Assembly: GCA_963666835.2 (NCBI GenBank)
Contig: CAXXGO010000006.1
Location: forward strand, 2,368,001-2,432,000
From: Phycisphaerae bacterium
GTDB lineage: Bacteria; Planctomycetota; Phycisphaerae; UBA1845
Length of the DNA stretch: 64,000 bases
Reading direction: 5' to 3'
The notes beneath the pieces are model-generated. The model searched no databases. It saw only the letters and a list, made by a program, of their open reading frames with translations, and was not told where the DNA came from. This document shows, piece by piece, positions 1 through 64,000 of this stretch; within the stretch, counting starts at the first letter, position 1; the number at the start of each line of letters is the position of its first letter. The translations under genes and the position numbers were made by a program.

Positions 1-414
1 GTTGCCCACGATCGCCGTCTCGGGGTTTGCGAAGGACGCCCGGTCCCGATAAACCTCCACGTTCCCGGTCAGGCGGACAATCTGGCCGTCATGGAGCCGA
101 TTGATCAGGTATGACGAGTTGAACCAGCGCACCGCACATTCGCCGGTGCCGTCGACGACGTTGGCCGTGACGCTTTGGCGGGCGAGAGGACCGCGCGTCC
201 GCACCCGCCGCAGCTCGCCGACGATGGTGGCGACTTCGCCCGGCTCCAGTTCTCCGATCGGTAGTGATTTCGGCCTGAGTGCGTGGCGAAACGGAAAGTA
301 CTCGATCAAATCTCCGACGGTATGAACGCCGAGTGCAGCAAACGCCTGGGCACGAACCGGACCTACCCCCGGGACGAATCGAACGTCCGTATCAAGTGCT
401 GCCCCGCAACTCAA
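1..414 (-). CDS. recG: ATP-dependent DNA helicase RecG, N-terminal part (runs off the window start)
   Basis: Manual translation (not in the ORF track): DVRFVPGVGPVRAQAFAALGVHTVGDLIEYFPFRH...IGELEPGEVATIVGEL...DGTGECAVRWFNSSYL...FANPE, typical of the RecG wedge/OB region. Start codon uncertain (TTG at 414). Confidence 0.85.
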   Translation of the reverse strand, partial: MSCGAALDTDVRFVPGVGPVRAQAFAALGVHTVGDLIEYFPFRHALRPKSLPIGELEPGEVATIVGELRRVRTRGPLARQSVTANVVDGTGECAVRWFNSSYLINRLHDGQIVRLTGNVEVYRDRASFANPETAIVGN

Positions 415-532
415 GACAGAAGCTCCATCGGTGCCTCACCTGGACACACCTTCGGGCGATCGGCATCACCAACGTGCTACGCATCCCATTGCGGAGGAGT
501 CTGTCTATCAAGGCCTTCGGGCGCGGGCACCC

Positions 533-931
533 CTACGGAATAAGCAGGCGCTGCCCGACCCTGATCTTGTTCGGGTCGCCGATCTTGCTGCGGTTTGCCT
601 CGTACAGGTCCCTCCACCGGCTCTGATCACCGTAATACATGCGCGCAAGCCGGTACAGCGTATCACCTTTCTCGACCACATGATAGCGTTCGGAGGTCTG
701 CGGCTCTTCCGCCGGGAGGGGTTCATACACGGTCCTCGCCGGCGTTGGCGCGGGGCTGCTGTATTGGTCATACTCCTCCACCGGCTCCTCGTAGACGGGT
801 TCGGGGTAAGGCTCGACGTAGGCCGCCGAGGCCTGCGGGTCTTCCGTCTTCTTCCCTCCGAAGACGCTGCAACCGCCTACCATTACCGTGATTAGAAGAA
901 ACGCCGATACGAGACTCGCGATCCGTCGCAT
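533..931 (-). CDS. LysM peptidoglycan-binding lipoprotein
   Basis: GGAGG RBS before ATG at 931; signal peptide with lipobox-like VGGC; C-terminal LysM YHVVEKGDTLYRLARMYYG...IRVGQRLLIP. Confidence 0.9.
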   Translation of the reverse strand: MRRIASLVSAFLLITVMVGGCSVFGGKKTEDPQASAAYVEPYPEPVYEEPVEEYDQYSSPAPTPARTVYEPLPAEEPQTSERYHVVEKGDTLYRLARMYYGDQSRWRDLYEANRSKIGDPNKIRVGQRLLIP

Positions 932-1094
932 GGTGGTGACCTCCTGTCGTGAACCTGGGTTGTCAAACAGTCCACCTTCGATGATAGCCCAGGCAAAGGC
1001 CATGTCAACGACGAAGTCCCGACGTATCGCCTGCAATATGCGGGAATCAACGAACGGTACGCGGAGCCCGACGGGAAGTTGATGGGGCGATGCA

Positions 1095-1523
1095 CTAGCC
1101 GGCTTTGGTTACCGTGGCCGCAGGCCAGAAGATCAGCGGGTGATCGAACCGCAGACCAGCCCCCATCATGGAGTTTTCCCCGCGTCGGAGCTGCTCGGTC
1201 CGGACAACGGTGGCGAAGCAAGCTTCACCCAGGTACTTCATCAGCTCGGATGCGCCATTACGGTCTTCCGCCAGGACTACCTCAAAACGCTGGCCGACGG
1301 CCAATCCGGCGGATGCCGGAACCTGCACGAAAAGCCCCCCGGAGCCAATATTGGTGGCCGTGCAACGGCACACCTTCGGGCTGCCGACTCCAACCAGAGC
1401 CGCGGCCATTTCAGCCCGAATTCGCCCGGTGGTTCGGTGCTCTTTCTGCAGGGAACCGGAGCTTTGACCGTTACGGTTCGATCTTGCCGAATCAACCAGC
1501 GGACATTCCGGCGTATTGAGCAT
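1095..1523 (-). CDS. PilZ domain protein
   Basis: RxxxR (EHRTTGRIR), NIGSGGLF, VVR and GAGLRF motifs; GGAG RBS before ATG at 1523. Confidence 0.75.
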   Translation of the reverse strand: MLNTPECPLVDSARSNRNGQSSGSLQKEHRTTGRIRAEMAAALVGVGSPKVCRCTATNIGSGGLFVQVPASAGLAVGQRFEVVLAEDRNGASELMKYLGEACFATVVRTEQLRRGENSMMGAGLRFDHPLIFWPAATVTKAG

Positions 1524-1779
1524 TGCCGGCTCCTTAGCAGGCGGATACGCGCTCCCTCGCGAAGGAAATCCCGGCACATCCGTGTGCGTGAACCTGGTTT
1601 CCGGGGCTTGTGGTATGGCGTCGAGTTCCACGCTGTCCCCCGAAATCCGACCGCGCGGGTAGTATAACGCGCCCTCATGGCTCGTCAATCGAGCGCACGG
1701 CAGATGGCGGGGTTTCGAGGCTTGCGACGCGACATGCCCGAGGTATGCGCTCCCCGGGTGATGGGGGCTACGCCACTCG

Positions 1780-2391
1780 TCACTTTGTTCGAGGATTTCT
1801 GCCGTTTGCGGTAGGTCTTTCGAAGTCCGTCGTTCGAAAAGTGACTAATGCCCAGATGAGCGCTGGGACTATGCACGTGCAAGCCGGGCCGAAGAAGAAG
1901 AACTCGTACGATGCGGCCACGATACGTTGCCCGAGCGGGCTGAACTCGTAGAGGCGGATTGGCCCGGGGCTGATGAACCAGTACAGCAGCATCGTTCCCG
2001 TACGGAAAATCACGAAGATATTGACCAGGATCCACCCCAGAAGCAGCGCCCGCCATTTCCGCTTCCAGGATATCGGGCTTGCCAGAACCAGAGTGATCAG
2101 CACTGCGTTGGGCACATACCCCGTGCGTCCCGTGTCTATGGCCACCGGTGCTTCGCCGATCCTGCCCTTGATTCGTTTGCCCAGCATTACGTCCAGATCG
2201 GCTTCTCCCTGACCGACGGCCGGCTTGCACGATACCACGCCGGATGCTCCGAACTTCCCGTAGACGATCTCGGTCGTCTCGGCGAAGAACCAGCGATATC
2301 CCTCGCGCACTCCCGGCCACCGGATGACGAGAAGCACGTATAACACCATCGCCAGACCAACGGACAGAAGGATGGCCTTACGACTTGGCAT
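1780..2391 (-). CDS. Exosortase H-associated membrane protein (exosortase-like, catalytic Cys absent)
   Basis: Multi-TM ORF overlapping the stop of the exosortase gene; aligns without gaps to the exosortase core but has Arg at the catalytic Cys position. Confidence 0.7.
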   Translation of the reverse strand: MPSRKAILLSVGLAMVLYVLLVIRWPGVREGYRWFFAETTEIVYGKFGASGVVSCKPAVGQGEADLDVMLGKRIKGRIGEAPVAIDTGRTGYVPNAVLITLVLASPISWKRKWRALLLGWILVNIFVIFRTGTMLLYWFISPGPIRLYEFSPLGQRIVAASYEFFFFGPACTCIVPALIWALVTFRTTDFERPTANGRNPRTK

Positions 2392-3023
2392 GTTGCCTGC
2401 TCGCAGTCTTGTCCGCCGCCCACAACGCCCACAGAGCCCACGCCAGGATTGCGAGTAAGATGAATGTGAGCTGCCAGACGTCGTGGTGCATGATGTCGAA
2501 TGTCTCAGCGGAGAAGTGGATCCCGATATAGAAGAGACTGACCACCCGCACGAGGTTCATCACCATCAAAACCAAAAGGCCGAAAACCAGACCGGGCAAT
2601 TTCGTCCAAGCCAACACCGGTGATGCGAGTACGGCCGCCACCAGCAGAATCGACGGCTGGAAAGCATCGCACCCGCGCTTGATGTTGACACTGTACCGCG
2701 GCGAACTGATGTTCGTGCCGGACACGGTCATGTTCTCCCCGAACATCTCCAGGGTGGAACCCGATATCTTCGCCCAGAAGTGCAGATAGGGCGGGACCAC
2801 CTTTCTCTTTGGCGAAATTCGTGGCCAAGGCGATCTCGAACACGCCCAGGATTATGAGCAGCGGGGCGACGAATCTGACTATCGGGTGTCGGCGGTTGAT
2901 CCAGCGGCGCCGCGGACGCGTTGCGGCCGATGGTTTGCGGTTTGCCGACCCCTCCGCCGGTTCGGACTCCGAGCCCCTCTTTCGTGAAGCCCCGCCCTTG
3001 CGTTTTGGTGGTTTCTTCGCCAT
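2378..3023 (-). CDS. xrtH: Exosortase H (IPTLxxWG-CTERM-specific); one frameshift near 2803
   Basis: ORFs 2505-3023 (N-term) and 2378-2800 (C-term) join by removing one A (FAKEKVVPPYL). Catalytic-type residues: RGCDA, NLVR, MHHDVWQ. An IPTL-CTERM substrate lies at 13164-13934. Confidence 0.85.
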
Positions 3024-3310
3024 GCCCTGTTGCCGAGAAGCTAGCTGTCATCCAGCAGTGTTTGATCCTACCATTGGCGGTAATGATACCAGACTTGATT
3101 TCGTCGTTCAAACCTATTGTTGGTCCGAGGGCTAGTTTAGAGAGTGGGAACGTGCCGGCGTGATTGCTGTGCGCCGGGACTTGATAGGCGCGTGGGCATG
3201 GGATACGTCCACCTGTTGCGAGGGCTGGGGAAGACGCAGTCTGCCCGGATGCGGGAGTGACAACATTACGTCATTTGGGAAACGCAACGACGTTTGGGAA
3301 CCGGACGGCT

Positions 3311-4823
3311 TCACCTTGCGCCGGCCGTTCTCGACGAGTGCGACCACATAGGCGTCCGGGTGTAGTGCCTCATCATGTCGAGAGCCGCCGCGGTCAGAAT
3401 ATCGTACATGAACTGAGAAGCATCAGACCGGGGAATAAGCACCAAGAGTGCGGGGATGAGCAGGTAGTACAGCACTCCTGTGTAGATCAGCCCCAGGAAC
3501 AGAATGAAACCGTAAGGTCTGATGCCCCGGTAGAACGCCCCTACGGTTCGAGGGAAAAAGGTGTTTCGAGAACCCACGAGCCGTCCAGGGGAGGAATGGG
3601 TATCAGGTTGAAGAACGCCAGGAATATGTTGATTACGAAACTGAGTTTGAGAATGGTCAGAATCGCCCCCGACGATCGGAGCCAACTCGAAACCGGACGC
3701 CGTCAACCGCGGCGAAGAAGTTCAGGCTGGCGTAGTCGTTTATCCGGGGCGTCGGGCACGATGTGGCCGAGGCGCGCAGACCAGTCCGAGCATCAACATC
3801 AGCGATAGACAGGCCAGCAGCAGATTAGCGCCGGGTCCTGCCAGCGAAACGAGAATGTGACCTCGACGCGGATTGTCGAACGACTCGGTGCGCACCGGGA
3901 CCGGGGCGAGCCCAGCCGAATACCCCGGCATTTGCCAGGAACAGGATCAACGGAAAGTACGATGGTCCCCAGCGGGTCCCACGTGGGGCCAGGGGATTCA
4001 AGGTCACTCTGCCGAGCCGCCGGGCAAGGTCATCACCGAGCCACCCACGCCACCGTTGCATGACCGGCTTCGTGGAACGTCAAAGAGACCAGGGACGACG
4101 GCAAGCCCCGCGACCAGCAGTCCCCAGTTCCGCCCCTCGGAAGCCGGAGATTCCCCGGGTTGGGCAGGCACGGGATCGTTCTCGGTATACTCATCCGGGC
4201 CTGGGCCGTCCGCCGCCCTGGAGTGGCGGATAATTGCTAACCAATCCGATGCCTCGCCACCACGTTCACGACCAACCCCAATCCGAGCAGGATCAACGCC
4301 AACCGACAGAGTGTTCGAGAGTGACTCCAAGCTCGGACAGGACGAATCCTCCGGCGGTGTAGCAAAACGAGAGTCACGACGGCAGCGGCCCGCCAACAAC
4401 CCCCAACCCTGGGATGAACACCAACGCGGCCGATATCAAGGCCCAGACGGCCAGGCGCGATACTTTGGGCCATAGCAGGGGGGCGGATGACGCCGGCTCT
4501 GGGTCAAGCGCGGTTGCCGCCTGTTCTACTTCCCGCCGGGCTCCGAGATGTTGGATCAACGGCGCTGCCAGCCCACCCGGGACGACGAAACCAATTTCGA
4601 GGTCGAACGTCTCGAACCGGATAATGTAGCTCGTCCCGTGCTCCGCGATGTAGATGTCTCGAGCCCAGTTCTCACGCGCGATAGCAAGAGAATCGTCCCC
4701 GCGCTGCGCAAGGTGACGCTGTCGGGCGTCCAGGCGGATGGTCCATCCGCGACCGCGCTCATCCGTCCACGTGTTCTCGATCGGCTGCGGGCCGGATGGC
4801 GAGCTGGAATCAGAGACGCCCAT
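3311..4823 (-). CDS. Site-2 (M50) membrane metalloprotease with N-terminal extension; multiple frameshifts
   Basis: Pieces in several frames: SLTFHEAGHA, GDDLARRLGRVTLNPLAH, PVPV, VSLAGPGANL, FFNLIPIPPLDG. Ends approximate. Confidence 0.8.
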
Positions 4824-4914
4824 GTGTTACTTTCAGCAGGTTGAGCCCCGGCCGGATCCGGGTGGGGCGATCGCGCTAATCTTGCCCACGACGATGGCAC
4901 GCGCGATATCTTCG

Positions 4915-5677
4915 CTAGCCGTCGTCGAACTCGTCGCCGCGGAAACTACTACCCAAATAGGCCTTCCCGGGACCAGCGGATCGCGTAACGATTTCCGATG
5001 GGACACCCTCCGCCAGCTTCTCTCCATCGTTGATTATGTAGCTGCGATCGGTCACGCGAAGCGTTTCGCGGACGTTATGGTCCGTAAGAAGCACAGCGAT
5101 TCCGCGGGTCGCGCCGCAAGTGCAGAATCTCCTGCTGCAGATCCTCAACCGCTTTGGGGTCGACGCCGCTGAATGGCTCGTCGAGCATAATCAGCTTTGG
5201 ATCAGTCACCAAGGCGCGGGCCGATCTCGAGTTTGCGACGCTCACCACCCGACAGCGTCCGGGCCAACTGTTTGCGCTGCTTCGCCAGCCCGAACTGCTC
5301 GACAAGCTGCCCCGCCCGTTCGAACCTCTCCCGCCGGGGGAGATCCCGCATGGTCTCGAGGATGGCCAGGATGTTCTCCTCGACGGGTCAGCCTTTGAAA
5401 CACGCTTGGTTCCTGCGACAGGTACCCCATTCCCAGTTGGGCACGCTTGTACATCGCCAGGCGACGTTACGTCCCGACCGTCGAAGGCCACCGTACCTTC
5501 CTCGGCGTCGATCATGCCCACCGTGATCCGGAACGTAGTGGTCTTTCCGGCCCCATTCCGGCCAAGCAGGCCCACAATCTCGCCGTGGTTCACGTGGAAT
5601 CCAAGCCGATTGACCACAGCTCGCCCGTCATAGCGTTTGACCAGGCTTCTCACTTCTAACAGCGGACTCTCAATCAT
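4915..5677 (-). CDS. lptB: LPS export ABC transporter ATP-binding protein; frameshifted
   Basis: [45 protein letters not shown] and [11 protein letters not shown] motifs spread across frames. Confidence 0.9.
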
Positions 5678-6150
5678 GATTCCAGCCAATGTTCCACAAC
5701 AGCCACATCCGAAAGTACGATCGCGACGTTACCCTACCACTTTTGGTAGCCGAACGGAAGAGGCCGTGAGGTAAAGACCCCAATTTTGAGGCCCCGGTTG
5801 TGAAAACTCCATCGCGCGAGTCTGAGACGCGTGTGAACGCGGCGAGCCACCCCCCGGACGGCGACCCATGATTCGACCGGGATGCGGTGCTAAAGCGTTT
5901 ACTGCGATGATGTTATCACTGGGAATCACTGTTTGCTCGACACAGTCCGCAGATCATGTGTGTTGTTGAAACTGCAATAATTGGTTCCGCAATGCACGTC
6001 TCAGGATCCCCTGGATGGTTGATAGCCGGTGGAAAAGCAGTGCCTGGTCGTAAGCCGTGAACGACTGTAACCCGCTGGATTCGCTGGTCGAATTGGGGAA
6101 TACCCTTGGCGAGCAACTTGCGGATATGGGTAACGCACTCCAGTGGAAGG

Positions 6151-7895
6151 TTAGCGAATCCAGCGCATCCGGCCGACGTCTGGAACGACCCGGCCTGTGA
6201 TGACGGGAAGCCAATCCAGCCACTGAACTCGTGTCGGGCTTGGCCAGTACACGAAGAACGCCTTTCCAATCATCCTGATCCCGCGGAACCGTGCCGAGTT
6301 GAACGTCTTCGCCGCGGCCCACCAGATGGGAGCCCACCTCATCCCATAGACGCGAGTCTTTGCTGGCCGCGGTGTTGTCGCCGAGCATGAAATGCTCGTG
6401 GTCTCGGAGCAGTATCGGGCTTTGCGGGCTGGCCCAGCCGCCGCGAGGGGCCCAGGGCAGACTCAAGGCCCGGGTGTTCCCCGGGGTGTAATAATAGACG
6501 TCGCGGTCGATACCCACATGCATCAGGTCGAACGAGGCACCGCCGCCCCCGAAAAGACGCGGAGGAAAAGACGGAGCCGGCTGCGCGGCGTTACGCCGCA
6601 CCGCCAAGCGAGGACCATAGTAGTCCGGGTTTTCGGGATCTGAGGAACTGGCAAGAACCTCTTCCCCTCGCACGTGGAGAGCTAAGCGGTAGTCCACGTT
6701 CTCGAACGCGACCTCAACTGACCTCTCCGACCCTGAGCGGAGCCAGTTGCCGCGAGAGATTGATGGAGCCGGAGGCCGTGCGCCCGTCGGCCGACTCCGT
6801 AATCGTTACCAGGCCGTTCATCTGGATCGTGGCCCAGAACGCCCGTCCGTGCTTCTGAAGCCGAATCTGCAAGTCCCCGTCCGGATTCCGCGGAGTCAAT
6901 ACAAACCTGACCCGCTGGTCGGAAACGGGGGGCGGCTGGCGCCGGTGAATATTGTATGAGCATGAGGCGAGAATCGGCTTGCCCTTCAGCTCGATGTAAT
7001 CCTGCTCCAACTGTTGATCTTCAACGTGATCCGTCGGTTGCCGGTGTCCCATCCGGAGGATCTGATGTGATTAGCCTGCCATCTTGGTTGATACTTCTCA
7101 TTGGCCTTAGGAGGGAAGTCATGATCGTACACCACAACACCACAGGTCCTTTTTGAGCCGTTTTGGTCTTACGAGCGATTCGCATCTTCGTGTCCAACTC
7201 TTCGAACACCTCGCGCGGGACCTTGCGGAGCTCGCCGCGTTGCTTCCCCACACGCAGCTCGTACTTCTCGTGGCGGAGGCTGTCCAGCTCGGCCGCGGTT
7301 TCCGGGGTGAGTTGGTCGGTGGGCACCGTGTACACGTCGCCGTCCACGATCATCAGCACTTCACCGGGCAAGCCCACGAGCCGCTTGATGTAGTTCGTAG
7401 AGCCGTCGGCCGGATCCTTGAAGACGACCACGTCCCAGCGGGCGGGGCCCAGAGCGTTCAGGCCAAGATCGAACGGCCACTTGAGTACGAGAATACGATC
7501 ACCGGTTTCCGGGTTCTGCAGGCGGTCGTTTATAGCCGCTGTCGAGTTGGCGTGGTTACAGTTCGGGCAGATTGCCTGGGCTTGGGGGCCCACCAAGAGA
7601 GGTGTTACGCTTCTCGCCCAGGTCCCTCAGTCCGTATGCGAACTCCGTGCCGCAATCCGCGCAGGACTATCGTACCATGGGCGCCGTAGAGGGTAGGCGC
7701 CATCGAGCCCGTGGGGATGACGAACGCCTCGATCACGAACGCCCGAAACACAAAGGCCAGGATCAGAGCCACAACGATCGACTCGATCGTCTCTTTCACG
7801 CCTTCAACGCGCGTTGGGGATTCTGTTGTCGAGGCCGTTTCAGTTATCACCTCAGATTCATTCCCATGCCCAGCTTGGAATTCGCGCGGCTCCAC
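6151..7895 (-). CDS. lepB: Signal peptidase I (long planctomycete type); frameshifted
   Basis: AFVIPTGSMAPTL (Ser), GDRILVLK, WDVVVFK...NYIKRLVGLPGE (Lys), FMLGDN...SKDSR and IGKAFFVYWP in successive frames. Confidence 0.9.
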
Positions 7896-7973
7896 GAGCC
7901 GACCTCCCCTGTAGTGTACCCTCAGCCTCTCGCGAAGCTACCCACCGCCGGGGGCTCCGTCCATTCCGGCCGC

Positions 7974-8190
7974 GGGTGCCCCGTTCACTCCGGCGTTTGT
8001 TGGGCTGGAGTAGCCGCGTCGACTCCCCGCCGGAGTGGGTGGGGGACGGATTGAGACCCCGCGAGGGATTCGCCTTCAGCAATCAGTCCCCCACCCTTCG
8101 CCTGGGGCATGGTGCGTACGCCGTAACCACCCCTGCATCCGGGGCTCTTTCTCTACTGCGATACAACACCGCGCGAAGGACGGGGCACCC
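7974..8190. repeat. Nested palindromic (REP-like) intergenic element
   Basis: Outer IR GGGTGCCCCGT (7974) / ACGGGGCACCC (to 8190); inner stems CACTCCGGCG/CGCCGGAGTG, GGGTGGGGGA/TCCCCCACCC and CCTTCGC/GCGAAGG. Confidence 0.6.
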
Positions 8191-8286
8191 GGCGCGCGCA
8201 AAAACCGTCCGGCACTGCGGCCTGCCCGTTGCGATGGGACGGCTGGAACGCCGGACGGGTTTATTCGATCGTCGATGCCGCGTTGG

Positions 8287-9663
8287 TTACGCCGGCTCTG
8301 CCGCCTTTGCCTTGGGGGCCTTGAGGATCAAGGCCAAGGCTGCGGCTACGAGGCATGCAATTCCGGCGATGAGGAACGGGGTCTTCCACGCGTTGACAAC
8401 GCCGGCGGCGTTCACATCGCCGGCGGCGGCCGCGGCGGTCGCGGCGGCTGCGGCGGTGTCCTGGAAGTACCCAGCGATCAGCGGACCTACGATGCCTGCA
8501 ATACCGTATGCCGGGAATACCAACGGGTAGTTCGTACCCACCCTCTTGTTCCCGAAGAAGTCGGCCGTGGCGGCCGGGAAGAGCGCGAAATTGCCGCCGA
8601 AGTTGAATCCGATGATGCAAGCTCCGATGATCAGGCCCATCTCAGTGGCGCCGACCTTGAAGAACAACAACAACATCACGCCCTGGAGCAGGCACATCAG
8701 GAAGAGTGATGCCTTACGCCCGATCTTGTCGGAGGCGGTGCCCCAGACGATTCGACCGAGCCCGTTGAGGATGGCGTACCACGCCATTGCCGTTCCGGCG
8801 ATGATGCCTGCGGCGTCCTTGTCCGGGGCGACGCCGTTGGCGACCAAGCTGTCGCTTCCGAATAGCCGGATGCAGCCGATCACCATCAACCCCGCCATTG
8901 CGGACCCGGTGAACATCAGCACCAAGCCCCAGTACTGCGGCGTGGCGACCATCTGGCCGGCGGTAAGATCATGTGCGCCGGTCGGAGCAGCTCCGGTAGT
9001 TGCCTCGGGGTTCCAGCCGGCCGGCTTCCAACCCGCAGGGGGATTGACCATCACGAGACTGCCGAGCAGCACGAAAACGAAGAAGATGATGCCGTACACC
9101 ACGAACACTGCTTGCACGCCGGGCAAGTCCATGAACTTGTGGTCCAGGTTCTTGATCAGTCCCCCATCGAACCAGTTACCCGCCAGCTTGACCCAGATTG
9201 TCGCTCCGAATCCGAATCCGGCGACGGCCAATCCGGTGATCATCCCTTTCTTGTCGGGGAACCACTTGACCCCGACGGCGATGGGCACCACGTAGGCCAG
9301 CCCGATTCCGGCACCGCCGATAATCCCGATGCACACGAGTTGGGAGACGAAGGTCTTTCCCACGAGCCCTCCCAGGACGTAGCCGATCCCGAGGACTGTC
9401 CCTCCGACCATGGCGACCACTCTGGGCCCGGACTTCGCTTGCCAGCGGCCGGCGAACAGCATTGCGACCGCAAACGCGGCCAGCCCGGCCGAGAGGACCC
9501 ACTGGGTCTGGGTGGCGGTGAAGCCGTATCCGCCTTCCTCTATCGGGTCATTGAGCGTCGTCGTGAACACGCTCCAGGCATAGATCGCACCGAGGCACAG
9601 TTGGATGAGGATCGCTCCTATCACCACGAACCACCGGTTCATGACCTTGGTCTCGTTCTCCAT
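8287..9663 (-). CDS. OFA-family MFS transporter (oxalate/formate antiporter-like)
   Basis: NRWFVVIGAILIQLCLGAIYAWSVF, VKWFPDKKGMITGLAVAGFGFG, NGLGRIVWGTASDKIGR, FPAATADFFG; about 12 TM helices. Confidence 0.9.
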   Translation of the reverse strand: MENETKVMNRWFVVIGAILIQLCLGAIYAWSVFTTTLNDPIEEGGYGFTATQTQWVLSAGLAAFAVAMLFAGRWQAKSGPRVVAMVGGTVLGIGYVLGGLVGKTFVSQLVCIGIIGGAGIGLAYVVPIAVGVKWFPDKKGMITGLAVAGFGFGATIWVKLAGNWFDGGLIKNLDHKFMDLPGVQAVFVVYGIIFFVFVLLGSLVMVNPPAGWKPAGWNPEATTGAAPTGAHDLTAGQMVATPQYWGLVLMFTGSAMAGLMVIGCIRLFGSDSLVANGVAPDKDAAGIIAGTAMAWYAILNGLGRIVWGTASDKIGRKASLFLMCLLQGVMLLLFFKVGATEMGLIIGACIIGFNFGGNFALFPAATADFFGNKRVGTNYPLVFPAYGIAGIVGPLIAGYFQDTAAAAATAAAAAGDVNAAGVVNAWKTPFLIAGIACLVAAALALILKAPKAKAAEPA

Positions 9664-10114
9664 CGCCGCAAAACTCCTTCCAATGGTTCGCTGCTTGCAG
9701 CCCGGATACTCCAGAAGCTGAAGGAGACCGGGGTGTCGGTCGGCTCCAGCCACGCCAGCCCGGCCTGCACCTCGCAGGACCGAGCGATTCGCGTACTACA
9801 GGCAAATTATTCGTCCAGGAACAACGCCTCAGGCCGGATTGCGCTCCGAGCCTCGCGGGGCAATGGTATTACATGCGCCATGGCACCGCAACCTCCCGAG
9901 CCGCGCGCCGGATCGGTCCGGCTGCCGAGCCCGGTTTAACGAAGTGGCGAAGATGCATGAGGGTTTAACCGGCCCTCCCAGCGTCGCCTGCGGGATCGTC
10001 CGGCCAACTCGGATTACTCATGGCGTTCGTACAAATGCGCGTAACTCAAACACAGCCCTTGCTTGTGGATGGCCTTATGGGAACACAGCGCACTTCCGCG
10101 CCAGGGGCAAGACG

Positions 10115-10584
10115 CCTCGTTGTTCTACACATCATTCGACGCATCCACTAACGGCAGCCGTCCGTTTTTCGATCTCGATTCTCCAGCCCGAAGGGCTCAG
10201 ATGAAGTAGACGGGGGCAAGTCCGCCATCGGCGGACGCCGCCCCCGGACCCGCTCCCCACAACCGGTCTGCCCCTGAAGGGGGCAAACGGCTTCGGCGGA
10301 TGTGTTTCGCCATGAGTTCTGACTCGTTCTCAAAGGGGTCGGACAGCCGAGACAGACGCGCGGTTCATCGACACCGTCTCTTTCACCCTGTCAGGGTGAT
10401 TGGGATTGTTGGGATCTCACCCGGGGGCGGCGGCCGCTGCGCGGCCTTGCCCCCGTCTACTATCTTGCGGGCTTTCAGCCTGAACACCGAGCCGGCTTGC
10501 GGCTTGTCAGGTTGAGGAATACGTCGCCGCGGAGTCGGACGGATACGCTTCACTCGTCCGGCAAAGATGTGCAGAACAACGAGG
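10115..10584. mobile_element. MITE copy 1 (470 bp, 18-bp TIRs, 8-bp target duplication)
   Basis: TIRs CCTCGTTGTTCTACACAT (10115-10132) and ATGTGCAGAACAACGAGG (10567-10584), flanked by GCAAGACG at 10107-10114 and 10585-10592; no credible ORF. Confidence 0.8.
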
Positions 10585-10689
10585 GCAAGACGCCAGGGAC
10601 AAGCCCTGACGCTACATTGATTCACGGCCAGCAATCCGCGTGGATGGACGATTCGGGTGAAGGCAAGACCCGGCCGTTCGGAGATATGC

Positions 10690-12105
10690 CTACTTGCCGG
10701 TCTTTTCGGTAATCCACTCTCTTACGCGGGCGAGTGCCGAATATGCAATAGTCTCCTCTATCTGACCGTATTCCGTCGGCGCGCCGGTTTTGCAGGTTTG
10801 AAGGAAGTGGTTCAGGTTTGGCAGGACCTCGACCGAGAACGCGGGGTTGCCGGCCTGTTCGAGGGCCTTGCGGATTGCCGCGGCGTTTCCTTCAGGCGGG
10901 ACCTGGGCGTCTTTCTCGCCGAAAAGTGCCAGGACCGGGCACCGTACCATCTGCAGAGTTTGAGCAGGGTCGTGCCGTATCGAGAAGACAAACCACGGTG
11001 ACAGGAACCTGCGCACCGCCGCGTCTATCCGCGGTGTCGGCAATCCCGGGTCTGCCTCCCGCAACATCGCGCGGAGCTTCTGTTCGGTTAACGCCGGGTC
11101 CTGCTCGCGCTCGATCGTGGCGAAGATCCGTCTCTGCAGAGATCGCTTGGCCGCGATGGCTTCCTCATTCTGCCCCAAGGCTCGTCCGGTCGAGGCCTCA
11201 TATTGCAGATTGTACTCCGTGCCGGGCAGACCCGGCGAAGCCAGCATGACGATGAACGCGACATCCGACGAAGTCGCCGCGGCCAGCGACGCGATTATCC
11301 CGCCTTCGCTGTGGCCTATCAGGCCGACCTGCTCGCCTGCTATCCGCGGGTGACCTTTCAAGAACCTTACCCCGGCCAGAGCGTCCTCGGCGTAGTCTGC
11401 GCTTGTCGCCTGCGTGCGATCCCCGGTCGACCCGCCGACCCCGCGATCATCCACGCGCAACACGGCGATCCCGTGCCTGGTGAGGCAATCCGCGAGCACG
11501 TGAAACGGCTTGTGCCTCAGGATCGTGGCGTCGCGATCCTGAGCCCCACCGCCGGAGATTAGCAGGACCGCCGCAAATGTTCCCTCGCCCCGCGGAAGCG
11601 TCAGCGTTCCCGCGAAAGTCGCAGGCGCCGCCGCGTTGCTGAAGGTCACTTCGGTTGTCTCGTAAGGGTAGGGCGGCGTCGGAGTCTGGGGCCGGCGGGG
11701 TGTCGGCACTTCGGCGACCCGTTCCAAGGCGACGTCATGCGCGCGGCCTCCTTTGGCCCACCGTCCTTGCAGCACCTTCCGCTCTGCGTCGAGTTTTCCG
11801 TTGAACGATCCCTGAACGGCGGGCACCGCAAAGCGTAGCCGATTGCCGTCGAAACCCACCTCGGTAATCGGATACTCCGTCTCTGATTGGTCCGGCAGGC
11901 ACACCGTTCCCGCTATGCTCCCGTCCTCCTTGCGGGAGAGCCGGATAAGGAACTGCAGCTCGATACCGGGGAACGACAGCGTTCCGTGCCACGGGCCGGC
12001 GATGTCGTCGGTTGCCGTGCCGGTGGGCGAGGCCAAGAACATCGCGGCAATTGCGATAAGCAGAACGAGGGCGACTGCCCCGGTCAGAACGCTCCTTCGT
12101 TTCAT
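10690..12105 (-). CDS. Secreted alpha/beta hydrolase (S9/S15-like)
   Basis: Signal peptide MKRRSVLTGAVALVLL; RRPQTPTPPYPY, VLRVDDRGVGGS, nucleophile GHSEGG, GEKDAQV, NLNHFLQ. Confidence 0.9.
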   Translation of the reverse strand: MKRRSVLTGAVALVLLIAIAAMFLASPTGTATDDIAGPWHGTLSFPGIELQFLIRLSRKEDGSIAGTVCLPDQSETEYPITEVGFDGNRLRFAVPAVQGSFNGKLDAERKVLQGRWAKGGRAHDVALERVAEVPTPRRPQTPTPPYPYETTEVTFSNAAAPATFAGTLTLPRGEGTFAAVLLISGGGAQDRDATILRHKPFHVLADCLTRHGIAVLRVDDRGVGGSTGDRTQATSADYAEDALAGVRFLKGHPRIAGEQVGLIGHSEGGIIASLAAATSSDVAFIVMLASPGLPGTEYNLQYEASTGRALGQNEEAIAAKRSLQRRIFATIEREQDPALTEQKLRAMLREADPGLPTPRIDAAVRRFLSPWFVFSIRHDPAQTLQMVRCPVLALFGEKDAQVPPEGNAAAIRKALEQAGNPAFSVEVLPNLNHFLQTCKTGAPTEYGQIEETIAYSALARVREWITEKTGK

Positions 12106-12240
12106 CCAGCATAACCTCCCGCCCGCTCCGGATTGCCATGTCTTGCGGGGCAAGAGTCCGGCGGATCTTCCGTCACTCCGCCGGTGCGCGACAAAGAGTG
12201 ATTGCACCGCGGATAGTACCGCCCAACCCGGGGGGCCTTG

Positions 12241-12685
12241 CCTCGTTGTCCTGCACATAATCCGACGCACCCAACAACTGCAGCCGTCCGACTTCCGATC
12301 TGGTTCTCTCAGCCCGAAGGGCTCGAATAAAGTAGCCGGGGGCAAGTCCGCCATCGGCGGATGCCGCCCCCGGACCCGCACCCCGCAACCATCTGACCCC
12401 GGTAGGTCAAACAGCCCCGCCTAATGTGCCACGCGACGCCGCCATGGTGTTCGATGCATTCTGCATGAGGCCGGGTAGCCGAAGCAGTAGCGCGGTTTGT
12501 CGATGTCGGCTCTTCGACGCCTACCGGGGTCAGTTGGGTTCCTGGAACGCCACCCGGGGGCGGCGGCCGCTCCACGGCCTTGCCCCCGGCTACTATCTTA
12601 CTGCCTTTCAGGCTGGGAAAGGAGCCGCCACGCAGTCAGACGAACACGATCGGTTTGCGCGGCAAGAATGTGTAGAACAACGAGG
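12241..12685. mobile_element. MITE copy 2 (445 bp), same family and orientation as copy 1
   Basis: TIRs CCTCGTTGTCCTGCACAT and ATGTGTAGAACAACGAGG; degenerate flanks GGGCCTTG / GGTCCTTC (6/8); shares the internal blocks CAGCCCGAAGGGCTC, GGGGGCAAGTCCGCCATCGGCGGA and CACCCGGGGGCGGCGGCCGCT with copy 1. Confidence 0.75.
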
Positions 12686-12890
12686 GGTCCTTCCGAGGAG
12701 GCCGTCGCGTTTCTGCGTCCCGCCATGACGAAGGCCAAGCCGGCTTCAGCCCGCCATGCCTCCGCGCCGATGTGAAATGAGGCGAAAGATAGAGTGAAGC
12801 GCCGCAAAACGGCGAAAATGTGATAAGATGAGACTGTCGCGGCGGTTTTTGGGGCCGCGATGGTTGGTAGGGGTCCTGCGGTGCTGAGGA

Positions 12891-13115
12891 GTGAATAAGC
12901 CGATGTCCAGAGGAAGTGATCCGGGAAAAGACCGCTTCGACCGTAAGCGAGAGGCGGATAAGATGCACAAGAGCCAACTGCCGGGGGCCGACGACGAGCC
13001 GCTGCCTCCGCCGGTTGAGACGATCCACTCCGACGCGAAGCCGAAGCGAAACGAGCCGTGCCCGTGCGGCAGCGGTAAGAAATTCAAGCAGTGCTGCGGA
13101 AAGCCGAGTAGCTGA
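12891..13115 (+). CDS. SEC-C motif (Zn-binding) small protein
   Basis: C-terminal [20 protein letters not shown]. Confidence 0.85.
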
Positions 13116-13163
13116 TCCGCAGCCGCGCGTGTACTTGCTTTGGCTCTTCGAGGGGAAGAAGCA

Positions 13164-13934
13164 ATGTGTCGGGCGATTCTCTTTCTGTGCGCTGCGATAG
13201 CAGCTTCAAGCGGGGCAACGTCCGCGCGAGCCGCCCCGGTTGCTCCGTTCTCCATCCCCATCGATGAGGCCACCTCGTCCGTTACGGTTGAGGTGTGCAT
13301 CCCCGGCGGCTGCGACTCCGACGTCTCCAGCGTCAGCGGCTTCACCACGGTTGCGTTGGATGACGGAGTGGCGGCCGCTCTGATGGAGTTGCACGACTTC
13401 GACTACGCCCTGACGGACACGGTCAACATCAACATAAGCGTCTTTCTCGGCGGCTTGACCGCGGCGGGGGAGGACCTTCGCCTGTTCTTTGCTACTCCCG
13501 GCGAGCCGGTCGGACCGGCGGACATTGTGGCCACGGACTTCGAGTTCCTCGGAGTTCCAACGAACTCGGAAGGCTCCGTGGCCTACAACGCGAGCGGCTC
13601 GGTCTGTTTGGCTCTGCAGGCGGCGAGCCAGCCTTGTTCCGACACTCGCGACCTGAGCGAACAGGAAACCGGCTCCGGCGACATCAGCGGCACTCTGGTG
13701 ATTGCCGGCGGTGTCGCCACCTTGACGGTCACCCCCGACATCGAAGTCCCCTTAGACCCCGACACCCCGGACCTTGGCACCCTGCACGTCACCGGCACCA
13801 TAACCGGCAGCGCCCCAATCCCCCAACCCGTCCCGACAACCTCCCAATGGGGCCTGACCATTCTCGCTCTGACGATTCTGGCTGCGGGGACGGCGCTTAT
13901 TCGAAAAGGGCGAGATCGCGAAGCTCGGTTCTGA
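13164..13934 (+). CDS. Secreted protein with IPTL-CTERM sorting signal
   Basis: Signal peptide, acidic beta-rich body, C-terminal VPTTSQWGL + TM helix + basic tail RKGRDREARF. Confidence 0.85.
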   Translation: MCRAILFLCAAIAASSGATSARAAPVAPFSIPIDEATSSVTVEVCIPGGCDSDVSSVSGFTTVALDDGVAAALMELHDFDYALTDTVNINISVFLGGLTAAGEDLRLFFATPGEPVGPADIVATDFEFLGVPTNSEGSVAYNASGSVCLALQAASQPCSDTRDLSEQETGSGDISGTLVIAGGVATLTVTPDIEVPLDPDTPDLGTLHVTGTITGSAPIPQPVPTTSQWGLTILALTILAAGTALIRKGRDREARF

Positions 13935-14009
13935 CCTGGTTGGTTCGGGGCGAGGTAGCCGACGGGATCATGTCTGCCAAGTTCGTACAGTGTTTGGGAA
14001 GACAGTACG

Positions 14010-15131
14010 TCACCCCGCCACGGCGGAGTCGGTGATGTTCTGGTTGGCGGGGGCGCCGGTGAGGATGTTCTGGTAGAGCTGGGTGTGTTGTTCGGTGTAG
14101 CGTTGGATGCCGAACACGTTGAAGGCTTGGGCGCGGGCGGTTTCGGTCAGGTTGCGGTACGTATCGCGCTGAAGCAGCATGCGGGCGACCGGCAGAGCCG
14201 GGGTCTCGTGCGGCTTGCGTTTGAAGAGCAGGCCGTTGAGGCGGTTCGTGAGCAGCTCGGCGTTGGCGTAGGTGGCGGTGGCGATGACGGCGGCTCCGGC
14301 GGCCATGGCCCAGGCGATGCCGGTTGTGGAGGCGTCGCTATTGGGGAGGCTCACAAAGGCGTCGGCGACGGCCACGAGCTGCTCAAACCGATAGCGGTCG
14401 CCGGGGGCGACTGCCACCCGCGTACCCAACCCGGCCGCGTCGAGCCGGAGGATGCGTTGCTGTTCCCGTCCTTCCCCGGGAACGATCAGCCGGACCGGGC
14501 CCTGCAGGTGGTTGGCCAGCTCTACCGCCCAGTAGGCCTCGAGGGGCTCGCCGGCCGCGGTAACGGGCTCCGGAATGATCACGGCGTAGTCGTCGCGGTT
14601 TAGGCCGAGCTCATCGCGCAGGGTGCCTTGGCGAATCCGGCTGATGGTCGCGAAGTCGACCCCGGGCCGGATCACTGCGCAGACTTCCGGGGCGATACCG
14701 CCTTCGATCAGATGGCGGCGGACCGTTTGGGAGCTGCAGGATACCGCGAAGCCGGTCGGTCGCGCGAGCGAGCGGACCAGCTTGATCTGGTCCGGGCTCA
14801 ATTGCGGGTCGAATAACTCGATTATCAACCCGGTAGCGGCGGCGGACCGGGCGGCCAGCGCCGCGGAAAGCCCCCAGGCGTGGACCAGATCGGCTTTGAA
14901 GCGGGTGAGCATCCGCTCGACCAGCGGGGCGGCGGCCGGGCCGAACCCGGCGGGGGCGTAGCATCTCGTTACCGGTTGGCCCAGAGCCTGCAGGTGCGGA
15001 GTGGTGGGCGGCGCGATCGTGGCCACGCGGCAAGGGTGACCTTTGGGGGGCAGCTTGCTTAGCAACTGCCCGGCGCCGACGCGCTGCTCCCAGCCGAACG
15101 AGTCGTCGAATAGATGGCAGATGCGCGGCAC
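14010..15131 (-). CDS. Glycosyltransferase family 4-like protein (degenerate EX7E motif)
   Basis: GTG start overlapping the upstream stop; ADLVHAWG, IRPGVDF, LRDELGL, AMAAGAAVIAT, NGLLF. Confidence 0.75.
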   Translation of the reverse strand: MPRICHLFDDSFGWEQRVGAGQLLSKLPPKGHPCRVATIAPPTTPHLQALGQPVTRCYAPAGFGPAAAPLVERMLTRFKADLVHAWGLSAALAARSAAATGLIIELFDPQLSPDQIKLVRSLARPTGFAVSCSSQTVRRHLIEGGIAPEVCAVIRPGVDFATISRIRQGTLRDELGLNRDDYAVIIPEPVTAAGEPLEAYWAVELANHLQGPVRLIVPGEGREQQRILRLDAAGLGTRVAVAPGDRYRFEQLVAVADAFVSLPNSDASTTGIAWAMAAGAAVIATATYANAELLTNRLNGLLFKRKPHETPALPVARMLLQRDTYRNLTETARAQAFNVFGIQRYTEQHTQLYQNILTGAPANQNITDSAVAG

Positions 15132-15907
15132 TACTCTTTCTCGAAATCGCCGAGCCGGCGTTTGTAGAAAGGCTTGGCGATTTCCACGGCCAGTTCCTCG
15201 GCGAGTTGCTTGGAGATGGCGTCTTTGGTCTTGGCGAGGGCCACTTCGCTGCCGGTCATGCTGACGGTGACCGCCTGTCCGGACGGGCTGGTGGGCCAGA
15301 CCCGCACGCGCGAACGCCGCTCCTTCTCGAGGACGTTGATGATCTTGACGGTGACGGAGTAGTACGCGGCGTCGAGGGTATTGTCGAATTGCGGGTTCGC
15401 TGCGAAGTCCTGGACCTCGATCCACATGACTTGCTCGGCCCCGGCGAGTTCGCCGATTTCGCGGACCCCGCGCTTTTCGAAGTTCGCCTCCGTTTGCCGG
15501 ATTTGCTGCAAGCGCTGGCGGGGGATGATCTTCTTGGCGGCGCCTTTCTTGATCAGCTCTTGGCCGAGCTCGTCGACCAGGTAATGCCTCGCCGGGGGCC
15601 AATCCACGCGGGCGGCGTAGTCGTCCACCAGGATTAGAATCGGCTCCTCGGTCAGCGTGAACTCGGCTTCGACCAGCTTGCCCCGCCCGAACCCGAGCAT
15701 GTAGGCCAGCTCACCCTGGGCGTACCCGCACCCGCCCCCCAGTAGCAGGACCGATGCGGCTGCGGTTAGCAGGCGAAGCAGTGGGGCAGGCTGGAAGCCT
15801 GCGTTACGATCGGCGGGCTGGGGGCGTGCTTCGCGCACGCTGGCAGGCTGGAAGCCTGCGTTACGATCGGCGGGCTGGAAGCCTGCGTTGTGGGGGGCAG
15901 AGTCCAT
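15131..15907 (-). CDS. Hypothetical lipoprotein (paralog of 15927-16565); N-terminus encoded by REP-like repeats
   Basis: Hydrophobic stretch + LLGGGC lipobox-like motif; NAGFQPA x3 before it. Confidence 0.7.
   Translation of the reverse strand: MDSAPHNAGFQPADRNAGFQPASVREARPQPADRNAGFQPAPLLRLLTAAASVLLLGGGCGYAQGELAYMLGFGRGKLVEAEFTLTEEPILILVDDYAARVDWPPARHYLVDELGQELIKKGAAKKIIPRQRLQQIRQTEANFEKRGVREIGELAGAEQVMWIEVQDFAANPQFDNTLDAAYYSVTVKIINVLEKERRSRVRVWPTSPSGQAVTVSMTGSEVALAKTKDAISKQLAEELAVEIAKPFYKRRLGDFEKE
15781..15890. repeat. Three copies of the REP-like hairpin GGCRGGCTGGAAGCCTGC
   Basis: Copies at about 15785, 15842 and 15869; the first is preceded by GTGG; GCAGGC/GCCTGC stem. Confidence 0.7.
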
Positions 15908-15926
15908 GCTTGTACGGCTCGCGGGA

Positions 15927-16565
15927 TTAGAGATCGACGGTGTGTTCATAGAACTTCCTGGCGACTTGCTCGGCGAACATGCGGTAGATCGTCTCCCGGA
16001 CGAGCGGAGCGTTCTTGGCGCTGAACAGAATCGGAGCACCCTCGGGATATTCACAGTCGATCGGAGCCAGCTCGAACCGGCGGTCCATGTCGGGATCGGC
16101 GCGCATGTCGTGCACGGACACCGACGCGTTGATCTTGGCGCGGAGGAACTGGGGCTCCTGATAGTCGCGGATCTGGAAGTCCAGAACTTCCAGGAATACG
16201 ACATAATCAGCGTCGAAGTGCTTGCCCACCGCTCTCGGATCGATTTGTGCGTCGAGATCCTTCTGGATGTAGTCCTCGACGTCGCGGGAGTCGGCTAAAT
16301 CGACACTCAACTGACGCTGGGCCATCTCCTGGGCCAGCTTGTCGCCGACGTAAGCCCCCAGCTCGAACCGGGCGTGCGGGTAGTCGAACAGAGTAGCGGT
16401 TTCGGTCCACACTAGAATCGCCACCTTGCTATTGGGCAGCTTGTCAAACTCCGGGGCGATCTTCCTCTTGTGTTCCCCGACGAAAACCAGGGGGGTCAGC
16501 AGATTGCACGCTCCCAGAAGCGGTAGCAGGGTCAACGCCGTCCATCGAAGCCGTCTTGCATGCAT
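15927..16565 (-). CDS. Hypothetical lipoprotein
   Basis: MHARRLRWTALTLLPLLGAC lipobox; coding-like composition; similar to the downstream gene. Confidence 0.75.
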   Translation of the reverse strand: MHARRLRWTALTLLPLLGACNLLTPLVFVGEHKRKIAPEFDKLPNSKVAILVWTETATLFDYPHARFELGAYVGDKLAQEMAQRQLSVDLADSRDVEDYIQKDLDAQIDPRAVGKHFDADYVVFLEVLDFQIRDYQEPQFLRAKINASVSVHDMRADPDMDRRFELAPIDCEYPEGAPILFSAKNAPLVRETIYRMFAEQVARKFYEHTVDL

Positions 16566-16614
16566 CGGGATCGTCTCCAGATTCCGTCGGTTTACTCGCC
16601 GCCTGTGACGTAAA

Positions 16615-17220
16615 TCACCGTCCGATCGGCAGCGTGCCCGACAAGATACCCGCCAACACCTTGTAGACCCAGCCCCCCAGCAGGATCAACACCGCTATCA
16701 CGGCCAGTTTGGCCGGGGAGGTCCGATGCCAGTTTACCATCCAGACCTTTCCCGTCACGACCACCGATAGCGAGACGGGGACGGTGGCAATGACCGCCAG
16801 GGCGAAGATCAGCCCCGCGGGCTGGGCTTTGAAGGCGTCGATGAACTGCCCGCGGACCACGTGCGCGAATGCCGTCGTCATCCCGCAGGTAGGGCACGGA
16901 TACCCCAGCATTACGACCATGGTACAGTGCGGAAGCCCCATTTGCCGGTGCGTTCCGAGTCCGGACGGATCCGGGTGGAGCCATGCTGCCGTAACCACAA
17001 GAGCGACACAGCCGGCGGCAACGGCCAGAGCCACGAAACGGGCAACAAGAGGTCTCTGCGCGGTTACGCGGTAAACGAGGGCTCCTCGTGGATGGGTGGC
17101 GAGGCCAGGCTTGGGAGACCGTCTGGCGATTCGCGCAATATCTGCGCTATCGGGACGGCTACTCTTGGTGTCATCTCTATGCACTATAGTGAGGGTAGAT
17201 GGCGCCCGTGGGGTGGTCAA
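16615..17220 (-). CDS. DUF2752-domain membrane protein
   Basis: GLGTHRQMGLPHC...GYPCPTCGMTTAF motif plus TM helices; start uncertain. Confidence 0.8.
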   Translation of the reverse strand: MTTPRAPSTLTIVHRDDTKSSRPDSADIARIARRSPKPGLATHPRGALVYRVTAQRPLVARFVALAVAAGCVALVVTAAWLHPDPSGLGTHRQMGLPHCTMVVMLGYPCPTCGMTTAFAHVVRGQFIDAFKAQPAGLIFALAVIATVPVSLSVVVTGKVWMVNWHRTSPAKLAVIAVLILLGGWVYKVLAGILSGTLPIGR

Positions 17221-17443
17221 GCGGAATGTGCCGGGGTGCGGCCGGCAGTCCGCGGCGGATTCCCGTGTGTGGGGCGGCTCACCGGGAGGGCGCAGGTGAA
17301 TTCTTACAAGATTCGATGCCTGGCTGGCGATTGTTGGAGTAGTCTGGCACTATCGACGGTGATCGAGGTGTCGATATTGACGCTATGCCGCGGTCTCCCG
17401 CAGGTGGCGGCGGATGGCGTGGTGTCGTTTTGGAGACGAACTG

Positions 17444-18979
17444 ATGGTGGTGAAGCGTCCCGATCTGATGTGCTCTACGGCATTGTTGCTCGTGCTTTCT
17501 GCGGGCGGGGCTTGGGCCGGCGATCCGCTGGATCCGGCGCAGGGGCGGTTCAGCGATGAGTGGGCAGAAGTCTACATGAGCGGTGCGAAGGTGGGGTATT
17601 CGCACGCGACGATGGCCCGCGAGGCAGATCACATTCATACCGAGGTATCGGTGATGATGGAGCTGGCACGCGGTGCTCAGAGCATCAAGCTCCAGACGTT
17701 CGAAAGCACCACAGAGGAGATCGGCGGGGCTCCGCTGAGTTTCGAGTCGCTCCTCGACATGTCCGTGATGCAGGCCGCCACCCGAGGCAAAATAGGTGAC
17801 GGCAAAGTCACGATCGTGCAGTCGCAGTTCGGGATGGACCAGACTCAGGTCTTTCCGTTCCCCGAGGGGGCGCTTATGACCTGGGGAGCCTATCGCGAGA
17901 ACCTGATCCGCGGATTCGAGTCCGGGACCGAGTATACGACGAAGGTGTACGCTCCTCAGCTTAGGCTGGATGACGCGGTCACTGCGAGGACCGTCATCGG
18001 AGACGTTGAGACTTACGAGCATCGTGGGAAGAAGCTCAGCGGTCGAAGAGCCACCGTGACCATGAAGACGCCGGCGACGGAGATCGAGATGGTCTCCTGG
18101 CTCGATGAAGACGGCCGGCCGCTGAAGGCCGTCGTTCCGGCTCCCGGAATCGGAGATCTGGAGATCGTGGCGACGGATCAGGCCAAGGCGTTGGCGGATT
18201 TCATCCCGCCGGAGTTCTTCGTAACGACTTTCGTTCAGGCGAACCGCGGATTCGACCCGAAGACTGCCCGGCGGGTGAAGTACCGGATCAAGGCGACGAG
18301 TGACGCGATCAGTTTGGGCGAACTGCCCACATTGGACACGCAGAAGGTCTCCACTGACGGGGCGAGGGCCATCGAGGTCGTGGTCGCCCGGCAGCCGCAC
18401 GTAGCGGATGGCAAGGTGGCAGCAAAGGACGATCCCGCATTTCGGAAGGAGTACCTCGGTTCCAACCTGATGATCAACATCGAGGATGAAGAGTTGATCA
18501 AGCTGGCCCGCCGTGCCGGTGGAGGGGAGTCGGAGCCGTTCGCCTTGGCCGACAAGCTGCGGCGTTTCGTTACGGACTACGTGACCGATAAGAATCTGAC
18601 TGTGGCCTTCGCTACCGCGAGCGAGGTCTGCCGCACCCGGGAGGGCGATTGCAGCGAGCACGGGGTGCTGCTAGCGGCCTTGGGCCGTCTAAACGGCTTG
18701 CCGTCGCGCGTGGTTGTCGGTCTGGCGTATTTGCCGGAATTCGGCTATCAACGGGACATTCTCGGTTATCACATGTGGACGCAGTTCTACATCGATGGGC
18801 GTTGGATCGACTTCGATGCGGCCCTCCGCGAATCTGAGTGCAGCCCCACGAGGATCGCTTTCGCGGTTTCCTCGCTCAAAAACGCCGGTCTGGCGGATCT
18901 GAGCCTGCCCTTGCTCGGGAAGCTCGGAGGAATCACCGTCGACGTCGTGGAGGTTTCAAAAACCGGCGAGCCACAGTAG
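17444..18979 (+). CDS. Secreted transglutaminase-like domain protein
   Basis: Signal peptide; catalytic triad GDCSEH / YHMWTQFY / WIDFDA. Confidence 0.88.
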   Translation: MVVKRPDLMCSTALLLVLSAGGAWAGDPLDPAQGRFSDEWAEVYMSGAKVGYSHATMAREADHIHTEVSVMMELARGAQSIKLQTFESTTEEIGGAPLSFESLLDMSVMQAATRGKIGDGKVTIVQSQFGMDQTQVFPFPEGALMTWGAYRENLIRGFESGTEYTTKVYAPQLRLDDAVTARTVIGDVETYEHRGKKLSGRRATVTMKTPATEIEMVSWLDEDGRPLKAVVPAPGIGDLEIVATDQAKALADFIPPEFFVTTFVQANRGFDPKTARRVKYRIKATSDAISLGELPTLDTQKVSTDGARAIEVVVARQPHVADGKVAAKDDPAFRKEYLGSNLMINIEDEELIKLARRAGGGESEPFALADKLRRFVTDYVTDKNLTVAFATASEVCRTREGDCSEHGVLLAALGRLNGLPSRVVVGLAYLPEFGYQRDILGYHMWTQFYIDGRWIDFDAALRESECSPTRIAFAVSSLKNAGLADLSLPLLGKLGGITVDVVEVSKTGEPQ

Positions 18980-19333
18980 TGCGCGAGGGCAGCCGCGGTA
19001 AGGCTTGGTGTGGTCCGGCAGCCGAATGCCGGATGTCCATATCGGAGGTGATCTCGGGGGACGGTTCTGCAGGCCGGCGCGGCCGTTTTTGGCAGCCCTT
19101 GGAATAGGCCCCTGCGGTCGGATCGTCGGTTCGCAGGCTTTGCATCCAACCTTGACGTGGCTACAATGCCGCCTGAGTTGCGTGGGAATCATCGTGGGGG
19201 TTCCCTGTACGGTCAGCCGGCCGACCCTTCGCCGGGGTCGGGTGCCTGCGGCTTTCGGGTGTTTCGGAGCATCGAGCCGGGCGGCGGGTTATTCAATGTT
19301 TGGGGGGGTGGATAACCAGCCTCGGAGTTAAAC

Positions 19334-21200
19334 GTGAAGTCAAACACGGTTTTAGCGGCGGTTTTGGTTGTTGCATTGGTCGTGTGCGGGATCGGCTGGA
19401 TGATTCTGCCGTCCATTCAGGATCCGGAGCGGGGGGTCCACGCCGAGGCGTCGATGTACGTCGAGCGCGCGCGGCGGCTGCTCCACAAGTATGATGTGAA
19501 TCTGACCCGTAGCGGTATGCTCCTCGATCAGTTGGCGATGGCTGATGTGGACGTGGACATCGAAGATCCATCGGTGATTGCAGACTCTGAGGATGCTGCC
19601 GACGCCTATCAGAGTGAGCACGCCGCCGCTTGGGAGGCGTATCAGCCGACGGATTGGCAGGAGGATCCCCCCCTGAAGGCGCGAGCTCAATACGGGAACC
19701 TGGCGCGGCAGATTAGCGAAGGGATCAACGAGCGCGCTGCTCTTCTTGAGGGGAATGAGGAGTGGCTTGAAGAGGCCCTCGATGCCGTGGAAGATGCTCT
19801 GGCCGTCTCCGACGGCGGTGTCGACGCCGGATCCCATGCCGAGGCGAATCGTCTTAAGGCGGTTATTCAATTCCATATAGGCTTGGCCGAGAGCCTGCGG
19901 GCAGAGGCGACGCGTCGTGAGGCGTTGCCCCTCAAGAACGAGTTGATGGCATTAGCCGCACAGGTTGCGGAGCTCGAGTCTGCTCAAACGCTTGTTGCGG
20001 ACAGCAAAATAGACGAGCAGATTCGCGCCGGCGAGCAGGAAGTTGTGAAAGGCGGAAAGTGCCTTGCGTGCCCGCCGGCAGTCGCTGGCGACGCTGGATG
20101 CTCGGATTGAGGAGCTGTCCGGAAAGCTGTCGGCCGCACGGGCTCGGATGGCTCAGGCGGAGTCGGCGATGGCTAAGCTGAGGGCGTCCGGCTCCGATCT
20201 CACCGATCCTGAGGGGAGTGAGAAGTTCGCCAGAGAGTTTTCGAAGCAGGATGAGATCTACCGGGCCGCCGCAAGAGAAGTCCGGGAGATCGAGGCAGGG
20301 GCTCTTCCGAATGCCCGCATTGATCGGAGCGGAGACTACTTGGCCGGCGCCTACGTGGAAAATGGCTCTCGCACGGATCTCACCGTGGAACACGGTCTGA
20401 AGTACTACCGGGGCCGGCGGGCTGTGGCGGCGGCTGAGCTCGCCGTTGAGGAGCAAGCCGTGGAGGATGCGCGGTCCGACGTTGTGCGTCTGACCGAGAT
20501 GAAAGAGGCTTTCCAATCCGACCAGGATCGTGCCATTCAGCGCGTTCCGAGCGCGGTCTCCGCGGCGGAAGAGGCGTTTGACGAACTGAGTCGGATCGAA
20601 TCAGAAGCCTACGCGATGGAAGATACCGCTCTGGACTTGCTGGCGGACGCGGTGAGTGCCGCGAAGCAGGCGGCCGGATACGCTGCGGACCAGACGCGCG
20701 ACGCGCGGGAGTGTGCTCAGGGGTTAGCGCCGGAGGCGGCTGCCGGTTCACCTTGTGCCAAGCGGCAGGAGGACGGTTGGATTGGTGGGCATATAGCTGC
20801 TCAGGCAGCCGATGCCGGGTTCGCGAAGGCCTGGATCCACTATCAGCGGTTCATTGCCCATTCTCGCAATGCTGACATACTGGCTAAGGTGAAGACCCCC
20901 CTGGGATTGGCGGAAGCGGACGCGGATGCGGAGCGCGAGAAAGCCGCCGAAGCTCACGACGCCGGCGTCGAGGAAGTGGCCGACGCGATGGCCGAGCTCG
21001 AGCGGGCTCATCGTGAATCGGGTCGTCATTGGACGGTCGTTGCTCAACAGGCCGCCGGGCTGAACCTGATGGCGTTGTTCGGTCACCCCTCATACCGTGA
21101 CGACGCTGAAGCGGCTTATCGCGAGGCGGTCAAAGGACGTGAGGACCGAGATTCGGCGCGGCCCTTCTTGGCGCGATTGGCGGATATGGAGGGCGACTAG
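19334..21200 (+). CDS. Membrane-anchored, acidic coiled-coil/helical protein; one frameshift near 20049
   Basis: ORFs 19334-20110 and 20064-21200 join on removing one A (EVVKAESALRARRQ); N-terminal TM helix; Ala/Glu heptad pattern. Confidence 0.7.
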
Positions 21201-21271
21201 CCGCATTCGTGGGTGTGATACTGAATTATTGCCAGGTCAGCCTTAGGGGGTTGTTAGTTTAGGTTTCGCGG

Positions 21272-21300
21272 TTGACTGGGCACTTGGGGTGAGCGATAAT
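21272..21300 (+). promoter_or_regulatory. Sigma70-type promoter upstream of the sigma factor/neu operon
   Basis: TTGACT - 17 bp - GATAAT. Confidence 0.6.
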
Positions 21301-21449
21301 AACAATAGTGACGATCTAAGGTGGTACTGGAGCGTGGTGCCGAGTACGGTTTCCGAATCCAGGCCGGAGCGTCGCGCCGGGAGTGGGGGCTTCCGTGAAG
21401 GGGCCTTTTCATCGGGGTGGTCGCTCGCTCAAGCTAGCTGAAGCGGACG

Positions 21450-23117
21450 ATGGCGAAGTTTTTCAACAGTGATCTGGCGGAGTTGGCTCATCAGCTCGCT
21501 CTCTCTCCGCGCCGTCTGCGTGTGGAGCAGATCCTGGGGATCGAGAAGCTGCTGGAGTTGGTGGAGCCGGACCGGGCGTACCCCTTCGAGTTCATCTGTC
21601 ACGCCATTACGAAATACCACAAGCGCGGCCCGGAGACGAGTGCTCTGGTGCCCGGCAAAGCGGTCGTTGGTGATCTTGTGACCATGGCCGAGACGCTTTC
21701 CCGGGGTGCGTCTTTGACTGTGGAGGAGCTCGGCGGATCGTGTCTGGCGCACGAAGAGGTTGCTGAGGAGCTTCACGTCAGCAGTAAGACCATCCGGAGG
21801 TGGCGAGCCCGCGGATTGATGGGCCTTCGGGCTTCCTTTGAAGATGGAGTGGGCCGTCTGGTTTTCCTTCGGGGGACGGTCGACCGGTTCGTGCGGCAGA
21901 ATAAGGACCTCGTGGCTCGTGGCGCGGCTTTCAAGCAGCTTACTGAAACGGAGCGCGACCGGATTGTTGAACGGGCGCGGGAGTTGGTTGCCGGTGGGGC
22001 GATTAAGCTGCACACCGTGGCGCGGACGATTGCGGAGGAGTCGAGCCGGGCGATAGAGACTATCCGCTATACCTTGCGCCGCTACGACGAGACTAATCCG
22101 GGTTCGTCTTTGTTTGCGGGACCGGGTCGCGATGCGGTCAGCGAGCGGCGTTTGGCGATTAGCCGATGCCGGGAGGCCGGCGAGACGGTTGCGTCCATTG
22201 CCGGAGCTTTCGACTGCACTGCCGAGGAGATCGAACGAATTCTCAGGCAGGGTCAGGTGCAGCAGTGGAAGGAGAATCTTCCCCAGTACGTGTACAACGA
22301 GCTGTTTGATGCTCCCGAAGCGGATGAGATCATCCTGGCGGCGGCTGAGCCGCCGCCGTCGACTGTGCGAGGACCGTCGCCCTCGGCGGACACCCCACAG
22401 TACTTGCGTTCGCTCTATCAGACTCCGCTTCTGACCCGGGAGTTGGAGGCCGATCTGTTTCGACGATACAACTATCTCAAATACCGCGCCGCACGGGTGA
22501 TCGAGGAGATTGACTCGGAGGACGTGCCGGTCGAAGCCTGTACGCGGGCTCAGGATCTGCTGGCTCAGGCTGAGACGGTTAAGCGGCGGGTTGTGCGGGC
22601 CAATCTCCGATTGGTAGTGAGCATCGCCAAGCGGCACGTGGGATGGTCGCCGAAGTTCTTCGAAGTCATTAGTGACGGGAACGTGTCGCTAATGCGTGCG
22701 GTTGAGAAGTTTGACTACGCCCGGGGGAACAAGTTCAGCACCTACGCTTCGTGGGCGATTATTAAGAACTTCGCCCGTTCGATTCCCGAGCAGCATTACT
22801 ATTGCTCTCGTTTCATGACCGGGCAGGACGCCGTGCTCGAGGGCGCGGCGGACGAGTCTGTGGAGCAGGTACACGCCAGTGACCGGCAGCGCGTCCGGGA
22901 GCTGATTTCGGAAGGGCTGGCGTCGTTGACGGACCGGGAGCAGGCCGTGGTGCAGGGGCACTTCGGTTTGACTCCGCAAGGCGCCACTCAGACTCTCGAG
23001 CAGCTTGGGAAACGCTTCGGGGTGACCAAGGAGCGCGTCCGGCAGATTGAACAGCGGGCTCTGGCTCGGCTGCGAAGTGTGCTGGCTCCTTCGCTCATCG
23101 ACGCCATTTCCGATTGA
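21450..23117 (+). CDS. Sigma-70 family RNA polymerase sigma factor with long multi-HTH N-terminal extension
   Basis: Region 1.2 YLRSLYQTPLLT; region 2 ANLRLVVSIAK...LMRAVEKFDYARGNKFSTYASW; region 4 TLEQLGKRFGVTKERVRQIE. Confidence 0.9.
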   Translation: MAKFFNSDLAELAHQLALSPRRLRVEQILGIEKLLELVEPDRAYPFEFICHAITKYHKRGPETSALVPGKAVVGDLVTMAETLSRGASLTVEELGGSCLAHEEVAEELHVSSKTIRRWRARGLMGLRASFEDGVGRLVFLRGTVDRFVRQNKDLVARGAAFKQLTETERDRIVERARELVAGGAIKLHTVARTIAEESSRAIETIRYTLRRYDETNPGSSLFAGPGRDAVSERRLAISRCREAGETVASIAGAFDCTAEEIERILRQGQVQQWKENLPQYVYNELFDAPEADEIILAAAEPPPSTVRGPSPSADTPQYLRSLYQTPLLTRELEADLFRRYNYLKYRAARVIEEIDSEDVPVEACTRAQDLLAQAETVKRRVVRANLRLVVSIAKRHVGWSPKFFEVISDGNVSLMRAVEKFDYARGNKFSTYASWAIIKNFARSIPEQHYYCSRFMTGQDAVLEGAADESVEQVHASDRQRVRELISEGLASLTDREQAVVQGHFGLTPQGATQTLEQLGKRFGVTKERVRQIEQRALARLRSVLAPSLIDAISD

Positions 23118-23207
23118 TCTTCGCGGCAAGAGCTGGGGTTGTTGGTCGACCGTCCTTTCGTCTCCCGGTCAAGGGTGGCCTGCGCCGCGACCGATAAATC
23201 CCTAGTT

Positions 23208-23933
23208 ATGTACGTGCTTGGTATCATTCTGGCTCGAGCGGGTAGCAAGGGGCTTCCGGACAAGTGCGCCCGTTTGCTTCTGGGACGGCCGGTCATCAGC
23301 TACACGTTCGACCATGTCGCGGCCAGCGACCGCCTCAGTGCCGCGGTTCTCTCGACGGACTCACCGGTGTTGCAGGGCATGGCTCGGGCGGCGGGTGTGC
23401 CGGTGATCGAGCGTCCGGCGGAGCTGGCGACTGATACGGCTACAGTGGACGACGCGGCGCGGCACGCAGTTGAGCGGTGGGAGGCTATGCGCGGAGTCGT
23501 CGTCGATGCGGTGGCGCTTTTGTACGGCAACATCCCGGTGCGGGCTCCCCATCTGATCGACCGGGCGATCGAACAGCTTGCCGGCAGTGCGGCGGACTCG
23601 GTCCGCAGTGTCGCGCCGGTTTCCAAGCAACACCCCGACTGGGTGTCGCGGTTGGATGGCGACCGGATGATTCAGTTTCGCCCCAACAGCATCTACCGTC
23701 GGCAGGATCTCGAGCCACTGTATTATCATGATGGAGCGGTTGCGGCTGTCACCAGAGCGGCACTATTCGGAGCTTTGGCTACTCCGGACGACCATCAGGC
23801 TTTTCTGGGGGCCGACCGGCGTGCGCTGATCCAAGACCCCCAAGACGCCGTGGACATTGACGGCCCGGTGGATTTCTTCTTGGCGGAGGCGATTCTCAGG
23901 GCCCAGGAGGGGGAGGCGCATGGCCGAGATTGA
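23208..23933 (+). CDS. neuA: Acylneuraminate cytidylyltransferase family protein
   Basis: IILARAGSKGLPDK, LSTDS, RPAELATD, RRQDL, VDIDGPVDF. Confidence 0.88.
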   Translation: MYVLGIILARAGSKGLPDKCARLLLGRPVISYTFDHVAASDRLSAAVLSTDSPVLQGMARAAGVPVIERPAELATDTATVDDAARHAVERWEAMRGVVVDAVALLYGNIPVRAPHLIDRAIEQLAGSAADSVRSVAPVSKQHPDWVSRLDGDRMIQFRPNSIYRRQDLEPLYYHDGAVAAVTRAALFGALATPDDHQAFLGADRRALIQDPQDAVDIDGPVDFFLAEAILRAQEGEAHGRD

Positions 23934-24999
23934 TGAGGCCTACGATGTGGTTCTACCCGTAGTACTAGGTGGGCATAGGATTGGGCCCGGGCAACGCACA
24001 TTCGTTATTGCCGAAGCGGGAGTCAATCACGACGGCTCGACGGAGAAGGCCCTGCAATTGGTTGAAGCCGCCGCCGATGCCGGGGCGGATGCGGTGAAGT
24101 TCCAGGTTTTTCGCGCCGCAGATCTGGTGACGGAATCCGCCCAAGCCGCGGACTACCAGCAGAAGCAGTGCGGCGCGGAATCGCAGCGGGCTATGCTGGA
24201 GAGGCTCGAGCTGTCGGATGAAATGCTGTCGGCTGTTCGGCACCGTTGCCGGGAGCGGTCTATTCTCCTTTTGGCTACACCGTTTGGACCGGCGGAAGTC
24301 AATACGTTGGCGGCGCTCAGGGTGGCCGCGATCAAGATCGCCTCGACGGACCTGACCAACGAAGCTCTATTGGATGTCGCAAGTAACGTCGGCGTGCCGC
24401 TGATCGTATCGACGGGGGCGGCGACTGAAGACGAGATCCGATCGGCCGTCAAGCGCCTGCAACGCCGGCGGTCGTTGGGTGGGTTGATCTTCCTGCATTG
24501 CGTGAGCTGTTATCCGGCGCCACCGGAGGCGCTGAATCTGCGGGCGATTGCGGCTTTGCAGCGGATTTCCGCGGTCCCGTGCGGATTCAGTGACCACAGC
24601 AGGCTGGTGCAGTCGGGGGCGTGGGCGGTGTTGGCCGGGGCTTGTGTGCTGGAGAAGCACTTCACGCTGGATCGTGCCTCGTGCGGTCCGGACCATGCCA
24701 TGTCGCTGAATCCGCAGGAGCTCGCCGACTATGTCGCCGCCGTGCGGTTGGTGGAAAGCGCCCTTGGCGATGGCCGGCTTGGAGCGACGGACCTGCAGGC
24801 TGACGTTCGTTCGGCCGCGCGCCGGAGTATTGTGACCGCTCGGTCGGTGTCGGCGGGAATGCCTCTGGTGGCGGCGGATCTTAGTTTCAAGCGCCCCGGC
24901 ACGGGGATAGCTCCGGGCGACATCGACCGTGTAATTGGCCGGCGGGCGGCGACTGATATCCCGGATGACACCTTGCTGACATGGGAAATGCTGTCATGA
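23920..24999 (+). CDS. neuB: N-acetylneuraminate (nonulosonate) synthase with SAF domain
   Basis: VIAEAGVNHDG, GADAVKFQ, KIASTDLTN, LHCVSCYP, GFSDHS, LEKHFTL, GPDH, KRPGTGI. Confidence 0.92.
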   Translation: MAEIDEAYDVVLPVVLGGHRIGPGQRTFVIAEAGVNHDGSTEKALQLVEAAADAGADAVKFQVFRAADLVTESAQAADYQQKQCGAESQRAMLERLELSDEMLSAVRHRCRERSILLLATPFGPAEVNTLAALRVAAIKIASTDLTNEALLDVASNVGVPLIVSTGAATEDEIRSAVKRLQRRRSLGGLIFLHCVSCYPAPPEALNLRAIAALQRISAVPCGFSDHSRLVQSGAWAVLAGACVLEKHFTLDRASCGPDHAMSLNPQELADYVAAVRLVESALGDGRLGATDLQADVRSAARRSIVTARSVSAGMPLVAADLSFKRPGTGIAPGDIDRVIGRRAATDIPDDTLLTWEMLS

Positions 25000-26147
25000 G
25001 ACGTGGGACGCGCGCATCGCGAGTCCGCCGGGTTGCCGTCGTGACCGGCACGCGGGCGGAGTACGGCTTGCTGCGCTCCGCAATGGAGGCGATTGATCGT
25101 CACCGGCGGCTCAAGCTGCAGACCGTCGTTACCGGAATACACTTGCTGAGGAAGTTCGGGCATACGGTGGACGAGATTACCGGCGACGGCTGGAAAACCG
25201 ATGCCCGGGTGAGAATGCAAAGAGGAGTCGATTCCGATCTGGATCAGGCGGAAGGGTTGGCTCGCGGCGTAACCGGTATCGCCCGGTTCCTCCAGCGAGC
25301 TGATACGGATATCGTGCTGGTCTTGGGTGATCGGATCGAGGCTATGGCCGGGGCACTCGCTTCCGTGACGACGGGGCGCCTGCTTGCTCACATTCACGGT
25401 GGGGACATTGCTCCGGGCGATCTGGACGAGCGGCTTCGCCACTCCATCACGAAGCTGGCCCAGCTCCATCTCGCAGCCACCCGTCAGGCTCAACGCCGGA
25501 TCATCCGCATGGGAGAGGACCCCGAGCGAGTCAAATGGGTCGGCGCTCCCGGGCTCGATCGACTCCGGGAGATCGCGAGGGACCATCGCCGCACAGCGCG
25601 TGAACGCAAGCACGCTCTTATCATCCAGCATCCGTGCGGCCGTCCGGCAGAACAGGAGCGCAAGGTTATGAATGCGATCCTTCGCGCGGTTGAGGTGGAG
25701 GGGCTCGCCCGGACGATCATATACCCCAACACGGACAGGGGGCACGCGGGGATCATCGCGGCGATTGAGGCCCACCGACGAGGCAAGCCGGCGGATGTTG
25801 TGAGGGTCGACCGCTCACTTCGGCGGGACGACTATCTGGCGGCTTTAATCGACGCCGATGTCCTGGTCGGCAACTCATCGAGCGGGGTGATTGAGGCGCC
25901 CACGGCCGGGACCCCGTCGATCAACGTGGGAGCCCGTCAACGCGGCCGGCAGGCCGGCGGCCGATCTGTGGTTGATGCGGATGAGTCTATCGGCTCGATC
26001 CGGGTGGCTCTGCGAGCTTCCTTGGGCGGTCCTCGGCAAAGGGGCGGGACGGTATACGGCGCCGGATGCGCCGGTCCGAGAATCGCGGAGGAGCTAGCCT
26101 CTGTGCCACTGAACCCGTCGTTTCTTCGCAAGATAAACACGTATTAG
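24996..26147 (+). CDS. neuC: UDP-N-acetylglucosamine 2-epimerase (hydrolysing)
   Basis: VTGTRAEYGLL, VLGDRIE, HIHGGD, RHSITKLA, VGNSSSGVIEAP. Confidence 0.92.
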   Translation: MRRGTRASRVRRVAVVTGTRAEYGLLRSAMEAIDRHRRLKLQTVVTGIHLLRKFGHTVDEITGDGWKTDARVRMQRGVDSDLDQAEGLARGVTGIARFLQRADTDIVLVLGDRIEAMAGALASVTTGRLLAHIHGGDIAPGDLDERLRHSITKLAQLHLAATRQAQRRIIRMGEDPERVKWVGAPGLDRLREIARDHRRTARERKHALIIQHPCGRPAEQERKVMNAILRAVEVEGLARTIIYPNTDRGHAGIIAAIEAHRRGKPADVVRVDRSLRRDDYLAALIDADVLVGNSSSGVIEAPTAGTPSINVGARQRGRQAGGRSVVDADESIGSIRVALRASLGGPRQRGGTVYGAGCAGPRIAEELASVPLNPSFLRKINTY

Positions 26148-26415
26148 CGTGCTCCGTACTCTGCACGTGCTGTCTTCCGGACGTCGCGGGGGGGAGGCGT
26201 AGGCGTCGATCCAGCGCCTGGGCCTGAAGCCGCCGATGGTCCATAATTCCGCCAGCGGGGACGGGCGTGGCACGTCCGTTTTGGCTACAACCCGTCTAAT
26301 GCTCATGGAAGGGACCTAATTCGGTCGATGTGCCGTGACGATAAACGTGCACGGGGACGGAGTACGTCGAGTCTTTGCTGGGGGGGAGTGTGTCCAGAGA
26401 CACCGAGGGAGAGCT

Positions 26416-27294
26416 ATGGCCGTTGAGACTGCCGATAACACTAAGATCATCGTAGACAAGGCGCTCGCGCAGATTGGGGACATCGCGACTCTTCCGGAAG
26501 TGACGATCAAGATCATCCAGATCGTCGAAGATCCCAAGAGTACGGCCCGCGACCTGCACGAGGTCATCAAGAATGACCCGGCGTTGTCGGTCAAAGTCCT
26601 CAAGGTGGTTAACTCCGCTTTCTACGGCCTTCCCGGCCAGGTGGCCAGCGTCGATCGAGCCATCATTCTGCTTGGACTGTCCGCGGTGAAGAACATTGCG
26701 ATTGCCGCGTCCATTGCCCGGCTGTTCAAAGGGCGGCGGATCTCCGAGCAGTTCAGCGCTTCGGACTTGTGGCGGCACAGCGTTGCGGTGGCGGTCGTGG
26801 CGCATGACATCGCCAAACTCTCGCCTCACCCTGTGATGGCGGATGAGATATTCGTGGCCGGGATGATTCACGATCTGGGCACGATGGTGGAGCGTCAGGC
26901 ATTCCCTGACCAGTTTGCGGAAGCGATCAACCGCGGGCTTAAGGGAGATCGCAGTTTCCTCGAATGTGAACGGCAGGTCATGGGGGCGGATCACCAGGCA
27001 TTTGGGGTCGGCCTGACCACCAAATGGAAATTCCCGCGACACCTGCGGGCGGCCGTCGGCTTCCACCACAACACGGAGAACCTCAGCGCAGAACTTCGCA
27101 ACATGGCGACGCTCATCCAGATGGCGGACGTTTTGTGCTGCCAGGAGGAGGTCGGGTTCTACCTGACGGCCCATAACGGCACGATTACCGAGGATATGTT
27201 GGATCTTCTTGGTATCACCAACGAGCAGTTGGAGCAGATCCGCATCGAGCTGCCTGAGAAGGTCGCCGACGCCGAATCCACGCTGGCCAGCTAA
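26416..27294 (+). CDS. HDOD domain protein
   Basis: LPEV, DPALSVKVLKVVNSAFYGL, LWRHS, GMIHDLG, DH...KWKFP...FHH. Confidence 0.92.
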   Translation: MAVETADNTKIIVDKALAQIGDIATLPEVTIKIIQIVEDPKSTARDLHEVIKNDPALSVKVLKVVNSAFYGLPGQVASVDRAIILLGLSAVKNIAIAASIARLFKGRRISEQFSASDLWRHSVAVAVVAHDIAKLSPHPVMADEIFVAGMIHDLGTMVERQAFPDQFAEAINRGLKGDRSFLECERQVMGADHQAFGVGLTTKWKFPRHLRAAVGFHHNTENLSAELRNMATLIQMADVLCCQEEVGFYLTAHNGTITEDMLDLLGITNEQLEQIRIELPEKVADAESTLAS

Positions 27295-27785
27295 GCCGGC
27301 GGGATTTGGAAACCACCCCCAAACACTCTCAATTGCAGGGCTCTTTCCGCGCGGCACGGTCGCCCTCGGGAGGGCTTGTTCACGCCTTTGAGCGATTCCT
27401 GGATCAACAAGGTCGTGCTGTTGCCCTGAATCGTACGGTGCTGTCCGGGACCGAAGTCAGAGGTTACAGGTGTTCGGGCACTGGGGTGGCACATCCTTGG
27501 TTTCCTCAGCGCGCGGGGAGCATTCTACGGCTTCAGATCGGAAGGTTGGGAGTAAGTCCGGTATCTCGTGGGAGCCTGCCCCGCCGAATGGCTCCCAGAG
27601 ATTCGCTCTTTGGTGCAATCATGTCCGTGAACGGCCGTTATTCGCCATTTAAGGCAAGTGTCGTTTACTAGAAACAGGAGAATAAGGTCGTTTTGATGAA
27701 AATCGGGCGAAACGGCAGGTGTGGGCCCGGCTTGCGTGTAGCTTCGTTGGGGCCCTTATGGGGATGGGCGCTATCGCCAGAAGAC

Positions 27786-27874
27786 CGGAGAGGGCGGGAT
27801 TCGAACCCGCGGTACGGAAATTACCGCACACTGGTTTTCGAAACCAGCTCCTTCAGCCGCTCGGACACCTCTCC
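27786..27874 (-). tRNA. tRNA-Ser (anticodon CGA)
   Basis: GGAGAGG...CCTCTCC-G acceptor stem; anticodon arm CTGGT-TTCGAAA-ACCAG; long variable arm; GGTTCGAATCC T-loop; CCA not encoded. Confidence 0.95.
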
Positions 27875-27984
27875 AAAGGGGGCGGACGGGCGATTCGAAG
27901 TCGGCCTGCGAGACCATAGGATCGCAGCACGACCCAGATGACCTATCTTGCCGCTCCTGACCGCGAGCCCGTTCTGCCGAGCAG

Positions 27985-28014
27985 AGTGTACCGCAGGGGT
28001 GGGCAGGGTAGCAA
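27985..28014 (-). promoter_or_regulatory. Probable promoter for the tRNA transcript
   Basis: On the minus strand TTGCTA - 18 bp - TACACT, about 110 nt upstream of tRNA-Ser. Confidence 0.45.
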
Positions 28015-28619
28015 CCCTCGGGTGTAGTTGGTTTCGCGAGAAATCGGTGATGTCCCGCGCGGGTTCTCGGCGATGTCTCTCGAGCCTCAGCGAAGTACCG
28101 GCAGGTTAGCGCGGAACGCGGGGCCGGCTTACGCCGTTGGAGTGCCGGCCGGAATCGCGAGTGTGATCGGTGCGGCTGCCCCTCGCAGGGAAAAGCGTGT
28201 GACCGCAGCTACGGTCCGCTGGCGGTACGCTGCTTGCAAGAGAATGCTGCAACAGCCGGGACGGTGGCGTTGCCGTAGATTGGGGTGTGGTGCCTGTTAG
28301 CGGCGCGGCAAGCGGCGCGTGGCCGTGGCTTTGAGCTGCAACGGGGAAACCCTCGAATGGGCGTCGGATGGACGGGCTATTCCAAATCCTTTGGGATTGG
28401 TCTCCGATAAGCGACTAACAGCGCGTTAGGAAAGGGGACCGGCTCCGATCGACTTCCACCAACCGCACCAATAGAGGCCATTGGGAAGGCGCCTTTATCC
28501 TCTTCGACAGACTGCTGAGGTGAACGATGCTTTCGGTGTTAGCATATCGGACGAGCGGCTGCGAAACGCCGTTTGAGGCTTGCCCATCCGGCAACAACAA
28601 CGCACGGGAGTGACAATCT

Positions 28620-30050
28620 ATGTCGCAAACACAGCCTCCGAGGAAGACGTCGCCGGGGGATATGACTCCGGGCAAGTATATTGCGTTAGCTTTGGCGCTC
28701 GCGGTGTTCATCCTTCCGCTGGTGTACGAATTCCCGGGTCTCTCGGTCGAGGGGAGCAGGGTTTTCGGGATATTCCTGGCGGCCATTGTTCTGTGGGTAA
28801 CCGAAGCGATTCCGCTGCATGCCACGGCGGTGGTTATCATTTTGGCGGAGATCCTCCTGATCAGTGACCGTGCCGTCATCGGCATTCCGGAGGGGTTTGA
28901 CGCGCCGACGTATCGCCGGTTCTTTGCGACGCTGGCCGATCCGGTGCTAATGCTGTTTCTGGGCGGGTTCTTCCTGGCCCACGGGGCAGCCAAGTTCGAC
29001 CTGGACCGCAACCTGGCGCGGGTGTTGCTTCGTCCGCTCGGCACGTCGCCGCGGATGATTCTGCTGGGTTTGATCGCGATTACGGCCTTGTTCTCGATGT
29101 TCATGAGTAATACGGCGACCACGGCGACGATGATGGCGGTGGTGATTCCCGTCATGAGCCAGCTTCCGCCGAAGGATCGCATGCGGACCGCTTTTGCCTT
29201 GTGCATTCCCATCGCGGCGAACGTGGGGGGGATAGGGACACCTATCGGTACGCCGCCTAACGCGATTGCGATCGGGGCTTTAGCCCGCGAGGGCATTAGC
29301 GTGGGGTTTGTGCAGTGGATGCTCATGGCGGTTCCCTTTGTTGTGGTTATTCTCCTGGTTGCGTGGCTGCTACTGGCGAAGTTCTACTCCGGCGGTTGCG
29401 CGGCGATTGAGCTGAAGATTGACTCGAAGTTCCAGATGTCGCGTTCGGCCAAGGTCTTCTACGTGGTCTTCGCCGCAACCGTTGTGCTGTGGCTAACGGA
29501 GAAGCTGCACGGGATGAGTTCGAGCATCGTGGGTTTTGTGCCCGTGGTGATCTTGCTTTCGACCCGCGTGTTCTCGGCGAAGGACCTGCAGTCCATCCAA
29601 TGGCACGTGTTGTGGCTGGTCGCGGGAGGTATCGCCCTGGGCGTGGGAGTGGGCACCAGCGGCTTCGATCGTTGGCTGATCGGGCTGGTCGAGTGGGATC
29701 GAATATCGCCCGGTTTGATCGTGGCTTTGCTCTCGTTGGTTGCCCTGGCGTTCAGTACGGTAATATCCAACAGTGCCACGGCGAACCTGCTGGTACCACT
29801 GGCCATGTCGCTGGCGGTGTCGGGGGCGGTGGAGATTAACCCGATGTTGGTGGCGGTGTTCGTGGCAGTCGGTTCGTCGTTGGCGATGGCATTGCCGATC
29901 AGCACACCGCCGAACGCGGTGGCGATGAGCACGGGGGCGGTGCGAACCAAGGACATGGCGATGATTGGAGTCATGGTCGGCGGGGTCGGCTGGCTGCTCT
30001 TTCTGCTGGTGGCCCGGTGGTATTGGGGCGTGCTCGGAGTGCTGTCTTAG
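28620..30050 (+). CDS. SLC13/DASS family anion:sodium symporter
   Basis: LWVTEAIP, FMSNTAT, GGIGTPIGTPPN, ISNSATA, LPISTPPNA. Confidence 0.92.
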   Translation: MSQTQPPRKTSPGDMTPGKYIALALALAVFILPLVYEFPGLSVEGSRVFGIFLAAIVLWVTEAIPLHATAVVIILAEILLISDRAVIGIPEGFDAPTYRRFFATLADPVLMLFLGGFFLAHGAAKFDLDRNLARVLLRPLGTSPRMILLGLIAITALFSMFMSNTATTATMMAVVIPVMSQLPPKDRMRTAFALCIPIAANVGGIGTPIGTPPNAIAIGALAREGISVGFVQWMLMAVPFVVVILLVAWLLLAKFYSGGCAAIELKIDSKFQMSRSAKVFYVVFAATVVLWLTEKLHGMSSSIVGFVPVVILLSTRVFSAKDLQSIQWHVLWLVAGGIALGVGVGTSGFDRWLIGLVEWDRISPGLIVALLSLVALAFSTVISNSATANLLVPLAMSLAVSGAVEINPMLVAVFVAVGSSLAMALPISTPPNAVAMSTGAVRTKDMAMIGVMVGGVGWLLFLLVARWYWGVLGVLS

Positions 30051-30052
30051 TG

Positions 30053-32071
30053 ATGAGCGGTCCTGATAGACCAACCACGGAATACGTGATTATCTGCGTC
30101 GACGACGAGCCGGAGGTTCTGGCGGCGCTGGTCCGAGACGTTGAAACGGTATGCGCCCAGGCTATGCGCGTCGAAAGCTGTGCCAACGCTGACCAGGTGT
30201 TGGAGTTGGTGGAGGAGTTTCATGCGCCTAGGACGCGGGTGCCGTTGATAATCGCGGATCACGTCATGCCGGGCATGTCGGGCGTGGAGCTGCTGGTTGC
30301 CCTGCATCAGAGGCGGGACTACCGGGCGATGCGTAAGACGCTTCTCTCGGCCCGCACGACGCTCGAGGACGTAACCTGTGCGTTGAACCACGGAGCTCTG
30401 CACCGCAGTCTGAGTAAGCCCTGGACCCGGGAGGAGCTATCCGGCTGTATTCGCGAACTGTTAACCAGCTACTTCATTCATCACGCTCCGGAGGACATGG
30501 GTAGGTTTCCCGGCCTGGTGGACGCCGGACAGCTCCCCCGGGCTTACCGGGCGGCGGAACAGACCCGGCAGGAGCTCGACTCCCAGGTGCGGACGCTCAA
30601 GAGCGGTCTCTTCGCCGATATGGACATGAGCGACGAGGAGGTGGAGCAGGCGATGGTGGCGGCCATCGACGAGGCCTTGGATCATCCTCCGCGGCGCGAT
30701 TATCCTGCGGGTACGGTTCTCTTGAGCCAGGATCAGGTTGTGGAATCCGTTGCGATTCTGGTGTCGGGGTACGTGGAGCTGGCCCACCGGATGGAGGGAC
30801 GGGAAATCGTGACCCTCACGCATTCGATCGGCCGAATAATCGGTCTGCTGTCCCTGACTCAGCGGAAGCGGGCGTTCTACACCTGTCGGACGGTGACGGA
30901 AGTGACGGTCATCCCGCTGACGATGGAGCAACTGAACACGGCTTTGCAGGCCAACCCGTGGTTGAGCATCCACTTTATGACGGCACTGATTCGTTCAATG
31001 GGCAATCGTGCTAAGCGTATGACGCAACTGAAGGCCGAAGTGGAGATTCTCAATAGCGAATTACGGGGTGAGCGCGATCAGCTTGCCGATGCCTTGGATC
31101 GCTTGGAACAGGCCCAGATGAGGCTGGTTGAATCGGAGAGAATGGCGACTTTGGGGCAGATGGCCGCCGGTATCGCCCATGAGCTGAACAACCCGATTGC
31201 CGGGATTCGCCGGTCGGTGGATTTCATAGCCGAAGACGTCATTTCGCTGGTCATGTCGTTCCCTGAAGGGGAGGAGATCAAAGCGGTAATGCAGTCGGCG
31301 ATGTCGAGCACGCCGATCTCCACGCGGGAGCTGCGCAAATACGGAACGGCGTTGGACGCCGTGGTGGGCGACGCGGCCCGCACGCGGCGCTTGGTCAAAG
31401 TCGGGATCATGACGCCCGAGGCCTACAAGGAGCGTTTTGCGGGTCTGTCGGCCGAGGATGGTGAACGGCGTTTGCGGGCCATCGAGCGGTATCATGAACT
31501 GGGAACCGCTTTACGTAATGTCGGCACTTGCAGTGATCGTATCTCGGAGATTGTGCAGAGTCTGCGGTCGTACGTTCGGACGGGCAGCGAACCGATCGGC
31601 AACGTGGATATTCATGAAGGGCTGGAGGACACCCTGCGGCTGTTCGGTCACGAGCTGCACGACGTGCATGTCAAACGCTCGTACGGCGATCTGCCGCGTA
31701 TCGAATGCCGCGTGGGTGAGCTCAACCAAGTGTGGACGAATTTGGTTTCCAACGCGCTTCAGGCGATGGGTGGGACCGGGGAATTACGAGTCGAGACCGA
31801 TGTTCCGGATCGCGATCATGTTCGGGTCCGGACCACCGATAGCGGGAAGGGGATCGCGCCCGACGTTGTGGGTAAGGTCTTTGATCTGCATTTTACGACC
31901 AAGGACGGACGAGTGACGTTCGGCCTGGGGATGGGACTGGCGATCTGCCGGCAGATCATCACCAGGCACGGCGGGACGATTAGCGTTGAGTCTAAGCCGG
32001 GCGAGACGTGCTTCTCGGTGGTGCTGCCGGTGCGCTTTCCGCGTTCTTTCGAGGAAGAGGCGAAATCATGA
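30053..32071 (+). CDS. Hybrid histidine kinase: REC + cNMP-binding-like domain + HisKA/HATPase
   Basis: CVDDE...IADHVMPGMSG...KPW; GTVLLSQD..ILVSGYVE..IIGLLSL; AHELNNP; NQVWTNLVSNA, DSGKG, GLGMGL. Confidence 0.9.
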   Translation: MSGPDRPTTEYVIICVDDEPEVLAALVRDVETVCAQAMRVESCANADQVLELVEEFHAPRTRVPLIIADHVMPGMSGVELLVALHQRRDYRAMRKTLLSARTTLEDVTCALNHGALHRSLSKPWTREELSGCIRELLTSYFIHHAPEDMGRFPGLVDAGQLPRAYRAAEQTRQELDSQVRTLKSGLFADMDMSDEEVEQAMVAAIDEALDHPPRRDYPAGTVLLSQDQVVESVAILVSGYVELAHRMEGREIVTLTHSIGRIIGLLSLTQRKRAFYTCRTVTEVTVIPLTMEQLNTALQANPWLSIHFMTALIRSMGNRAKRMTQLKAEVEILNSELRGERDQLADALDRLEQAQMRLVESERMATLGQMAAGIAHELNNPIAGIRRSVDFIAEDVISLVMSFPEGEEIKAVMQSAMSSTPISTRELRKYGTALDAVVGDAARTRRLVKVGIMTPEAYKERFAGLSAEDGERRLRAIERYHELGTALRNVGTCSDRISEIVQSLRSYVRTGSEPIGNVDIHEGLEDTLRLFGHELHDVHVKRSYGDLPRIECRVGELNQVWTNLVSNALQAMGGTGELRVETDVPDRDHVRVRTTDSGKGIAPDVVGKVFDLHFTTKDGRVTFGLGMGLAICRQIITRHGGTISVESKPGETCFSVVLPVRFPRSFEEEAKS

Positions 32072-32559
32072 GCAACTTGGTAATTCTGAGCGTCGAGGAC
32101 GAGGTCGAGGTCCGCGATGCGCTCTTACGCGACATTCAGCCCTTTGCAGAGATCTGCCGGATCGAGGAAGCGGAAGATGTGGCCGATGCGCGGGATGCGG
32201 TCGCCGACTGTCACGAAGCCGGTGAGCAGTTGGCCCTGGTGCTTTGCGATCACATGTTGCCCGGGGAGTCCGGCGTGGATTTTCTGGTATCGCTCAAGAG
32301 CGACGAACGAACGCGCGGCTCACGGAAAGTGCTAGTTACCGGACAGGCCGGGTTGGATGACACGGTCAGAGCGGTGAATCAGGCGGGTCTCGACTACTTC
32401 ATCGCCAAGCCCTGGGAGCCGGAGGATCTTCTGGCGATCGTTCGCGCTCAGTTGACCACCTACGTGATCGAAAACGTGGATGATCTTCTTCCGTATGTTC
32501 AACTGCTTGACGGCGAGCGGCTGATGGAGGCGATCAAGCACCGCGGGCAGGCGGAGTGA
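32068..32559 (+). CDS. Single-domain response regulator
   Basis: VEDE, LCDHMLPGESG, LVTGQ, AKPW; ATGA overlap with the kinase gene. Confidence 0.92.
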   Translation: MSNLVILSVEDEVEVRDALLRDIQPFAEICRIEEAEDVADARDAVADCHEAGEQLALVLCDHMLPGESGVDFLVSLKSDERTRGSRKVLVTGQAGLDDTVRAVNQAGLDYFIAKPWEPEDLLAIVRAQLTTYVIENVDDLLPYVQLLDGERLMEAIKHRGQAE

Positions 32560-33089
32560 GTCTTCGCGCATCGCACGCCGTTGTGGCAGGTCTCGTGCCT
32601 CGACCATGCCCTACGGGAGTTCCGAAGACCTATGTAACGCGCGATCAGGTCTTCGCGCAATGCGCGCCGTTGTGGCAGGTCTCGTGCCTCGACCATGCCC
32701 TACGGGAGTTCCGAAGACCTATGTAACGCGCGATCAGGTCTTCGCGCAATGCGCGCCGTTGTGGCAGGTCTCGTGCCTCGACCATGCCCTACGGGAGCCC
32801 CGAAGACCCGTGTAACGCGCGATCAGGTCTTTGCGCATCGCGCGCCGTTGTGGCAGGTCTCGTGTCTCGACCATGCCCTACGGGAGCCCCGAAGACCCGT
32901 GTAACGCGCGATCAGGTCTTCGCGCAATGCGCGCCGTTGTGGCAGGTCTCGTGCCTCGACCATGCCCTACGGGAGCCCCGAAGACCCGTGTAACGCGCGA
33001 TTAGGTCTTTGCGCATCGCGCGCCGTTGTGGCAGGTCTCGTGTCTCGACCATGCCCTACGGGAGTTCCGAAGACCTGTATGACGCGGCA
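32560..33089. repeat. Tandem array of six 89-bp units, each with a GTAG-type REP
   Basis: Core GGCAGGTCTCGTGYCTCGACCATGCCCTAC at 32585, 32674, 32763, 32852, 32941 and 33030; lies between convergent genes. Confidence 0.92.
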
Positions 33090-33098
33090 TCAGAATAA

Positions 33099-34043
33099 TC
33101 ACTTGCTGATTGGCTCCACCGCGGTTTGGGCGAGTAGCCTGTCGGCTGCGGCCGGGTCGAATCGTCCCGGGAGCGGGTCGACCGCCGCCGCCGTGGCCGC
33201 GGCAAGCGCCTGGCGATACGAACCGATGACGTCCGCGCCGTGCTGTTGCGCGGCGACAAACGCGCCCAACATGCAGTCGCCGCATCCCACGGTGCTCTTG
33301 ATTCGCCCAGGGGCTACTGCGACTTGTCCGATGAAGGCGGACTCTGCGGTGAACAGATAGCCACCGGCCGCACCGCAGGTGATTATCACCACGTTGATCT
33401 TCCGCGCCAGGTTCCGCCCCAGCCGGACCAGGTCGGAGTCGGCGAGTGTCGTCTGCCCGCTCATCTCGGATAACTCGGCGACATTCGGCTTGATCAGCTC
33501 CAGCTTGCGATCGCTGAGGTTCTGAAGCAGCGCGCCAGGGCCGTCGACCACCACCTTCGCTCCGCGCGAGGAGGCCAAGTCGATAAGCTCGAGGGCGTAG
33601 CCTACGGAAATGCCCGGCGGCAGCGATCCCGAAAGGATCACGATGCGATTGGGCCGGGCGAGGAGCTCGAGCTTGGCGCGGAGCCGATCGAGATCGGTTG
33701 CAGTTGGTGTAACCCCGCGGTCCCGTACGTGGGTTTCCACGTCGCTGTCCGGGTCGATGATGGTGATGTTCTCGCGGGTGGTCCCCTTAACAGCGAGAAA
33801 CTGAGGTTGGACGAGCGTGCCGGAGAGGGATTGCTCATACTCTTCGAGCTGGTCGCGCCCAACGAACCCCAGCGCTATGCTCGCTGCTCCGAGCAGATGC
33901 AGGGTACGACTGACGTTCACGCCCTTGCCGGCCGGTATCCGAGACAACGTCCGACCCTTCAGATGTCCGCCGACCTGGAATCCGCGGACTTCCACGATGC
34001 GATCGATCGCGGGGTTCAACGTGATGGTGACAATCTGGTCCAT
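33099..34043 (-). CDS. 1-phosphofructokinase-family (PfkB) hexose kinase
   Basis: TITLNPAID, GKGVNVS, TRENITI, SGSLPPG, IKPN..EL, STVGCGDCMLG. Confidence 0.92.
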   Translation of the reverse strand: MDQIVTITLNPAIDRIVEVRGFQVGGHLKGRTLSRIPAGKGVNVSRTLHLLGAASIALGFVGRDQLEEYEQSLSGTLVQPQFLAVKGTTRENITIIDPDSDVETHVRDRGVTPTATDLDRLRAKLELLARPNRIVILSGSLPPGISVGYALELIDLASSRGAKVVVDGPGALLQNLSDRKLELIKPNVAELSEMSGQTTLADSDLVRLGRNLARKINVVIITCGAAGGYLFTAESAFIGQVAVAPGRIKSTVGCGDCMLGAFVAAQQHGADVIGSYRQALAAATAAAVDPLPGRFDPAAADRLLAQTAVEPISK

Positions 34044-34142
34044 GGTCTGCAACTGAGCAAGCTGTGGGATACAAGGTGGTTCGTTCTACGCCTGCGAGCC
34101 CGGGTGCTACATTAGCGGGACGGAATCGCGTACGATAATGCC

Positions 34143-34877
34143 ATGGCGAATATTCGTGATTCCGCCGTGGTTCTCAAGCGTCTCGATTACTCAGAGACGT
34201 CTCAGGTCATTGTGTTCTTCACCAAAGCTCACGGCAAGGTCCGGGCGATTGGCAAGGGAATAAAGCGGAGTACCAAGACCCGCTTCGCCGTTGGAATCGA
34301 TCTTCTCGACCTCGGTGAATTGGTGGTCAGCCATCGGTCGGACCGGGCCGCGGCGTTGGCGAACGTCATCGAGTGGAAGCAGACCCGAAGCCTCTCCGGA
34401 CTGCGCGAGCGGCTCAATCGCACCTACGGTGCCCAGTACGCGGCAGAGATCTCCGGGCATCTGACCGAGGATTGGGATCCGCACCCGGAGCTGTTCGATG
34501 CCCTGGTAGCGGCTCTGGAGGAACTGGCCGATGCCACGGATGTGCTGGGGGCCGTCGTAGGCTATCAGTTGGCCTTGCTTCGTTCGATTGGTTCGCTACC
34601 CCGGTTCGATGCGTGTGTTCTCTGTGGTCGGACTGGGGATCTTACGCATTTCTCGTCGTTTGAGGGGGGCGTGGTTTGCCGTCATTGTGAAGCGGGGCAG
34701 ATCGAGAAGCGAGAGGTTACCGTGGCCACTTTGGGGGTATTCCAGGGCATGGAGGGCGCGGCATCGATCGTTGGGCCGTTCGATCTGCTCAATTACCACA
34801 TTTCCCATTTGATGGGGCGCGAGCCTGCTCTGGCCGCGAAGTTGGTCCCTCCCGCAAGACGCCGCACGCTTGATTGA
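34143..34877 (+). CDS. recO: DNA repair protein RecO
   Basis: AVVLKRLDYSETSQVIVFFTKAHGKVRAIGKG; Zn finger CVLC...GGVVCRHC. Confidence 0.92.
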   Translation: MANIRDSAVVLKRLDYSETSQVIVFFTKAHGKVRAIGKGIKRSTKTRFAVGIDLLDLGELVVSHRSDRAAALANVIEWKQTRSLSGLRERLNRTYGAQYAAEISGHLTEDWDPHPELFDALVAALEELADATDVLGAVVGYQLALLRSIGSLPRFDACVLCGRTGDLTHFSSFEGGVVCRHCEAGQIEKREVTVATLGVFQGMEGAASIVGPFDLLNYHISHLMGREPALAAKLVPPARRRTLD

Positions 34878-35234
34878 CGTTACGGTTCACTGACCCCGGC
34901 CACTGAATTTGCCGGACTTCCGCTTTAACAATGCCGTGAATCTGGGGGGACGAGATAGTCGGGGGCGTTGTCTCTCCAGGTTGAGCGTCCGGTGCGGATA
35001 GGGCCTGCAAGGTTGTTGTGGCGAAAGGTTTGTGCCGGATACACCGATGATCTCACCACTGGCTTCATCCAACAAAGGAGGTATGATATGCCCGTCGCGA
35101 CCCAAGCACGCAGGCCCTATGGCGGTTCGTCTGTTCCCGAGGATGTAAGTGCGAAGCACGGGGAGCGTCCTGCGAAGAACCGCAGGTCGTCGGGGGGGGC
35201 ACGATCCAGATACCAAAGTGATTTCGGAGTAGGC

Positions 35235-38200
35235 ATGGCAACTACCAAATACGTGTACGCATTCGGCGGCAAGAAGGTTGAGGGTAAGGCAGACCAGAAG
35301 GAGCTGCTGGGTGGTAAGGGCGTCGGGCTGGCGGAGATGACGCGCATCGGGTTACCGGTGCCCGCCGGGTTTACCATTACTACCGAGGCGTGCGCCGTCT
35401 TTAATGACCAGGGGCAGACCTGGCCGGCGGGCTTGGAGAAGGAGATCCGCCTGGCTATCGCAGGTTTGCAGCGCACCACTAAGAAGAAGCTGGGTGATGC
35501 CGATGACCCGCTCTTGGTTTCCGTACGCTCCGGAGCGGCGTTGTCGATGCCGGGGATGATGGAGACCATTCTGAATCTCGGGCTGAACGATAGGTCGGTC
35601 GAGGGTCTGGCCCGCGCCGCGTCCAATCCCCGGTTTGCTTTCGATGCCTACCGTCGCTTGATCATGATGTACGGATCGACGGCTCGGGGGATCGATCGGG
35701 AGCTGTTTGACACGGCCTTTGACGACGTGAAGGAAACCCGCACGGCCGTGCGTTTGGGACGGGCTCCCGGTGAGAAGGTCGTAGATACTGACGTCAACGC
35801 CGACGAGCTTCGCCATTTGGTCGACGTGTTCAAGTCCATCTATCGAGAACATTGCGGAGAGGAGTTCCCGCAGGACCCGTTCGATCAGCTTGCCGGAGCA
35901 ATCGACGCGGTGTTCAACAGTTGGATGGCGGAGAAGGCTGTCACCTATCGTCGGGTGGAGAACATCCACGGTCTGCGCGGCACGGCCGTCAATGTCTGCC
36001 AGATGGTATACGGCAACATGGGAGACGACTGCGGGACGGGCGTGTGCTTCACGCGCGATCCGAGCACGGGCGAAGCGACGTTCTACGGCGATATGCTGAT
36101 TAACGCTCAGGGCGAGGATGTGGTAGCCGGTATCCGGACGCCGCTGCGCCTGGCGGAACTGCGGAACATCATGCCGGAAGTGTACGAGCAGCTCGAGGCC
36201 GTGCGCGTGATGCTCGAATTGCACTACGGGGACATGCAGGATCTGGAGTTTACGATTGAGCGTGGCAAGCTCTACATGCTGCAGTGCCGGACGGGGAAAC
36301 GCTCTCCGCGGGCGGCGTTCAGGATCGCAGTGGATCAAGCTACGCAAGGTCTGATGACCGCGGCCGAGGCGAAGCAGTTGGTGAAGAAGAAGTACCTGCC
36401 GAAGAAGTACGAGGTGCCGGCGAGCAAGCCGATCATCACCAAACAAGATGCCATCCGGCGCATTGCTGCGACGGATATCGAGCGGTTGTTCTACCCGATT
36501 ATTGATGCGGGCGTACCCCGCGCGGAGTTGGACGAGAAGCGACTCGGCGAGGGGATCGGGGCGGTTCCCGGGGCGGCGTGCGGTGAGGTTGCGTTCTCGG
36601 CCGAGGATGCGGAAGCTCGTTCGCAAACCGGGGCACGCGTAATTCTCGTGCGCAAGGAAACGTCGCCGGAAGATGTCGGTGGGATGCACGTGGCGACCGG
36701 AATTCTGACGGCTACCGGTGGGAAGACGTCCCACGCGGCCGTCGTGGCCCGAGGCTGGGGAAAATGCTGCATCGTCGGCTGCGAGGCGCTGACGGTTGAT
36801 TATGATGCCAAGGAACTGTCGCTGAATGGCCGGGTGATCAGAGAAGGGGAATCGCTCACCCTCGACGGTGGGACGGGCGAGATTTACGAGGGCGAAGTTC
36901 CGCTGGAACGGCCGAGCGCTCCGCCGGAATATGACACGATCATGTCATGGTGCGACGAGATTCGCCGGCTCCGGGTGCGGACGAACGCCGATACACCGGC
37001 CGATGCCCGGCGGGCGGTCGAGCTTGGGGCGGAAGGGATCGGTTTGTGTCGTACCGAACACATGTTCTTCGATCCAAGTCAGCCGCAGCGGATTCGGGCG
37101 ATGCGCGAGATGATCCTGGCGGATCGTACGGAGAGTCGCCGACAGGCCTTGGACAAGCTGCTGCCGTTCCAACGTGGTGATTTCGAGGGCGTTTTCGAGG
37201 CGATGGACGGGCGTCCGGTGACCGTACGCCTGTTGGATCCGCCGTTGCACGAGTTCCTGCCGCATCATGACAATGCGGAGGCTCAGCAGGACCTGGCCGA
37301 CGACCTGGGCATCTCCGTTGAGGCCGTTCAGCGTCGCGTCGACCTGCTGGCCGAAGCCAACCCCATGCTCGGGCATCGCGGTTGCCGACTATCGATCACC
37401 TATCCCGAGATTCTGGAGATGCAGGTCCGGGCGATCATGGAGGCGGCGGTCAACTGTACGCAGCGCGGTGTCACCGTGGTTCCGGAGATAATGATCCCGC
37501 TCAGTATCGACGCCCGAGAGCTGGCGATTCTGATCGAAAGAACGCGGGCCGTGGCCGATGGCATCCTCAAGGAGCGGGAGTGCGATCTGAAGTACCTCGT
37601 GGGGACCATGGTGGAGACGCCGCGGGCGGCGCTGGTCGCCGGGCGGATGGCTGAGGTGGCCGAGTTTTTCAGTTTCGGAACCAACGACCTTACGCAGTTC
37701 ACCATGGCATTGTCCCGTGATGATTCCGGCCGCTTCCTGCCGGAGTACGTCGATCAGGACAAAGACGCGATCTTCCCGGACCAGCCGTTCCACTCGATCG
37801 ACATCGACGGCGTGGGGGCGCTGGTTCGCATGGCCTGCGAGAACGGGCGGGCGGCACGCAAGAGCATCAAGCTTGGGATATGCGGCGAGCACGGGGGCGA
37901 GCCGGCGTCGATCGCGTTCTGTGAATCGGTCGGGCTCGACTACGTTTCGTGTAGCCCCTTCAGGGTCCCGATCGCCCGGTTGGCCGCTGCGCAAGCCGTG
38001 ATTGCGGCGAAGGGTGCGGCTCCCAAGGCGAAGAAAGCCGCCGGCAAGAGCCCCGCTCGGGCTGCCAAGAAGAAGTCAGCTAAGAAGACGGCAAAGAAGC
38101 CCGCGAAGGCCAAGAAGGCGGCGAATAAGAAGGCCGGCAAGGCCAAGAAGACCACCAAGAAAGTAGCGAAGTCCAAGAAGACTGCCAAGAAGAAGGTGGC

Positions 38201-38291
38201 GAAGAAGGGGACCGCTAAGAAGAAGGCCGTCACGAAGGTGGCGAAGGCTAAGAAGGCGGCGAAGAAGAAGGCGAAACGGGCTCGTCGTTAG
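35235..38291 (+). CDS. ppdK: Pyruvate phosphate dikinase with Lys/Ala-rich C-terminal tail (alternative in-frame start at 35088)
   Basis: LLGGKG, VSVRSGA, GEDVVAG, TSHAAVVARG (phospho-His), GIGLCRTEHMF, FSFGTNDL, GICGEHGG. Confidence 0.97.
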   Translation: MATTKYVYAFGGKKVEGKADQKELLGGKGVGLAEMTRIGLPVPAGFTITTEACAVFNDQGQTWPAGLEKEIRLAIAGLQRTTKKKLGDADDPLLVSVRSGAALSMPGMMETILNLGLNDRSVEGLARAASNPRFAFDAYRRLIMMYGSTARGIDRELFDTAFDDVKETRTAVRLGRAPGEKVVDTDVNADELRHLVDVFKSIYREHCGEEFPQDPFDQLAGAIDAVFNSWMAEKAVTYRRVENIHGLRGTAVNVCQMVYGNMGDDCGTGVCFTRDPSTGEATFYGDMLINAQGEDVVAGIRTPLRLAELRNIMPEVYEQLEAVRVMLELHYGDMQDLEFTIERGKLYMLQCRTGKRSPRAAFRIAVDQATQGLMTAAEAKQLVKKKYLPKKYEVPASKPIITKQDAIRRIAATDIERLFYPIIDAGVPRAELDEKRLGEGIGAVPGAACGEVAFSAEDAEARSQTGARVILVRKETSPEDVGGMHVATGILTATGGKTSHAAVVARGWGKCCIVGCEALTVDYDAKELSLNGRVIREGESLTLDGGTGEIYEGEVPLERPSAPPEYDTIMSWCDEIRRLRVRTNADTPADARRAVELGAEGIGLCRTEHMFFDPSQPQRIRAMREMILADRTESRRQALDKLLPFQRGDFEGVFEAMDGRPVTVRLLDPPLHEFLPHHDNAEAQQDLADDLGISVEAVQRRVDLLAEANPMLGHRGCRLSITYPEILEMQVRAIMEAAVNCTQRGVTVVPEIMIPLSIDARELAILIERTRAVADGILKERECDLKYLVGTMVETPRAALVAGRMAEVAEFFSFGTNDLTQFTMALSRDDSGRFLPEYVDQDKDAIFPDQPFHSIDIDGVGALVRMACENGRAARKSIKLGICGEHGGEPASIAFCESVGLDYVSCSPFRVPIARLAAAQAVIAAKGAAPKAKKAAGKSPARAAKKKSAKKTAKKPAKAKKAANKKAGKAKKTTKKVAKSKKTAKKKVAKKGTAKKKAVTKVAKAKKAAKKKAKRARR

Positions 38292-38399
38292 GCATACACG
38301 CGCGCTGGGGTGGTTGGTTTGAGCCGCTCAGCACGGAACGTCGTTGTGCAACTACCGCCTATGGTTGGGTGGTGCGCCGACGCTGCTCCCCTCAAGGTG

Positions 38400-38730
38400 C
38401 TGGTGACCCCTGTGCTATCGATGGCAGGTCTCGTTCCTCGACCGTGCCCTACCAAGCCGGCGTCGCGAGGCGTATTCGACGAAGCTGGTGACCCCTGTGC
38501 AATCTGATGGCAGGTCTCGTTCCTCGACCGTGCCCTACCAAGCCGGCGTCGCGAGGCGTATTCGACGAAGCTGGTGACCCCTGTGCAATCGATGGCAGGT
38601 CTCGTTCCTCGACCGTGCCCTACCAAGCCGGCGTCGCGAGGCGTATTCGACGAAGCTGGTGACCCCTGTGCAATCTGATGGCAGGTCTCGTTCCTCGACC
38701 GTGCCCTACCAAGCCGGCGTCGCGAGGCGT
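38400..38730. repeat. Tandem array of four 85-86-bp units with the same REP core
   Basis: GGCAGGTCTCGTTCCTCGACCGTGCCCTAC at 38423, 38509, 38594 and 38680; linker differs from the 32.6-kb array. Confidence 0.92.
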
Positions 38731-38863
38731 TTCGCCAAGGCCATTTGACCCTCACCTTCTTGACAAATGTCAAGATCAGCAGGGCCAAGCAGATTGCCTT
38801 GACCTTTCCGGTGACGGCAATCTGTCTCGCTTCGCTGGTCGGCGGTGCGAATCCCGTTCCGTC

Positions 38864-40318
38864 TTACGGGCAAGCACTGGGGTCACTGAACGGGTAGGCT
38901 TGCCCCTGGAACCCTTGCACGGCCAGCATTACATCCGTCATGTTGGCCACCTGGTTCGGGATTTCTCCGTCGAGGTCTACCCATGTCAAGGGAGGTGCGC
39001 TCGCCAGCACCTGGAAGCCCTGGAGGGTCGCCATGATATCATCCATGCTCACGATGCCGTTGGGCGCGCTCCAGGTAACGCCCCCGAATGCGCCCACCAC
39101 GTCCGCCCAGTTCTTCGGAGTCGGCTGGCCAACGGTTTCAAACTCTGCCGGCTCGCCGAGATGGATACCGTCCGCCGATACCGCAATTGCGTATGTCGCG
39201 GCGGGGACGATCTCGCAGTCGCCCACATTGACCAACGCGGGCCAGGCATCGCTGAAGAACGGCGTGTCTTCGACTGTGGAGAAGCCGTCCATGTCCGGTT
39301 CGGATACCCAACCCACAGACCCGGTCGACGTCGGGAAATGCGCACTCGAGGTCATCTCCACATGGTAAGCCACCGGCACGGCGTTGCTCCCCGGTACGAA
39401 TGACAGGTACCGATTCTTCGGCGTGTTGTCCGGGGATGCGGGCTCTTCGGCCGGGAGCAGGCTCCAGGCATCCAAATGATCGGTCAGAGTCCGAATGGTT
39501 GCTTCCGCCGCGTCGCTTGCTTCGGCTAGGCTCAGGGCGGATCCGACGTGCACGTGGCCCGAGGCGGCGACCCAGGCGGGATCGCTACGGTCGGAATGCA
39601 GTACGCGGTACCAGCACGCGTGGTACCCGAGGAAATTGCACAGGAACCTGCTGGTATCGATTGTCGTTGAATAGACGGTCAGCGTTGGCACGTCGGCAAC
39701 GACCGCGTCGATGATCTCCTGAAACGGTAACGTCGACCACCGCTCCGTGCCGGATGGCTCAGAGGCGATGGGCAGTTCCGGCGTCGGATCGAACGGGGCG
39801 AGGTAGTCGTCAGTCCAGATGCTCAACGCATACATCCGCGCGCCGCCCTCGAGTTCCCAGTCCATATCGTCGTCGGCGCGGCCGAACGTGATGATGGCGA
39901 TGGGCTCGACCTGTGCGACGATATCCCAGAAGTCTGCGGACGTATCCTGATAGTCAACCTCGAAATCGCCTTCGCCCTTGCCCAGGCCTTCCGGAAACTC
40001 CGGGAAGAAGGCGTAGACGTTGTAGCCGCGGCCCTCCCAGTCTTCGCCGATCCAGCCGTCCGGGTTCTGTTCGGCGTTGTTGCTGAACGGGCGGAGCATC
40101 TCATTGGTGGGCGGCCAGTAGCCGGTGACCATGATGTTGGGCAAGTCGTTGTCGGCCAGATCAACCGGGCCGCGCTCGCCGCTAAGCTGAATCGCGCGGG
40201 CATAGTCCGGTAGCGGGGTCCCTTCGCGTTCCTTATACTTCTGGGCCAAGGACGTTTCCTCGGCGGCGATCATCACGATTGCGGCAAGCGCTGCGATACG
40301 GAAGAGGTGCGACTGCAT
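38864..40318 (-). CDS. Secreted pyroglutamyl-peptidase-I-like (C15) protein with C-terminal dockerin-like domain
   Basis: AGGAG RBS and signal peptide; IMVTGYWP, ELE, RFLCN, GHVHV; paired DVVG...NGIVSMDDI / DLDG...NQVANMTDV motifs. Confidence 0.75.
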   Translation of the reverse strand: MQSHLFRIAALAAIVMIAAEETSLAQKYKEREGTPLPDYARAIQLSGERGPVDLADNDLPNIMVTGYWPPTNEMLRPFSNNAEQNPDGWIGEDWEGRGYNVYAFFPEFPEGLGKGEGDFEVDYQDTSADFWDIVAQVEPIAIITFGRADDDMDWELEGGARMYALSIWTDDYLAPFDPTPELPIASEPSGTERWSTLPFQEIIDAVVADVPTLTVYSTTIDTSRFLCNFLGYHACWYRVLHSDRSDPAWVAASGHVHVGSALSLAEASDAAEATIRTLTDHLDAWSLLPAEEPASPDNTPKNRYLSFVPGSNAVPVAYHVEMTSSAHFPTSTGSVGWVSEPDMDGFSTVEDTPFFSDAWPALVNVGDCEIVPAATYAIAVSADGIHLGEPAEFETVGQPTPKNWADVVGAFGGVTWSAPNGIVSMDDIMATLQGFQVLASAPPLTWVDLDGEIPNQVANMTDVMLAVQGFQGQAYPFSDPSACP

Positions 40319-40631
40319 GTCAGGCTCCTTTCCACTGAGGTTTGCCGGGCGTGCCCGGTGCCCTCCGTTTTTCGTTCCGGCGGCGACTGGAAGAACCGCC
40401 ACTGAGCGGGGAGCCCGGTGACGGAGTTGGTTCGGCCGGAATCCCGGCGCGCAACCCCACCTGGGCGACCCGCTGCTCGCCCAGTGTACCAGCTTATAGG
40501 TCCCGATTGAAACCTTTTCTTGGGGATCGTTGTCCCCGACGAGCGGGGTGGCGGGTTGGGCCGGTAATAGGGCGGCCAGGCGGCCCGACACCGAGCGAAA
40601 GGCGGCTGCTATGGGTCAGTCCGGCGCTATC

Positions 40632-41948
40632 CTAACCGCCAAAGCCACGCCGGGAGCTGAGCCAATACACCGGGAGCCCGAGCAGGATCAGGATTCCGGA
40701 GGCGGCCGCGATTTGCGGCTTGTAGGTCACGGCGCTGTAGATCAAAAATGCGCACACGGCGCAGAACACGATTGTAGTAAGCGGGTAACCGGTCACGCGG
40801 TAGGGGCGGTCCGTGGCGGGCTCTTTGACCCGCAGGACGATCACGGCCAGGCTCGTGGCCAGATAGAACGAGTACACGGCCGCGGCGGTGTAGAGGATTG
40901 TGTCTATGAAGGAGCCGAGCGCGACGATCAGCACGACGGCGATTCCAGCTTGGAGCACTAACGCCCGGACCGGCGTTTCGGTGCGCCGGTTCCATCGCCC
41001 CAAAGCCCTGAACACGCGATGCTCGGTGCCTACCGCGTAGGAAATCCGGGCCCCGGCGAAGATCAGACCGCTCACCGCGCCCAAGGCCGAGACGCAGATC
41101 AGCGCGCTTATCAGACGTCCGCCCAGCTTCGGGAACATCGCCGATACTGCGTCCGTCGCCACCGCGTCGGATGTGGCTACGCCGGAATAGCCCAGTGTGT
41201 AGAGGAAGGCTCCGTTGGCCAGGACATACAGCACGGTGACCGCGGCCGTGCCGAGGACTAACGCGCGGACGATGTTCTGCTTCGGGTTGTGAACCTCGGC
41301 GGCGACGTAGGCCATTTCGTTCCAACCGCCGAACGTGAACAGTACGAGAATCAGCGCTACACTGGCGGGGAACGGTTCTACCGGACTGCCGGCGGTAGCG
41401 GTGGTTGGCGGTGGGGCGACTACTGCCACGATGATGACAGCCAGCAAACCGATCACTTTGGCAACGGTCAGTACGTTCTGCGTCCATTTGCCTTGTCGGA
41501 CGCCCACGATGTTGATCGCCGTCAGGACGACGACGGCTGAAGCGGCATAAAGCTGCTGAGTGAGGTTTAGTGATGAATCTGCGAACGGGTCATAGAGAGG
41601 CCGGGCGTAAGTGGCGAACGCGAATGCCATGACGGTAATGTCGCCCGGCCGGACGACGACGGTCTGGATCCAGCCGAACAAAAAGCCGGCGAGCCGGCCG
41701 TAGGCTCGGGTAAGATAGACGTAGTCGCCGCCCTCTTGCGGAAACGCGGTGGCCAGTTCGGCGTATCCCAACGCGCCGCAAAGGGAGAGCAGTCCGCCAA
41801 GGACCCAGATGGCCAATGCGCCTTCCCAGCACCCAACCCCGCGGGCAACGTCCGGAGCCGTCTGGTAAAGCCCGACGCCGACGATGATCCCCACGATCAG
41901 GCACGTGGAGTCGAAGAGCGTCAGTTCCTTTCTCAGGGGCGTCGGCAA
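40632..41948 (-). CDS. APC-family amino acid permease
   Basis: GIIVGVGLY, GALGYAELATAFPQEGGDYVYL, FTFGGWNE...AEVHNP, RPYRVTGYP. Confidence 0.92.
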   Translation of the reverse strand: MPTPLRKELTLFDSTCLIVGIIVGVGLYQTAPDVARGVGCWEGALAIWVLGGLLSLCGALGYAELATAFPQEGGDYVYLTRAYGRLAGFLFGWIQTVVVRPGDITVMAFAFATYARPLYDPFADSSLNLTQQLYAASAVVVLTAINIVGVRQGKWTQNVLTVAKVIGLLAVIIVAVVAPPPTTATAGSPVEPFPASVALILVLFTFGGWNEMAYVAAEVHNPKQNIVRALVLGTAAVTVLYVLANGAFLYTLGYSGVATSDAVATDAVSAMFPKLGGRLISALICVSALGAVSGLIFAGARISYAVGTEHRVFRALGRWNRRTETPVRALVLQAGIAVVLIVALGSFIDTILYTAAAVYSFYLATSLAVIVLRVKEPATDRPYRVTGYPLTTIVFCAVCAFLIYSAVTYKPQIAAASGILILLGLPVYWLSSRRGFGG

Positions 41949-41965
41949 GTTATCCTCGCAGCCTG

Positions 41966-42940
41966 CTATTTCGCCTTATAGACGACGAAGTACTGCTCCG
42001 GGAGGAAGTCAAACACCTGGGCGGGCTTCAACCCGGCTTCGGCCATATCGGCGTCAATCTGTTCTCTCGATACCTGTTGCTCAGGCGACGGCCCCCACGG
42101 TCGCTCTGACCATGGTTTCGGAGTGTAATCGATGATGACGATCCGTCCGCCGGGAGCAAGTCCGGCCCGCATCTTGTTGGCGTAGTCCGACCGGTCCTTG
42201 ACGTAATGGAGCGTGTCCACCATCAGAATCGTATCGACGCTGCCGGGTGAGAGCTGTGGGTCGTCCCGGGGCACTTTGACGAGTTTCACGTTGGTGATGT
42301 TCTCGGCTTTGAGCCGTTTCTCGATGTGATCGAGCATGGCCTGGACGACGTCAATTGCCAAAACGACCCCGCCGGGCTCAACGGCTTTGGCCGCGCGCAG
42401 GGTGAAGTAGCCGGAGCCCGCCCCAATGTCCGCCACGCGCTCGCCGGGTTTGAGGGCCAACGCGGCCATAACCTGATCGGGTTTCTGGAAATCCTCGCGT
42501 TCGTCGCGTTCCAGCATCGCGATATACCCGGGAGCCCAGATACGCCCGAGCAGTTCACGAAACCGGTCCTCTTTGCGGATGCTCTCGAAGTCCGGGTCCT
42601 TGAGGATCTGCTGCAGGTCCCAGAAACCGGCGTTCACGGCCCGTTCGAGCCAGGTGTATGCCTCCTCCTTGTGTCCGAGGCGACAGTGCAGGCAGGCGAG
42701 GTTGTAGAGGCAGTTGATGTGCCGGGGCTCGACGATCTCGTTCATCTTCTCGGCGATCTCGATCGCCTCGGCTATTCTTTCGCCCTTGTAGGCCTCTTCG
42801 AGCTGCTGATGTAGTTTCTCGTATTCGGTTATGGGTTCGTTCTGGGCGTGTGCCCTTAGCGCGGTCGGACCGGCAATCATCGCCGCCGTCAGCATCAGCA
42901 GACCCGCCTCGAGGCCTCGGTTTCGTTCTCTGTTCCGCAT
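41966..42940 (-). CDS. Secreted TPR + class I SAM methyltransferase
   Basis: Signal peptide; LYNLAC...AVNAGF...DPDFESIR TPR-like segment; VADIGAGSGYFT SAM motif. Confidence 0.85.
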   Translation of the reverse strand: MRNRERNRGLEAGLLMLTAAMIAGPTALRAHAQNEPITEYEKLHQQLEEAYKGERIAEAIEIAEKMNEIVEPRHINCLYNLACLHCRLGHKEEAYTWLERAVNAGFWDLQQILKDPDFESIRKEDRFRELLGRIWAPGYIAMLERDEREDFQKPDQVMAALALKPGERVADIGAGSGYFTLRAAKAVEPGGVVLAIDVVQAMLDHIEKRLKAENITNVKLVKVPRDDPQLSPGSVDTILMVDTLHYVKDRSDYANKMRAGLAPGGRIVIIDYTPKPWSERPWGPSPEQQVSREQIDADMAEAGLKPAQVFDFLPEQYFVVYKAK

Positions 42941-43180
42941 ATCGTTCTCCTGTTGACGCGGCCGCTAAAGGCGACCGCAAGCGTCAACTTACGGAGTTAG
43001 ACTGCCTTGCGGCAAGCAGAGTGCTGTCGAATCCTGTATGAGCTTGTACGGCGGCGCTCGTCACGTTGAGACGATTGGCAGGTGGTTATGGGCTCGCGGC
43101 GAGTGGCATGGGTCAACTGGTTGCCCCGTGGAGCGTAAGAGGCGGGCGGGTGCCGGGTGGCCGGGGTTCTCTTGAGGCAC

Positions 43181-43663
43181 GGGCATGGTCGAGGTACGAG
43201 ACCTGCCGCCAAGGCGTGCGTCGCGCAGAGGTTGCGGCAGGTCTCGTAGCTCGACCATGCCCTACGAGAGCCAATCTCGGTAGGGTCCGCTGTGCGGACC
43301 ACAGGGCCTCGGAAGTTGCATGGCCCGGCGGGGTGGTAAGGGCTCCCGTCGCGCCGGGGGTCGGCTTATCGTGTGACACCATGTAGGCATCGCGGCAGGT
43401 CTCGTACCTCGACCGTGCCCTACGAGGGCCAATTGCCAGGCTGCCTGTTGATCATCGGCTCCCCCACGTCCAGTGGGGACAGGGTCGGATGACCCGCCAG
43501 GATTCGGAGCACACGCCAAACTCAAAAGGACGTGGGCCACCCTGCCTAAACTCAAAAGGACGTGGGCTACCCTGTCGGTCCGCACAGCGGATCCCACGGA
43601 GGCTACTTTGTCCGTGCGTCACGCAGAGGTCGCGGCAGGTCTCGTGCCTCGACCGTGCCCTAC
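43181..43663. repeat. Mosaic REP cluster (BIME-like)
   Basis: REP core inverted at 43181-43207 and direct at 43236, 43394 and 43634; second family GTAGGGTCCGCTGTGCGGACC at 43280 with its inverse near 43577; 30-bp direct repeat AAACTCAAAAGGACGTGGGCYACCCTG at 43518 and 43548. Confidence 0.85.
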
Positions 43664-43674
43664 CGGCTTACGCG

Positions 43675-43986
43675 TCATACCTCCTCGACGAAGATCACGC
43701 GGACCAGGTCTGTGAGGGTGCGGCCCATGTGTTTGTCTTTCGGGCCGGAGGGAATGAAGACGCCGTCGCCGGGACCGTAGTTGACCACCTCGTTTTCGTA
43801 GCGGATCTCGAATCGTCCTTCCAAGACCATGCCGATGTGGCCCTTCTCGCACCAGTGGGGCTCCATCTCACCGGTGTACTCGACCATCCGTAACTGCTTC
43901 CCGTCGTGTCGGTGGGCCTTGAAACGCAGGCCCGGCATCGGCGATTGCCACTCGATCGAATCGAAATCTACCAGGTATTGACTCAT
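43675..43986 (-). CDS. Cupin domain protein
   Basis: PHWCEKGHIGMVLEG...GDGVFIPSG...H; ATGA overlap with the upstream gene. Confidence 0.85.
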   Translation of the reverse strand: MSQYLVDFDSIEWQSPMPGLRFKAHRHDGKQLRMVEYTGEMEPHWCEKGHIGMVLEGRFEIRYENEVVNYGPGDGVFIPSGPKDKHMGRTLTDLVRVIFVEEV

Positions 43987-45563
43987 CGTTGTTCTTCCTT
44001 TTCTTGGGGAGGTTTTGCATTTTTGAGAACCAGGGCGCCGGTCGGACACGCCTCGACGCACTGCCGGGCGGTCTTAGCCAACGCCTCGGCCATCGACTTG
44101 TTGAGCGGCACGCCGACCCGGACGTCGAATCCGCGGCCGATGAATGTGAGCCCGATGTCCTCGCCGGCTTCCGCCGCGATCCGCACGCACAATCCGCAGA
44201 GGATGCACTTGCCCGGTTCGTAGATGACGTCGCCGTGTTGAGCGTGCCGTTGCAGCTTCTGCCGGTATCCGGAGAACCGCTTCCCCTTCACGCCATAGGC
44301 CTCGGCGTAACGCCGCAGCCGGCAGTCGTTCGGTTTGCCGCAGTCACAGTGCAGGCACCGGGCCGCCTCGGTGCGGGCTTGTTCTTCCGTAAGATCTTGG
44401 CCTTCAGCCGCCCGGCCGCTACGGTTGGATCCGGCGGCAAGTTGCTCGATTTCCTCTTCCGCCAGACGCCCGGCCCGCACGTTGTATATTGCCCGAGAGC
44501 CCGTCACGGGATCGCCCCGCAGGTATTGGCAGATGCTCGCTACGGCGGCTTTTGCGTCGGCCAGGGTACGGATCACCAGCTTGCTGCTGTGTCGAATTTC
44601 CCCGGCCGCGAAGACTCCGGGCTGGTCGGTCTCGTGATTCTCAGCGTTTACCGTGACGCCGACGCCAACCGGCGCGCCTGCGCTTCCATCCTCATCTGGT
44701 TTCGGCGCGCCGGTGGCAATCAGAACGGCGTCGTATTCAGCTCGCAGATCTGCAAGTTGCTTCTTCCCGTTGACCTCCGTATTCAAATGGAAGACCGCAC
44801 CCATTCGCTCGATTACGGCGATCTCGGCGTCCACCACCGACTGAGGCAGTTCGTCGGCGTCGAACCGAGTTCGGAGCGTGCCGCCCGGTTCATTCCGGCG
44901 ATCAAACAAGGTACAGTCATGCCCTTCCTGGAGCAAGTGATAAGCGGCCGTCAGACCCGCCGGACCTGCTCCGACGATTGCTATCTTCTTACCGCTACTC
45001 GGCTTACACGGCGGCAGGTAGGGCGACGCCGACGCCAGATCCAGGTCGGCCACGAGTCTCTTGATCAGGCAGATCGCCGGGGCCGAGTCGAGATGGCTGC
45101 GGTGGCAAGCGCGCTCGCACGGCTCCGGGCAGATTCGCCCAAGCACCGCTGGTAGGGCGATGTCCCGCTTGACGGTGACGATAGCCTCATCGAACCGGCC
45201 GGCGGCCACCTGGCGGAGCATTAACGGGATGTCCAGATGGGCCGGGCAGGTGCTCTGGCAGGGGGCTACGCAGTCGCCGACGTGATTGCTCAGCAGCAGC
45301 TCCAAACCGATCTTGCGGATCCGGCGGATCTCGGCGGTCTCGCTCTCGATTCTCATGCCCTCTTCGGCTTTGGTTGCGCAGGACGGCACGAGTCGATCCG
45401 ATCCTTCCGCACGAACCACGCAGAGCATGCAGGCCGTGGCCGGGGGGTGTCCGGGGCGATAGCAGAGCGCGGGTATGTCCACGCCGAGCTGCCGCGCCGC
45501 GTCCAACACAGTGCCACCTTCGGGCACTTCTACCTCTCGACCGTCAATGTGCAGGCGGGGCAT
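43983..45563 (-). CDS. Fe-S flavoprotein, BfuA/NfnA-like (NuoG/HydA N-terminal scaffold with GltD-like FAD insert)
   Basis: 2Fe-2S PALC..ACMLC..PSC; HVGDC..PCQSTCP; ICPEPCERAC; GAGPAGL; GVFAAGE; RCLHCDC....C; KCILCGLC...CVEACPTGAL. Confidence 0.85.
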   Translation of the reverse strand: MPRLHIDGREVEVPEGGTVLDAARQLGVDIPALCYRPGHPPATACMLCVVRAEGSDRLVPSCATKAEEGMRIESETAEIRRIRKIGLELLLSNHVGDCVAPCQSTCPAHLDIPLMLRQVAAGRFDEAIVTVKRDIALPAVLGRICPEPCERACHRSHLDSAPAICLIKRLVADLDLASASPYLPPCKPSSGKKIAIVGAGPAGLTAAYHLLQEGHDCTLFDRRNEPGGTLRTRFDADELPQSVVDAEIAVIERMGAVFHLNTEVNGKKQLADLRAEYDAVLIATGAPKPDEDGSAGAPVGVGVTVNAENHETDQPGVFAAGEIRHSSKLVIRTLADAKAAVASICQYLRGDPVTGSRAIYNVRAGRLAEEEIEQLAAGSNRSGRAAEGQDLTEEQARTEAARCLHCDCGKPNDCRLRRYAEAYGVKGKRFSGYRQKLQRHAQHGDVIYEPGKCILCGLCVRIAAEAGEDIGLTFIGRGFDVRVGVPLNKSMAEALAKTARQCVEACPTGALVLKNAKPPQEKEEQR

Positions 45564-45634
45564 TCAGGTTGAACTCCGGTTTCGCTTGCTATTGGCCGTT
45601 CGGGTCATTGTCCGCCGTCTCCAATCCTCTGGAA

Positions 45635-48439
45635 TCAGACCACCTCAATGGCGTCTTCCGGACACTTCGTTCTGCAGATGTCACACCGCGTGCATTTCTC
45701 GGCGTCGATTTCGTGTTTCCGGTATGGGGTGAAACCGATGGCATCGTCCGGACAGTGCTGCGCGCACAACGTACAACCGGTGCAAGCGTCCGTTACGCGG
45801 TACGTGATCAGAGCCTTGCACTTGCCGGCGGGGCAGCGGCCGTCGAGATGTGCTTCGTACTCCTCGCGGAAGTACCGCAGGGTGGAGAGCACCGGGTTCG
45901 GCGCGGTCTTGCCCAATCCGCAGAGGCTTGCTTTCTTGATGGCGTGGGCGAGTTCTTCGAGCGTGTCCAGGTCGCTCGGATGCCCACGGCCCTCGCAGAT
46001 GCGGTTCAGGATGTCCAACATACGGCGCGTGCCGATTCGGCAGTACGTACACTTGCCGCACGAGTGGTCTTGGGTGAAGGCCAGGAAGTACCGGGCGATG
46101 TCAACCATGCAGTCGGTATCGTCGAGCACCACGAGCCCGCCGGACCCCATGATCGCCCCGACCTCGGCCAGGGCTTCGTAATCCACTGGCGTATCGGCCA
46201 GGAATGCCGGCACGCATCCGCCCGAGGGCCCGCCGATCTGGACGGCCTTGAACTGGCGATCGTCCTTGATGCCTCCGCCAATCTCCTCGACGATCCGGCG
46301 GACGGTAACGCCCATGGGCACTTCGATCAGCCCGCCGCGTTTGACCTTGCCGGCTAGGGCGAAAACTTTCGTGCCTTTGCTCTTGTCCGTGCCGAGTGCA
46401 GCGAAGGAGTCGGCTCCGTGGCGGATAATCCACGGCAGGGTGGTGTAAGTTTCGACGTTGTTGACCAGGGTGGGTTTGTTGCGCAGGCCCTGATCGGCCG
46501 GGAAGGGTGGCCGCAGCCTCGGCGAACCGCGCTTGCCTTCGATGGACGCGAGTAGAGCGGTTTCCTCTCCGCACACGAACGCCCCGGCGCCCTCCATAAT
46601 ATTGAGCCGCAGACTCAACCCGGTTCCGAGGATGTTGTCGCCGAGATACCCGCGCTGTTCACACTCGTGAATCGCCCCGCGGATTCGTTCCACGGCCAGC
46701 GGGTACTCGGCCCGGATGTAAAGGTAGCCCTCGCGGGCTCCAACGGCGAAGGCTGCTATGGCGATCCCCTCGATAACTCGAAACGGGAATGATTCCATCA
46801 ACATCCGGTCCATGAACGCCCCGGGGTCGCCCTCGTCGCCGTTGCAGATGATGTACTTCAGTTCGCCCTTCGCTTCGCGCACCCGCGACCATTTCAACCC
46901 GGTGGGGAATCCGGCGCCGCCGCGTCCGCGCAGCCCGCTTCGGGATACTTCGGCGATGACGTCTTCCGGTGACATGTCATTGACGCAATGCGCGAGAGCT
47001 TTGAACCCGTCGTTTCTCAAATACTCGTCAAGATCCGTCGGGTCGATCTGCCCGCAATGTTCCGTGGCGATGTGTTTCTGAGGACCGAGAAACGCCGCAA
47101 CCGGGGGGTCGCGAAGTTCGATAGCTCTTTCAGTGATCGGTGTCGCTTGCCCGTCCCGGCGGACCTTCTGAGCTACGGTCGTCAACGCGGCCGTGATCCG
47201 TCGGCGGGTACCGGTTGGGCGAAAATGTCGGAGGACGATTGCCGCGGCGTTTTCCGGACCGACTCCCGCATACAACGCGGCCGGCTTCCCCGGGATCACC
47301 GTCTCGACTAAGGGCGTCTGATGACACATTCCCACGCAACCGACGCGTTTGATGTGGACCCTCGATCCCGTGGCCGCAACCGCTTGTTCGAGTGCTTGAT
47401 GAACCTTGCCGCTGCCGCCGGCCACGCAACACGAGCCCAGCCCGATCCGGATCTCTCCGAGCAGGGGGGCGGTCTCGCGGTCCTCCGAAGGAAGAGGCGG
47501 ACGGGGACGACAAACATCGCCGTCGGCGGCAGCGCGGGCGGCGTCCAAAGCGTCCGGCACGGCATCGGGGGACAGGTGGCCGAACGTGGCGTCGTCGATC
47601 TGGGCGACCGGAGCCAGCGTGCAGCACCCCATGCACGCCACCTGCTCAACGGTAAACTCCCCGGTCGGATCCGTGTCAGTATCGGCAGCAATGCCCAACT
47701 CGCGACGCAGCTCGTCCGTGATGGCCTGGGCCCCGGCGACATGACAAGCAGTTCCATGGCACACCTTGACGATGTGCCGGCCCACCGGCGAATGCCGAAA
47801 CTGGGTGTAGAACGACGCGACCCCGGCGATCCGCGCCGGAGTGATCTCGGTGAGGGCGCAAATACGGGCGATGGCGTCCGGGTGCAAGTAACGGTAATGA
47901 TCCTGCACGGCCTGCAGGATGGGGATCGTCGCCTCGGGCGATCGCCCGAACCGGCTGATGACCTCGTCGACAAACCCCAAGTCGATTGCCTGGGCCTTGC
48001 AGGCATCGCACGGTTTGTGTGCCTCGGCCGGGCCGGTGGTTCGCCTCCGGCGCGTGGAGGCACGTTTCTCCCAGATGGCTCGGTGGGCGGCGATGGCCTT
48101 TGCGGTTGGAACCCGTCGGCCACCCAACCGGACCGACCACTTGGCGCCAATCAGCAAAAGCACGGCCGATATGACCAGGACGCGGGTCTCCTTGGCGACA
48201 CGCTTGTCTCGTTCGAGGGAGGCTTCCGTCTGGCGGTCCCACTCGGCCACTAACGCGGCGGATTGGGAGTCGTCTTCTCGGGCAAGTTCGGTTAGCTCGT
48301 CGATCCGCTGTTTCTCCGCTGCGATTCGGCCGACGGCGGCGGAATAGCCGACGATCATCACGCCGATGGTCGCGAAGGTGGCGATTGCTGCCGCCCCGGC
48401 CAGCAGGCGAGCGATAAGCCGTTGGGTGTCGCGACTCAT
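45635..48439 (-). CDS. Membrane-anchored NuoE-NuoF (HydC-HydB / BfuC-BfuB) fusion
   Basis: Two N-terminal TM helices; VCHGTAC...CMGCC; GSCC...GCVGMC; GRGGAGFPTG, NGDEGDPGAFMDR, VCGEETAL, GGPSG, SCGKCTYC...LCGLG, H..GRCPAGKC; C-terminal 2x[4Fe-4S]. Confidence 0.92.
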   Translation of the reverse strand: MSRDTQRLIARLLAGAAAIATFATIGVMIVGYSAAVGRIAAEKQRIDELTELAREDDSQSAALVAEWDRQTEASLERDKRVAKETRVLVISAVLLLIGAKWSVRLGGRRVPTAKAIAAHRAIWEKRASTRRRRTTGPAEAHKPCDACKAQAIDLGFVDEVISRFGRSPEATIPILQAVQDHYRYLHPDAIARICALTEITPARIAGVASFYTQFRHSPVGRHIVKVCHGTACHVAGAQAITDELRRELGIAADTDTDPTGEFTVEQVACMGCCTLAPVAQIDDATFGHLSPDAVPDALDAARAAADGDVCRPRPPLPSEDRETAPLLGEIRIGLGSCCVAGGSGKVHQALEQAVAATGSRVHIKRVGCVGMCHQTPLVETVIPGKPAALYAGVGPENAAAIVLRHFRPTGTRRRITAALTTVAQKVRRDGQATPITERAIELRDPPVAAFLGPQKHIATEHCGQIDPTDLDEYLRNDGFKALAHCVNDMSPEDVIAEVSRSGLRGRGGAGFPTGLKWSRVREAKGELKYIICNGDEGDPGAFMDRMLMESFPFRVIEGIAIAAFAVGAREGYLYIRAEYPLAVERIRGAIHECEQRGYLGDNILGTGLSLRLNIMEGAGAFVCGEETALLASIEGKRGSPRLRPPFPADQGLRNKPTLVNNVETYTTLPWIIRHGADSFAALGTDKSKGTKVFALAGKVKRGGLIEVPMGVTVRRIVEEIGGGIKDDRQFKAVQIGGPSGGCVPAFLADTPVDYEALAEVGAIMGSGGLVVLDDTDCMVDIARYFLAFTQDHSCGKCTYCRIGTRRMLDILNRICEGRGHPSDLDTLEELAHAIKKASLCGLGKTAPNPVLSTLRYFREEYEAHLDGRCPAGKCKALITYRVTDACTGCTLCAQHCPDDAIGFTPYRKHEIDAEKCTRCDICRTKCPEDAIEVV

Positions 48440-49404
48440 ACGCCACCTCGGTCCGGCTGGGGCACCGTGGAGGGCAGGTTGATCGGCTCACGGGGGCACG
48501 AGGCAAAGCAGCGGGCACAGTAAAGGCACGATGACGGCACCGCCCGCATTTGCTCGATGGCGCCAAGAGGGCACGATTCAACGCAGAGGCCGCAGTCCAA
48601 CTCCTTGTCCGGGGTGATGGTTACGCCCTTCCACGAAAAACGTGCGAGAATCGCCAGGATCGCTCCGTATGGACAAAGATACCGACAGTACGGCCGGCCC
48701 ACGAACAGACCGAGCGCGAGCAGCCCCCCTCCGACGAGCATCATGTTGCCCGGGCCCGCAAACCGGAAGAAACCTACAAACGGGTCGAACCGGCAGATGA
48801 TGAACTCGCGATCGACCGCCGGGGCGACGGCATACCACACGGCCAGGATCAGGTAAGCATACTTCAACGTCCCGAGAGCCTTGTCCAACCGGCGTGGAAC
48901 CTGCACCGGTTTGAGCAGCACCAAATCCTGGATCGCTCCGAGCGGACACACTCCGCCGCAGAACACGCGCCCGATCAGCAAAGCCGCAATGAGCGGCAGA
49001 AAGAAGAACACCAGCACGACGAACGGGACCGTGTAACTTGCGTCCGTAAGGGCCACCGTGACGTTTTGGATAGCGCCAATCGGGCACACGCAACCCTCTC
49101 GATAGAACCCGAAGTACAGCAGGCAGCCGACGGTCAGGACTACGAGCCAGTTGCGGCTGCGGCGGCCGAGCACTATCCAGGCCGAGAGCCCCATCGCCAG
49201 GGCCAAGAGCAGAGCGTCCACGGCGCTCCACCAAGCCGCCTTAGGCTGCGGATGCTGCACCGGGGGCGTTACATATCCGTTGCCGATGTCGGCATCCGGC
49301 GGAACGACGTCCACCTCTCGCGTATACTCGGCGCCGAACGAGCCGATCGGAGTTATGAAGGAGATTGCGAGAATGAGCAAGACCGCCAGAGATACCTGTT
49401 TCAC
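48436..49404 (-). CDS. Membrane 4Fe-4S-binding protein (NapH/NosR C-term/CcoG-like)
   Basis: About 5-6 TM helices; GCVCP, FCGGVCPLG, YCRYLCPYG; DCGLCVESCP / CLYCARCFASCP. Confidence 0.88.
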   Translation of the reverse strand: MKQVSLAVLLILAISFITPIGSFGAEYTREVDVVPPDADIGNGYVTPPVQHPQPKAAWWSAVDALLLALAMGLSAWIVLGRRSRNWLVVLTVGCLLYFGFYREGCVCPIGAIQNVTVALTDASYTVPFVVLVFFFLPLIAALLIGRVFCGGVCPLGAIQDLVLLKPVQVPRRLDKALGTLKYAYLILAVWYAVAPAVDREFIICRFDPFVGFFRFAGPGNMMLVGGGLLALGLFVGRPYCRYLCPYGAILAILARFSWKGVTITPDKELDCGLCVESCPLGAIEQMRAVPSSCLYCARCFASCPREPINLPSTVPQPDRGGV

Positions 49405-50066
49405 TCGGTGCCCCCTGTTACGTCGATGTGCGGATCATCCGTGCCGTGCGGCGCTTCGTTTGCGCGGGTGACGGTTAGAGCCATCTTCTCCTTTGATGTC
49501 ATAGCAATGGCATCTTCCGGACAGGCCATGGCGATGGCACAGCGGTTGCAATCGACACAAAGGTCATACCGCACTTCCAGACGAAGCGATCCCAACCCGG
49601 CGGGCTCCTTACACGCCATGACGCACTTGCCGCATCCGTTGCACAGCTTCTCGTCGATCGTGTAGTCGTAGAAGTTGTTCAGCGGGTCGTCCGGGTCGAC
49701 GTCTCCGATCGGGTTGCGGCGGATGGCGTCTCGCGGGCAGAGTCGGCGAGTGGGTAGACCGTCGCGGCCTATCTCGCTGGTTACATCGAAATACCCCGGG
49801 CAAATGCAGCAGCGCCCGCACTTGGCGAACTCGTTGACGGCGCGCACGGCTGACAGCGGCAGAACGCAGGTCGTAGCGCATTTGTCGCAGAAGGGGACTC
49901 CCGTCGCTCCAAGCCGGATATTGATGCACTTGGCCGGGTCGATCAGCCAGACGCCCTCGGCCCCGGCGCGGTTGGCCAGGTAGATGAGCGGTCCGCCGAC
50001 CGCGAGTGCACCCACCCCGCGCGCGGCATACTTGAGAACGTCCCTGCGGGTCGGCTCTTCGTTCAT
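49401..50066 (-). CDS. Tat-signal polyferredoxin
   Basis: TRRDVLK twin-Arg leader; CDKCATTC, CGRCCICP, LCPRDAI, CNGCGKCVMAC, CVDCNRC...ACP. Confidence 0.85.
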   Translation of the reverse strand: MNEEPTRRDVLKYAARGVGALAVGGPLIYLANRAGAEGVWLIDPAKCINIRLGATGVPFCDKCATTCVLPLSAVRAVNEFAKCGRCCICPGYFDVTSEIGRDGLPTRRLCPRDAIRRNPIGDVDPDDPLNNFYDYTIDEKLCNGCGKCVMACKEPAGLGSLRLEVRYDLCVDCNRCAIAMACPEDAIAMTSKEKMALTVTRANEAPHGTDDPHIDVTGGTE

Positions 50067-50947
50067 GGCTGAGAGACCTCCTCATTAGTTTGGGTTGAGC
50101 CTTTCGGCTCGACTCCTTCGCTCTCGCTGAGCGGGGCGAACACGTGAATGCGAAGCTGCACCGTGTCAACCACGTATATGCGGTTCTGAGAATCGATGGC
50201 CACGTCCATGTTCTTGCACACGGGGTCGAACTCTTGGGAGGCTACCACTGCGCGGAACTCCCCCGCCCCGGTATAGAGCTTCACGCGCGGGTTAGCTTTC
50301 TCGGTTACGACCACGTCTCCGTTCGCGGCGAGCGTTATATTCGATGGATTGCAGCACCCGGGGAAGTCCCCCGGGCGGCGAGTACCGAAACGCCCGAAGA
50401 AACCGAGAAGTTCGCCTTCCATAGAGTATCGTTCGATTCGGTGTTTAGCCGGGTTGGCGGCGTGGATGGTTCCCTTGTCGTCGACGCTGAAATCCAACCG
50501 GCCGTTGGGGATCATGAAGCCCTTGGTCCGGTTGTCCTTGCCGATGTTGTTTTGCCACTGTCCGGTCTTGTCGAAGCGGCGAATGCAACGGTCGCCGGAG
50601 TCGGCGACCAGGACGAAGTCGCCGTAGAACCCGATCGCAGTGACTAACCGGAGTCGCTCCTCGTCTTGCCAGAGATCAATGCGGTTGCCGGCGGCGTCGA
50701 ACATCTCCAGTTGGCCCGGTTCGCCGACGAAGACGGTGCCGTCGGCGCGGACCGCGACGCATTGGGCCGGCCTATCCGTGGACCAGCTTCGCTGCAGTTC
50801 GCCAAGGTTGTTGAACACCTTGATGGAGCTGTCACCTGCGGCATACACGAGCCCGGGGCTGTCGACCGCGATGCCCCGCAGCGCCTGTGCGAACTGCTCC
50901 GGACCGGAGCCCTTGCCGCTGATGGTCAACACCTGGCGATATTCCAT
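50063..50947 (-). CDS. NHL-repeat beta-propeller with GCCNP motif
   Basis: GSGPEQF..LRGIAVD, VLVADSGDRCIRRFD, DVAIDSQNRIYVVD; FPGCCNP. Confidence 0.85.
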   Translation of the reverse strand: MEYRQVLTISGKGSGPEQFAQALRGIAVDSPGLVYAAGDSSIKVFNNLGELQRSWSTDRPAQCVAVRADGTVFVGEPGQLEMFDAAGNRIDLWQDEERLRLVTAIGFYGDFVLVADSGDRCIRRFDKTGQWQNNIGKDNRTKGFMIPNGRLDFSVDDKGTIHAANPAKHRIERYSMEGELLGFFGRFGTRRPGDFPGCCNPSNITLAANGDVVVTEKANPRVKLYTGAGEFRAVVASQEFDPVCKNMDVAIDSQNRIYVVDTVQLRIHVFAPLSESEGVEPKGSTQTNEEVSQP

Positions 50948-50965
50948 CGCATCTCTCCGAACCCG

Positions 50966-52231
50966 CTAATCCGCCGTCTTGCCGACGTCGAGGCACATTA
51001 GCTTGCGCATGTTTCGAATGATGAGCTTGCCGTCCGACAGACTGAGCGGGGCCCACACGTCCGGACCGGTTAGGAGCTGGGCGCTGGCCAGCTCGCGATA
51101 CTCCGATACGTTTGCCTCGAGCAACCGGAGCATTCCGGTTTTACCTTCGAGAATGTAGAACATCCCGTCGGCCAGGATGTAGCTGCCCAATCCGAACGAG
51201 GCGTGCCCCTGGCTGGTCCAGACCTGTTCCCCTTTCACGTTCAGGCAGGTGAACAGCCCGCGGCGCTTCTTGCCGACGGCAAACATGTGGTTCTCGAACA
51301 CGATCGGAGTGTGCGTCTCTGAGTTCCACTCGTCCGTTTTCAGGGTGAAGACGTGCTCGGGTTTAAACTCGTCACCGTCTTTCTTCACCCGGATCATCAC
51401 GGAGTCCGCCTCGTAGCAACTGGTCATGAACACCAGATCATCACCGACGATCAGCGGGGAAATCGGCACGGACAGGTTGAACTTCCAGGGGAACGACCAG
51501 AGCAGTCTTCCATCGTCGGCGGCAACCCCTACGATTTTCGTCAGCGTGCTGTATAGATACTGCTTGACGCCGTCAATCGTCGCGGGCATTACCGAGGCGT
51601 GAGACATCGGATCACCCTCCGGGTTGGGGGTCTTCCAGATTACGTCTCCGTTGGCCTTGTTGAACGCTACAAGCAATGCATCTCCGCCGGTAGCGATAAT
51701 CACGCGATCATCCTCGATGAGCGGGCATTGCCCGTTGTACCAGGCCGGGATGAGCGTGTTATACTCGCGCACCATGCTCTTGCGCCAGAGTTCTTCTCCA
51801 TTCTCGGCTTTAAGGCAATGGAGCACGCACTTGGGGTCCAGCGAGAAGACATATTCTCCGTCGACCGCCGGCATGGTACGCGTGATCCCGTGATTGGGCC
51901 GGATGCGTTTCTTATCTCGATAGCACCAGATCTCCTTTCCGTCGGAAAGGGCAAGGCACCGCAACAGCCACTCGTTCGTATTACGGTCGTAGTCGTTGAG
52001 ATACACCCTTCCGTCGAAGATGGCCGGTGCCGAGTAGCCCTCGCAAACCTCTGTGGTCCATAGAGTCTTCGGGCCGCCTTCCGGCCACGACCGCAACAGC
52101 CCCGTTTCAGCGGAGATCGCGTTGCGGTTCGGGCCTCGGAACTGCGGCCAGTTGTCCGCCATTGCCGTTGCGGCTGTCAGGGCGCTCCAGATTGCCAGGG
52201 CTGCCGCGTAATGCCGCGGTTGTCTGCTCAT
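50966..52231 (-). CDS. Secreted PQQ-like beta-propeller repeat protein
   Basis: Signal peptide; NWPQFRGPNRN; repeated A/C-L-x-x-x-G-x-x-x-W blades; WAPLSLSDGKLIIR. Confidence 0.9.
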   Translation of the reverse strand: MSRQPRHYAAALAIWSALTAATAMADNWPQFRGPNRNAISAETGLLRSWPEGGPKTLWTTEVCEGYSAPAIFDGRVYLNDYDRNTNEWLLRCLALSDGKEIWCYRDKKRIRPNHGITRTMPAVDGEYVFSLDPKCVLHCLKAENGEELWRKSMVREYNTLIPAWYNGQCPLIEDDRVIIATGGDALLVAFNKANGDVIWKTPNPEGDPMSHASVMPATIDGVKQYLYSTLTKIVGVAADDGRLLWSFPWKFNLSVPISPLIVGDDLVFMTSCYEADSVMIRVKKDGDEFKPEHVFTLKTDEWNSETHTPIVFENHMFAVGKKRRGLFTCLNVKGEQVWTSQGHASFGLGSYILADGMFYILEGKTGMLRLLEANVSEYRELASAQLLTGPDVWAPLSLSDGKLIIRNMRKLMCLDVGKTAD

Positions 52232-52264
52232 CAGGTTTCTCCCGTTCGCCACGTCGTTGCCGGC

Positions 52265-53575
52265 CTAGCCCAGATCGAATGCCATAATGTGCTTGCGGTC
52301 ACGCACGTAGAGCGTCTTACCCACGAGCGTCGGCGCCGCCCAGGCGTACGGCTCCGCGATCTTGCATTTTGAGTGAATGGTCAATCCATCCTCCGTTGCC
52401 GTGCCCAAGGCCAGGTAGCCTTCTTGATCGAGGATGATGACCTTGCCGTCGGCAAGTACGCAGGTGGCTTTGCCGAAACCGCGTGCGATCCACTCCCGTT
52501 TCCCGGTCTTCACGTTGAGGCACGTGATAAAGGCCGGATCTGCGCCGCTGGAGCCGAATACCAGGTCGCCGATGTGTATCGGATTGGCGTGGTTGATCCT
52601 CAGGCGTTTGCTCTTCCACAGCTCCTCGGGCACGATCTCGCCGTTTTTCTTGGTGAGCTTCAACATGCGGCTGCCGCTCGGGTTCGAATAGAAGATCAGG
52701 TCGTCGTCTATCTTGAGCGGCGTCGCCATGTTCCCCTCAGGCTTCTCGAATACGTCACTCCAAAGCAGCTTGCCGGAATGCGGGTCTACTCCGACGATCG
52801 CTTCAGCCATCAGCAGAACGAGCTGCTTCTGCCTGTCGAAATCGATCAGAATCGGCGAGGAGTGCGCGATCGCATGGTCCTGGGTCTTCCAGACCACTTC
52901 CCCGGTTGCCTGATCGAACGCGATCAGCGATTGTCCGACCGGGGCCTTCTCAGCTTCACCTTCGGCCTTTTCGTCGTCGTTCTCGCGAACCCGGTCTACG
53001 GGAATGATCACCATGTCGTCATAGGCAATAGCACTGCACGAATAGCTCCAATGCGGAGTGGGGGCGTTGAACTCGGCGGCGAGATCGTGCTTCCAGATGA
53101 CCTTTCCCGTGTCCTTGGCCAGGCAGTGCAGGACCGCGTTGGCGCCCAAGGTGAAGACTCGGCCGCCGGTTATCAAAGGAGAGGAGTTGGGGCCGAATCC
53201 GAACTGCTCCGTTCCCGTGCGGGGGGGCGAAGGGTTGCGGTGCTCCCAGACGGTCGCGCCGGTTTCGGCATCCAGGGCCACGCTGACTTCGTCCTCTCCC
53301 GATCGATACATGGTGAACAGCATTCCGCCGTCCGCCGTGATCGTGGCATAACCATCCCCGAGTTCCCGGTGCCAGAGCCGCGGCGGTCCGTCTTCAGGCC
53401 AGGAATCGGCCAGTCCCTGCGCTTCGACCATGAAGTCTCGGTTCGGACCGCCCCACTGATTCCACCCGGTCGACGTCGCACATCCGGCCGGACCCGCCAA
53501 AAAAAGAGCTGCAACCGCCGGGACCGCGACGATTCCCCAACCGCCTCGAGGTTTGTTATTCGTTAGCACAGTCAT
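52265..53575 (-). CDS. PQQ-like beta-propeller repeat protein (tandem paralog 6; possible lipoprotein)
   Basis: LAGPAGC; WNQWGGPNRDF...LYVRDRKHIMAFDLG. Confidence 0.9.
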   Translation of the reverse strand: MTVLTNNKPRGGWGIVAVPAVAALFLAGPAGCATSTGWNQWGGPNRDFMVEAQGLADSWPEDGPPRLWHRELGDGYATITADGGMLFTMYRSGEDEVSVALDAETGATVWEHRNPSPPRTGTEQFGFGPNSSPLITGGRVFTLGANAVLHCLAKDTGKVIWKHDLAAEFNAPTPHWSYSCSAIAYDDMVIIPVDRVRENDDEKAEGEAEKAPVGQSLIAFDQATGEVVWKTQDHAIAHSSPILIDFDRQKQLVLLMAEAIVGVDPHSGKLLWSDVFEKPEGNMATPLKIDDDLIFYSNPSGSRMLKLTKKNGEIVPEELWKSKRLRINHANPIHIGDLVFGSSGADPAFITCLNVKTGKREWIARGFGKATCVLADGKVIILDQEGYLALGTATEDGLTIHSKCKIAEPYAWAAPTLVGKTLYVRDRKHIMAFDLG

Positions 53576-53619
53576 TCTCACTTGGTCACTCCCGTTAGTT
53601 AGGACTATCTGCCTGTGGC

Positions 53620-54387
53620 TCAAGGGGCGAAATCGTCGGTCTTCTTGAACCCCTTCGGTACGACCAACTCGAACATCGCCGTCTTCATGGTCGGGCTGGC
53701 AACCAGGTTATCCAGAACGAGCGTGGTAGAGCCCTCCGTTCCCTCGGGATTATGGTAGATACGATCGACGCGGCGCGGCAGCCAGTCCTTCTTGGAGATA
53801 TACCACGTTGTTTTGGGGTCTTCACCGCGATCAACGACGACCGTGTGGCATGCTTCACCGCTGACGTCCGCCTCGTCGGTCAGTTGGACGTTCTCCACCT
53901 TCAGGTCCTCGGCCAGCGGTTCCTTCTCAGCCAGCTCGCGAAGCAGAAGGCGCTGCAGCCCGCGCTGGTGGCTACCGAGCACGGCCGGGTCGATATCCGC
54001 ATACGCAATCTTCGCCTGCATGTCGATGAGGTAGAACAACTCCCCATCAGACCCGGCCGTAAGTTCCAGGGCCTCGTCCGCGCCCTGCGGAGTGAGTTTC
54101 GCCTCGCATTGGAAGCGGGTGATGTCGTACTTGGACGGCTCGCCGATCTTCGTATTTCCCTCGACGGTTGGAACATACTGCTTCACCCAGCCGGTTCCTT
54201 CGTAGCGCCCGTAGTAGCTGGCGGACTTAACGTCCTTCAGAGCCGCCTCGGCTTTCCGTAGGATCTTCTTGGCTTCGTCCTTTGTGGCACTTCCGGATTC
54301 CGGTTCACCCGCGACGACATTTGCGAGCCCGGCAGACATCGCCAGCGCAAGGCCGAACGTAATCGTGGCCTTTGTTGTCCTTCTCAT
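53620..54387 (-). CDS. Secreted LolA/DUF2092-like beta-fold protein
   Basis: Signal peptide; AKKILRKAEAALK, GSDG..FY, GEACHTV, WYISKKDWLPRRV, FELVVPKGFK pattern typical of LolA-fold proteins. Confidence 0.6.
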   Translation of the reverse strand: MRRTTKATITFGLALAMSAGLANVVAGEPESGSATKDEAKKILRKAEAALKDVKSASYYGRYEGTGWVKQYVPTVEGNTKIGEPSKYDITRFQCEAKLTPQGADEALELTAGSDGELFYLIDMQAKIAYADIDPAVLGSHQRGLQRLLLRELAEKEPLAEDLKVENVQLTDEADVSGEACHTVVVDRGEDPKTTWYISKKDWLPRRVDRIYHNPEGTEGSTTLVLDNLVASPTMKTAMFELVVPKGFKKTDDFAP

Positions 54388-54501
54388 TTGCGGTTTCCTT
54401 CCTTCTGCGAATATTGGATTGCAGCCTGCTACCCTTGTTATTTCGGTCCGCCGCGGCGGGCGGATTCGCATACGCTCCACGGCGCCGGACGATATCACCA
54501 T

Positions 54502-55797
54502 CTATCCCAGGTCGAACGCCATGATGTTCTTTCGGTCTCTGATAAACAGCTTCGTTCCTGCCAGAGTCGGCGGTGTCCAGGACTCATGTTCCGACACCAT
54601 GCAATGCGAGTGAATCTTAAGGCCCTCCGGGCTCAGCGTCGCCAGGACCAGCCGGCCGTGCTCCTCGAGGGCGATGACCTTGCCGTCGGCGTAAACACAA
54701 GTGGCCTTTCTGAGACCCCGCTCCCGCCACGCTACTTCACCGGTGTGGATGTCAACGGCAACGAACAGGGTTGTGCCGAAGTCGCCGCTGGACCCGTAGA
54801 CGTAATCGCCGACCCGGATTGCGTTACCGTGGTGGACGCGTAACTTGCGATCATACCAGACCTGCTTCGGGACGGTTCTGCCGTTCTCTCGGGTGAGCTT
54901 AATAACCCGGCTGCCCGAAGCGTAGGCTGCGGAAAGGAAAATCAGGTCGTCGCCGGTCCACAACGGTGTGGCAATGTTTTCCTCCGGGGAAGGGAGGCAT
55001 TCCAGATGCCACAGCAACTTTCCGGTGCGCGGGGCTACCGCGATTACTTCTCTCCTCATGAACAGGACAAGCTGATCTTCACCCGCGAAGTTGATCAAAG
55101 CCGGTGATGAGTAGTCGATCGGGTAGTCCTGGCTCTGCCAGACAAGTTTGCCGGTCTCCTGATCGAAGGCCATGATCGATTGCCCGTCCGAGTCTTTCGA
55201 GGCACCGGCGCCCTCATCGCCGCCTCCGCGCGAACGGTCCCGGTCAACCGGAACGATGATGAGGTTCTCGTATGCAAGCGGACTGGGGGAATACCCGAAA
55301 TGCGGCAGCGGCGCTGCGTAGTCTGAGATGAGATCGTGTTTCCAGATGACCTTGCCGGTGTGCCTGTCGAGGCAGTGTAGCATCGCCTTTGCCCCGATCG
55401 TGAACAACCGATCGCCAACGAGCAGGGGCGTGGCGTGGGGACCGGGGCCGTATTCGGTCCCGGTGAATCCGTCCGGGTTTCGGTGTTCCCAGATTGTACG
55501 CCCCGAACGGGCGTCGAGGGCGATTGTTACTTCCGCCTTCCCCGCCGTGTACATGGTGTAGAGGGTGTCGCCCTCTGCGAGGATAGATGAGTACCCGTCG
55601 CCCAGCTCACGATGCCAGAGCTTCTTCGGGCCGTCTGCGGGCCATTCGTCCGCCAGGCCCGTGGCCTCCACCATGAAGTTGCGGTTAGGCCCACCCCACT
55701 GCAGCCACTGCCCGCTCGCGAAAGCGGTCTCCGCCGCCGCGGAGAGAAGCAGAAGGCCTAACACCGCCGACCGGCCGATGCGTCGTTTCCAGTACAT
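54502..55797 (-). CDS. PQQ-like beta-propeller repeat protein (tandem paralog 5)
   Basis: Signal peptide; WLQWGGPNRNF...LFIRDRKNIMAFDLG. Confidence 0.9.
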   Translation of the reverse strand: MYWKRRIGRSAVLGLLLLSAAAETAFASGQWLQWGGPNRNFMVEATGLADEWPADGPKKLWHRELGDGYSSILAEGDTLYTMYTAGKAEVTIALDARSGRTIWEHRNPDGFTGTEYGPGPHATPLLVGDRLFTIGAKAMLHCLDRHTGKVIWKHDLISDYAAPLPHFGYSPSPLAYENLIIVPVDRDRSRGGGDEGAGASKDSDGQSIMAFDQETGKLVWQSQDYPIDYSSPALINFAGEDQLVLFMRREVIAVAPRTGKLLWHLECLPSPEENIATPLWTGDDLIFLSAAYASGSRVIKLTRENGRTVPKQVWYDRKLRVHHGNAIRVGDYVYGSSGDFGTTLFVAVDIHTGEVAWRERGLRKATCVYADGKVIALEEHGRLVLATLSPEGLKIHSHCMVSEHESWTPPTLAGTKLFIRDRKNIMAFDLG

Positions 55798-55852
55798 ACC
55801 GTCCCCCAACTGGCCATACCGTCTCGCGCCGCAAGCCGCGCCGACGGGCTCG

Positions 55853-57190
55853 CTAGCCGAGATCGAGGGCCATTATATGCTTGCGGTCACGTATGTAGAG
55901 GGTCTTTCCTGTCAAGGTTGGTACAGTGAACGAGTGTCGTTCGGCCACTTTGCAGTTTGAGTGGACGGTGACGCCCTCGGGCGTGACGCTCGCCAGGGTG
56001 AGCTGTCCGTTCTCATCCAGGACGATTATCTTCCCGTCGGCGAACACGCATGACGCGTTCGGGAAGCCGCGTTGGACCCACTTCCGCTCTCCGGTCCGGA
56101 AGTCGAAGCCAAGTAAAACTTTGTCGGTTGCGCCGACCAGTTGGTTTCCAACGACGACCGGCGTCGGCTGGGACACTCGGATCTTGCGGTTATTCCAGAG
56201 TTCCGTCACGGAGGTCTTCCCGTCCTCCGTAGCAAGCCTAAGCGCGCGCCCCTGTGCCTGAGTCCCGGCTTCCGAGAAGAACAGCAGGTCCTTACCATTC
56301 CACACCGGGGTGACGCTCGTGTACTGCTGGCCGGTGCGATGATGCCAGAGCAGATCGCCGTTTATGGGGTCGACGCTGATTACGCCTTCATTGACGCACA
56401 AGACGAGCTGATCGCGCCCATCGAATTCTATCAGGATGGCAGAGGAGTACGTCGTTCCGAACTCCAGGGCTTTCCAGATCAACTTTCCTGAGTGTTGATC
56501 GAAGGCAATGAGCGTGTTCCCGGTGGCAGCCTCATGGTTCTCAGTCTGGCTCTCGGGAGGTGTCTGACGGCCGCCCGGCACTATGACCATGTTGCGGTAG
56601 GCGATGGGACTGCCGCACTGCCCGACATACCGGTCCTGCTGAGCTTCGTATTCGCGAATGAGGTCGTGCTTCCAGACGATCTTGCCGGTTTTCTTCTCGA
56701 AGCAGTGCAGGGCCGAGTTGGAGCCCAGCGTATACAGATAATCCCCGACAAGCAGCGGCGTGGCGTTCGGTCCTTGTCCGCCGTGTCTTTGATCCGGGGG
56801 TTCGAGCGTCGGCGCCGCGATCTTGTGTTCCCAGACAGTCCGGCCGGTCTTGGCGTCCATCGCAACCGTTATCTCGTACCGGCTCGTGATCTCCTTACGG
56901 TACATCGTGAAGATCAGATCATCGTCCGCCACAATAGCCGAGTAGCCGACGCCGAGTTCACGGTGCCAGAGCCTCGTTGGTCCCGACTCAGGCCAGGCGT
57001 TCGCCAGGCCCGACGTGTTCACCGTAAAGTCGCGGGTCGGACCGCCCCATTGAGGCCATTCTGCATGCGCTATGTTGCAGACCTCAACGGCGATAGCCGC
57101 AACGATCAGCCGCCGGCTCCAAATGGAGCGGTTGCGAATCGTGCCGATTGCCGAAGCAGCGGATGCCCCGCCGTTTTCGTCACGATGCAT
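55853..57190 (-). CDS. PQQ-like beta-propeller repeat protein (tandem paralog 4)
   Basis: AHA-EWPQWGGPTRDF...LYIRDRKHIMALDLG. Confidence 0.9.
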   Translation of the reverse strand: MHRDENGGASAASAIGTIRNRSIWSRRLIVAAIAVEVCNIAHAEWPQWGGPTRDFTVNTSGLANAWPESGPTRLWHRELGVGYSAIVADDDLIFTMYRKEITSRYEITVAMDAKTGRTVWEHKIAAPTLEPPDQRHGGQGPNATPLLVGDYLYTLGSNSALHCFEKKTGKIVWKHDLIREYEAQQDRYVGQCGSPIAYRNMVIVPGGRQTPPESQTENHEAATGNTLIAFDQHSGKLIWKALEFGTTYSSAILIEFDGRDQLVLCVNEGVISVDPINGDLLWHHRTGQQYTSVTPVWNGKDLLFFSEAGTQAQGRALRLATEDGKTSVTELWNNRKIRVSQPTPVVVGNQLVGATDKVLLGFDFRTGERKWVQRGFPNASCVFADGKIIVLDENGQLTLASVTPEGVTVHSNCKVAERHSFTVPTLTGKTLYIRDRKHIMALDLG

Positions 57191-58481
57191 TACTGCTACC
57201 TCCCAGGTTCAGGGCCATGATGTGTTCCTCATCACGTACATATAACGTGGAACCTACAAGGGTCGGGGCGGTGAAGGACCACTCTTTGGTCAGTTGACAA
57301 TGCGTGTTGACGATCGGCCCTTCCCGAGTAACGGTTACCAGGCCGAGATTCCCGGCGTGATCCAACACGATGAGTTTCTCGCCGCCGATCGCGACTCCTG
57401 ACGGGACAAGTCGCTTGACCCACAAACGCTCGCCGGTGTTAACGTCCAAGGCTGCGAAGAGCGACTCCCTACCGTCGCCCCGTTTGGCACCGACCAGCAT
57501 GTCGCCGACGAGTATGGGGGTAGCCATGCCCAGCGGCGCTTTTTTGTTGGACCACAGGGGTTCGGCTACGGTCTTACCGTCACGGTCAACCAGGCGGACG
57601 GCGCAGCCGGATTCACGCGACGAGAAGAAGATCGTATCAGCCCCGTTCCAGACTGGAGTGGCGAATGCGCCTGCGGTTTCCGCCTCGGCGAGCGGATGTT
57701 TCCAGATAAGCTCGCCGTTGGCCGGGTCGACACCAATGAGACCCTCTTTGGTGAACAGGACGAAGTGATCTTTGCCGCCGAAAGTGATTAGAATCCCGGA
57801 CGAGTGTTGGAGGTGGAATGTCTGGCTTCTCCACACCACCTTACCGGTTGCCTGGTCGAAGGCGGCCAGCGACTTCCCCTCGCTCTTATCGTCCGCGGCC
57901 CGCCCCAACGGGACGATGATCGTGTCGCCGTAGGCAAGAGGGCTGCAGGAATAGCCGCAGGTCTCGATCTGCGCTCCGAAGTCCTTGAGAAGCTCGTGCT
58001 TCCAGAGGATCTCACCGTCGGCTTTTTGGAAGCACTGCAACAAGGCGTTCCTGCCGAGGGTGAACAGCCGGTCCCCGACGACCAATGGTGTGGCGTTGGG
58101 CCCGGAGAACTCCTTGCCGTGGTCCGGAGTCGACTCCGCAATCGTGGCGACGTTCCGCTTTCTCCAGATTGTCTTCCCTGTTTGGGCGTCGAGGGCGACG
58201 ACGAACTCATGTCTGCTCGACTTGTTCTGCCGGTATTGGGTAAAGAGCATATTCCCATCCACAGTGATCGCAGAGTATCCCGTGCCCAGGGGACGATGCC
58301 ACAGCTTCTCCGGCCCGCCTTCGGGCCAGGAGTCGGCGAGTTGGGATGTATCTGCCGTGAAGTTGCGATTCGGCCCACCCCACTGGAGCCATTGGGCGTT
58401 AGTTGGTTGGGCCGATAGAATGGCGGTCAGGGCCGCCGCGATGAGGATGGCTATATCGCGTTTCGTTGAAGGTGCATTCAT
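57180..58481 (-). CDS. PQQ-like beta-propeller repeat protein (tandem paralog 3)
   Basis: GGAG RBS; signal peptide; WLQWGGPNRNF...LYVRDEEHIMALNLG. Confidence 0.9.
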   Translation of the reverse strand: MNAPSTKRDIAILIAAALTAILSAQPTNAQWLQWGGPNRNFTADTSQLADSWPEGGPEKLWHRPLGTGYSAITVDGNMLFTQYRQNKSSRHEFVVALDAQTGKTIWRKRNVATIAESTPDHGKEFSGPNATPLVVGDRLFTLGRNALLQCFQKADGEILWKHELLKDFGAQIETCGYSCSPLAYGDTIIVPLGRAADDKSEGKSLAAFDQATGKVVWRSQTFHLQHSSGILITFGGKDHFVLFTKEGLIGVDPANGELIWKHPLAEAETAGAFATPVWNGADTIFFSSRESGCAVRLVDRDGKTVAEPLWSNKKAPLGMATPILVGDMLVGAKRGDGRESLFAALDVNTGERLWVKRLVPSGVAIGGEKLIVLDHAGNLGLVTVTREGPIVNTHCQLTKEWSFTAPTLVGSTLYVRDEEHIMALNLGGSSNAS

Positions 58482-58536
58482 GTCAGTCTCCATACAGGTC
58501 GGGTTTCGAGAGATCGATTCTCGAGTCGGCCCCGGA

Positions 58537-59850
58537 TTACCCCAGGTCAAAAGCCATGAGGCGTGTGCGGTCACGGACATAGAGCGTGGTGCCCACAAGC
58601 GTCGGAGCCGTGAAGGTCTCTGTTGACCACTCCGGGATCTGCCACGTCGAGTGCAAAGTCAGGCCGTCCGATGTTGCTGTGGCCAGGGCGAGTTGCCCGT
58701 GATCGTCGAGGAGAATGATCTTCTCGTCGCCGGTTACCATCGCTGTCGAACCGAAACCTCGTTTGATCCACTCGCGTTTTCCCGTTTTGATGTTGACGCC
58801 CAGGATGAGCGGAGCCTGCCCGTGTTTGGGAGCGACGAGGAGGTCGCCGATGCGGACCGGGTTGTTGATACCGCTGGTGATCTTGCGATTGGTCCACAAC
58901 TCGTTCGCCACAGTCTTCCCGTCTTTTGTTGTCAGCTTCAGTACTCGCCCACTTTCCGCGGTCGAGCAGAACAGGAGGTCTTCGCCGTTCCAGACGGGTG
59001 TCATACTGTGATTGGCGTTTTCGGCGAGCCGGTGACTCCACAGGACCTCTCCATTGGCCGGATCGACACTCAAGACCTCACCCCGGGGAAGGGTGATAAG
59101 CTGGTCCCTTCCGCCGTGGTTGATCAGGATTGGTGAGGAGTATTGGAATCTGAAGCTCCGGTTCTTCCATATCAGCTTGCCCGTCTGTTGGTCAAACGCT
59201 ACGAGGGACGGGCCATCGTCGTGCGCGGGCGCCGGTGCCAGCCCGCCGACCGGCATGGGGGTTCCGTCGGCGGCGCCTAGGCGGCCAACCATGGCGATCA
59301 CCATGTTCCGATACGCGATGGGGCTGCTGGAATAGCCCCAATTGGGAAGATTCGCGCCGAATTCGGCGACAAGGTCGTGTTCCCAGACAAGCGCACCGTC
59401 GCGCCGGTTCTGGCAGCGTATGACTGCGTTGCGGCCTACCGAGACGAGGAAGTCGCCGGCCACCAGTGGCGTCGTGTTCGGTCCCGGAAATGCCTTGCCG
59501 TCGTCGGGGACCGCCGAGGGAAAACTCTTTTCCCAGAGGGTGTTTCCAGTCTTCGCATCAATGGCGCTGACCCATTCGACCTGATCCGCACGGTGCTTAC
59601 GGTGCATCGTGTAAAGTTCGCCACCGTCATAGGCCACGGACGAGTAGCCGTCCCCAAGTTCCCGTTGCCATAGCCTCGATGGACCATTCTCAGGCCAGGA
59701 AGCAGCCAGCCCCGCGGTTTTCACAGAGAAGTCTCGGTTAGGGCCACCCCATTGAGGCCACCCGGCCTGTGCCGCACTGGATAATGCCGCTACACTCAGC
59801 AACGCGACAACTGAGACGCTTCGGGAAGATGCGGGTCGAGGTAACCTCAT
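58537..59850 (-). CDS. PQQ-like beta-propeller repeat protein (tandem paralog 2)
   Basis: AGGAG RBS; AQA-GWPQWGGPNRDF...LYVRDRTRLMAFDLG. Confidence 0.9.
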   Translation of the reverse strand: MRLPRPASSRSVSVVALLSVAALSSAAQAGWPQWGGPNRDFSVKTAGLAASWPENGPSRLWQRELGDGYSSVAYDGGELYTMHRKHRADQVEWVSAIDAKTGNTLWEKSFPSAVPDDGKAFPGPNTTPLVAGDFLVSVGRNAVIRCQNRRDGALVWEHDLVAEFGANLPNWGYSSSPIAYRNMVIAMVGRLGAADGTPMPVGGLAPAPAHDDGPSLVAFDQQTGKLIWKNRSFRFQYSSPILINHGGRDQLITLPRGEVLSVDPANGEVLWSHRLAENANHSMTPVWNGEDLLFCSTAESGRVLKLTTKDGKTVANELWTNRKITSGINNPVRIGDLLVAPKHGQAPLILGVNIKTGKREWIKRGFGSTAMVTGDEKIILLDDHGQLALATATSDGLTLHSTWQIPEWSTETFTAPTLVGTTLYVRDRTRLMAFDLG

Positions 59851-59973
59851 ATCAGTCTCCTTTGCGATCGTAGTGTTTTAGGTATTCAGCGCGACCATGT
59901 TTCACGTGGATGGCCGCAAGGCGACCTTACACATTATGAACACCAAGGCGATGGGCTACTCGAGATATTTTCT

Positions 59974-61269
59974 TCAACTCAAGTCCAGTGCCATGACGTG
60001 ATGTTGGTCGCGCACATAGAGTGTTGTGCCGACCAGAACCGGCGCGGCCCACGACCGACGCCTGGTGATTTGACAGGCTGAATGCACCGTCAGCTCTTCC
60101 GGGGTTGCGGTTGCGAGACCCAGTTGCCCGTCCTGATCGAGAATGACCAGCTTGCCGTCACCGTATACACAGGTCGCCAGAGCGAAGCCGCGGCGAACCC
60201 ATTCGCGTTTTCCTGTGGATACATCCACTGCTACCATCATTGACGTTCCATCGACGCCACCGCTTGAGCCGAAGAGGTGGTTCCCGATGAGGACCGGATT
60301 ATTTTGAGGAAACTTGATCTTCATACTCGCCCAAACTTCCTCAGTAGTAGTCTTGCCGGCCTTGTTGGTCAACCGAAGCACCCCGGTCTGCCTGCCATCG
60401 GGCAAGACCAGCAAATCTTTGCCGTTCCAAATCGGCGTTGCGTCTTTGCTGTACCTGTCCTGCAGTTCGTGATACCAAAGGAGGGCGCCGTCGTTAGGGT
60501 TGACCGCCATGATTCCCTTATTGAGATACTGCACGAGTTGATCCTCTCCCGCGAAGTTAATGAGAATCGGCGAGGAATGGCACAGCGCCAGATCCTGACT
60601 CTTCCAAACGACCTTCCCGGTCGCCTGGTCCAGGGCAATGAGCGTTGGGGCTCCGGTTGGTGTCCGCCCCGGGGCTCCGTAATCCTCGTTCTGGCGCGGC
60701 CGGTCGACGGGTGCGATTACCAAGTGGTTGTATGCGATGGGGCTTGCCGCGTATCCCCATGTGTAAGACCGCCCGCCCATCTCCTTGACGAAATCGTGTT
60801 TCCAAAGGACCTCGCCGGTCTTCTTGTGGAAGGCGTAGATTACCGAGTCCGTGCCAACTGTGAACACGCGGTCGCCGGCTATCAGCGGCGTGGAATTCGG
60901 GCCCGCGCAAAGCTGGTCACGCTCATCCCTGGGGTCATACGGAGACGAATTGCGATGCTCCCACAGGGTCTTTCCGGTCTTGGTATCCAACGCGACAGTG
61001 AATTCGTTGGTGTTGGCGCGGTACATCGTATACGCGACGCCGTCATCGACCACGAGGGATGAGTGCCCGTCCCCAAGCTCTCGATGCCAGATCTTGCGAG
61101 GGCCGTCGTCCGGCCAGGAGTCTGCGAGGCCCCGGGTGTCGACGGTGAAGTTGCGATCCGGGCCACCCCATTGCGGCCACTGCGCCTCGACGCGGTCGGC
61201 GCTGACATAAATGAGCATGACCGCGGCGAACGCGGTTGTGATTCCGGGCAACGAACTCTTGTGTAACAT
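59974..61269 (-). CDS. PQQ-like beta-propeller repeat protein (tandem paralog 1)
   Basis: AAGGAG RBS; VEA-QWPQWGGPDRNF...LYVRDQHHVMALDLS. Confidence 0.9.
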   Translation of the reverse strand: MLHKSSLPGITTAFAAVMLIYVSADRVEAQWPQWGGPDRNFTVDTRGLADSWPDDGPRKIWHRELGDGHSSLVVDDGVAYTMYRANTNEFTVALDTKTGKTLWEHRNSSPYDPRDERDQLCAGPNSTPLIAGDRVFTVGTDSVIYAFHKKTGEVLWKHDFVKEMGGRSYTWGYAASPIAYNHLVIAPVDRPRQNEDYGAPGRTPTGAPTLIALDQATGKVVWKSQDLALCHSSPILINFAGEDQLVQYLNKGIMAVNPNDGALLWYHELQDRYSKDATPIWNGKDLLVLPDGRQTGVLRLTNKAGKTTTEEVWASMKIKFPQNNPVLIGNHLFGSSGGVDGTSMMVAVDVSTGKREWVRRGFALATCVYGDGKLVILDQDGQLGLATATPEELTVHSACQITRRRSWAAPVLVGTTLYVRDQHHVMALDLS

Positions 61270-61333
61270 GTCGAACGTTCTCCTTGCCTGAACAGCGGAG
61301 TACTGTCCGCGGCGGATCGTGCATAAGGCGATA

Positions 61334-62491
61334 TCAACTTCCACGCGCCGGCGCGGCACCGAAGCAATACAGGACCCCGTCGTCAGTGCCGATCACCATG
61401 CAGTCGGGTCCAATCGCCGGCGAGGCGGTGACCGGCGCGCCGGTCTCGAACCGCCAGGTCTTCTCCCCGGTTTCAAGGTTTATCTCGTAGACATTTCCGT
61501 CGGACGAGCCTACGAAAACGCGGCTTCCCACAACTACCGGAGACGAGTCAATCCGCGCTTTCGCCACGAAGGTCCAGATGGGGCGTCCCGTCAGCGCATC
61601 CAGCGCCCGCAGGCGCTTGTCGCGCCCGCCGACTATGATCTTCTTGGCCGTGACCGCGGCCGAGGCCATGAAAGGGAACTCGCGGTCGGGGTCCTCGTAC
61701 GTCCAGATCGTCTGCCCTTGCTTCCAGTCGACCGCCAGGACTCGTCCACCGTACGTTCCCACGAAGGCTACAGACCCGCGGATCGCGGCGGACGCGCCGG
61801 ACGGAGCTCCCATGGCGACGGTTGCCGTGGCTTTGCCATCGGACAGACGCACAACGTGGAAACGCTCGTCACAACCGACTGCGAAGGCGTGCCCCTCGGC
61901 GATTGCCGGAGAACCGTGGACGTAACCGTCGGTTCCGTACTTCCAAACCAACTCCCCAGTGTCGGCGCGGAGGCAGTAAAGGGAGCCGTCGTACGACCCG
62001 ACGAGGATGCGGCCGGCGTCGTGGTTCGGCGAGGAGATCACCTGCCCCTCAGTCTCAAAGGTCCATTGGACCTTTCCGTCCGAACGTCGGACAGCGTGAA
62101 CGAGCCCCTCGTCGTCGCCGAACACCACGAGCTCCCCAACGACCAGCGGCGACGACTGGATCGGCCCCTTCGCGGCGTACTTCCATTTGAGACTACCGTT
62201 GGTCAGATCGAGGGCGTAGAAGTGCTCGTCGTGACAACCAACGTACACGGTTGTGTCGGCGATGGCCGCCGTCGCCGTGAACGGTTCCGTTGCCTCATAC
62301 TTCCATCGCACCACCAACGTCTCGGGGAGCCTGTAACTGACCACGCCGGTTAGCGCGGGATCGCCGCGAAAGCCGGGCCAAACTGCGTCAACCGATGAGC
62401 GTTCGTCGGCGGACGCCTCCGCGCCGTTCGGACTCTGCGTAGTGGCGACCAACGCAAGCCACCCGATTGTGTTGAGCATAATCCAGCTCAT
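61334..62491 (-). CDS. BamB-like PQQ-repeat beta-propeller protein
   Basis: WPGFRGD; eight very regular blades (SSP...VGS.DG.LY.L...G...W.F/Y). Confidence 0.9.
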   Translation of the reverse strand: MSWIMLNTIGWLALVATTQSPNGAEASADERSSVDAVWPGFRGDPALTGVVSYRLPETLVVRWKYEATEPFTATAAIADTTVYVGCHDEHFYALDLTNGSLKWKYAAKGPIQSSPLVVGELVVFGDDEGLVHAVRRSDGKVQWTFETEGQVISSPNHDAGRILVGSYDGSLYCLRADTGELVWKYGTDGYVHGSPAIAEGHAFAVGCDERFHVVRLSDGKATATVAMGAPSGASAAIRGSVAFVGTYGGRVLAVDWKQGQTIWTYEDPDREFPFMASAAVTAKKIIVGGRDKRLRALDALTGRPIWTFVAKARIDSSPVVVGSRVFVGSSDGNVYEINLETGEKTWRFETGAPVTASPAIGPDCMVIGTDDGVLYCFGAAPARGS

Positions 62492-62804
62492 GATGCCCCT
62501 GCCTCTCGCCTGAATGTAAGACTGTAAAGAAGCCCGGTCCTACCTGCCGACTCGCAAAGTGCCGACAGAAGAGCCCGGCAAACCAAGCAACCCTAAGATG
62601 AGCATTCTGGCGGCCTCTGTGATTTCGGGCCAGCCGGTCGGGTCGGTCATCGAGGCTCAGCCCTCCGTGCCGAGGCTCAGTCTACAGTCTCACCGGTGGA
62701 CAATCCGCACTTTGCCCGCCGATGCCTGCGCGCCGGATTGCCCGTGGGATGTGTTTTCTTGTCGGATGTTGCCCGTCGGAGCGACGTCGACCGTTCGTTC
62801 GTGT

Positions 62805-64000
62805 CTATGGGGCGGTTTTCGAAATAGCCAATAAGGCTCGGCGGTTAGAGATGTACATCACGCCGCTTGACACCACCGGAGTGCTGTACACTGTACTCCC
62901 GACGTCGTTGACGGCTACCTCCACCAGCTCCTTCCCGTGCTTCAGAACGATGATCTCTCCGTCGGTCGTCCCGAGATAGACATTCCCGTCCGCCACAAAG
63001 GGAGAACCCCATACCGCGGCGAAAGCGTCGTGGCGCCAGTATTGTTGCCCGGTCTTTAAGTCCAGGCACTGCAAGTACCCGCTCAGCTCCGCGGCGTAGA
63101 CCAGCCCGTCAGCGATGGCCACGGTCGATAGCGTTCTGCCGAACTTGTCATCGCCCACATGCCAGACGCGCCCCGTTTTGGTAATGTCGCCGCGACCCGT
63201 AGCGTCGATGGCATAGAGATGCCCCGGCCCGTCCCCATGTTCCGGGTCCTGGCCTACCCCCACGAATACCTTGTTGTCGTACACCACCGGAGTGCCGATG
63301 ATCCCGCTCTTCGTACCGCGCCCGTGCGGTACCCACTTGGCATCCGCGGGGTTGAGATTGAACTTCCAGATCGGCTCTCCGGTTTTCGGTTCATAAGCGT
63401 AACACCAACCGTCCCCCCCGGCGAAGATGACCTGGGGCTTGCCCTGAATCATGCCCAGCGCCGGAGAAGACCACTGGCCGTGGAGCACGTTTGCCCCCGC
63501 GTCGTTCCGTTGCCACACGACTTCACCGGTGTTCTTGTTGGCTGCGAGCAGGTCGGGGGCGTTCGGAAACTCCACCTTCTCATGAGTCTTGTCGACGCCG
63601 TTGGAAGTAGTCACGAAGAGTAAGTCACCCCAACCAACCGGCGAGCAGGTTGCCAGATTGTGCGGGCGGACCTTAAGGTCCTTGAACATGTCCAGGATCC
63701 AGACAAAGTCAGCGTCTTGCTTCTGATGGTGCTTTTCGTCGCGGAGCGGGCCGTCGTTCTCCCCGTCGGTGAAACCATTTACGTCGGCGCAGACGAGCTG
63801 ACATTGGTTGCTGACGTAATAGAGCCGGTCGCCTTCCACCCAGGGTGCGGAGACGATTCCCTGCTCGGGCCAGTCGTTAACGCTCCCGGTGGGCAGTTTG
63901 TCGTGCGTGGCCTGCCACAGGAAGGCGCCGGTCTTCTCATCGAGGCAAACCAGCACGCCCTTGTCTCCCTTAATCTCCGGGCGCAGCTCACCTCCATTAT
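62805..64000 (-). CDS. PQQ-like beta-propeller repeat protein, distinct subfamily (5' part outside the window)
   Basis: Frame is open to the window end; NDWPEQGIVSAP, HNLATCSP, LHGQWSSP, GQDPEHGDG, WGSPFVADG. Confidence 0.88.
   Translation of the reverse strand, partial: NGGELRPEIKGDKGVLVCLDEKTGAFLWQATHDKLPTGSVNDWPEQGIVSAPWVEGDRLYYVSNQCQLVCADVNGFTDGENDGPLRDEKHHQKQDADFVWILDMFKDLKVRPHNLATCSPVGWGDLLFVTTSNGVDKTHEKVEFPNAPDLLAANKNTGEVVWQRNDAGANVLHGQWSSPALGMIQGKPQVIFAGGDGWCYAYEPKTGEPIWKFNLNPADAKWVPHGRGTKSGIIGTPVVYDNKVFVGVGQDPEHGDGPGHLYAIDATGRGDITKTGRVWHVGDDKFGRTLSTVAIADGLVYAAELSGYLQCLDLKTGQQYWRHDAFAAVWGSPFVADGNVYLGTTDGEIIVLKHGKELVEVAVNDVGSTVYSTPVVSSGVMYISNRRALLAISKTAP

Follow-up and report, generated by a model that had tools for sequence, protein, structure and literature searches.

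Six adjacent genes at 43983-52252 on the minus strand of the window (the whole stretch of 64,000 nucleotides analysed here) form one conserved unit, which encodes an exported propeller (prop9), an NHL propeller, a Tat-signal ferredoxin, a NapH-like membrane Fe-S protein, a NuoE-NuoF fusion (NuoEF) and a BfuA-like flavoprotein. The module is spread over hundreds of bacteria, most of them uncultured. At roughly even confidence, we favor the reading that its six products assemble into one quinone-independent trans-membrane Fe-S wire, which would take electrons from NADH in the cytoplasm and deliver them to the NHL/propeller pair beyond the inner membrane, for a reaction that is probably reductive. 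No published description of the six-gene system was found in the literature. ORF calling placed all listed genes on the minus strand in a block at 43675-64000:

43675..43986, minus: small cupin (Cupin_2, E 2.6e-8); lineage-specific passenger
43983..45563, minus: BfuA/NfnA-like Fe-S flavoprotein (Pfam, NCBIfam, alignment to 9bov_A); core module
45635..48439, minus: fusion of membrane anchor, NuoE/BfuC and NuoF/BfuB (Pfam, NCBIfam, hydropathy); core module
48436..49404, minus: NapH/NosR-like polytopic membrane Fe-S protein (Fer4_5, E 1.9e-15, two stretches); core module
49401..50066, minus: Tat-signal ferredoxin, NapG-like (Pfam, NCBIfam TAT_signal); core module
50063..50947, minus: six-bladed NHL propeller with Cys198-Cys199 (GCCNP), without a signal peptide of its own; core module
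50966..52252, minus: prop9, exported eight-bladed BamB-like propeller (PQQ_2, E 4.8e-23); constant core member
52265..53623, minus: propeller p8, of the p3-p8/p10 paralog family (Pfam, signal peptide, identities); accessory
53620..54501, minus: LolA-like (DUF2092) exported protein (E 1.7e-4); accessory
54502..55809, minus: propeller p7 (Pfam, signal peptide, identities); accessory
55853..57190, minus: propeller p6 (Pfam, signal peptide, identities); accessory
57180..58598, minus: propeller p5 (Pfam, signal peptide, identities); accessory
58537..59850, minus: propeller p4 (Pfam, signal peptide, identities); accessory
59974..61359, minus: propeller p3 (Pfam, signal peptide, identities); accessory
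61334..62491, minus: propeller p2, in a family of its own, with the strongest resemblance to BamB in the set (TIGR03300 score 156 bits, cut-off 285); accessory
62805..64000, minus: propeller p1, in a family of its own; opens the minus-strand block, with its ORF start outside the window at 64262

A sequence-only reading of this DNA had described co-oriented genes with four stop/start overlaps, and the ORF calls bear this out: the NHL stop (50063-65) overlaps the ferredoxin start at 50066, the ferredoxin stop (49401-03) the NapH-like start at 49404, the NapH-like stop (48436-38) the NuoEF start at 48439, and the BfuA-like stop (43983-85) an internal ATG of the cupin at 43986. Pfam and NCBIfam searches confirmed its inventory of NHL protein, Tat ferredoxin, NapH-like protein, NuoE-NuoF fusion, flavoprotein and cupin, and agreed that the block holds no known catalytic subunit; by Pfam, 43675-64000 encodes neither a hydrogenase nor any Mo/W-bisPGD or complex I membrane subunit. 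The LolA-like protein is present as described, although its DUF2092 match is weak (21.5 bits against a cut-off of 21.2). The nine propellers with signal peptides stand, as PQQ_2/BamB-type proteins, but the label 'PQQ-like' goes too far, as they score far below the quinoprotein cut-offs and have a BamB-like fold.

The unit was delimited by comparing gene neighborhoods. A pattern scan of one-genome-per-species contigs yielded 171 relatives, of which 80 loci were examined, with ORFs called by a simple script. In the close family, which comprises loci from Planctomycetota and Acidobacteriota, a prop9 ortholog of at least 50% identity lies directly upstream of the NHL gene in 72/74 genome loci and the Tat ferredoxin adjoins it in 78/79, while the NapH-like, NuoEF and BfuA-like partners are found in 73/74, 53/54 and 46/48, respectively; these denominators count the loci long enough to show the partner, and related genomes among them are non-independent samples. 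The distant family consists of metagenome loci whose NHL protein is 29-40% identical to that of the window, and has the identical gene order, with prop9-like genes in 36/37, ferredoxin in 49/51, NapH-like in 36/39, NuoEF in 23/25 and BfuA-like in 13/15 loci, and with an extra gene between the NapH-like and NuoEF genes. Two loci (L023 and L027) have no adjacent prop9, and one (L078) carries prop9-NHL without the redox genes. A neighborhood search across genomes, the type of check proposed at the outset, found propeller and redox genes together in both close and distant loci. The idea that propellers and redox genes make one unit holds across phyla for a single propeller, that at 50966-52252, and fails for the other eight, which vary by lineage; the cupin drops out of the unit, being downstream of the module in 0/44 loci long enough to show it.

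The cytoplasmic end of the module is built from parts of known flavoenzymes. NuoEF (934 residues) comprises NuoE, a thioredoxin-like 2Fe-2S domain, NuoF and a 2x[4Fe-4S] domain, preceded by two hydrophobic segments in a hydropathy scan. At least one such segment lies ahead of NuoE in 68/68 close orthologs, and two in 55; the membrane tether is not universal, since 21/27 distant loci lack the N-terminal hydrophobic segment. The BfuA-like protein (526 residues) has a NuoG-type N-terminus (2Fe-2S), GltD-type clusters, an FAD fold and a C-terminal 2x4Fe-4S domain, and aligns to residues 5-297 and 425-675 of 9bov_A. The NAD(P)H Rossmann domain is missing: the alignment shows a gap of ~165 residues where orthologs carry a GGGNTA motif. 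The best solved sequence relatives of both cytoplasmic proteins are NfnABC and StnABC (9bov, 8oh5 and 9n5u), the best PDB matches of NuoEF being NfnB 9bov_B, Stn 8oh5_B and 9n5u_B, and the module shares with them the BfuB-type domains, the BfuC-type 2Fe-2S domain and the NfnA-type N-terminal half. What sets the module apart from these enzymes is that C and B form a single protein with a two-segment membrane anchor, that the A subunit is devoid of the molybdopterin-like domain throughout the module and of the Rossmann domain in this lineage, and that the genes are invariably accompanied by those for the NapH-like protein, the ferredoxin and the propellers. The earlier description as a bifurcating NuoEF/Bfu module does not hold as written, in that the BfuA-like part has lost its NAD(P)H domain in this lineage; any bifurcation would be hypothetical. 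Elsewhere in the genome, an [FeFe] HydABC, an NfnABC and a Por-linked Bfu come with B and C subunits of their own, so NuoEF/BfuA does not belong to any of these enzymes as a spare part; in particular, it is not a spare partner of the hydrogenase.

The membrane segment resembles NapGH, NosGH and MauMN, in that the ferredoxin combines an RR signal with 16 cysteines next to a NapH-like gene, and the membrane protein shows CX3CP motifs of the Fer4_5 type plus an Fe-S domain at its C-terminus. Across 29 ferredoxin sequences, R7, R8 and all 16 cysteines are invariant, and the protein is predicted from this pattern to bind 4x[4Fe-4S]. Fourteen cysteines are invariant among 43 NapH-like sequences, including two CX3CP motifs and the residues C105, C107 and C204, predicted to lie on the periplasmic side. 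The latter three are additional to those of NapGH, NosGH and MauMN, and the NapH and NosR NCBIfam scores are far below the cut-offs. In contrast to these systems, the module has no NapA, NosZ or MauAB partner, and no NapA scores above cut-off in the whole genome. NapGH is assumed to be linked to quinol, whereas the module pair is linked to a flavoprotein of the NADH type. In Meheust et al. 2021 (PMC8238504), NosR and PceC are NapH-like systems with flavinylated FMN-binding domains, which form modular trans-membrane conduits to and from periplasmic enzymes, the propeller quinoprotein ExaA among them; the present module shares the idea of such a conduit, but its carrier on the periplasmic side is a polyferredoxin, and the operon itself encodes the cytoplasmic partner. 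A Pfam search of the block at 43675-64000 detected neither an FMN_bind domain nor ApbE. An all-Fe-S chain would also suit a flow of electrons into the cell.

On the outer side, prop9 carries a signal peptide without a lipobox, and its AlphaFold2 model (pLDDT 87.6) is closest in fold to BamB, followed by tetrathionate hydrolase. It shares the eight-bladed fold and PQQ_2 Pfam matches with BamB, PQQ-dependent dehydrogenases and tetrathionate hydrolase, but scores below the BamB cut-off (36 bits against 285) and that of the quinoprotein family (30.5 against 480), lacks the lipobox and has invariant polar motifs of its own. The NHL model (pLDDT 91.3) best matches the protein/RNA-binding NHL domains of TRIM and Brat (TRIM2, Z 33.8). 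No redox cofactor is predicted for either protein, and both fold like scaffolds. In the close NHL family, C198, C199 and C244 are invariant and C121 is kept at ≥90%, the four being placed on one face by strand order alone; in distant relatives C244 and C121 are not kept, and the GCCNP Cys-Cys pair is. The two propellers are fused in frame in 8/76 loci, and 15/16 matches among longer database proteins carry PQQ_2 plus NHL, forming 15 independent fusion clusters. Extracytoplasmic sorting signals are present in prop9, the ferredoxin and the distant NHL relatives; 14 of the latter, judged by eye, include nine with a lipobox, three with a membrane anchor and at least one with an RR motif. The NHL family would thus combine Sec export in its lipoprotein and fused forms with Tat hitchhiking in the signal-less form, which is unusual.

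A complex prediction weakly supports a contact between the NHL protein and the ferredoxin. The median ipSAE over three runs is 0.55, compared to 0.01 for the best of three controls; at least 71% of the contacts agree between runs, and the partner pLDDT is ≥77. Among solved complexes, 116/157 reached the mark, against 2/215 mismatched pairs; at ipSAE ≤0.60 it was reached by just 18 of the 157 solved complexes together with both passing mismatches. These counts hold only roughly here, as the alignments were self-made.

We propose that NADH would give up its electrons at the NuoF FMN, with ferredoxin as a possible second donor by analogy with Bfu enzymes. Electrons would then pass via the clusters of the BfuA-like protein to the NapH-like protein, entering at its cytoplasmic di-cluster domain, cross the membrane through its Cys-ligated centres and reach the four-cluster Tat ferredoxin. 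The putative terminal redox site is the Cys198-Cys199 dithiol/disulfide on the NHL top face, which may reduce a periplasmic or envelope substrate. The signal-less NHL protein might reach the periplasm bound to the Tat ferredoxin, and the fused forms might use the prop9 signal. DsbD carries cytoplasmic reducing power across the membrane to a dithiol/disulfide centre, and ferredoxin:thioredoxin reductase passes electrons from an Fe-S cluster to a disulfide; the module could be a functional analogue of both, delivering reducing power to such a centre. It has no sequence or fold relation to either, its carriers are Fe-S clusters and its thiol pair sits on an NHL propeller.

The same conserved synteny would fit a flow in the opposite direction, as the sequence-only reading had it, in which the propeller/NHL pair oxidises a low-potential periplasmic donor and the Bfu-type module, supplied via the ferredoxin and the NapH-like protein, reduces NAD+ and perhaps ferredoxin. 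Bfu enzymes such as HydABC and NfnABC are reversible according to PMC9304861, NapH-like modules are reported beside periplasmic oxidases (ExaA) as well as reductases in PMC8238504, and this organism, a fermenter equipped with a bifurcating hydrogenase, could benefit from additional reductant. However, prop9 and NHL show no visible site for a cofactor that could oxidise a donor near or below -320 mV, no PQQ-type scores and no metal-binding His clusters. Because the Cys-Cys pair is the only universal NHL feature, one whose thiol chemistry is better suited to reduction, and no such cofactor site is visible, outward flow appears more likely from the conserved residues, and we regard inward flow as unlikely.

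Somewhat less probable still is that the propellers are non-catalytic docking or assembly factors like BamB, with the paralogs as interchangeable adaptors, and that the wire feeds an acceptor encoded elsewhere or a small molecule. The scaffold-like best matches of both propellers, the extra propellers of several families in this genome and near 23/45 loci, and an ABC/FtsX transporter nearby in 9/80 loci are in line with it. Identities of 54-73% for prop9 and 50-67% for NHL across two phyla are nevertheless unusually high for adaptors, and prop9 has 97 invariant columns among 27 orthologs, including the polar runs NHGITRT and WNSExHTP (picked by eye from the alignment), which are absent from the paralogs; in addition, no other conserved neighbor fit as acceptor lies within 10 kb of the module in the loci compared. 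That the window holds two unrelated neighboring units, a NapGH-like quinol dehydrogenase with envelope propellers and an Nfn/Stn-like cytoplasmic transhydrogenase, is very improbable, for although each half resembles a self-sufficient module and distant loci have a gene between NapH-like and a mostly anchorless NuoE, the halves stay adjacent and co-oriented in 53/54 and 23/25 loci down to about 30-40% identity, their genes overlap in the window, NuoE has gained an anchor conserved in 68/68 close orthologs, the A subunit has lost the NADPH domain a transhydrogenase needs, and a complete NfnABC is already present.

The 6.02-Mb genome has 18 BamB-like propeller loci, 12 of which fall within 24 kb here, a clustering far from chance. 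The block extends past the window with a divergent ABC/FtsX transporter, a DUF6263 protein and three more propellers. In every propeller a W(P/L/N)Q(W/F)(G/R)GP motif comes after the signal peptide; by score the set is BamB-like, not quinoprotein-like, and comprises at least four distinct families, with p3-p8 and p10 sharing 40-50% mutual identity and 30% with prop9. Besides prop9 they are lineage-variable, the extra propellers of other loci lying upstream. In Acidobacteriota loci, relatives of p2 (45-53% identity) are found repeatedly near the module, as are those of p8 in some loci, and LolA-like relatives occur in L011, L023 and L069. Together with the LolA-like protein and the ABC/FtsX transporter, the eight propellers other than prop9 are a variable accessory set, whose members may be alternative partners or substrate handlers.

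The sequence-only reading had described a co-oriented block of propeller and redox genes, and the ORF list together with Pfam and NCBIfam scans bore out its gene content, with every gene on the minus strand.

Genes of the block at 43675-64000, in the order of the minus strand
62805-64000, minus strand, continuing to 64262 outside the window: propeller p1, PQQ_2/BamB-type (Pfam, NCBIfam)
61334-62491, minus strand: propeller p2, PQQ_2/BamB-type
59974-61359, minus strand: propeller p3, PQQ_2/BamB-type
58537-59850, minus strand: propeller p4, PQQ_2/BamB-type
57180-58598, minus strand: propeller p5, PQQ_2/BamB-type
55853-57190, minus strand: propeller p6, PQQ_2/BamB-type
54502-55809, minus strand: propeller p7, PQQ_2/BamB-type
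53620-54501, minus strand: DUF2092/LolA-like protein, weak match
52265-53623, minus strand: propeller p8, PQQ_2/BamB-type
50966-52252, minus strand: propeller prop9, PQQ_2/BamB-type
50063-50947, minus strand: NHL protein (Pfam/NCBIfam)
49401-50066, minus strand: ferredoxin with Tat signal (Pfam/NCBIfam)
48436-49404, minus strand: NapH-like membrane protein (Fer4_5)
45635-48439, minus strand: NuoEF, 934 aa; NuoE, thioredoxin-like 2Fe-2S, NuoF FMN and 4Fe-4S, C-terminal 2x[4Fe-4S]
43983-45563, minus strand: BfuA-like protein, 526 aa; NuoG-type N-terminus, GltD-type clusters, FAD fold
43675-43986, minus strand, if the start is the ATG overlapping the preceding stop: cupin (Pfam)

The four stop/start overlaps claimed for this block are exact in the ORF list, each propeller carries the claimed signal peptide and, after it, a W-x-Q-(W/F)-(G/R)-G-P motif, and the Pfam/NCBIfam scans likewise found no hydrogenase, molybdopterin or complex I membrane subunit in the block. 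By pairwise identity, the nine window propellers belong to more than one family: p3-p8, together with p10 beyond the window, are paralogs sharing 40-50% identity, and prop9, p1 and p2 each stand apart at 19-30% identity to the remaining propellers. The 6.02-Mb genome (92% complete) has 18 BamB-like propeller loci, 12 of which sit within 24 kb at this locus, so their clustering is not due to chance. Upstream of and divergent from the block are an ABC ATPase, a 1176-aa FtsX-type permease, a DUF6263 protein and three more propellers; this stretch, in which the permease is a double FtsX protein, occupies L009:4542-14802 (G000:C6:2432542-2442802 of the window's own genome), just past the window end. 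A promoter and terminator scan of 42800-52400 found no promoter-like site (1.9 in shuffles) and 10 terminator-like sites (7.2 in shuffles). A search for sequencing runs gave 7 holders in 2 studies, none of them holding RNA. Two minus-strand ORFs downstream of the block, 38864-40591 (575 aa) and 38288-38788 (166 aa), have no Pfam/NCBIfam match.

Comparison of the NHL protein with its relatives gave 558 matches, the best 120 of which, the window's own sequence set aside, are 52-67% identical. Cysteines C198 and C199 (motif GCCNP) and C244 are invariant among these relatives, and C121 is nearly so. A strict motif scan based on the alignment of these relatives, run on a single genome for each species, yielded 171 loci with NHL relatives, and the best 80 were taken with 10-kb flanks. 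According to the record titles, these comprise 34 loci from Planctomycetota, 42 from Acidobacteriota, 2 unclassified, 1 from Acidimicrobiia and 1 from Bathyarchaeia; the underlying genomes are almost all metagenome-assembled and mutually related, and two of them bear odd labels. Partner genes were located by tblastn with the window's proteins, ORFs were called by a simple script, and each denominator below counts the loci long enough for the gene concerned. A prop9 ortholog (at least 50% identity) lies directly upstream of NHL in 72/74 loci (absent from L023 and L027), accompanied by the Tat ferredoxin in 78/79, the NapH-like gene in 73/74 and NuoEF in 53/54 (all three absent from L078), and by the BfuA-like gene in 46/48 (absent from L032 and L078). 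From these per-locus counts, the constant unit therefore consists of six genes, running from prop9 to the BfuA-like gene, which we refer to as the module. Clustering of the 1010 script-called ORFs of the 80 loci showed that, within 10 kb and beyond the six core genes, only antisense shadows and more propellers recur. At L078, on an Acidobacteriota chromosome, prop9 and NHL (residues 1-259 matched) are present, and none of the four redox genes lies in the 10 kb downstream.

The remaining genes of the block are distributed differently. Extra upstream propellers occur in 23 of the 45 loci having at least 9 kb of upstream DNA, with at least three propellers in 15 of those, and the 1176-aa FtsX permease has an ortholog within reach of the module in 9/80 loci, Bryobacteraceae included. 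Judged by gene neighbourhood, the module is often but not obligatorily accompanied by the long propeller array, the LolA-like gene and the ABC transporter. Thus, of the propeller array assigned to the system by the earlier reading, a single member, prop9, is conserved; the nine-propeller array as an obligatory part is ruled out by the 22 of 45 loci with no extra propeller. The cupin, which had also been counted in, was found in 0/44 loci, which rules it out as a module member; on the same neighbourhood comparison it is a local passenger.

The module also extends to a distant family of metagenome loci with a diverged NHL. A metagenome scan with an alignment of distant NHL relatives recovered at least 598 stretches with at least 544 relatives, 80 of which were taken for comparison; their NHL proteins are mostly 29-40% identical to that of the window. 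Gene order is kept in the distant loci that are long enough, with a prop9-like gene upstream in 36/37, the ferredoxin in 49/51, the NapH-like gene in 36/39, NuoEF in 23/25 and the BfuA-like gene in 13/15. The neighbourhood search suggested by the sequence-only reading came out partly in its favour, the redox genes and prop9 staying together around NHL in close and distant loci. The distant loci have an additional propeller between the NapH-like gene and NuoEF, and all eight inspected for it (L099, L102, L105, L111, L124, L143, L160 and L164) encode, between NHL and the ferredoxin, a small protein of 70-110 aa with an RR signal, a hydrophobic stretch and a C-x-x-C...C motif. This small protein is absent from the window's subfamily; in L164, its frame continues into the conserved V-W-x-x-D-P start of the ferredoxin.

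The cytoplasmic half of the module is, by sequence, a member of the Bfu family of Nfn/Stn type. The Pfam domains of NuoEF at residues 346-404, 498-668, 780-864 and 884-932 make up the BfuB set (FMN/NADH, NuoF 4Fe-4S, thioredoxin-like 2Fe-2S and 2x4Fe-4S), to which a BfuC-type NuoE-like 2Fe-2S part is fused (PF01257, E 4.9e-48, residues 158-300). The solved structures nearest in sequence are NfnB of NfnABC (9bov), the Stn B subunit (8oh5) and NfnB of 9n5u, and NuoEF aligns to residues 98-582 of the 584 of 9bov_B. Its N-terminus has two hydrophobic segments; at least one such segment precedes the NuoE domain in 68/68 close orthologs, fused or split, and two do so in 55. In the distant family, the NuoE part is without this hydrophobic extension in 21/27 loci.

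The BfuA-like protein aligns to residues 5-297 and 425-675 of the 1178 residues of NfnA (9bov_A), skipping 297-425. About 165 residues containing a second Rossmann fold (V-G-G-G-N-T-A) are missing from the window's protein and nine close relatives (L012, L069, L022, L027, L030, L016, L023, L028 and L052), and this region is kept in seven aligned orthologs (Acidobacteriota, Planctomycetales and other) and in the genome's own NfnA. L031, L045, L050, L088 and others retain this NAD(P)H Rossmann domain. Because of its loss, the sole pyridine-nucleotide site remaining in the window's lineage is the NuoF FMN site. The C-terminal molybdopterin-like domain is missing from every aligned BfuA-like protein of the module, the window's ending at the position of 9bov_A residue 675. 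Compared to NfnA, the window's BfuA-like protein therefore lacks both NfnA-defining domains, and, unlike Nfn/Stn, this cytoplasmic half is membrane-anchored.

The NuoEF/BfuA-like pair had been described as without a known catalytic subunit, and the genome agrees with this: besides complex I, it encodes three separate and complete sets, so that the pair is not a stray partner of another enzyme. These are an NfnABC whose A subunit (1238 aa) retains both domains missing from the BfuA-like protein, a BfuBC pair that comes with a small BfuA and adjoins 2-oxoacid:ferredoxin oxidoreductase genes, and a HydABC that accompanies an [FeFe] hydrogenase. Immediately downstream of the canonical NfnABC operon, two adjoining DUF1670 genes occupy L090:15483-17115 (on G000:C1). 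Beside HydABC, L092:4807-6822 (on G000:C5) encodes a 671-aa protein with an [FeFe]-hydrogenase-like domain and HisKA/HATPase domains, which may be an H2- or redox-sensing kinase, and a Rex-like regulator is encoded nearby. A molybdopterin-oxidoreductase-like frame with one in-frame TGA (L177, G000:C1:1588101-1589450) is possibly a selenocysteine formate dehydrogenase.

The NapH-like protein matches PF12801 (Fer4_5) over two stretches (E 1.9e-15). Among 43 orthologs, it has 14 invariant cysteines: those of two CX3CP motifs (C149/C153 and C240/C244), seven in a C-terminal ferredoxin-like domain, and C105, C107 and C204. A simple hydropathy and positive-inside reading, together with the topology of NapH, which we take to apply here, would place C105, C107 and C204 on the periplasmic side, opposite the CX3CP motifs, and a conserved periplasmic stretch near the N-terminus (residues 27-58) could be a docking site. 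The ferredoxin has a Tat signal (TAT_signal_seq, 20 bits against a cut-off of 16.7), and its R7, R8 and 16 cysteines are invariant in 29 orthologs; by count, the cysteines are enough for four putative [4Fe-4S] clusters, as in NapG. This periplasm-facing and membrane-bound half of the module would work like NapGH, NosGH and MauMN and carries the motifs that define them, but falls short of their family scores and is without their catalytic partners. The NapH-like protein scored 44.9 bits against a threshold of 213 for TIGR02163, 44 against 234 for NF007013 and 52.9 against 1000 for the NosR family NF046105. NapAB, NosZ and MauAB are absent from the block and do not recur as neighbours in the 80 loci, and the genome (92% complete) has no NapA over the cut-off.

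The AlphaFold model of prop9 is an eight-bladed propeller (pLDDT 87.6), most similar in fold to BamB, followed by tetrathionate hydrolase and quinoprotein dehydrogenases. Despite the shared fold, prop9 stays below the BamB family score (TIGR03300, 36.3 bits against 285.2), and its signal peptide is without the lipobox cysteine. It also stays below the scores of PQQ dehydrogenases of methanol/ethanol type (TIGR03075, 30.5 bits against 480; PF01011, 18.8 against 26.7). A search of the genome (92% complete) for PqqC gave no match, as did its control, and that for PqqE gave only radical-SAM matches below the cut-off. The prop9 orthologs have 97 invariant columns, and their conserved polar runs, picked by eye (N-H-G-I-T-R-T, W-N-S-E-x-H-T-P and R-R-G-L-F-T-C), are absent from the paralogs.

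The AF2 model of the NHL protein is six-bladed with 24 strands (pLDDT 91.3), and is closest to the NHL domains of TRIM2/3, Brat and Lin41, followed by PAL, PknD and lactonases. With TRIM2 NHL, Foldseek gave an E value of 6e-18 and a TM score of 0.79, and superposition gave a Z score of 33.8 and an rmsd of 2.1 over 261 aligned residues. A Protein Atlas search returned only generic NHL/SGL clusters, and the fold searches on prop9 and NHL matched folds without an enzyme assignment. From the order of strands in the model, the loops leading into the innermost strands of blade 5 and blade 6 would contain C198/C199 and C244, and strand C of blade 3 would begin with C121, an arrangement that would put them all on one face.

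Further searching with an NHL profile against 1.84 billion cluster representatives retrieved 1454 proteins at E <=1e-30, many of 320-350 aa with an N-terminal extension. The fourteen distant relatives inspected all keep F-x-G-C-C-N-P, and in the alignment of distant relatives the Cys-Cys pair are the only invariant cysteines. Classed by eye, the N-termini of these fourteen have a lipoprotein box in nine, a membrane anchor in three, and an RR motif in P0249 and perhaps P0160. In the close family, prop9 and NHL form a single open frame in 8/76 loci, with linkers of about 15 to 250 residues, and 15/16 matches among longer database proteins are PQQ_2+NHL proteins of 532-803 aa. Such fusions (the Rosetta-stone argument), the prop9 signal peptide and the sorting signals of distant NHL proteins together indicate that NHL lies outside the cytoplasm. 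In the window (50945-50968, minus strand), the prop9 TAG and the NHL ATG share one frame 18 nt apart, that is, one in-frame TAG and 6 codons separate the two genes, with GGAG just upstream of the ATG. Stop-codon read-through from prop9 into NHL is ruled out as a general mechanism: the frame is shared in 37/76 loci (29/68 without the 8 fusions), many of them closely related, and in 39 the two genes are out of frame.

The NHL protein of the window's subfamily lacks a sorting signal, and the stop codon of its gene and the start codon of the Tat ferredoxin gene overlap. Co-export with the ferredoxin would be its simplest route, and a complex of the two is weakly predicted. Three runs gave a median ipSAE of 0.55, against 0.01 for the best of three controls, with at least 71% of contacts agreeing and a partner pLDDT of at least 77. 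The ipSAE mark is reached by 116/157 solved complexes and 2/215 mismatched pairs, counts that are rough here since our own alignments were used; values up to 0.60 include only 18 of the 157 solved complexes, plus both passing mismatches.

These features suggest an electron path across the membrane. NADH, and NADPH too where the lineage keeps the domain, would reduce the flavoprotein, with reduced ferredoxin as a possible second input, as in Bfu enzymes. In the latter, as described in PMC9304861, the A-type subunit wires the BC core to the module for a third substrate; from the BfuA-like protein, electrons would enter the NapH-like protein at its cytoplasmic Fe-S domain, and the NuoE membrane anchor would keep the flavoprotein side and the NapH-like protein together. 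Invariant cysteines on either face of the NapH-like protein would conduct electrons across the membrane, and the four-cluster ferredoxin would hand them on to NHL-prop9. We favour such an outward flow, ending at the NHL Cys-Cys pair, because in the terminal protein this pair alone is kept universally, and no cofactor site for oxidising a low-potential donor is visible there. The same two points make the opposite, inward flow from periplasmic propellers to cytoplasmic carriers, as proposed in the sequence-only reading, less likely. Given outward flow, one tentative possibility is that NHL-prop9 is an extracytoplasmic reductase, in which a vicinal Cys-Cys dithiol/disulfide on NHL is charged by the four-cluster ferredoxin, quinone-free, through a membrane-tethered Bfu-type NADH (perhaps ferredoxin) dehydrogenase and the NapH-like conduit. 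Our guesses at its substrates are disulfides, polysulfide or other sulfur compounds, and soft metal(loid)s, because of the thiol pair, the fermentative host and a distant resemblance in fold to tetrathionate hydrolase. If so, NHL-prop9 would be an Fe-S counterpart of DsbD, allowing fermenting and soil bacteria to unload low-potential electrons on periplasmic polysulfide, organic disulfides or a soft metal(loid), and the paralogous propellers would be exchangeable substrate modules.

To our knowledge, there are only a few systems, DsbD and those of NosR type among them, for which it is understood how reducing power from the cytoplasm reaches the periplasm without quinones. At the gene level, the module joins an NADH-oxidising Bfu-type flavoprotein with a NapGH-like conduit and adds a propeller pair. 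Judged from gene content, it brings together known electron-transfer modules in an undescribed combination, at whose end stands a propeller pair that has no known cofactor. A full-text literature search, supplements aside, found no description of the six-gene set, which may be among the unassigned BfuB clades or NapH-like clusters in the supplements of PMC9304861 and PMC8238504. A survey of flavinylated systems (PMC8238504) covers NapH-like conduits paired with enzymes of the periplasm; those systems carry FMN-binding domains, absent here. Solving the module would provide a function for a Bfu clade left unassigned in Schut et al. 2022, a test of trans-membrane electron passage by NapH-type proteins, and possibly a new thiol-based periplasmic redox chemistry.

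The module is both widespread, with 171 species-level genomes in the strict motif scan and at least 544 metagenome loci in the wider family, and patchy. Within the window's class, it was found in 3/201 sampled genomes including the window's own, and in 0/9 of its family. This patchiness and the high identity across phyla suggest that it is probably an accessory, transferable capability in metagenome-assembled genomes of Planctomycetota and Acidobacteriota. In the contigs of L045 and L089, binned as Acidimicrobiia and Bathyarchaeia, the module is 50-63% identical to Acidobacteriota versions with gene order unchanged, and these contigs may be mis-binned or transferred.
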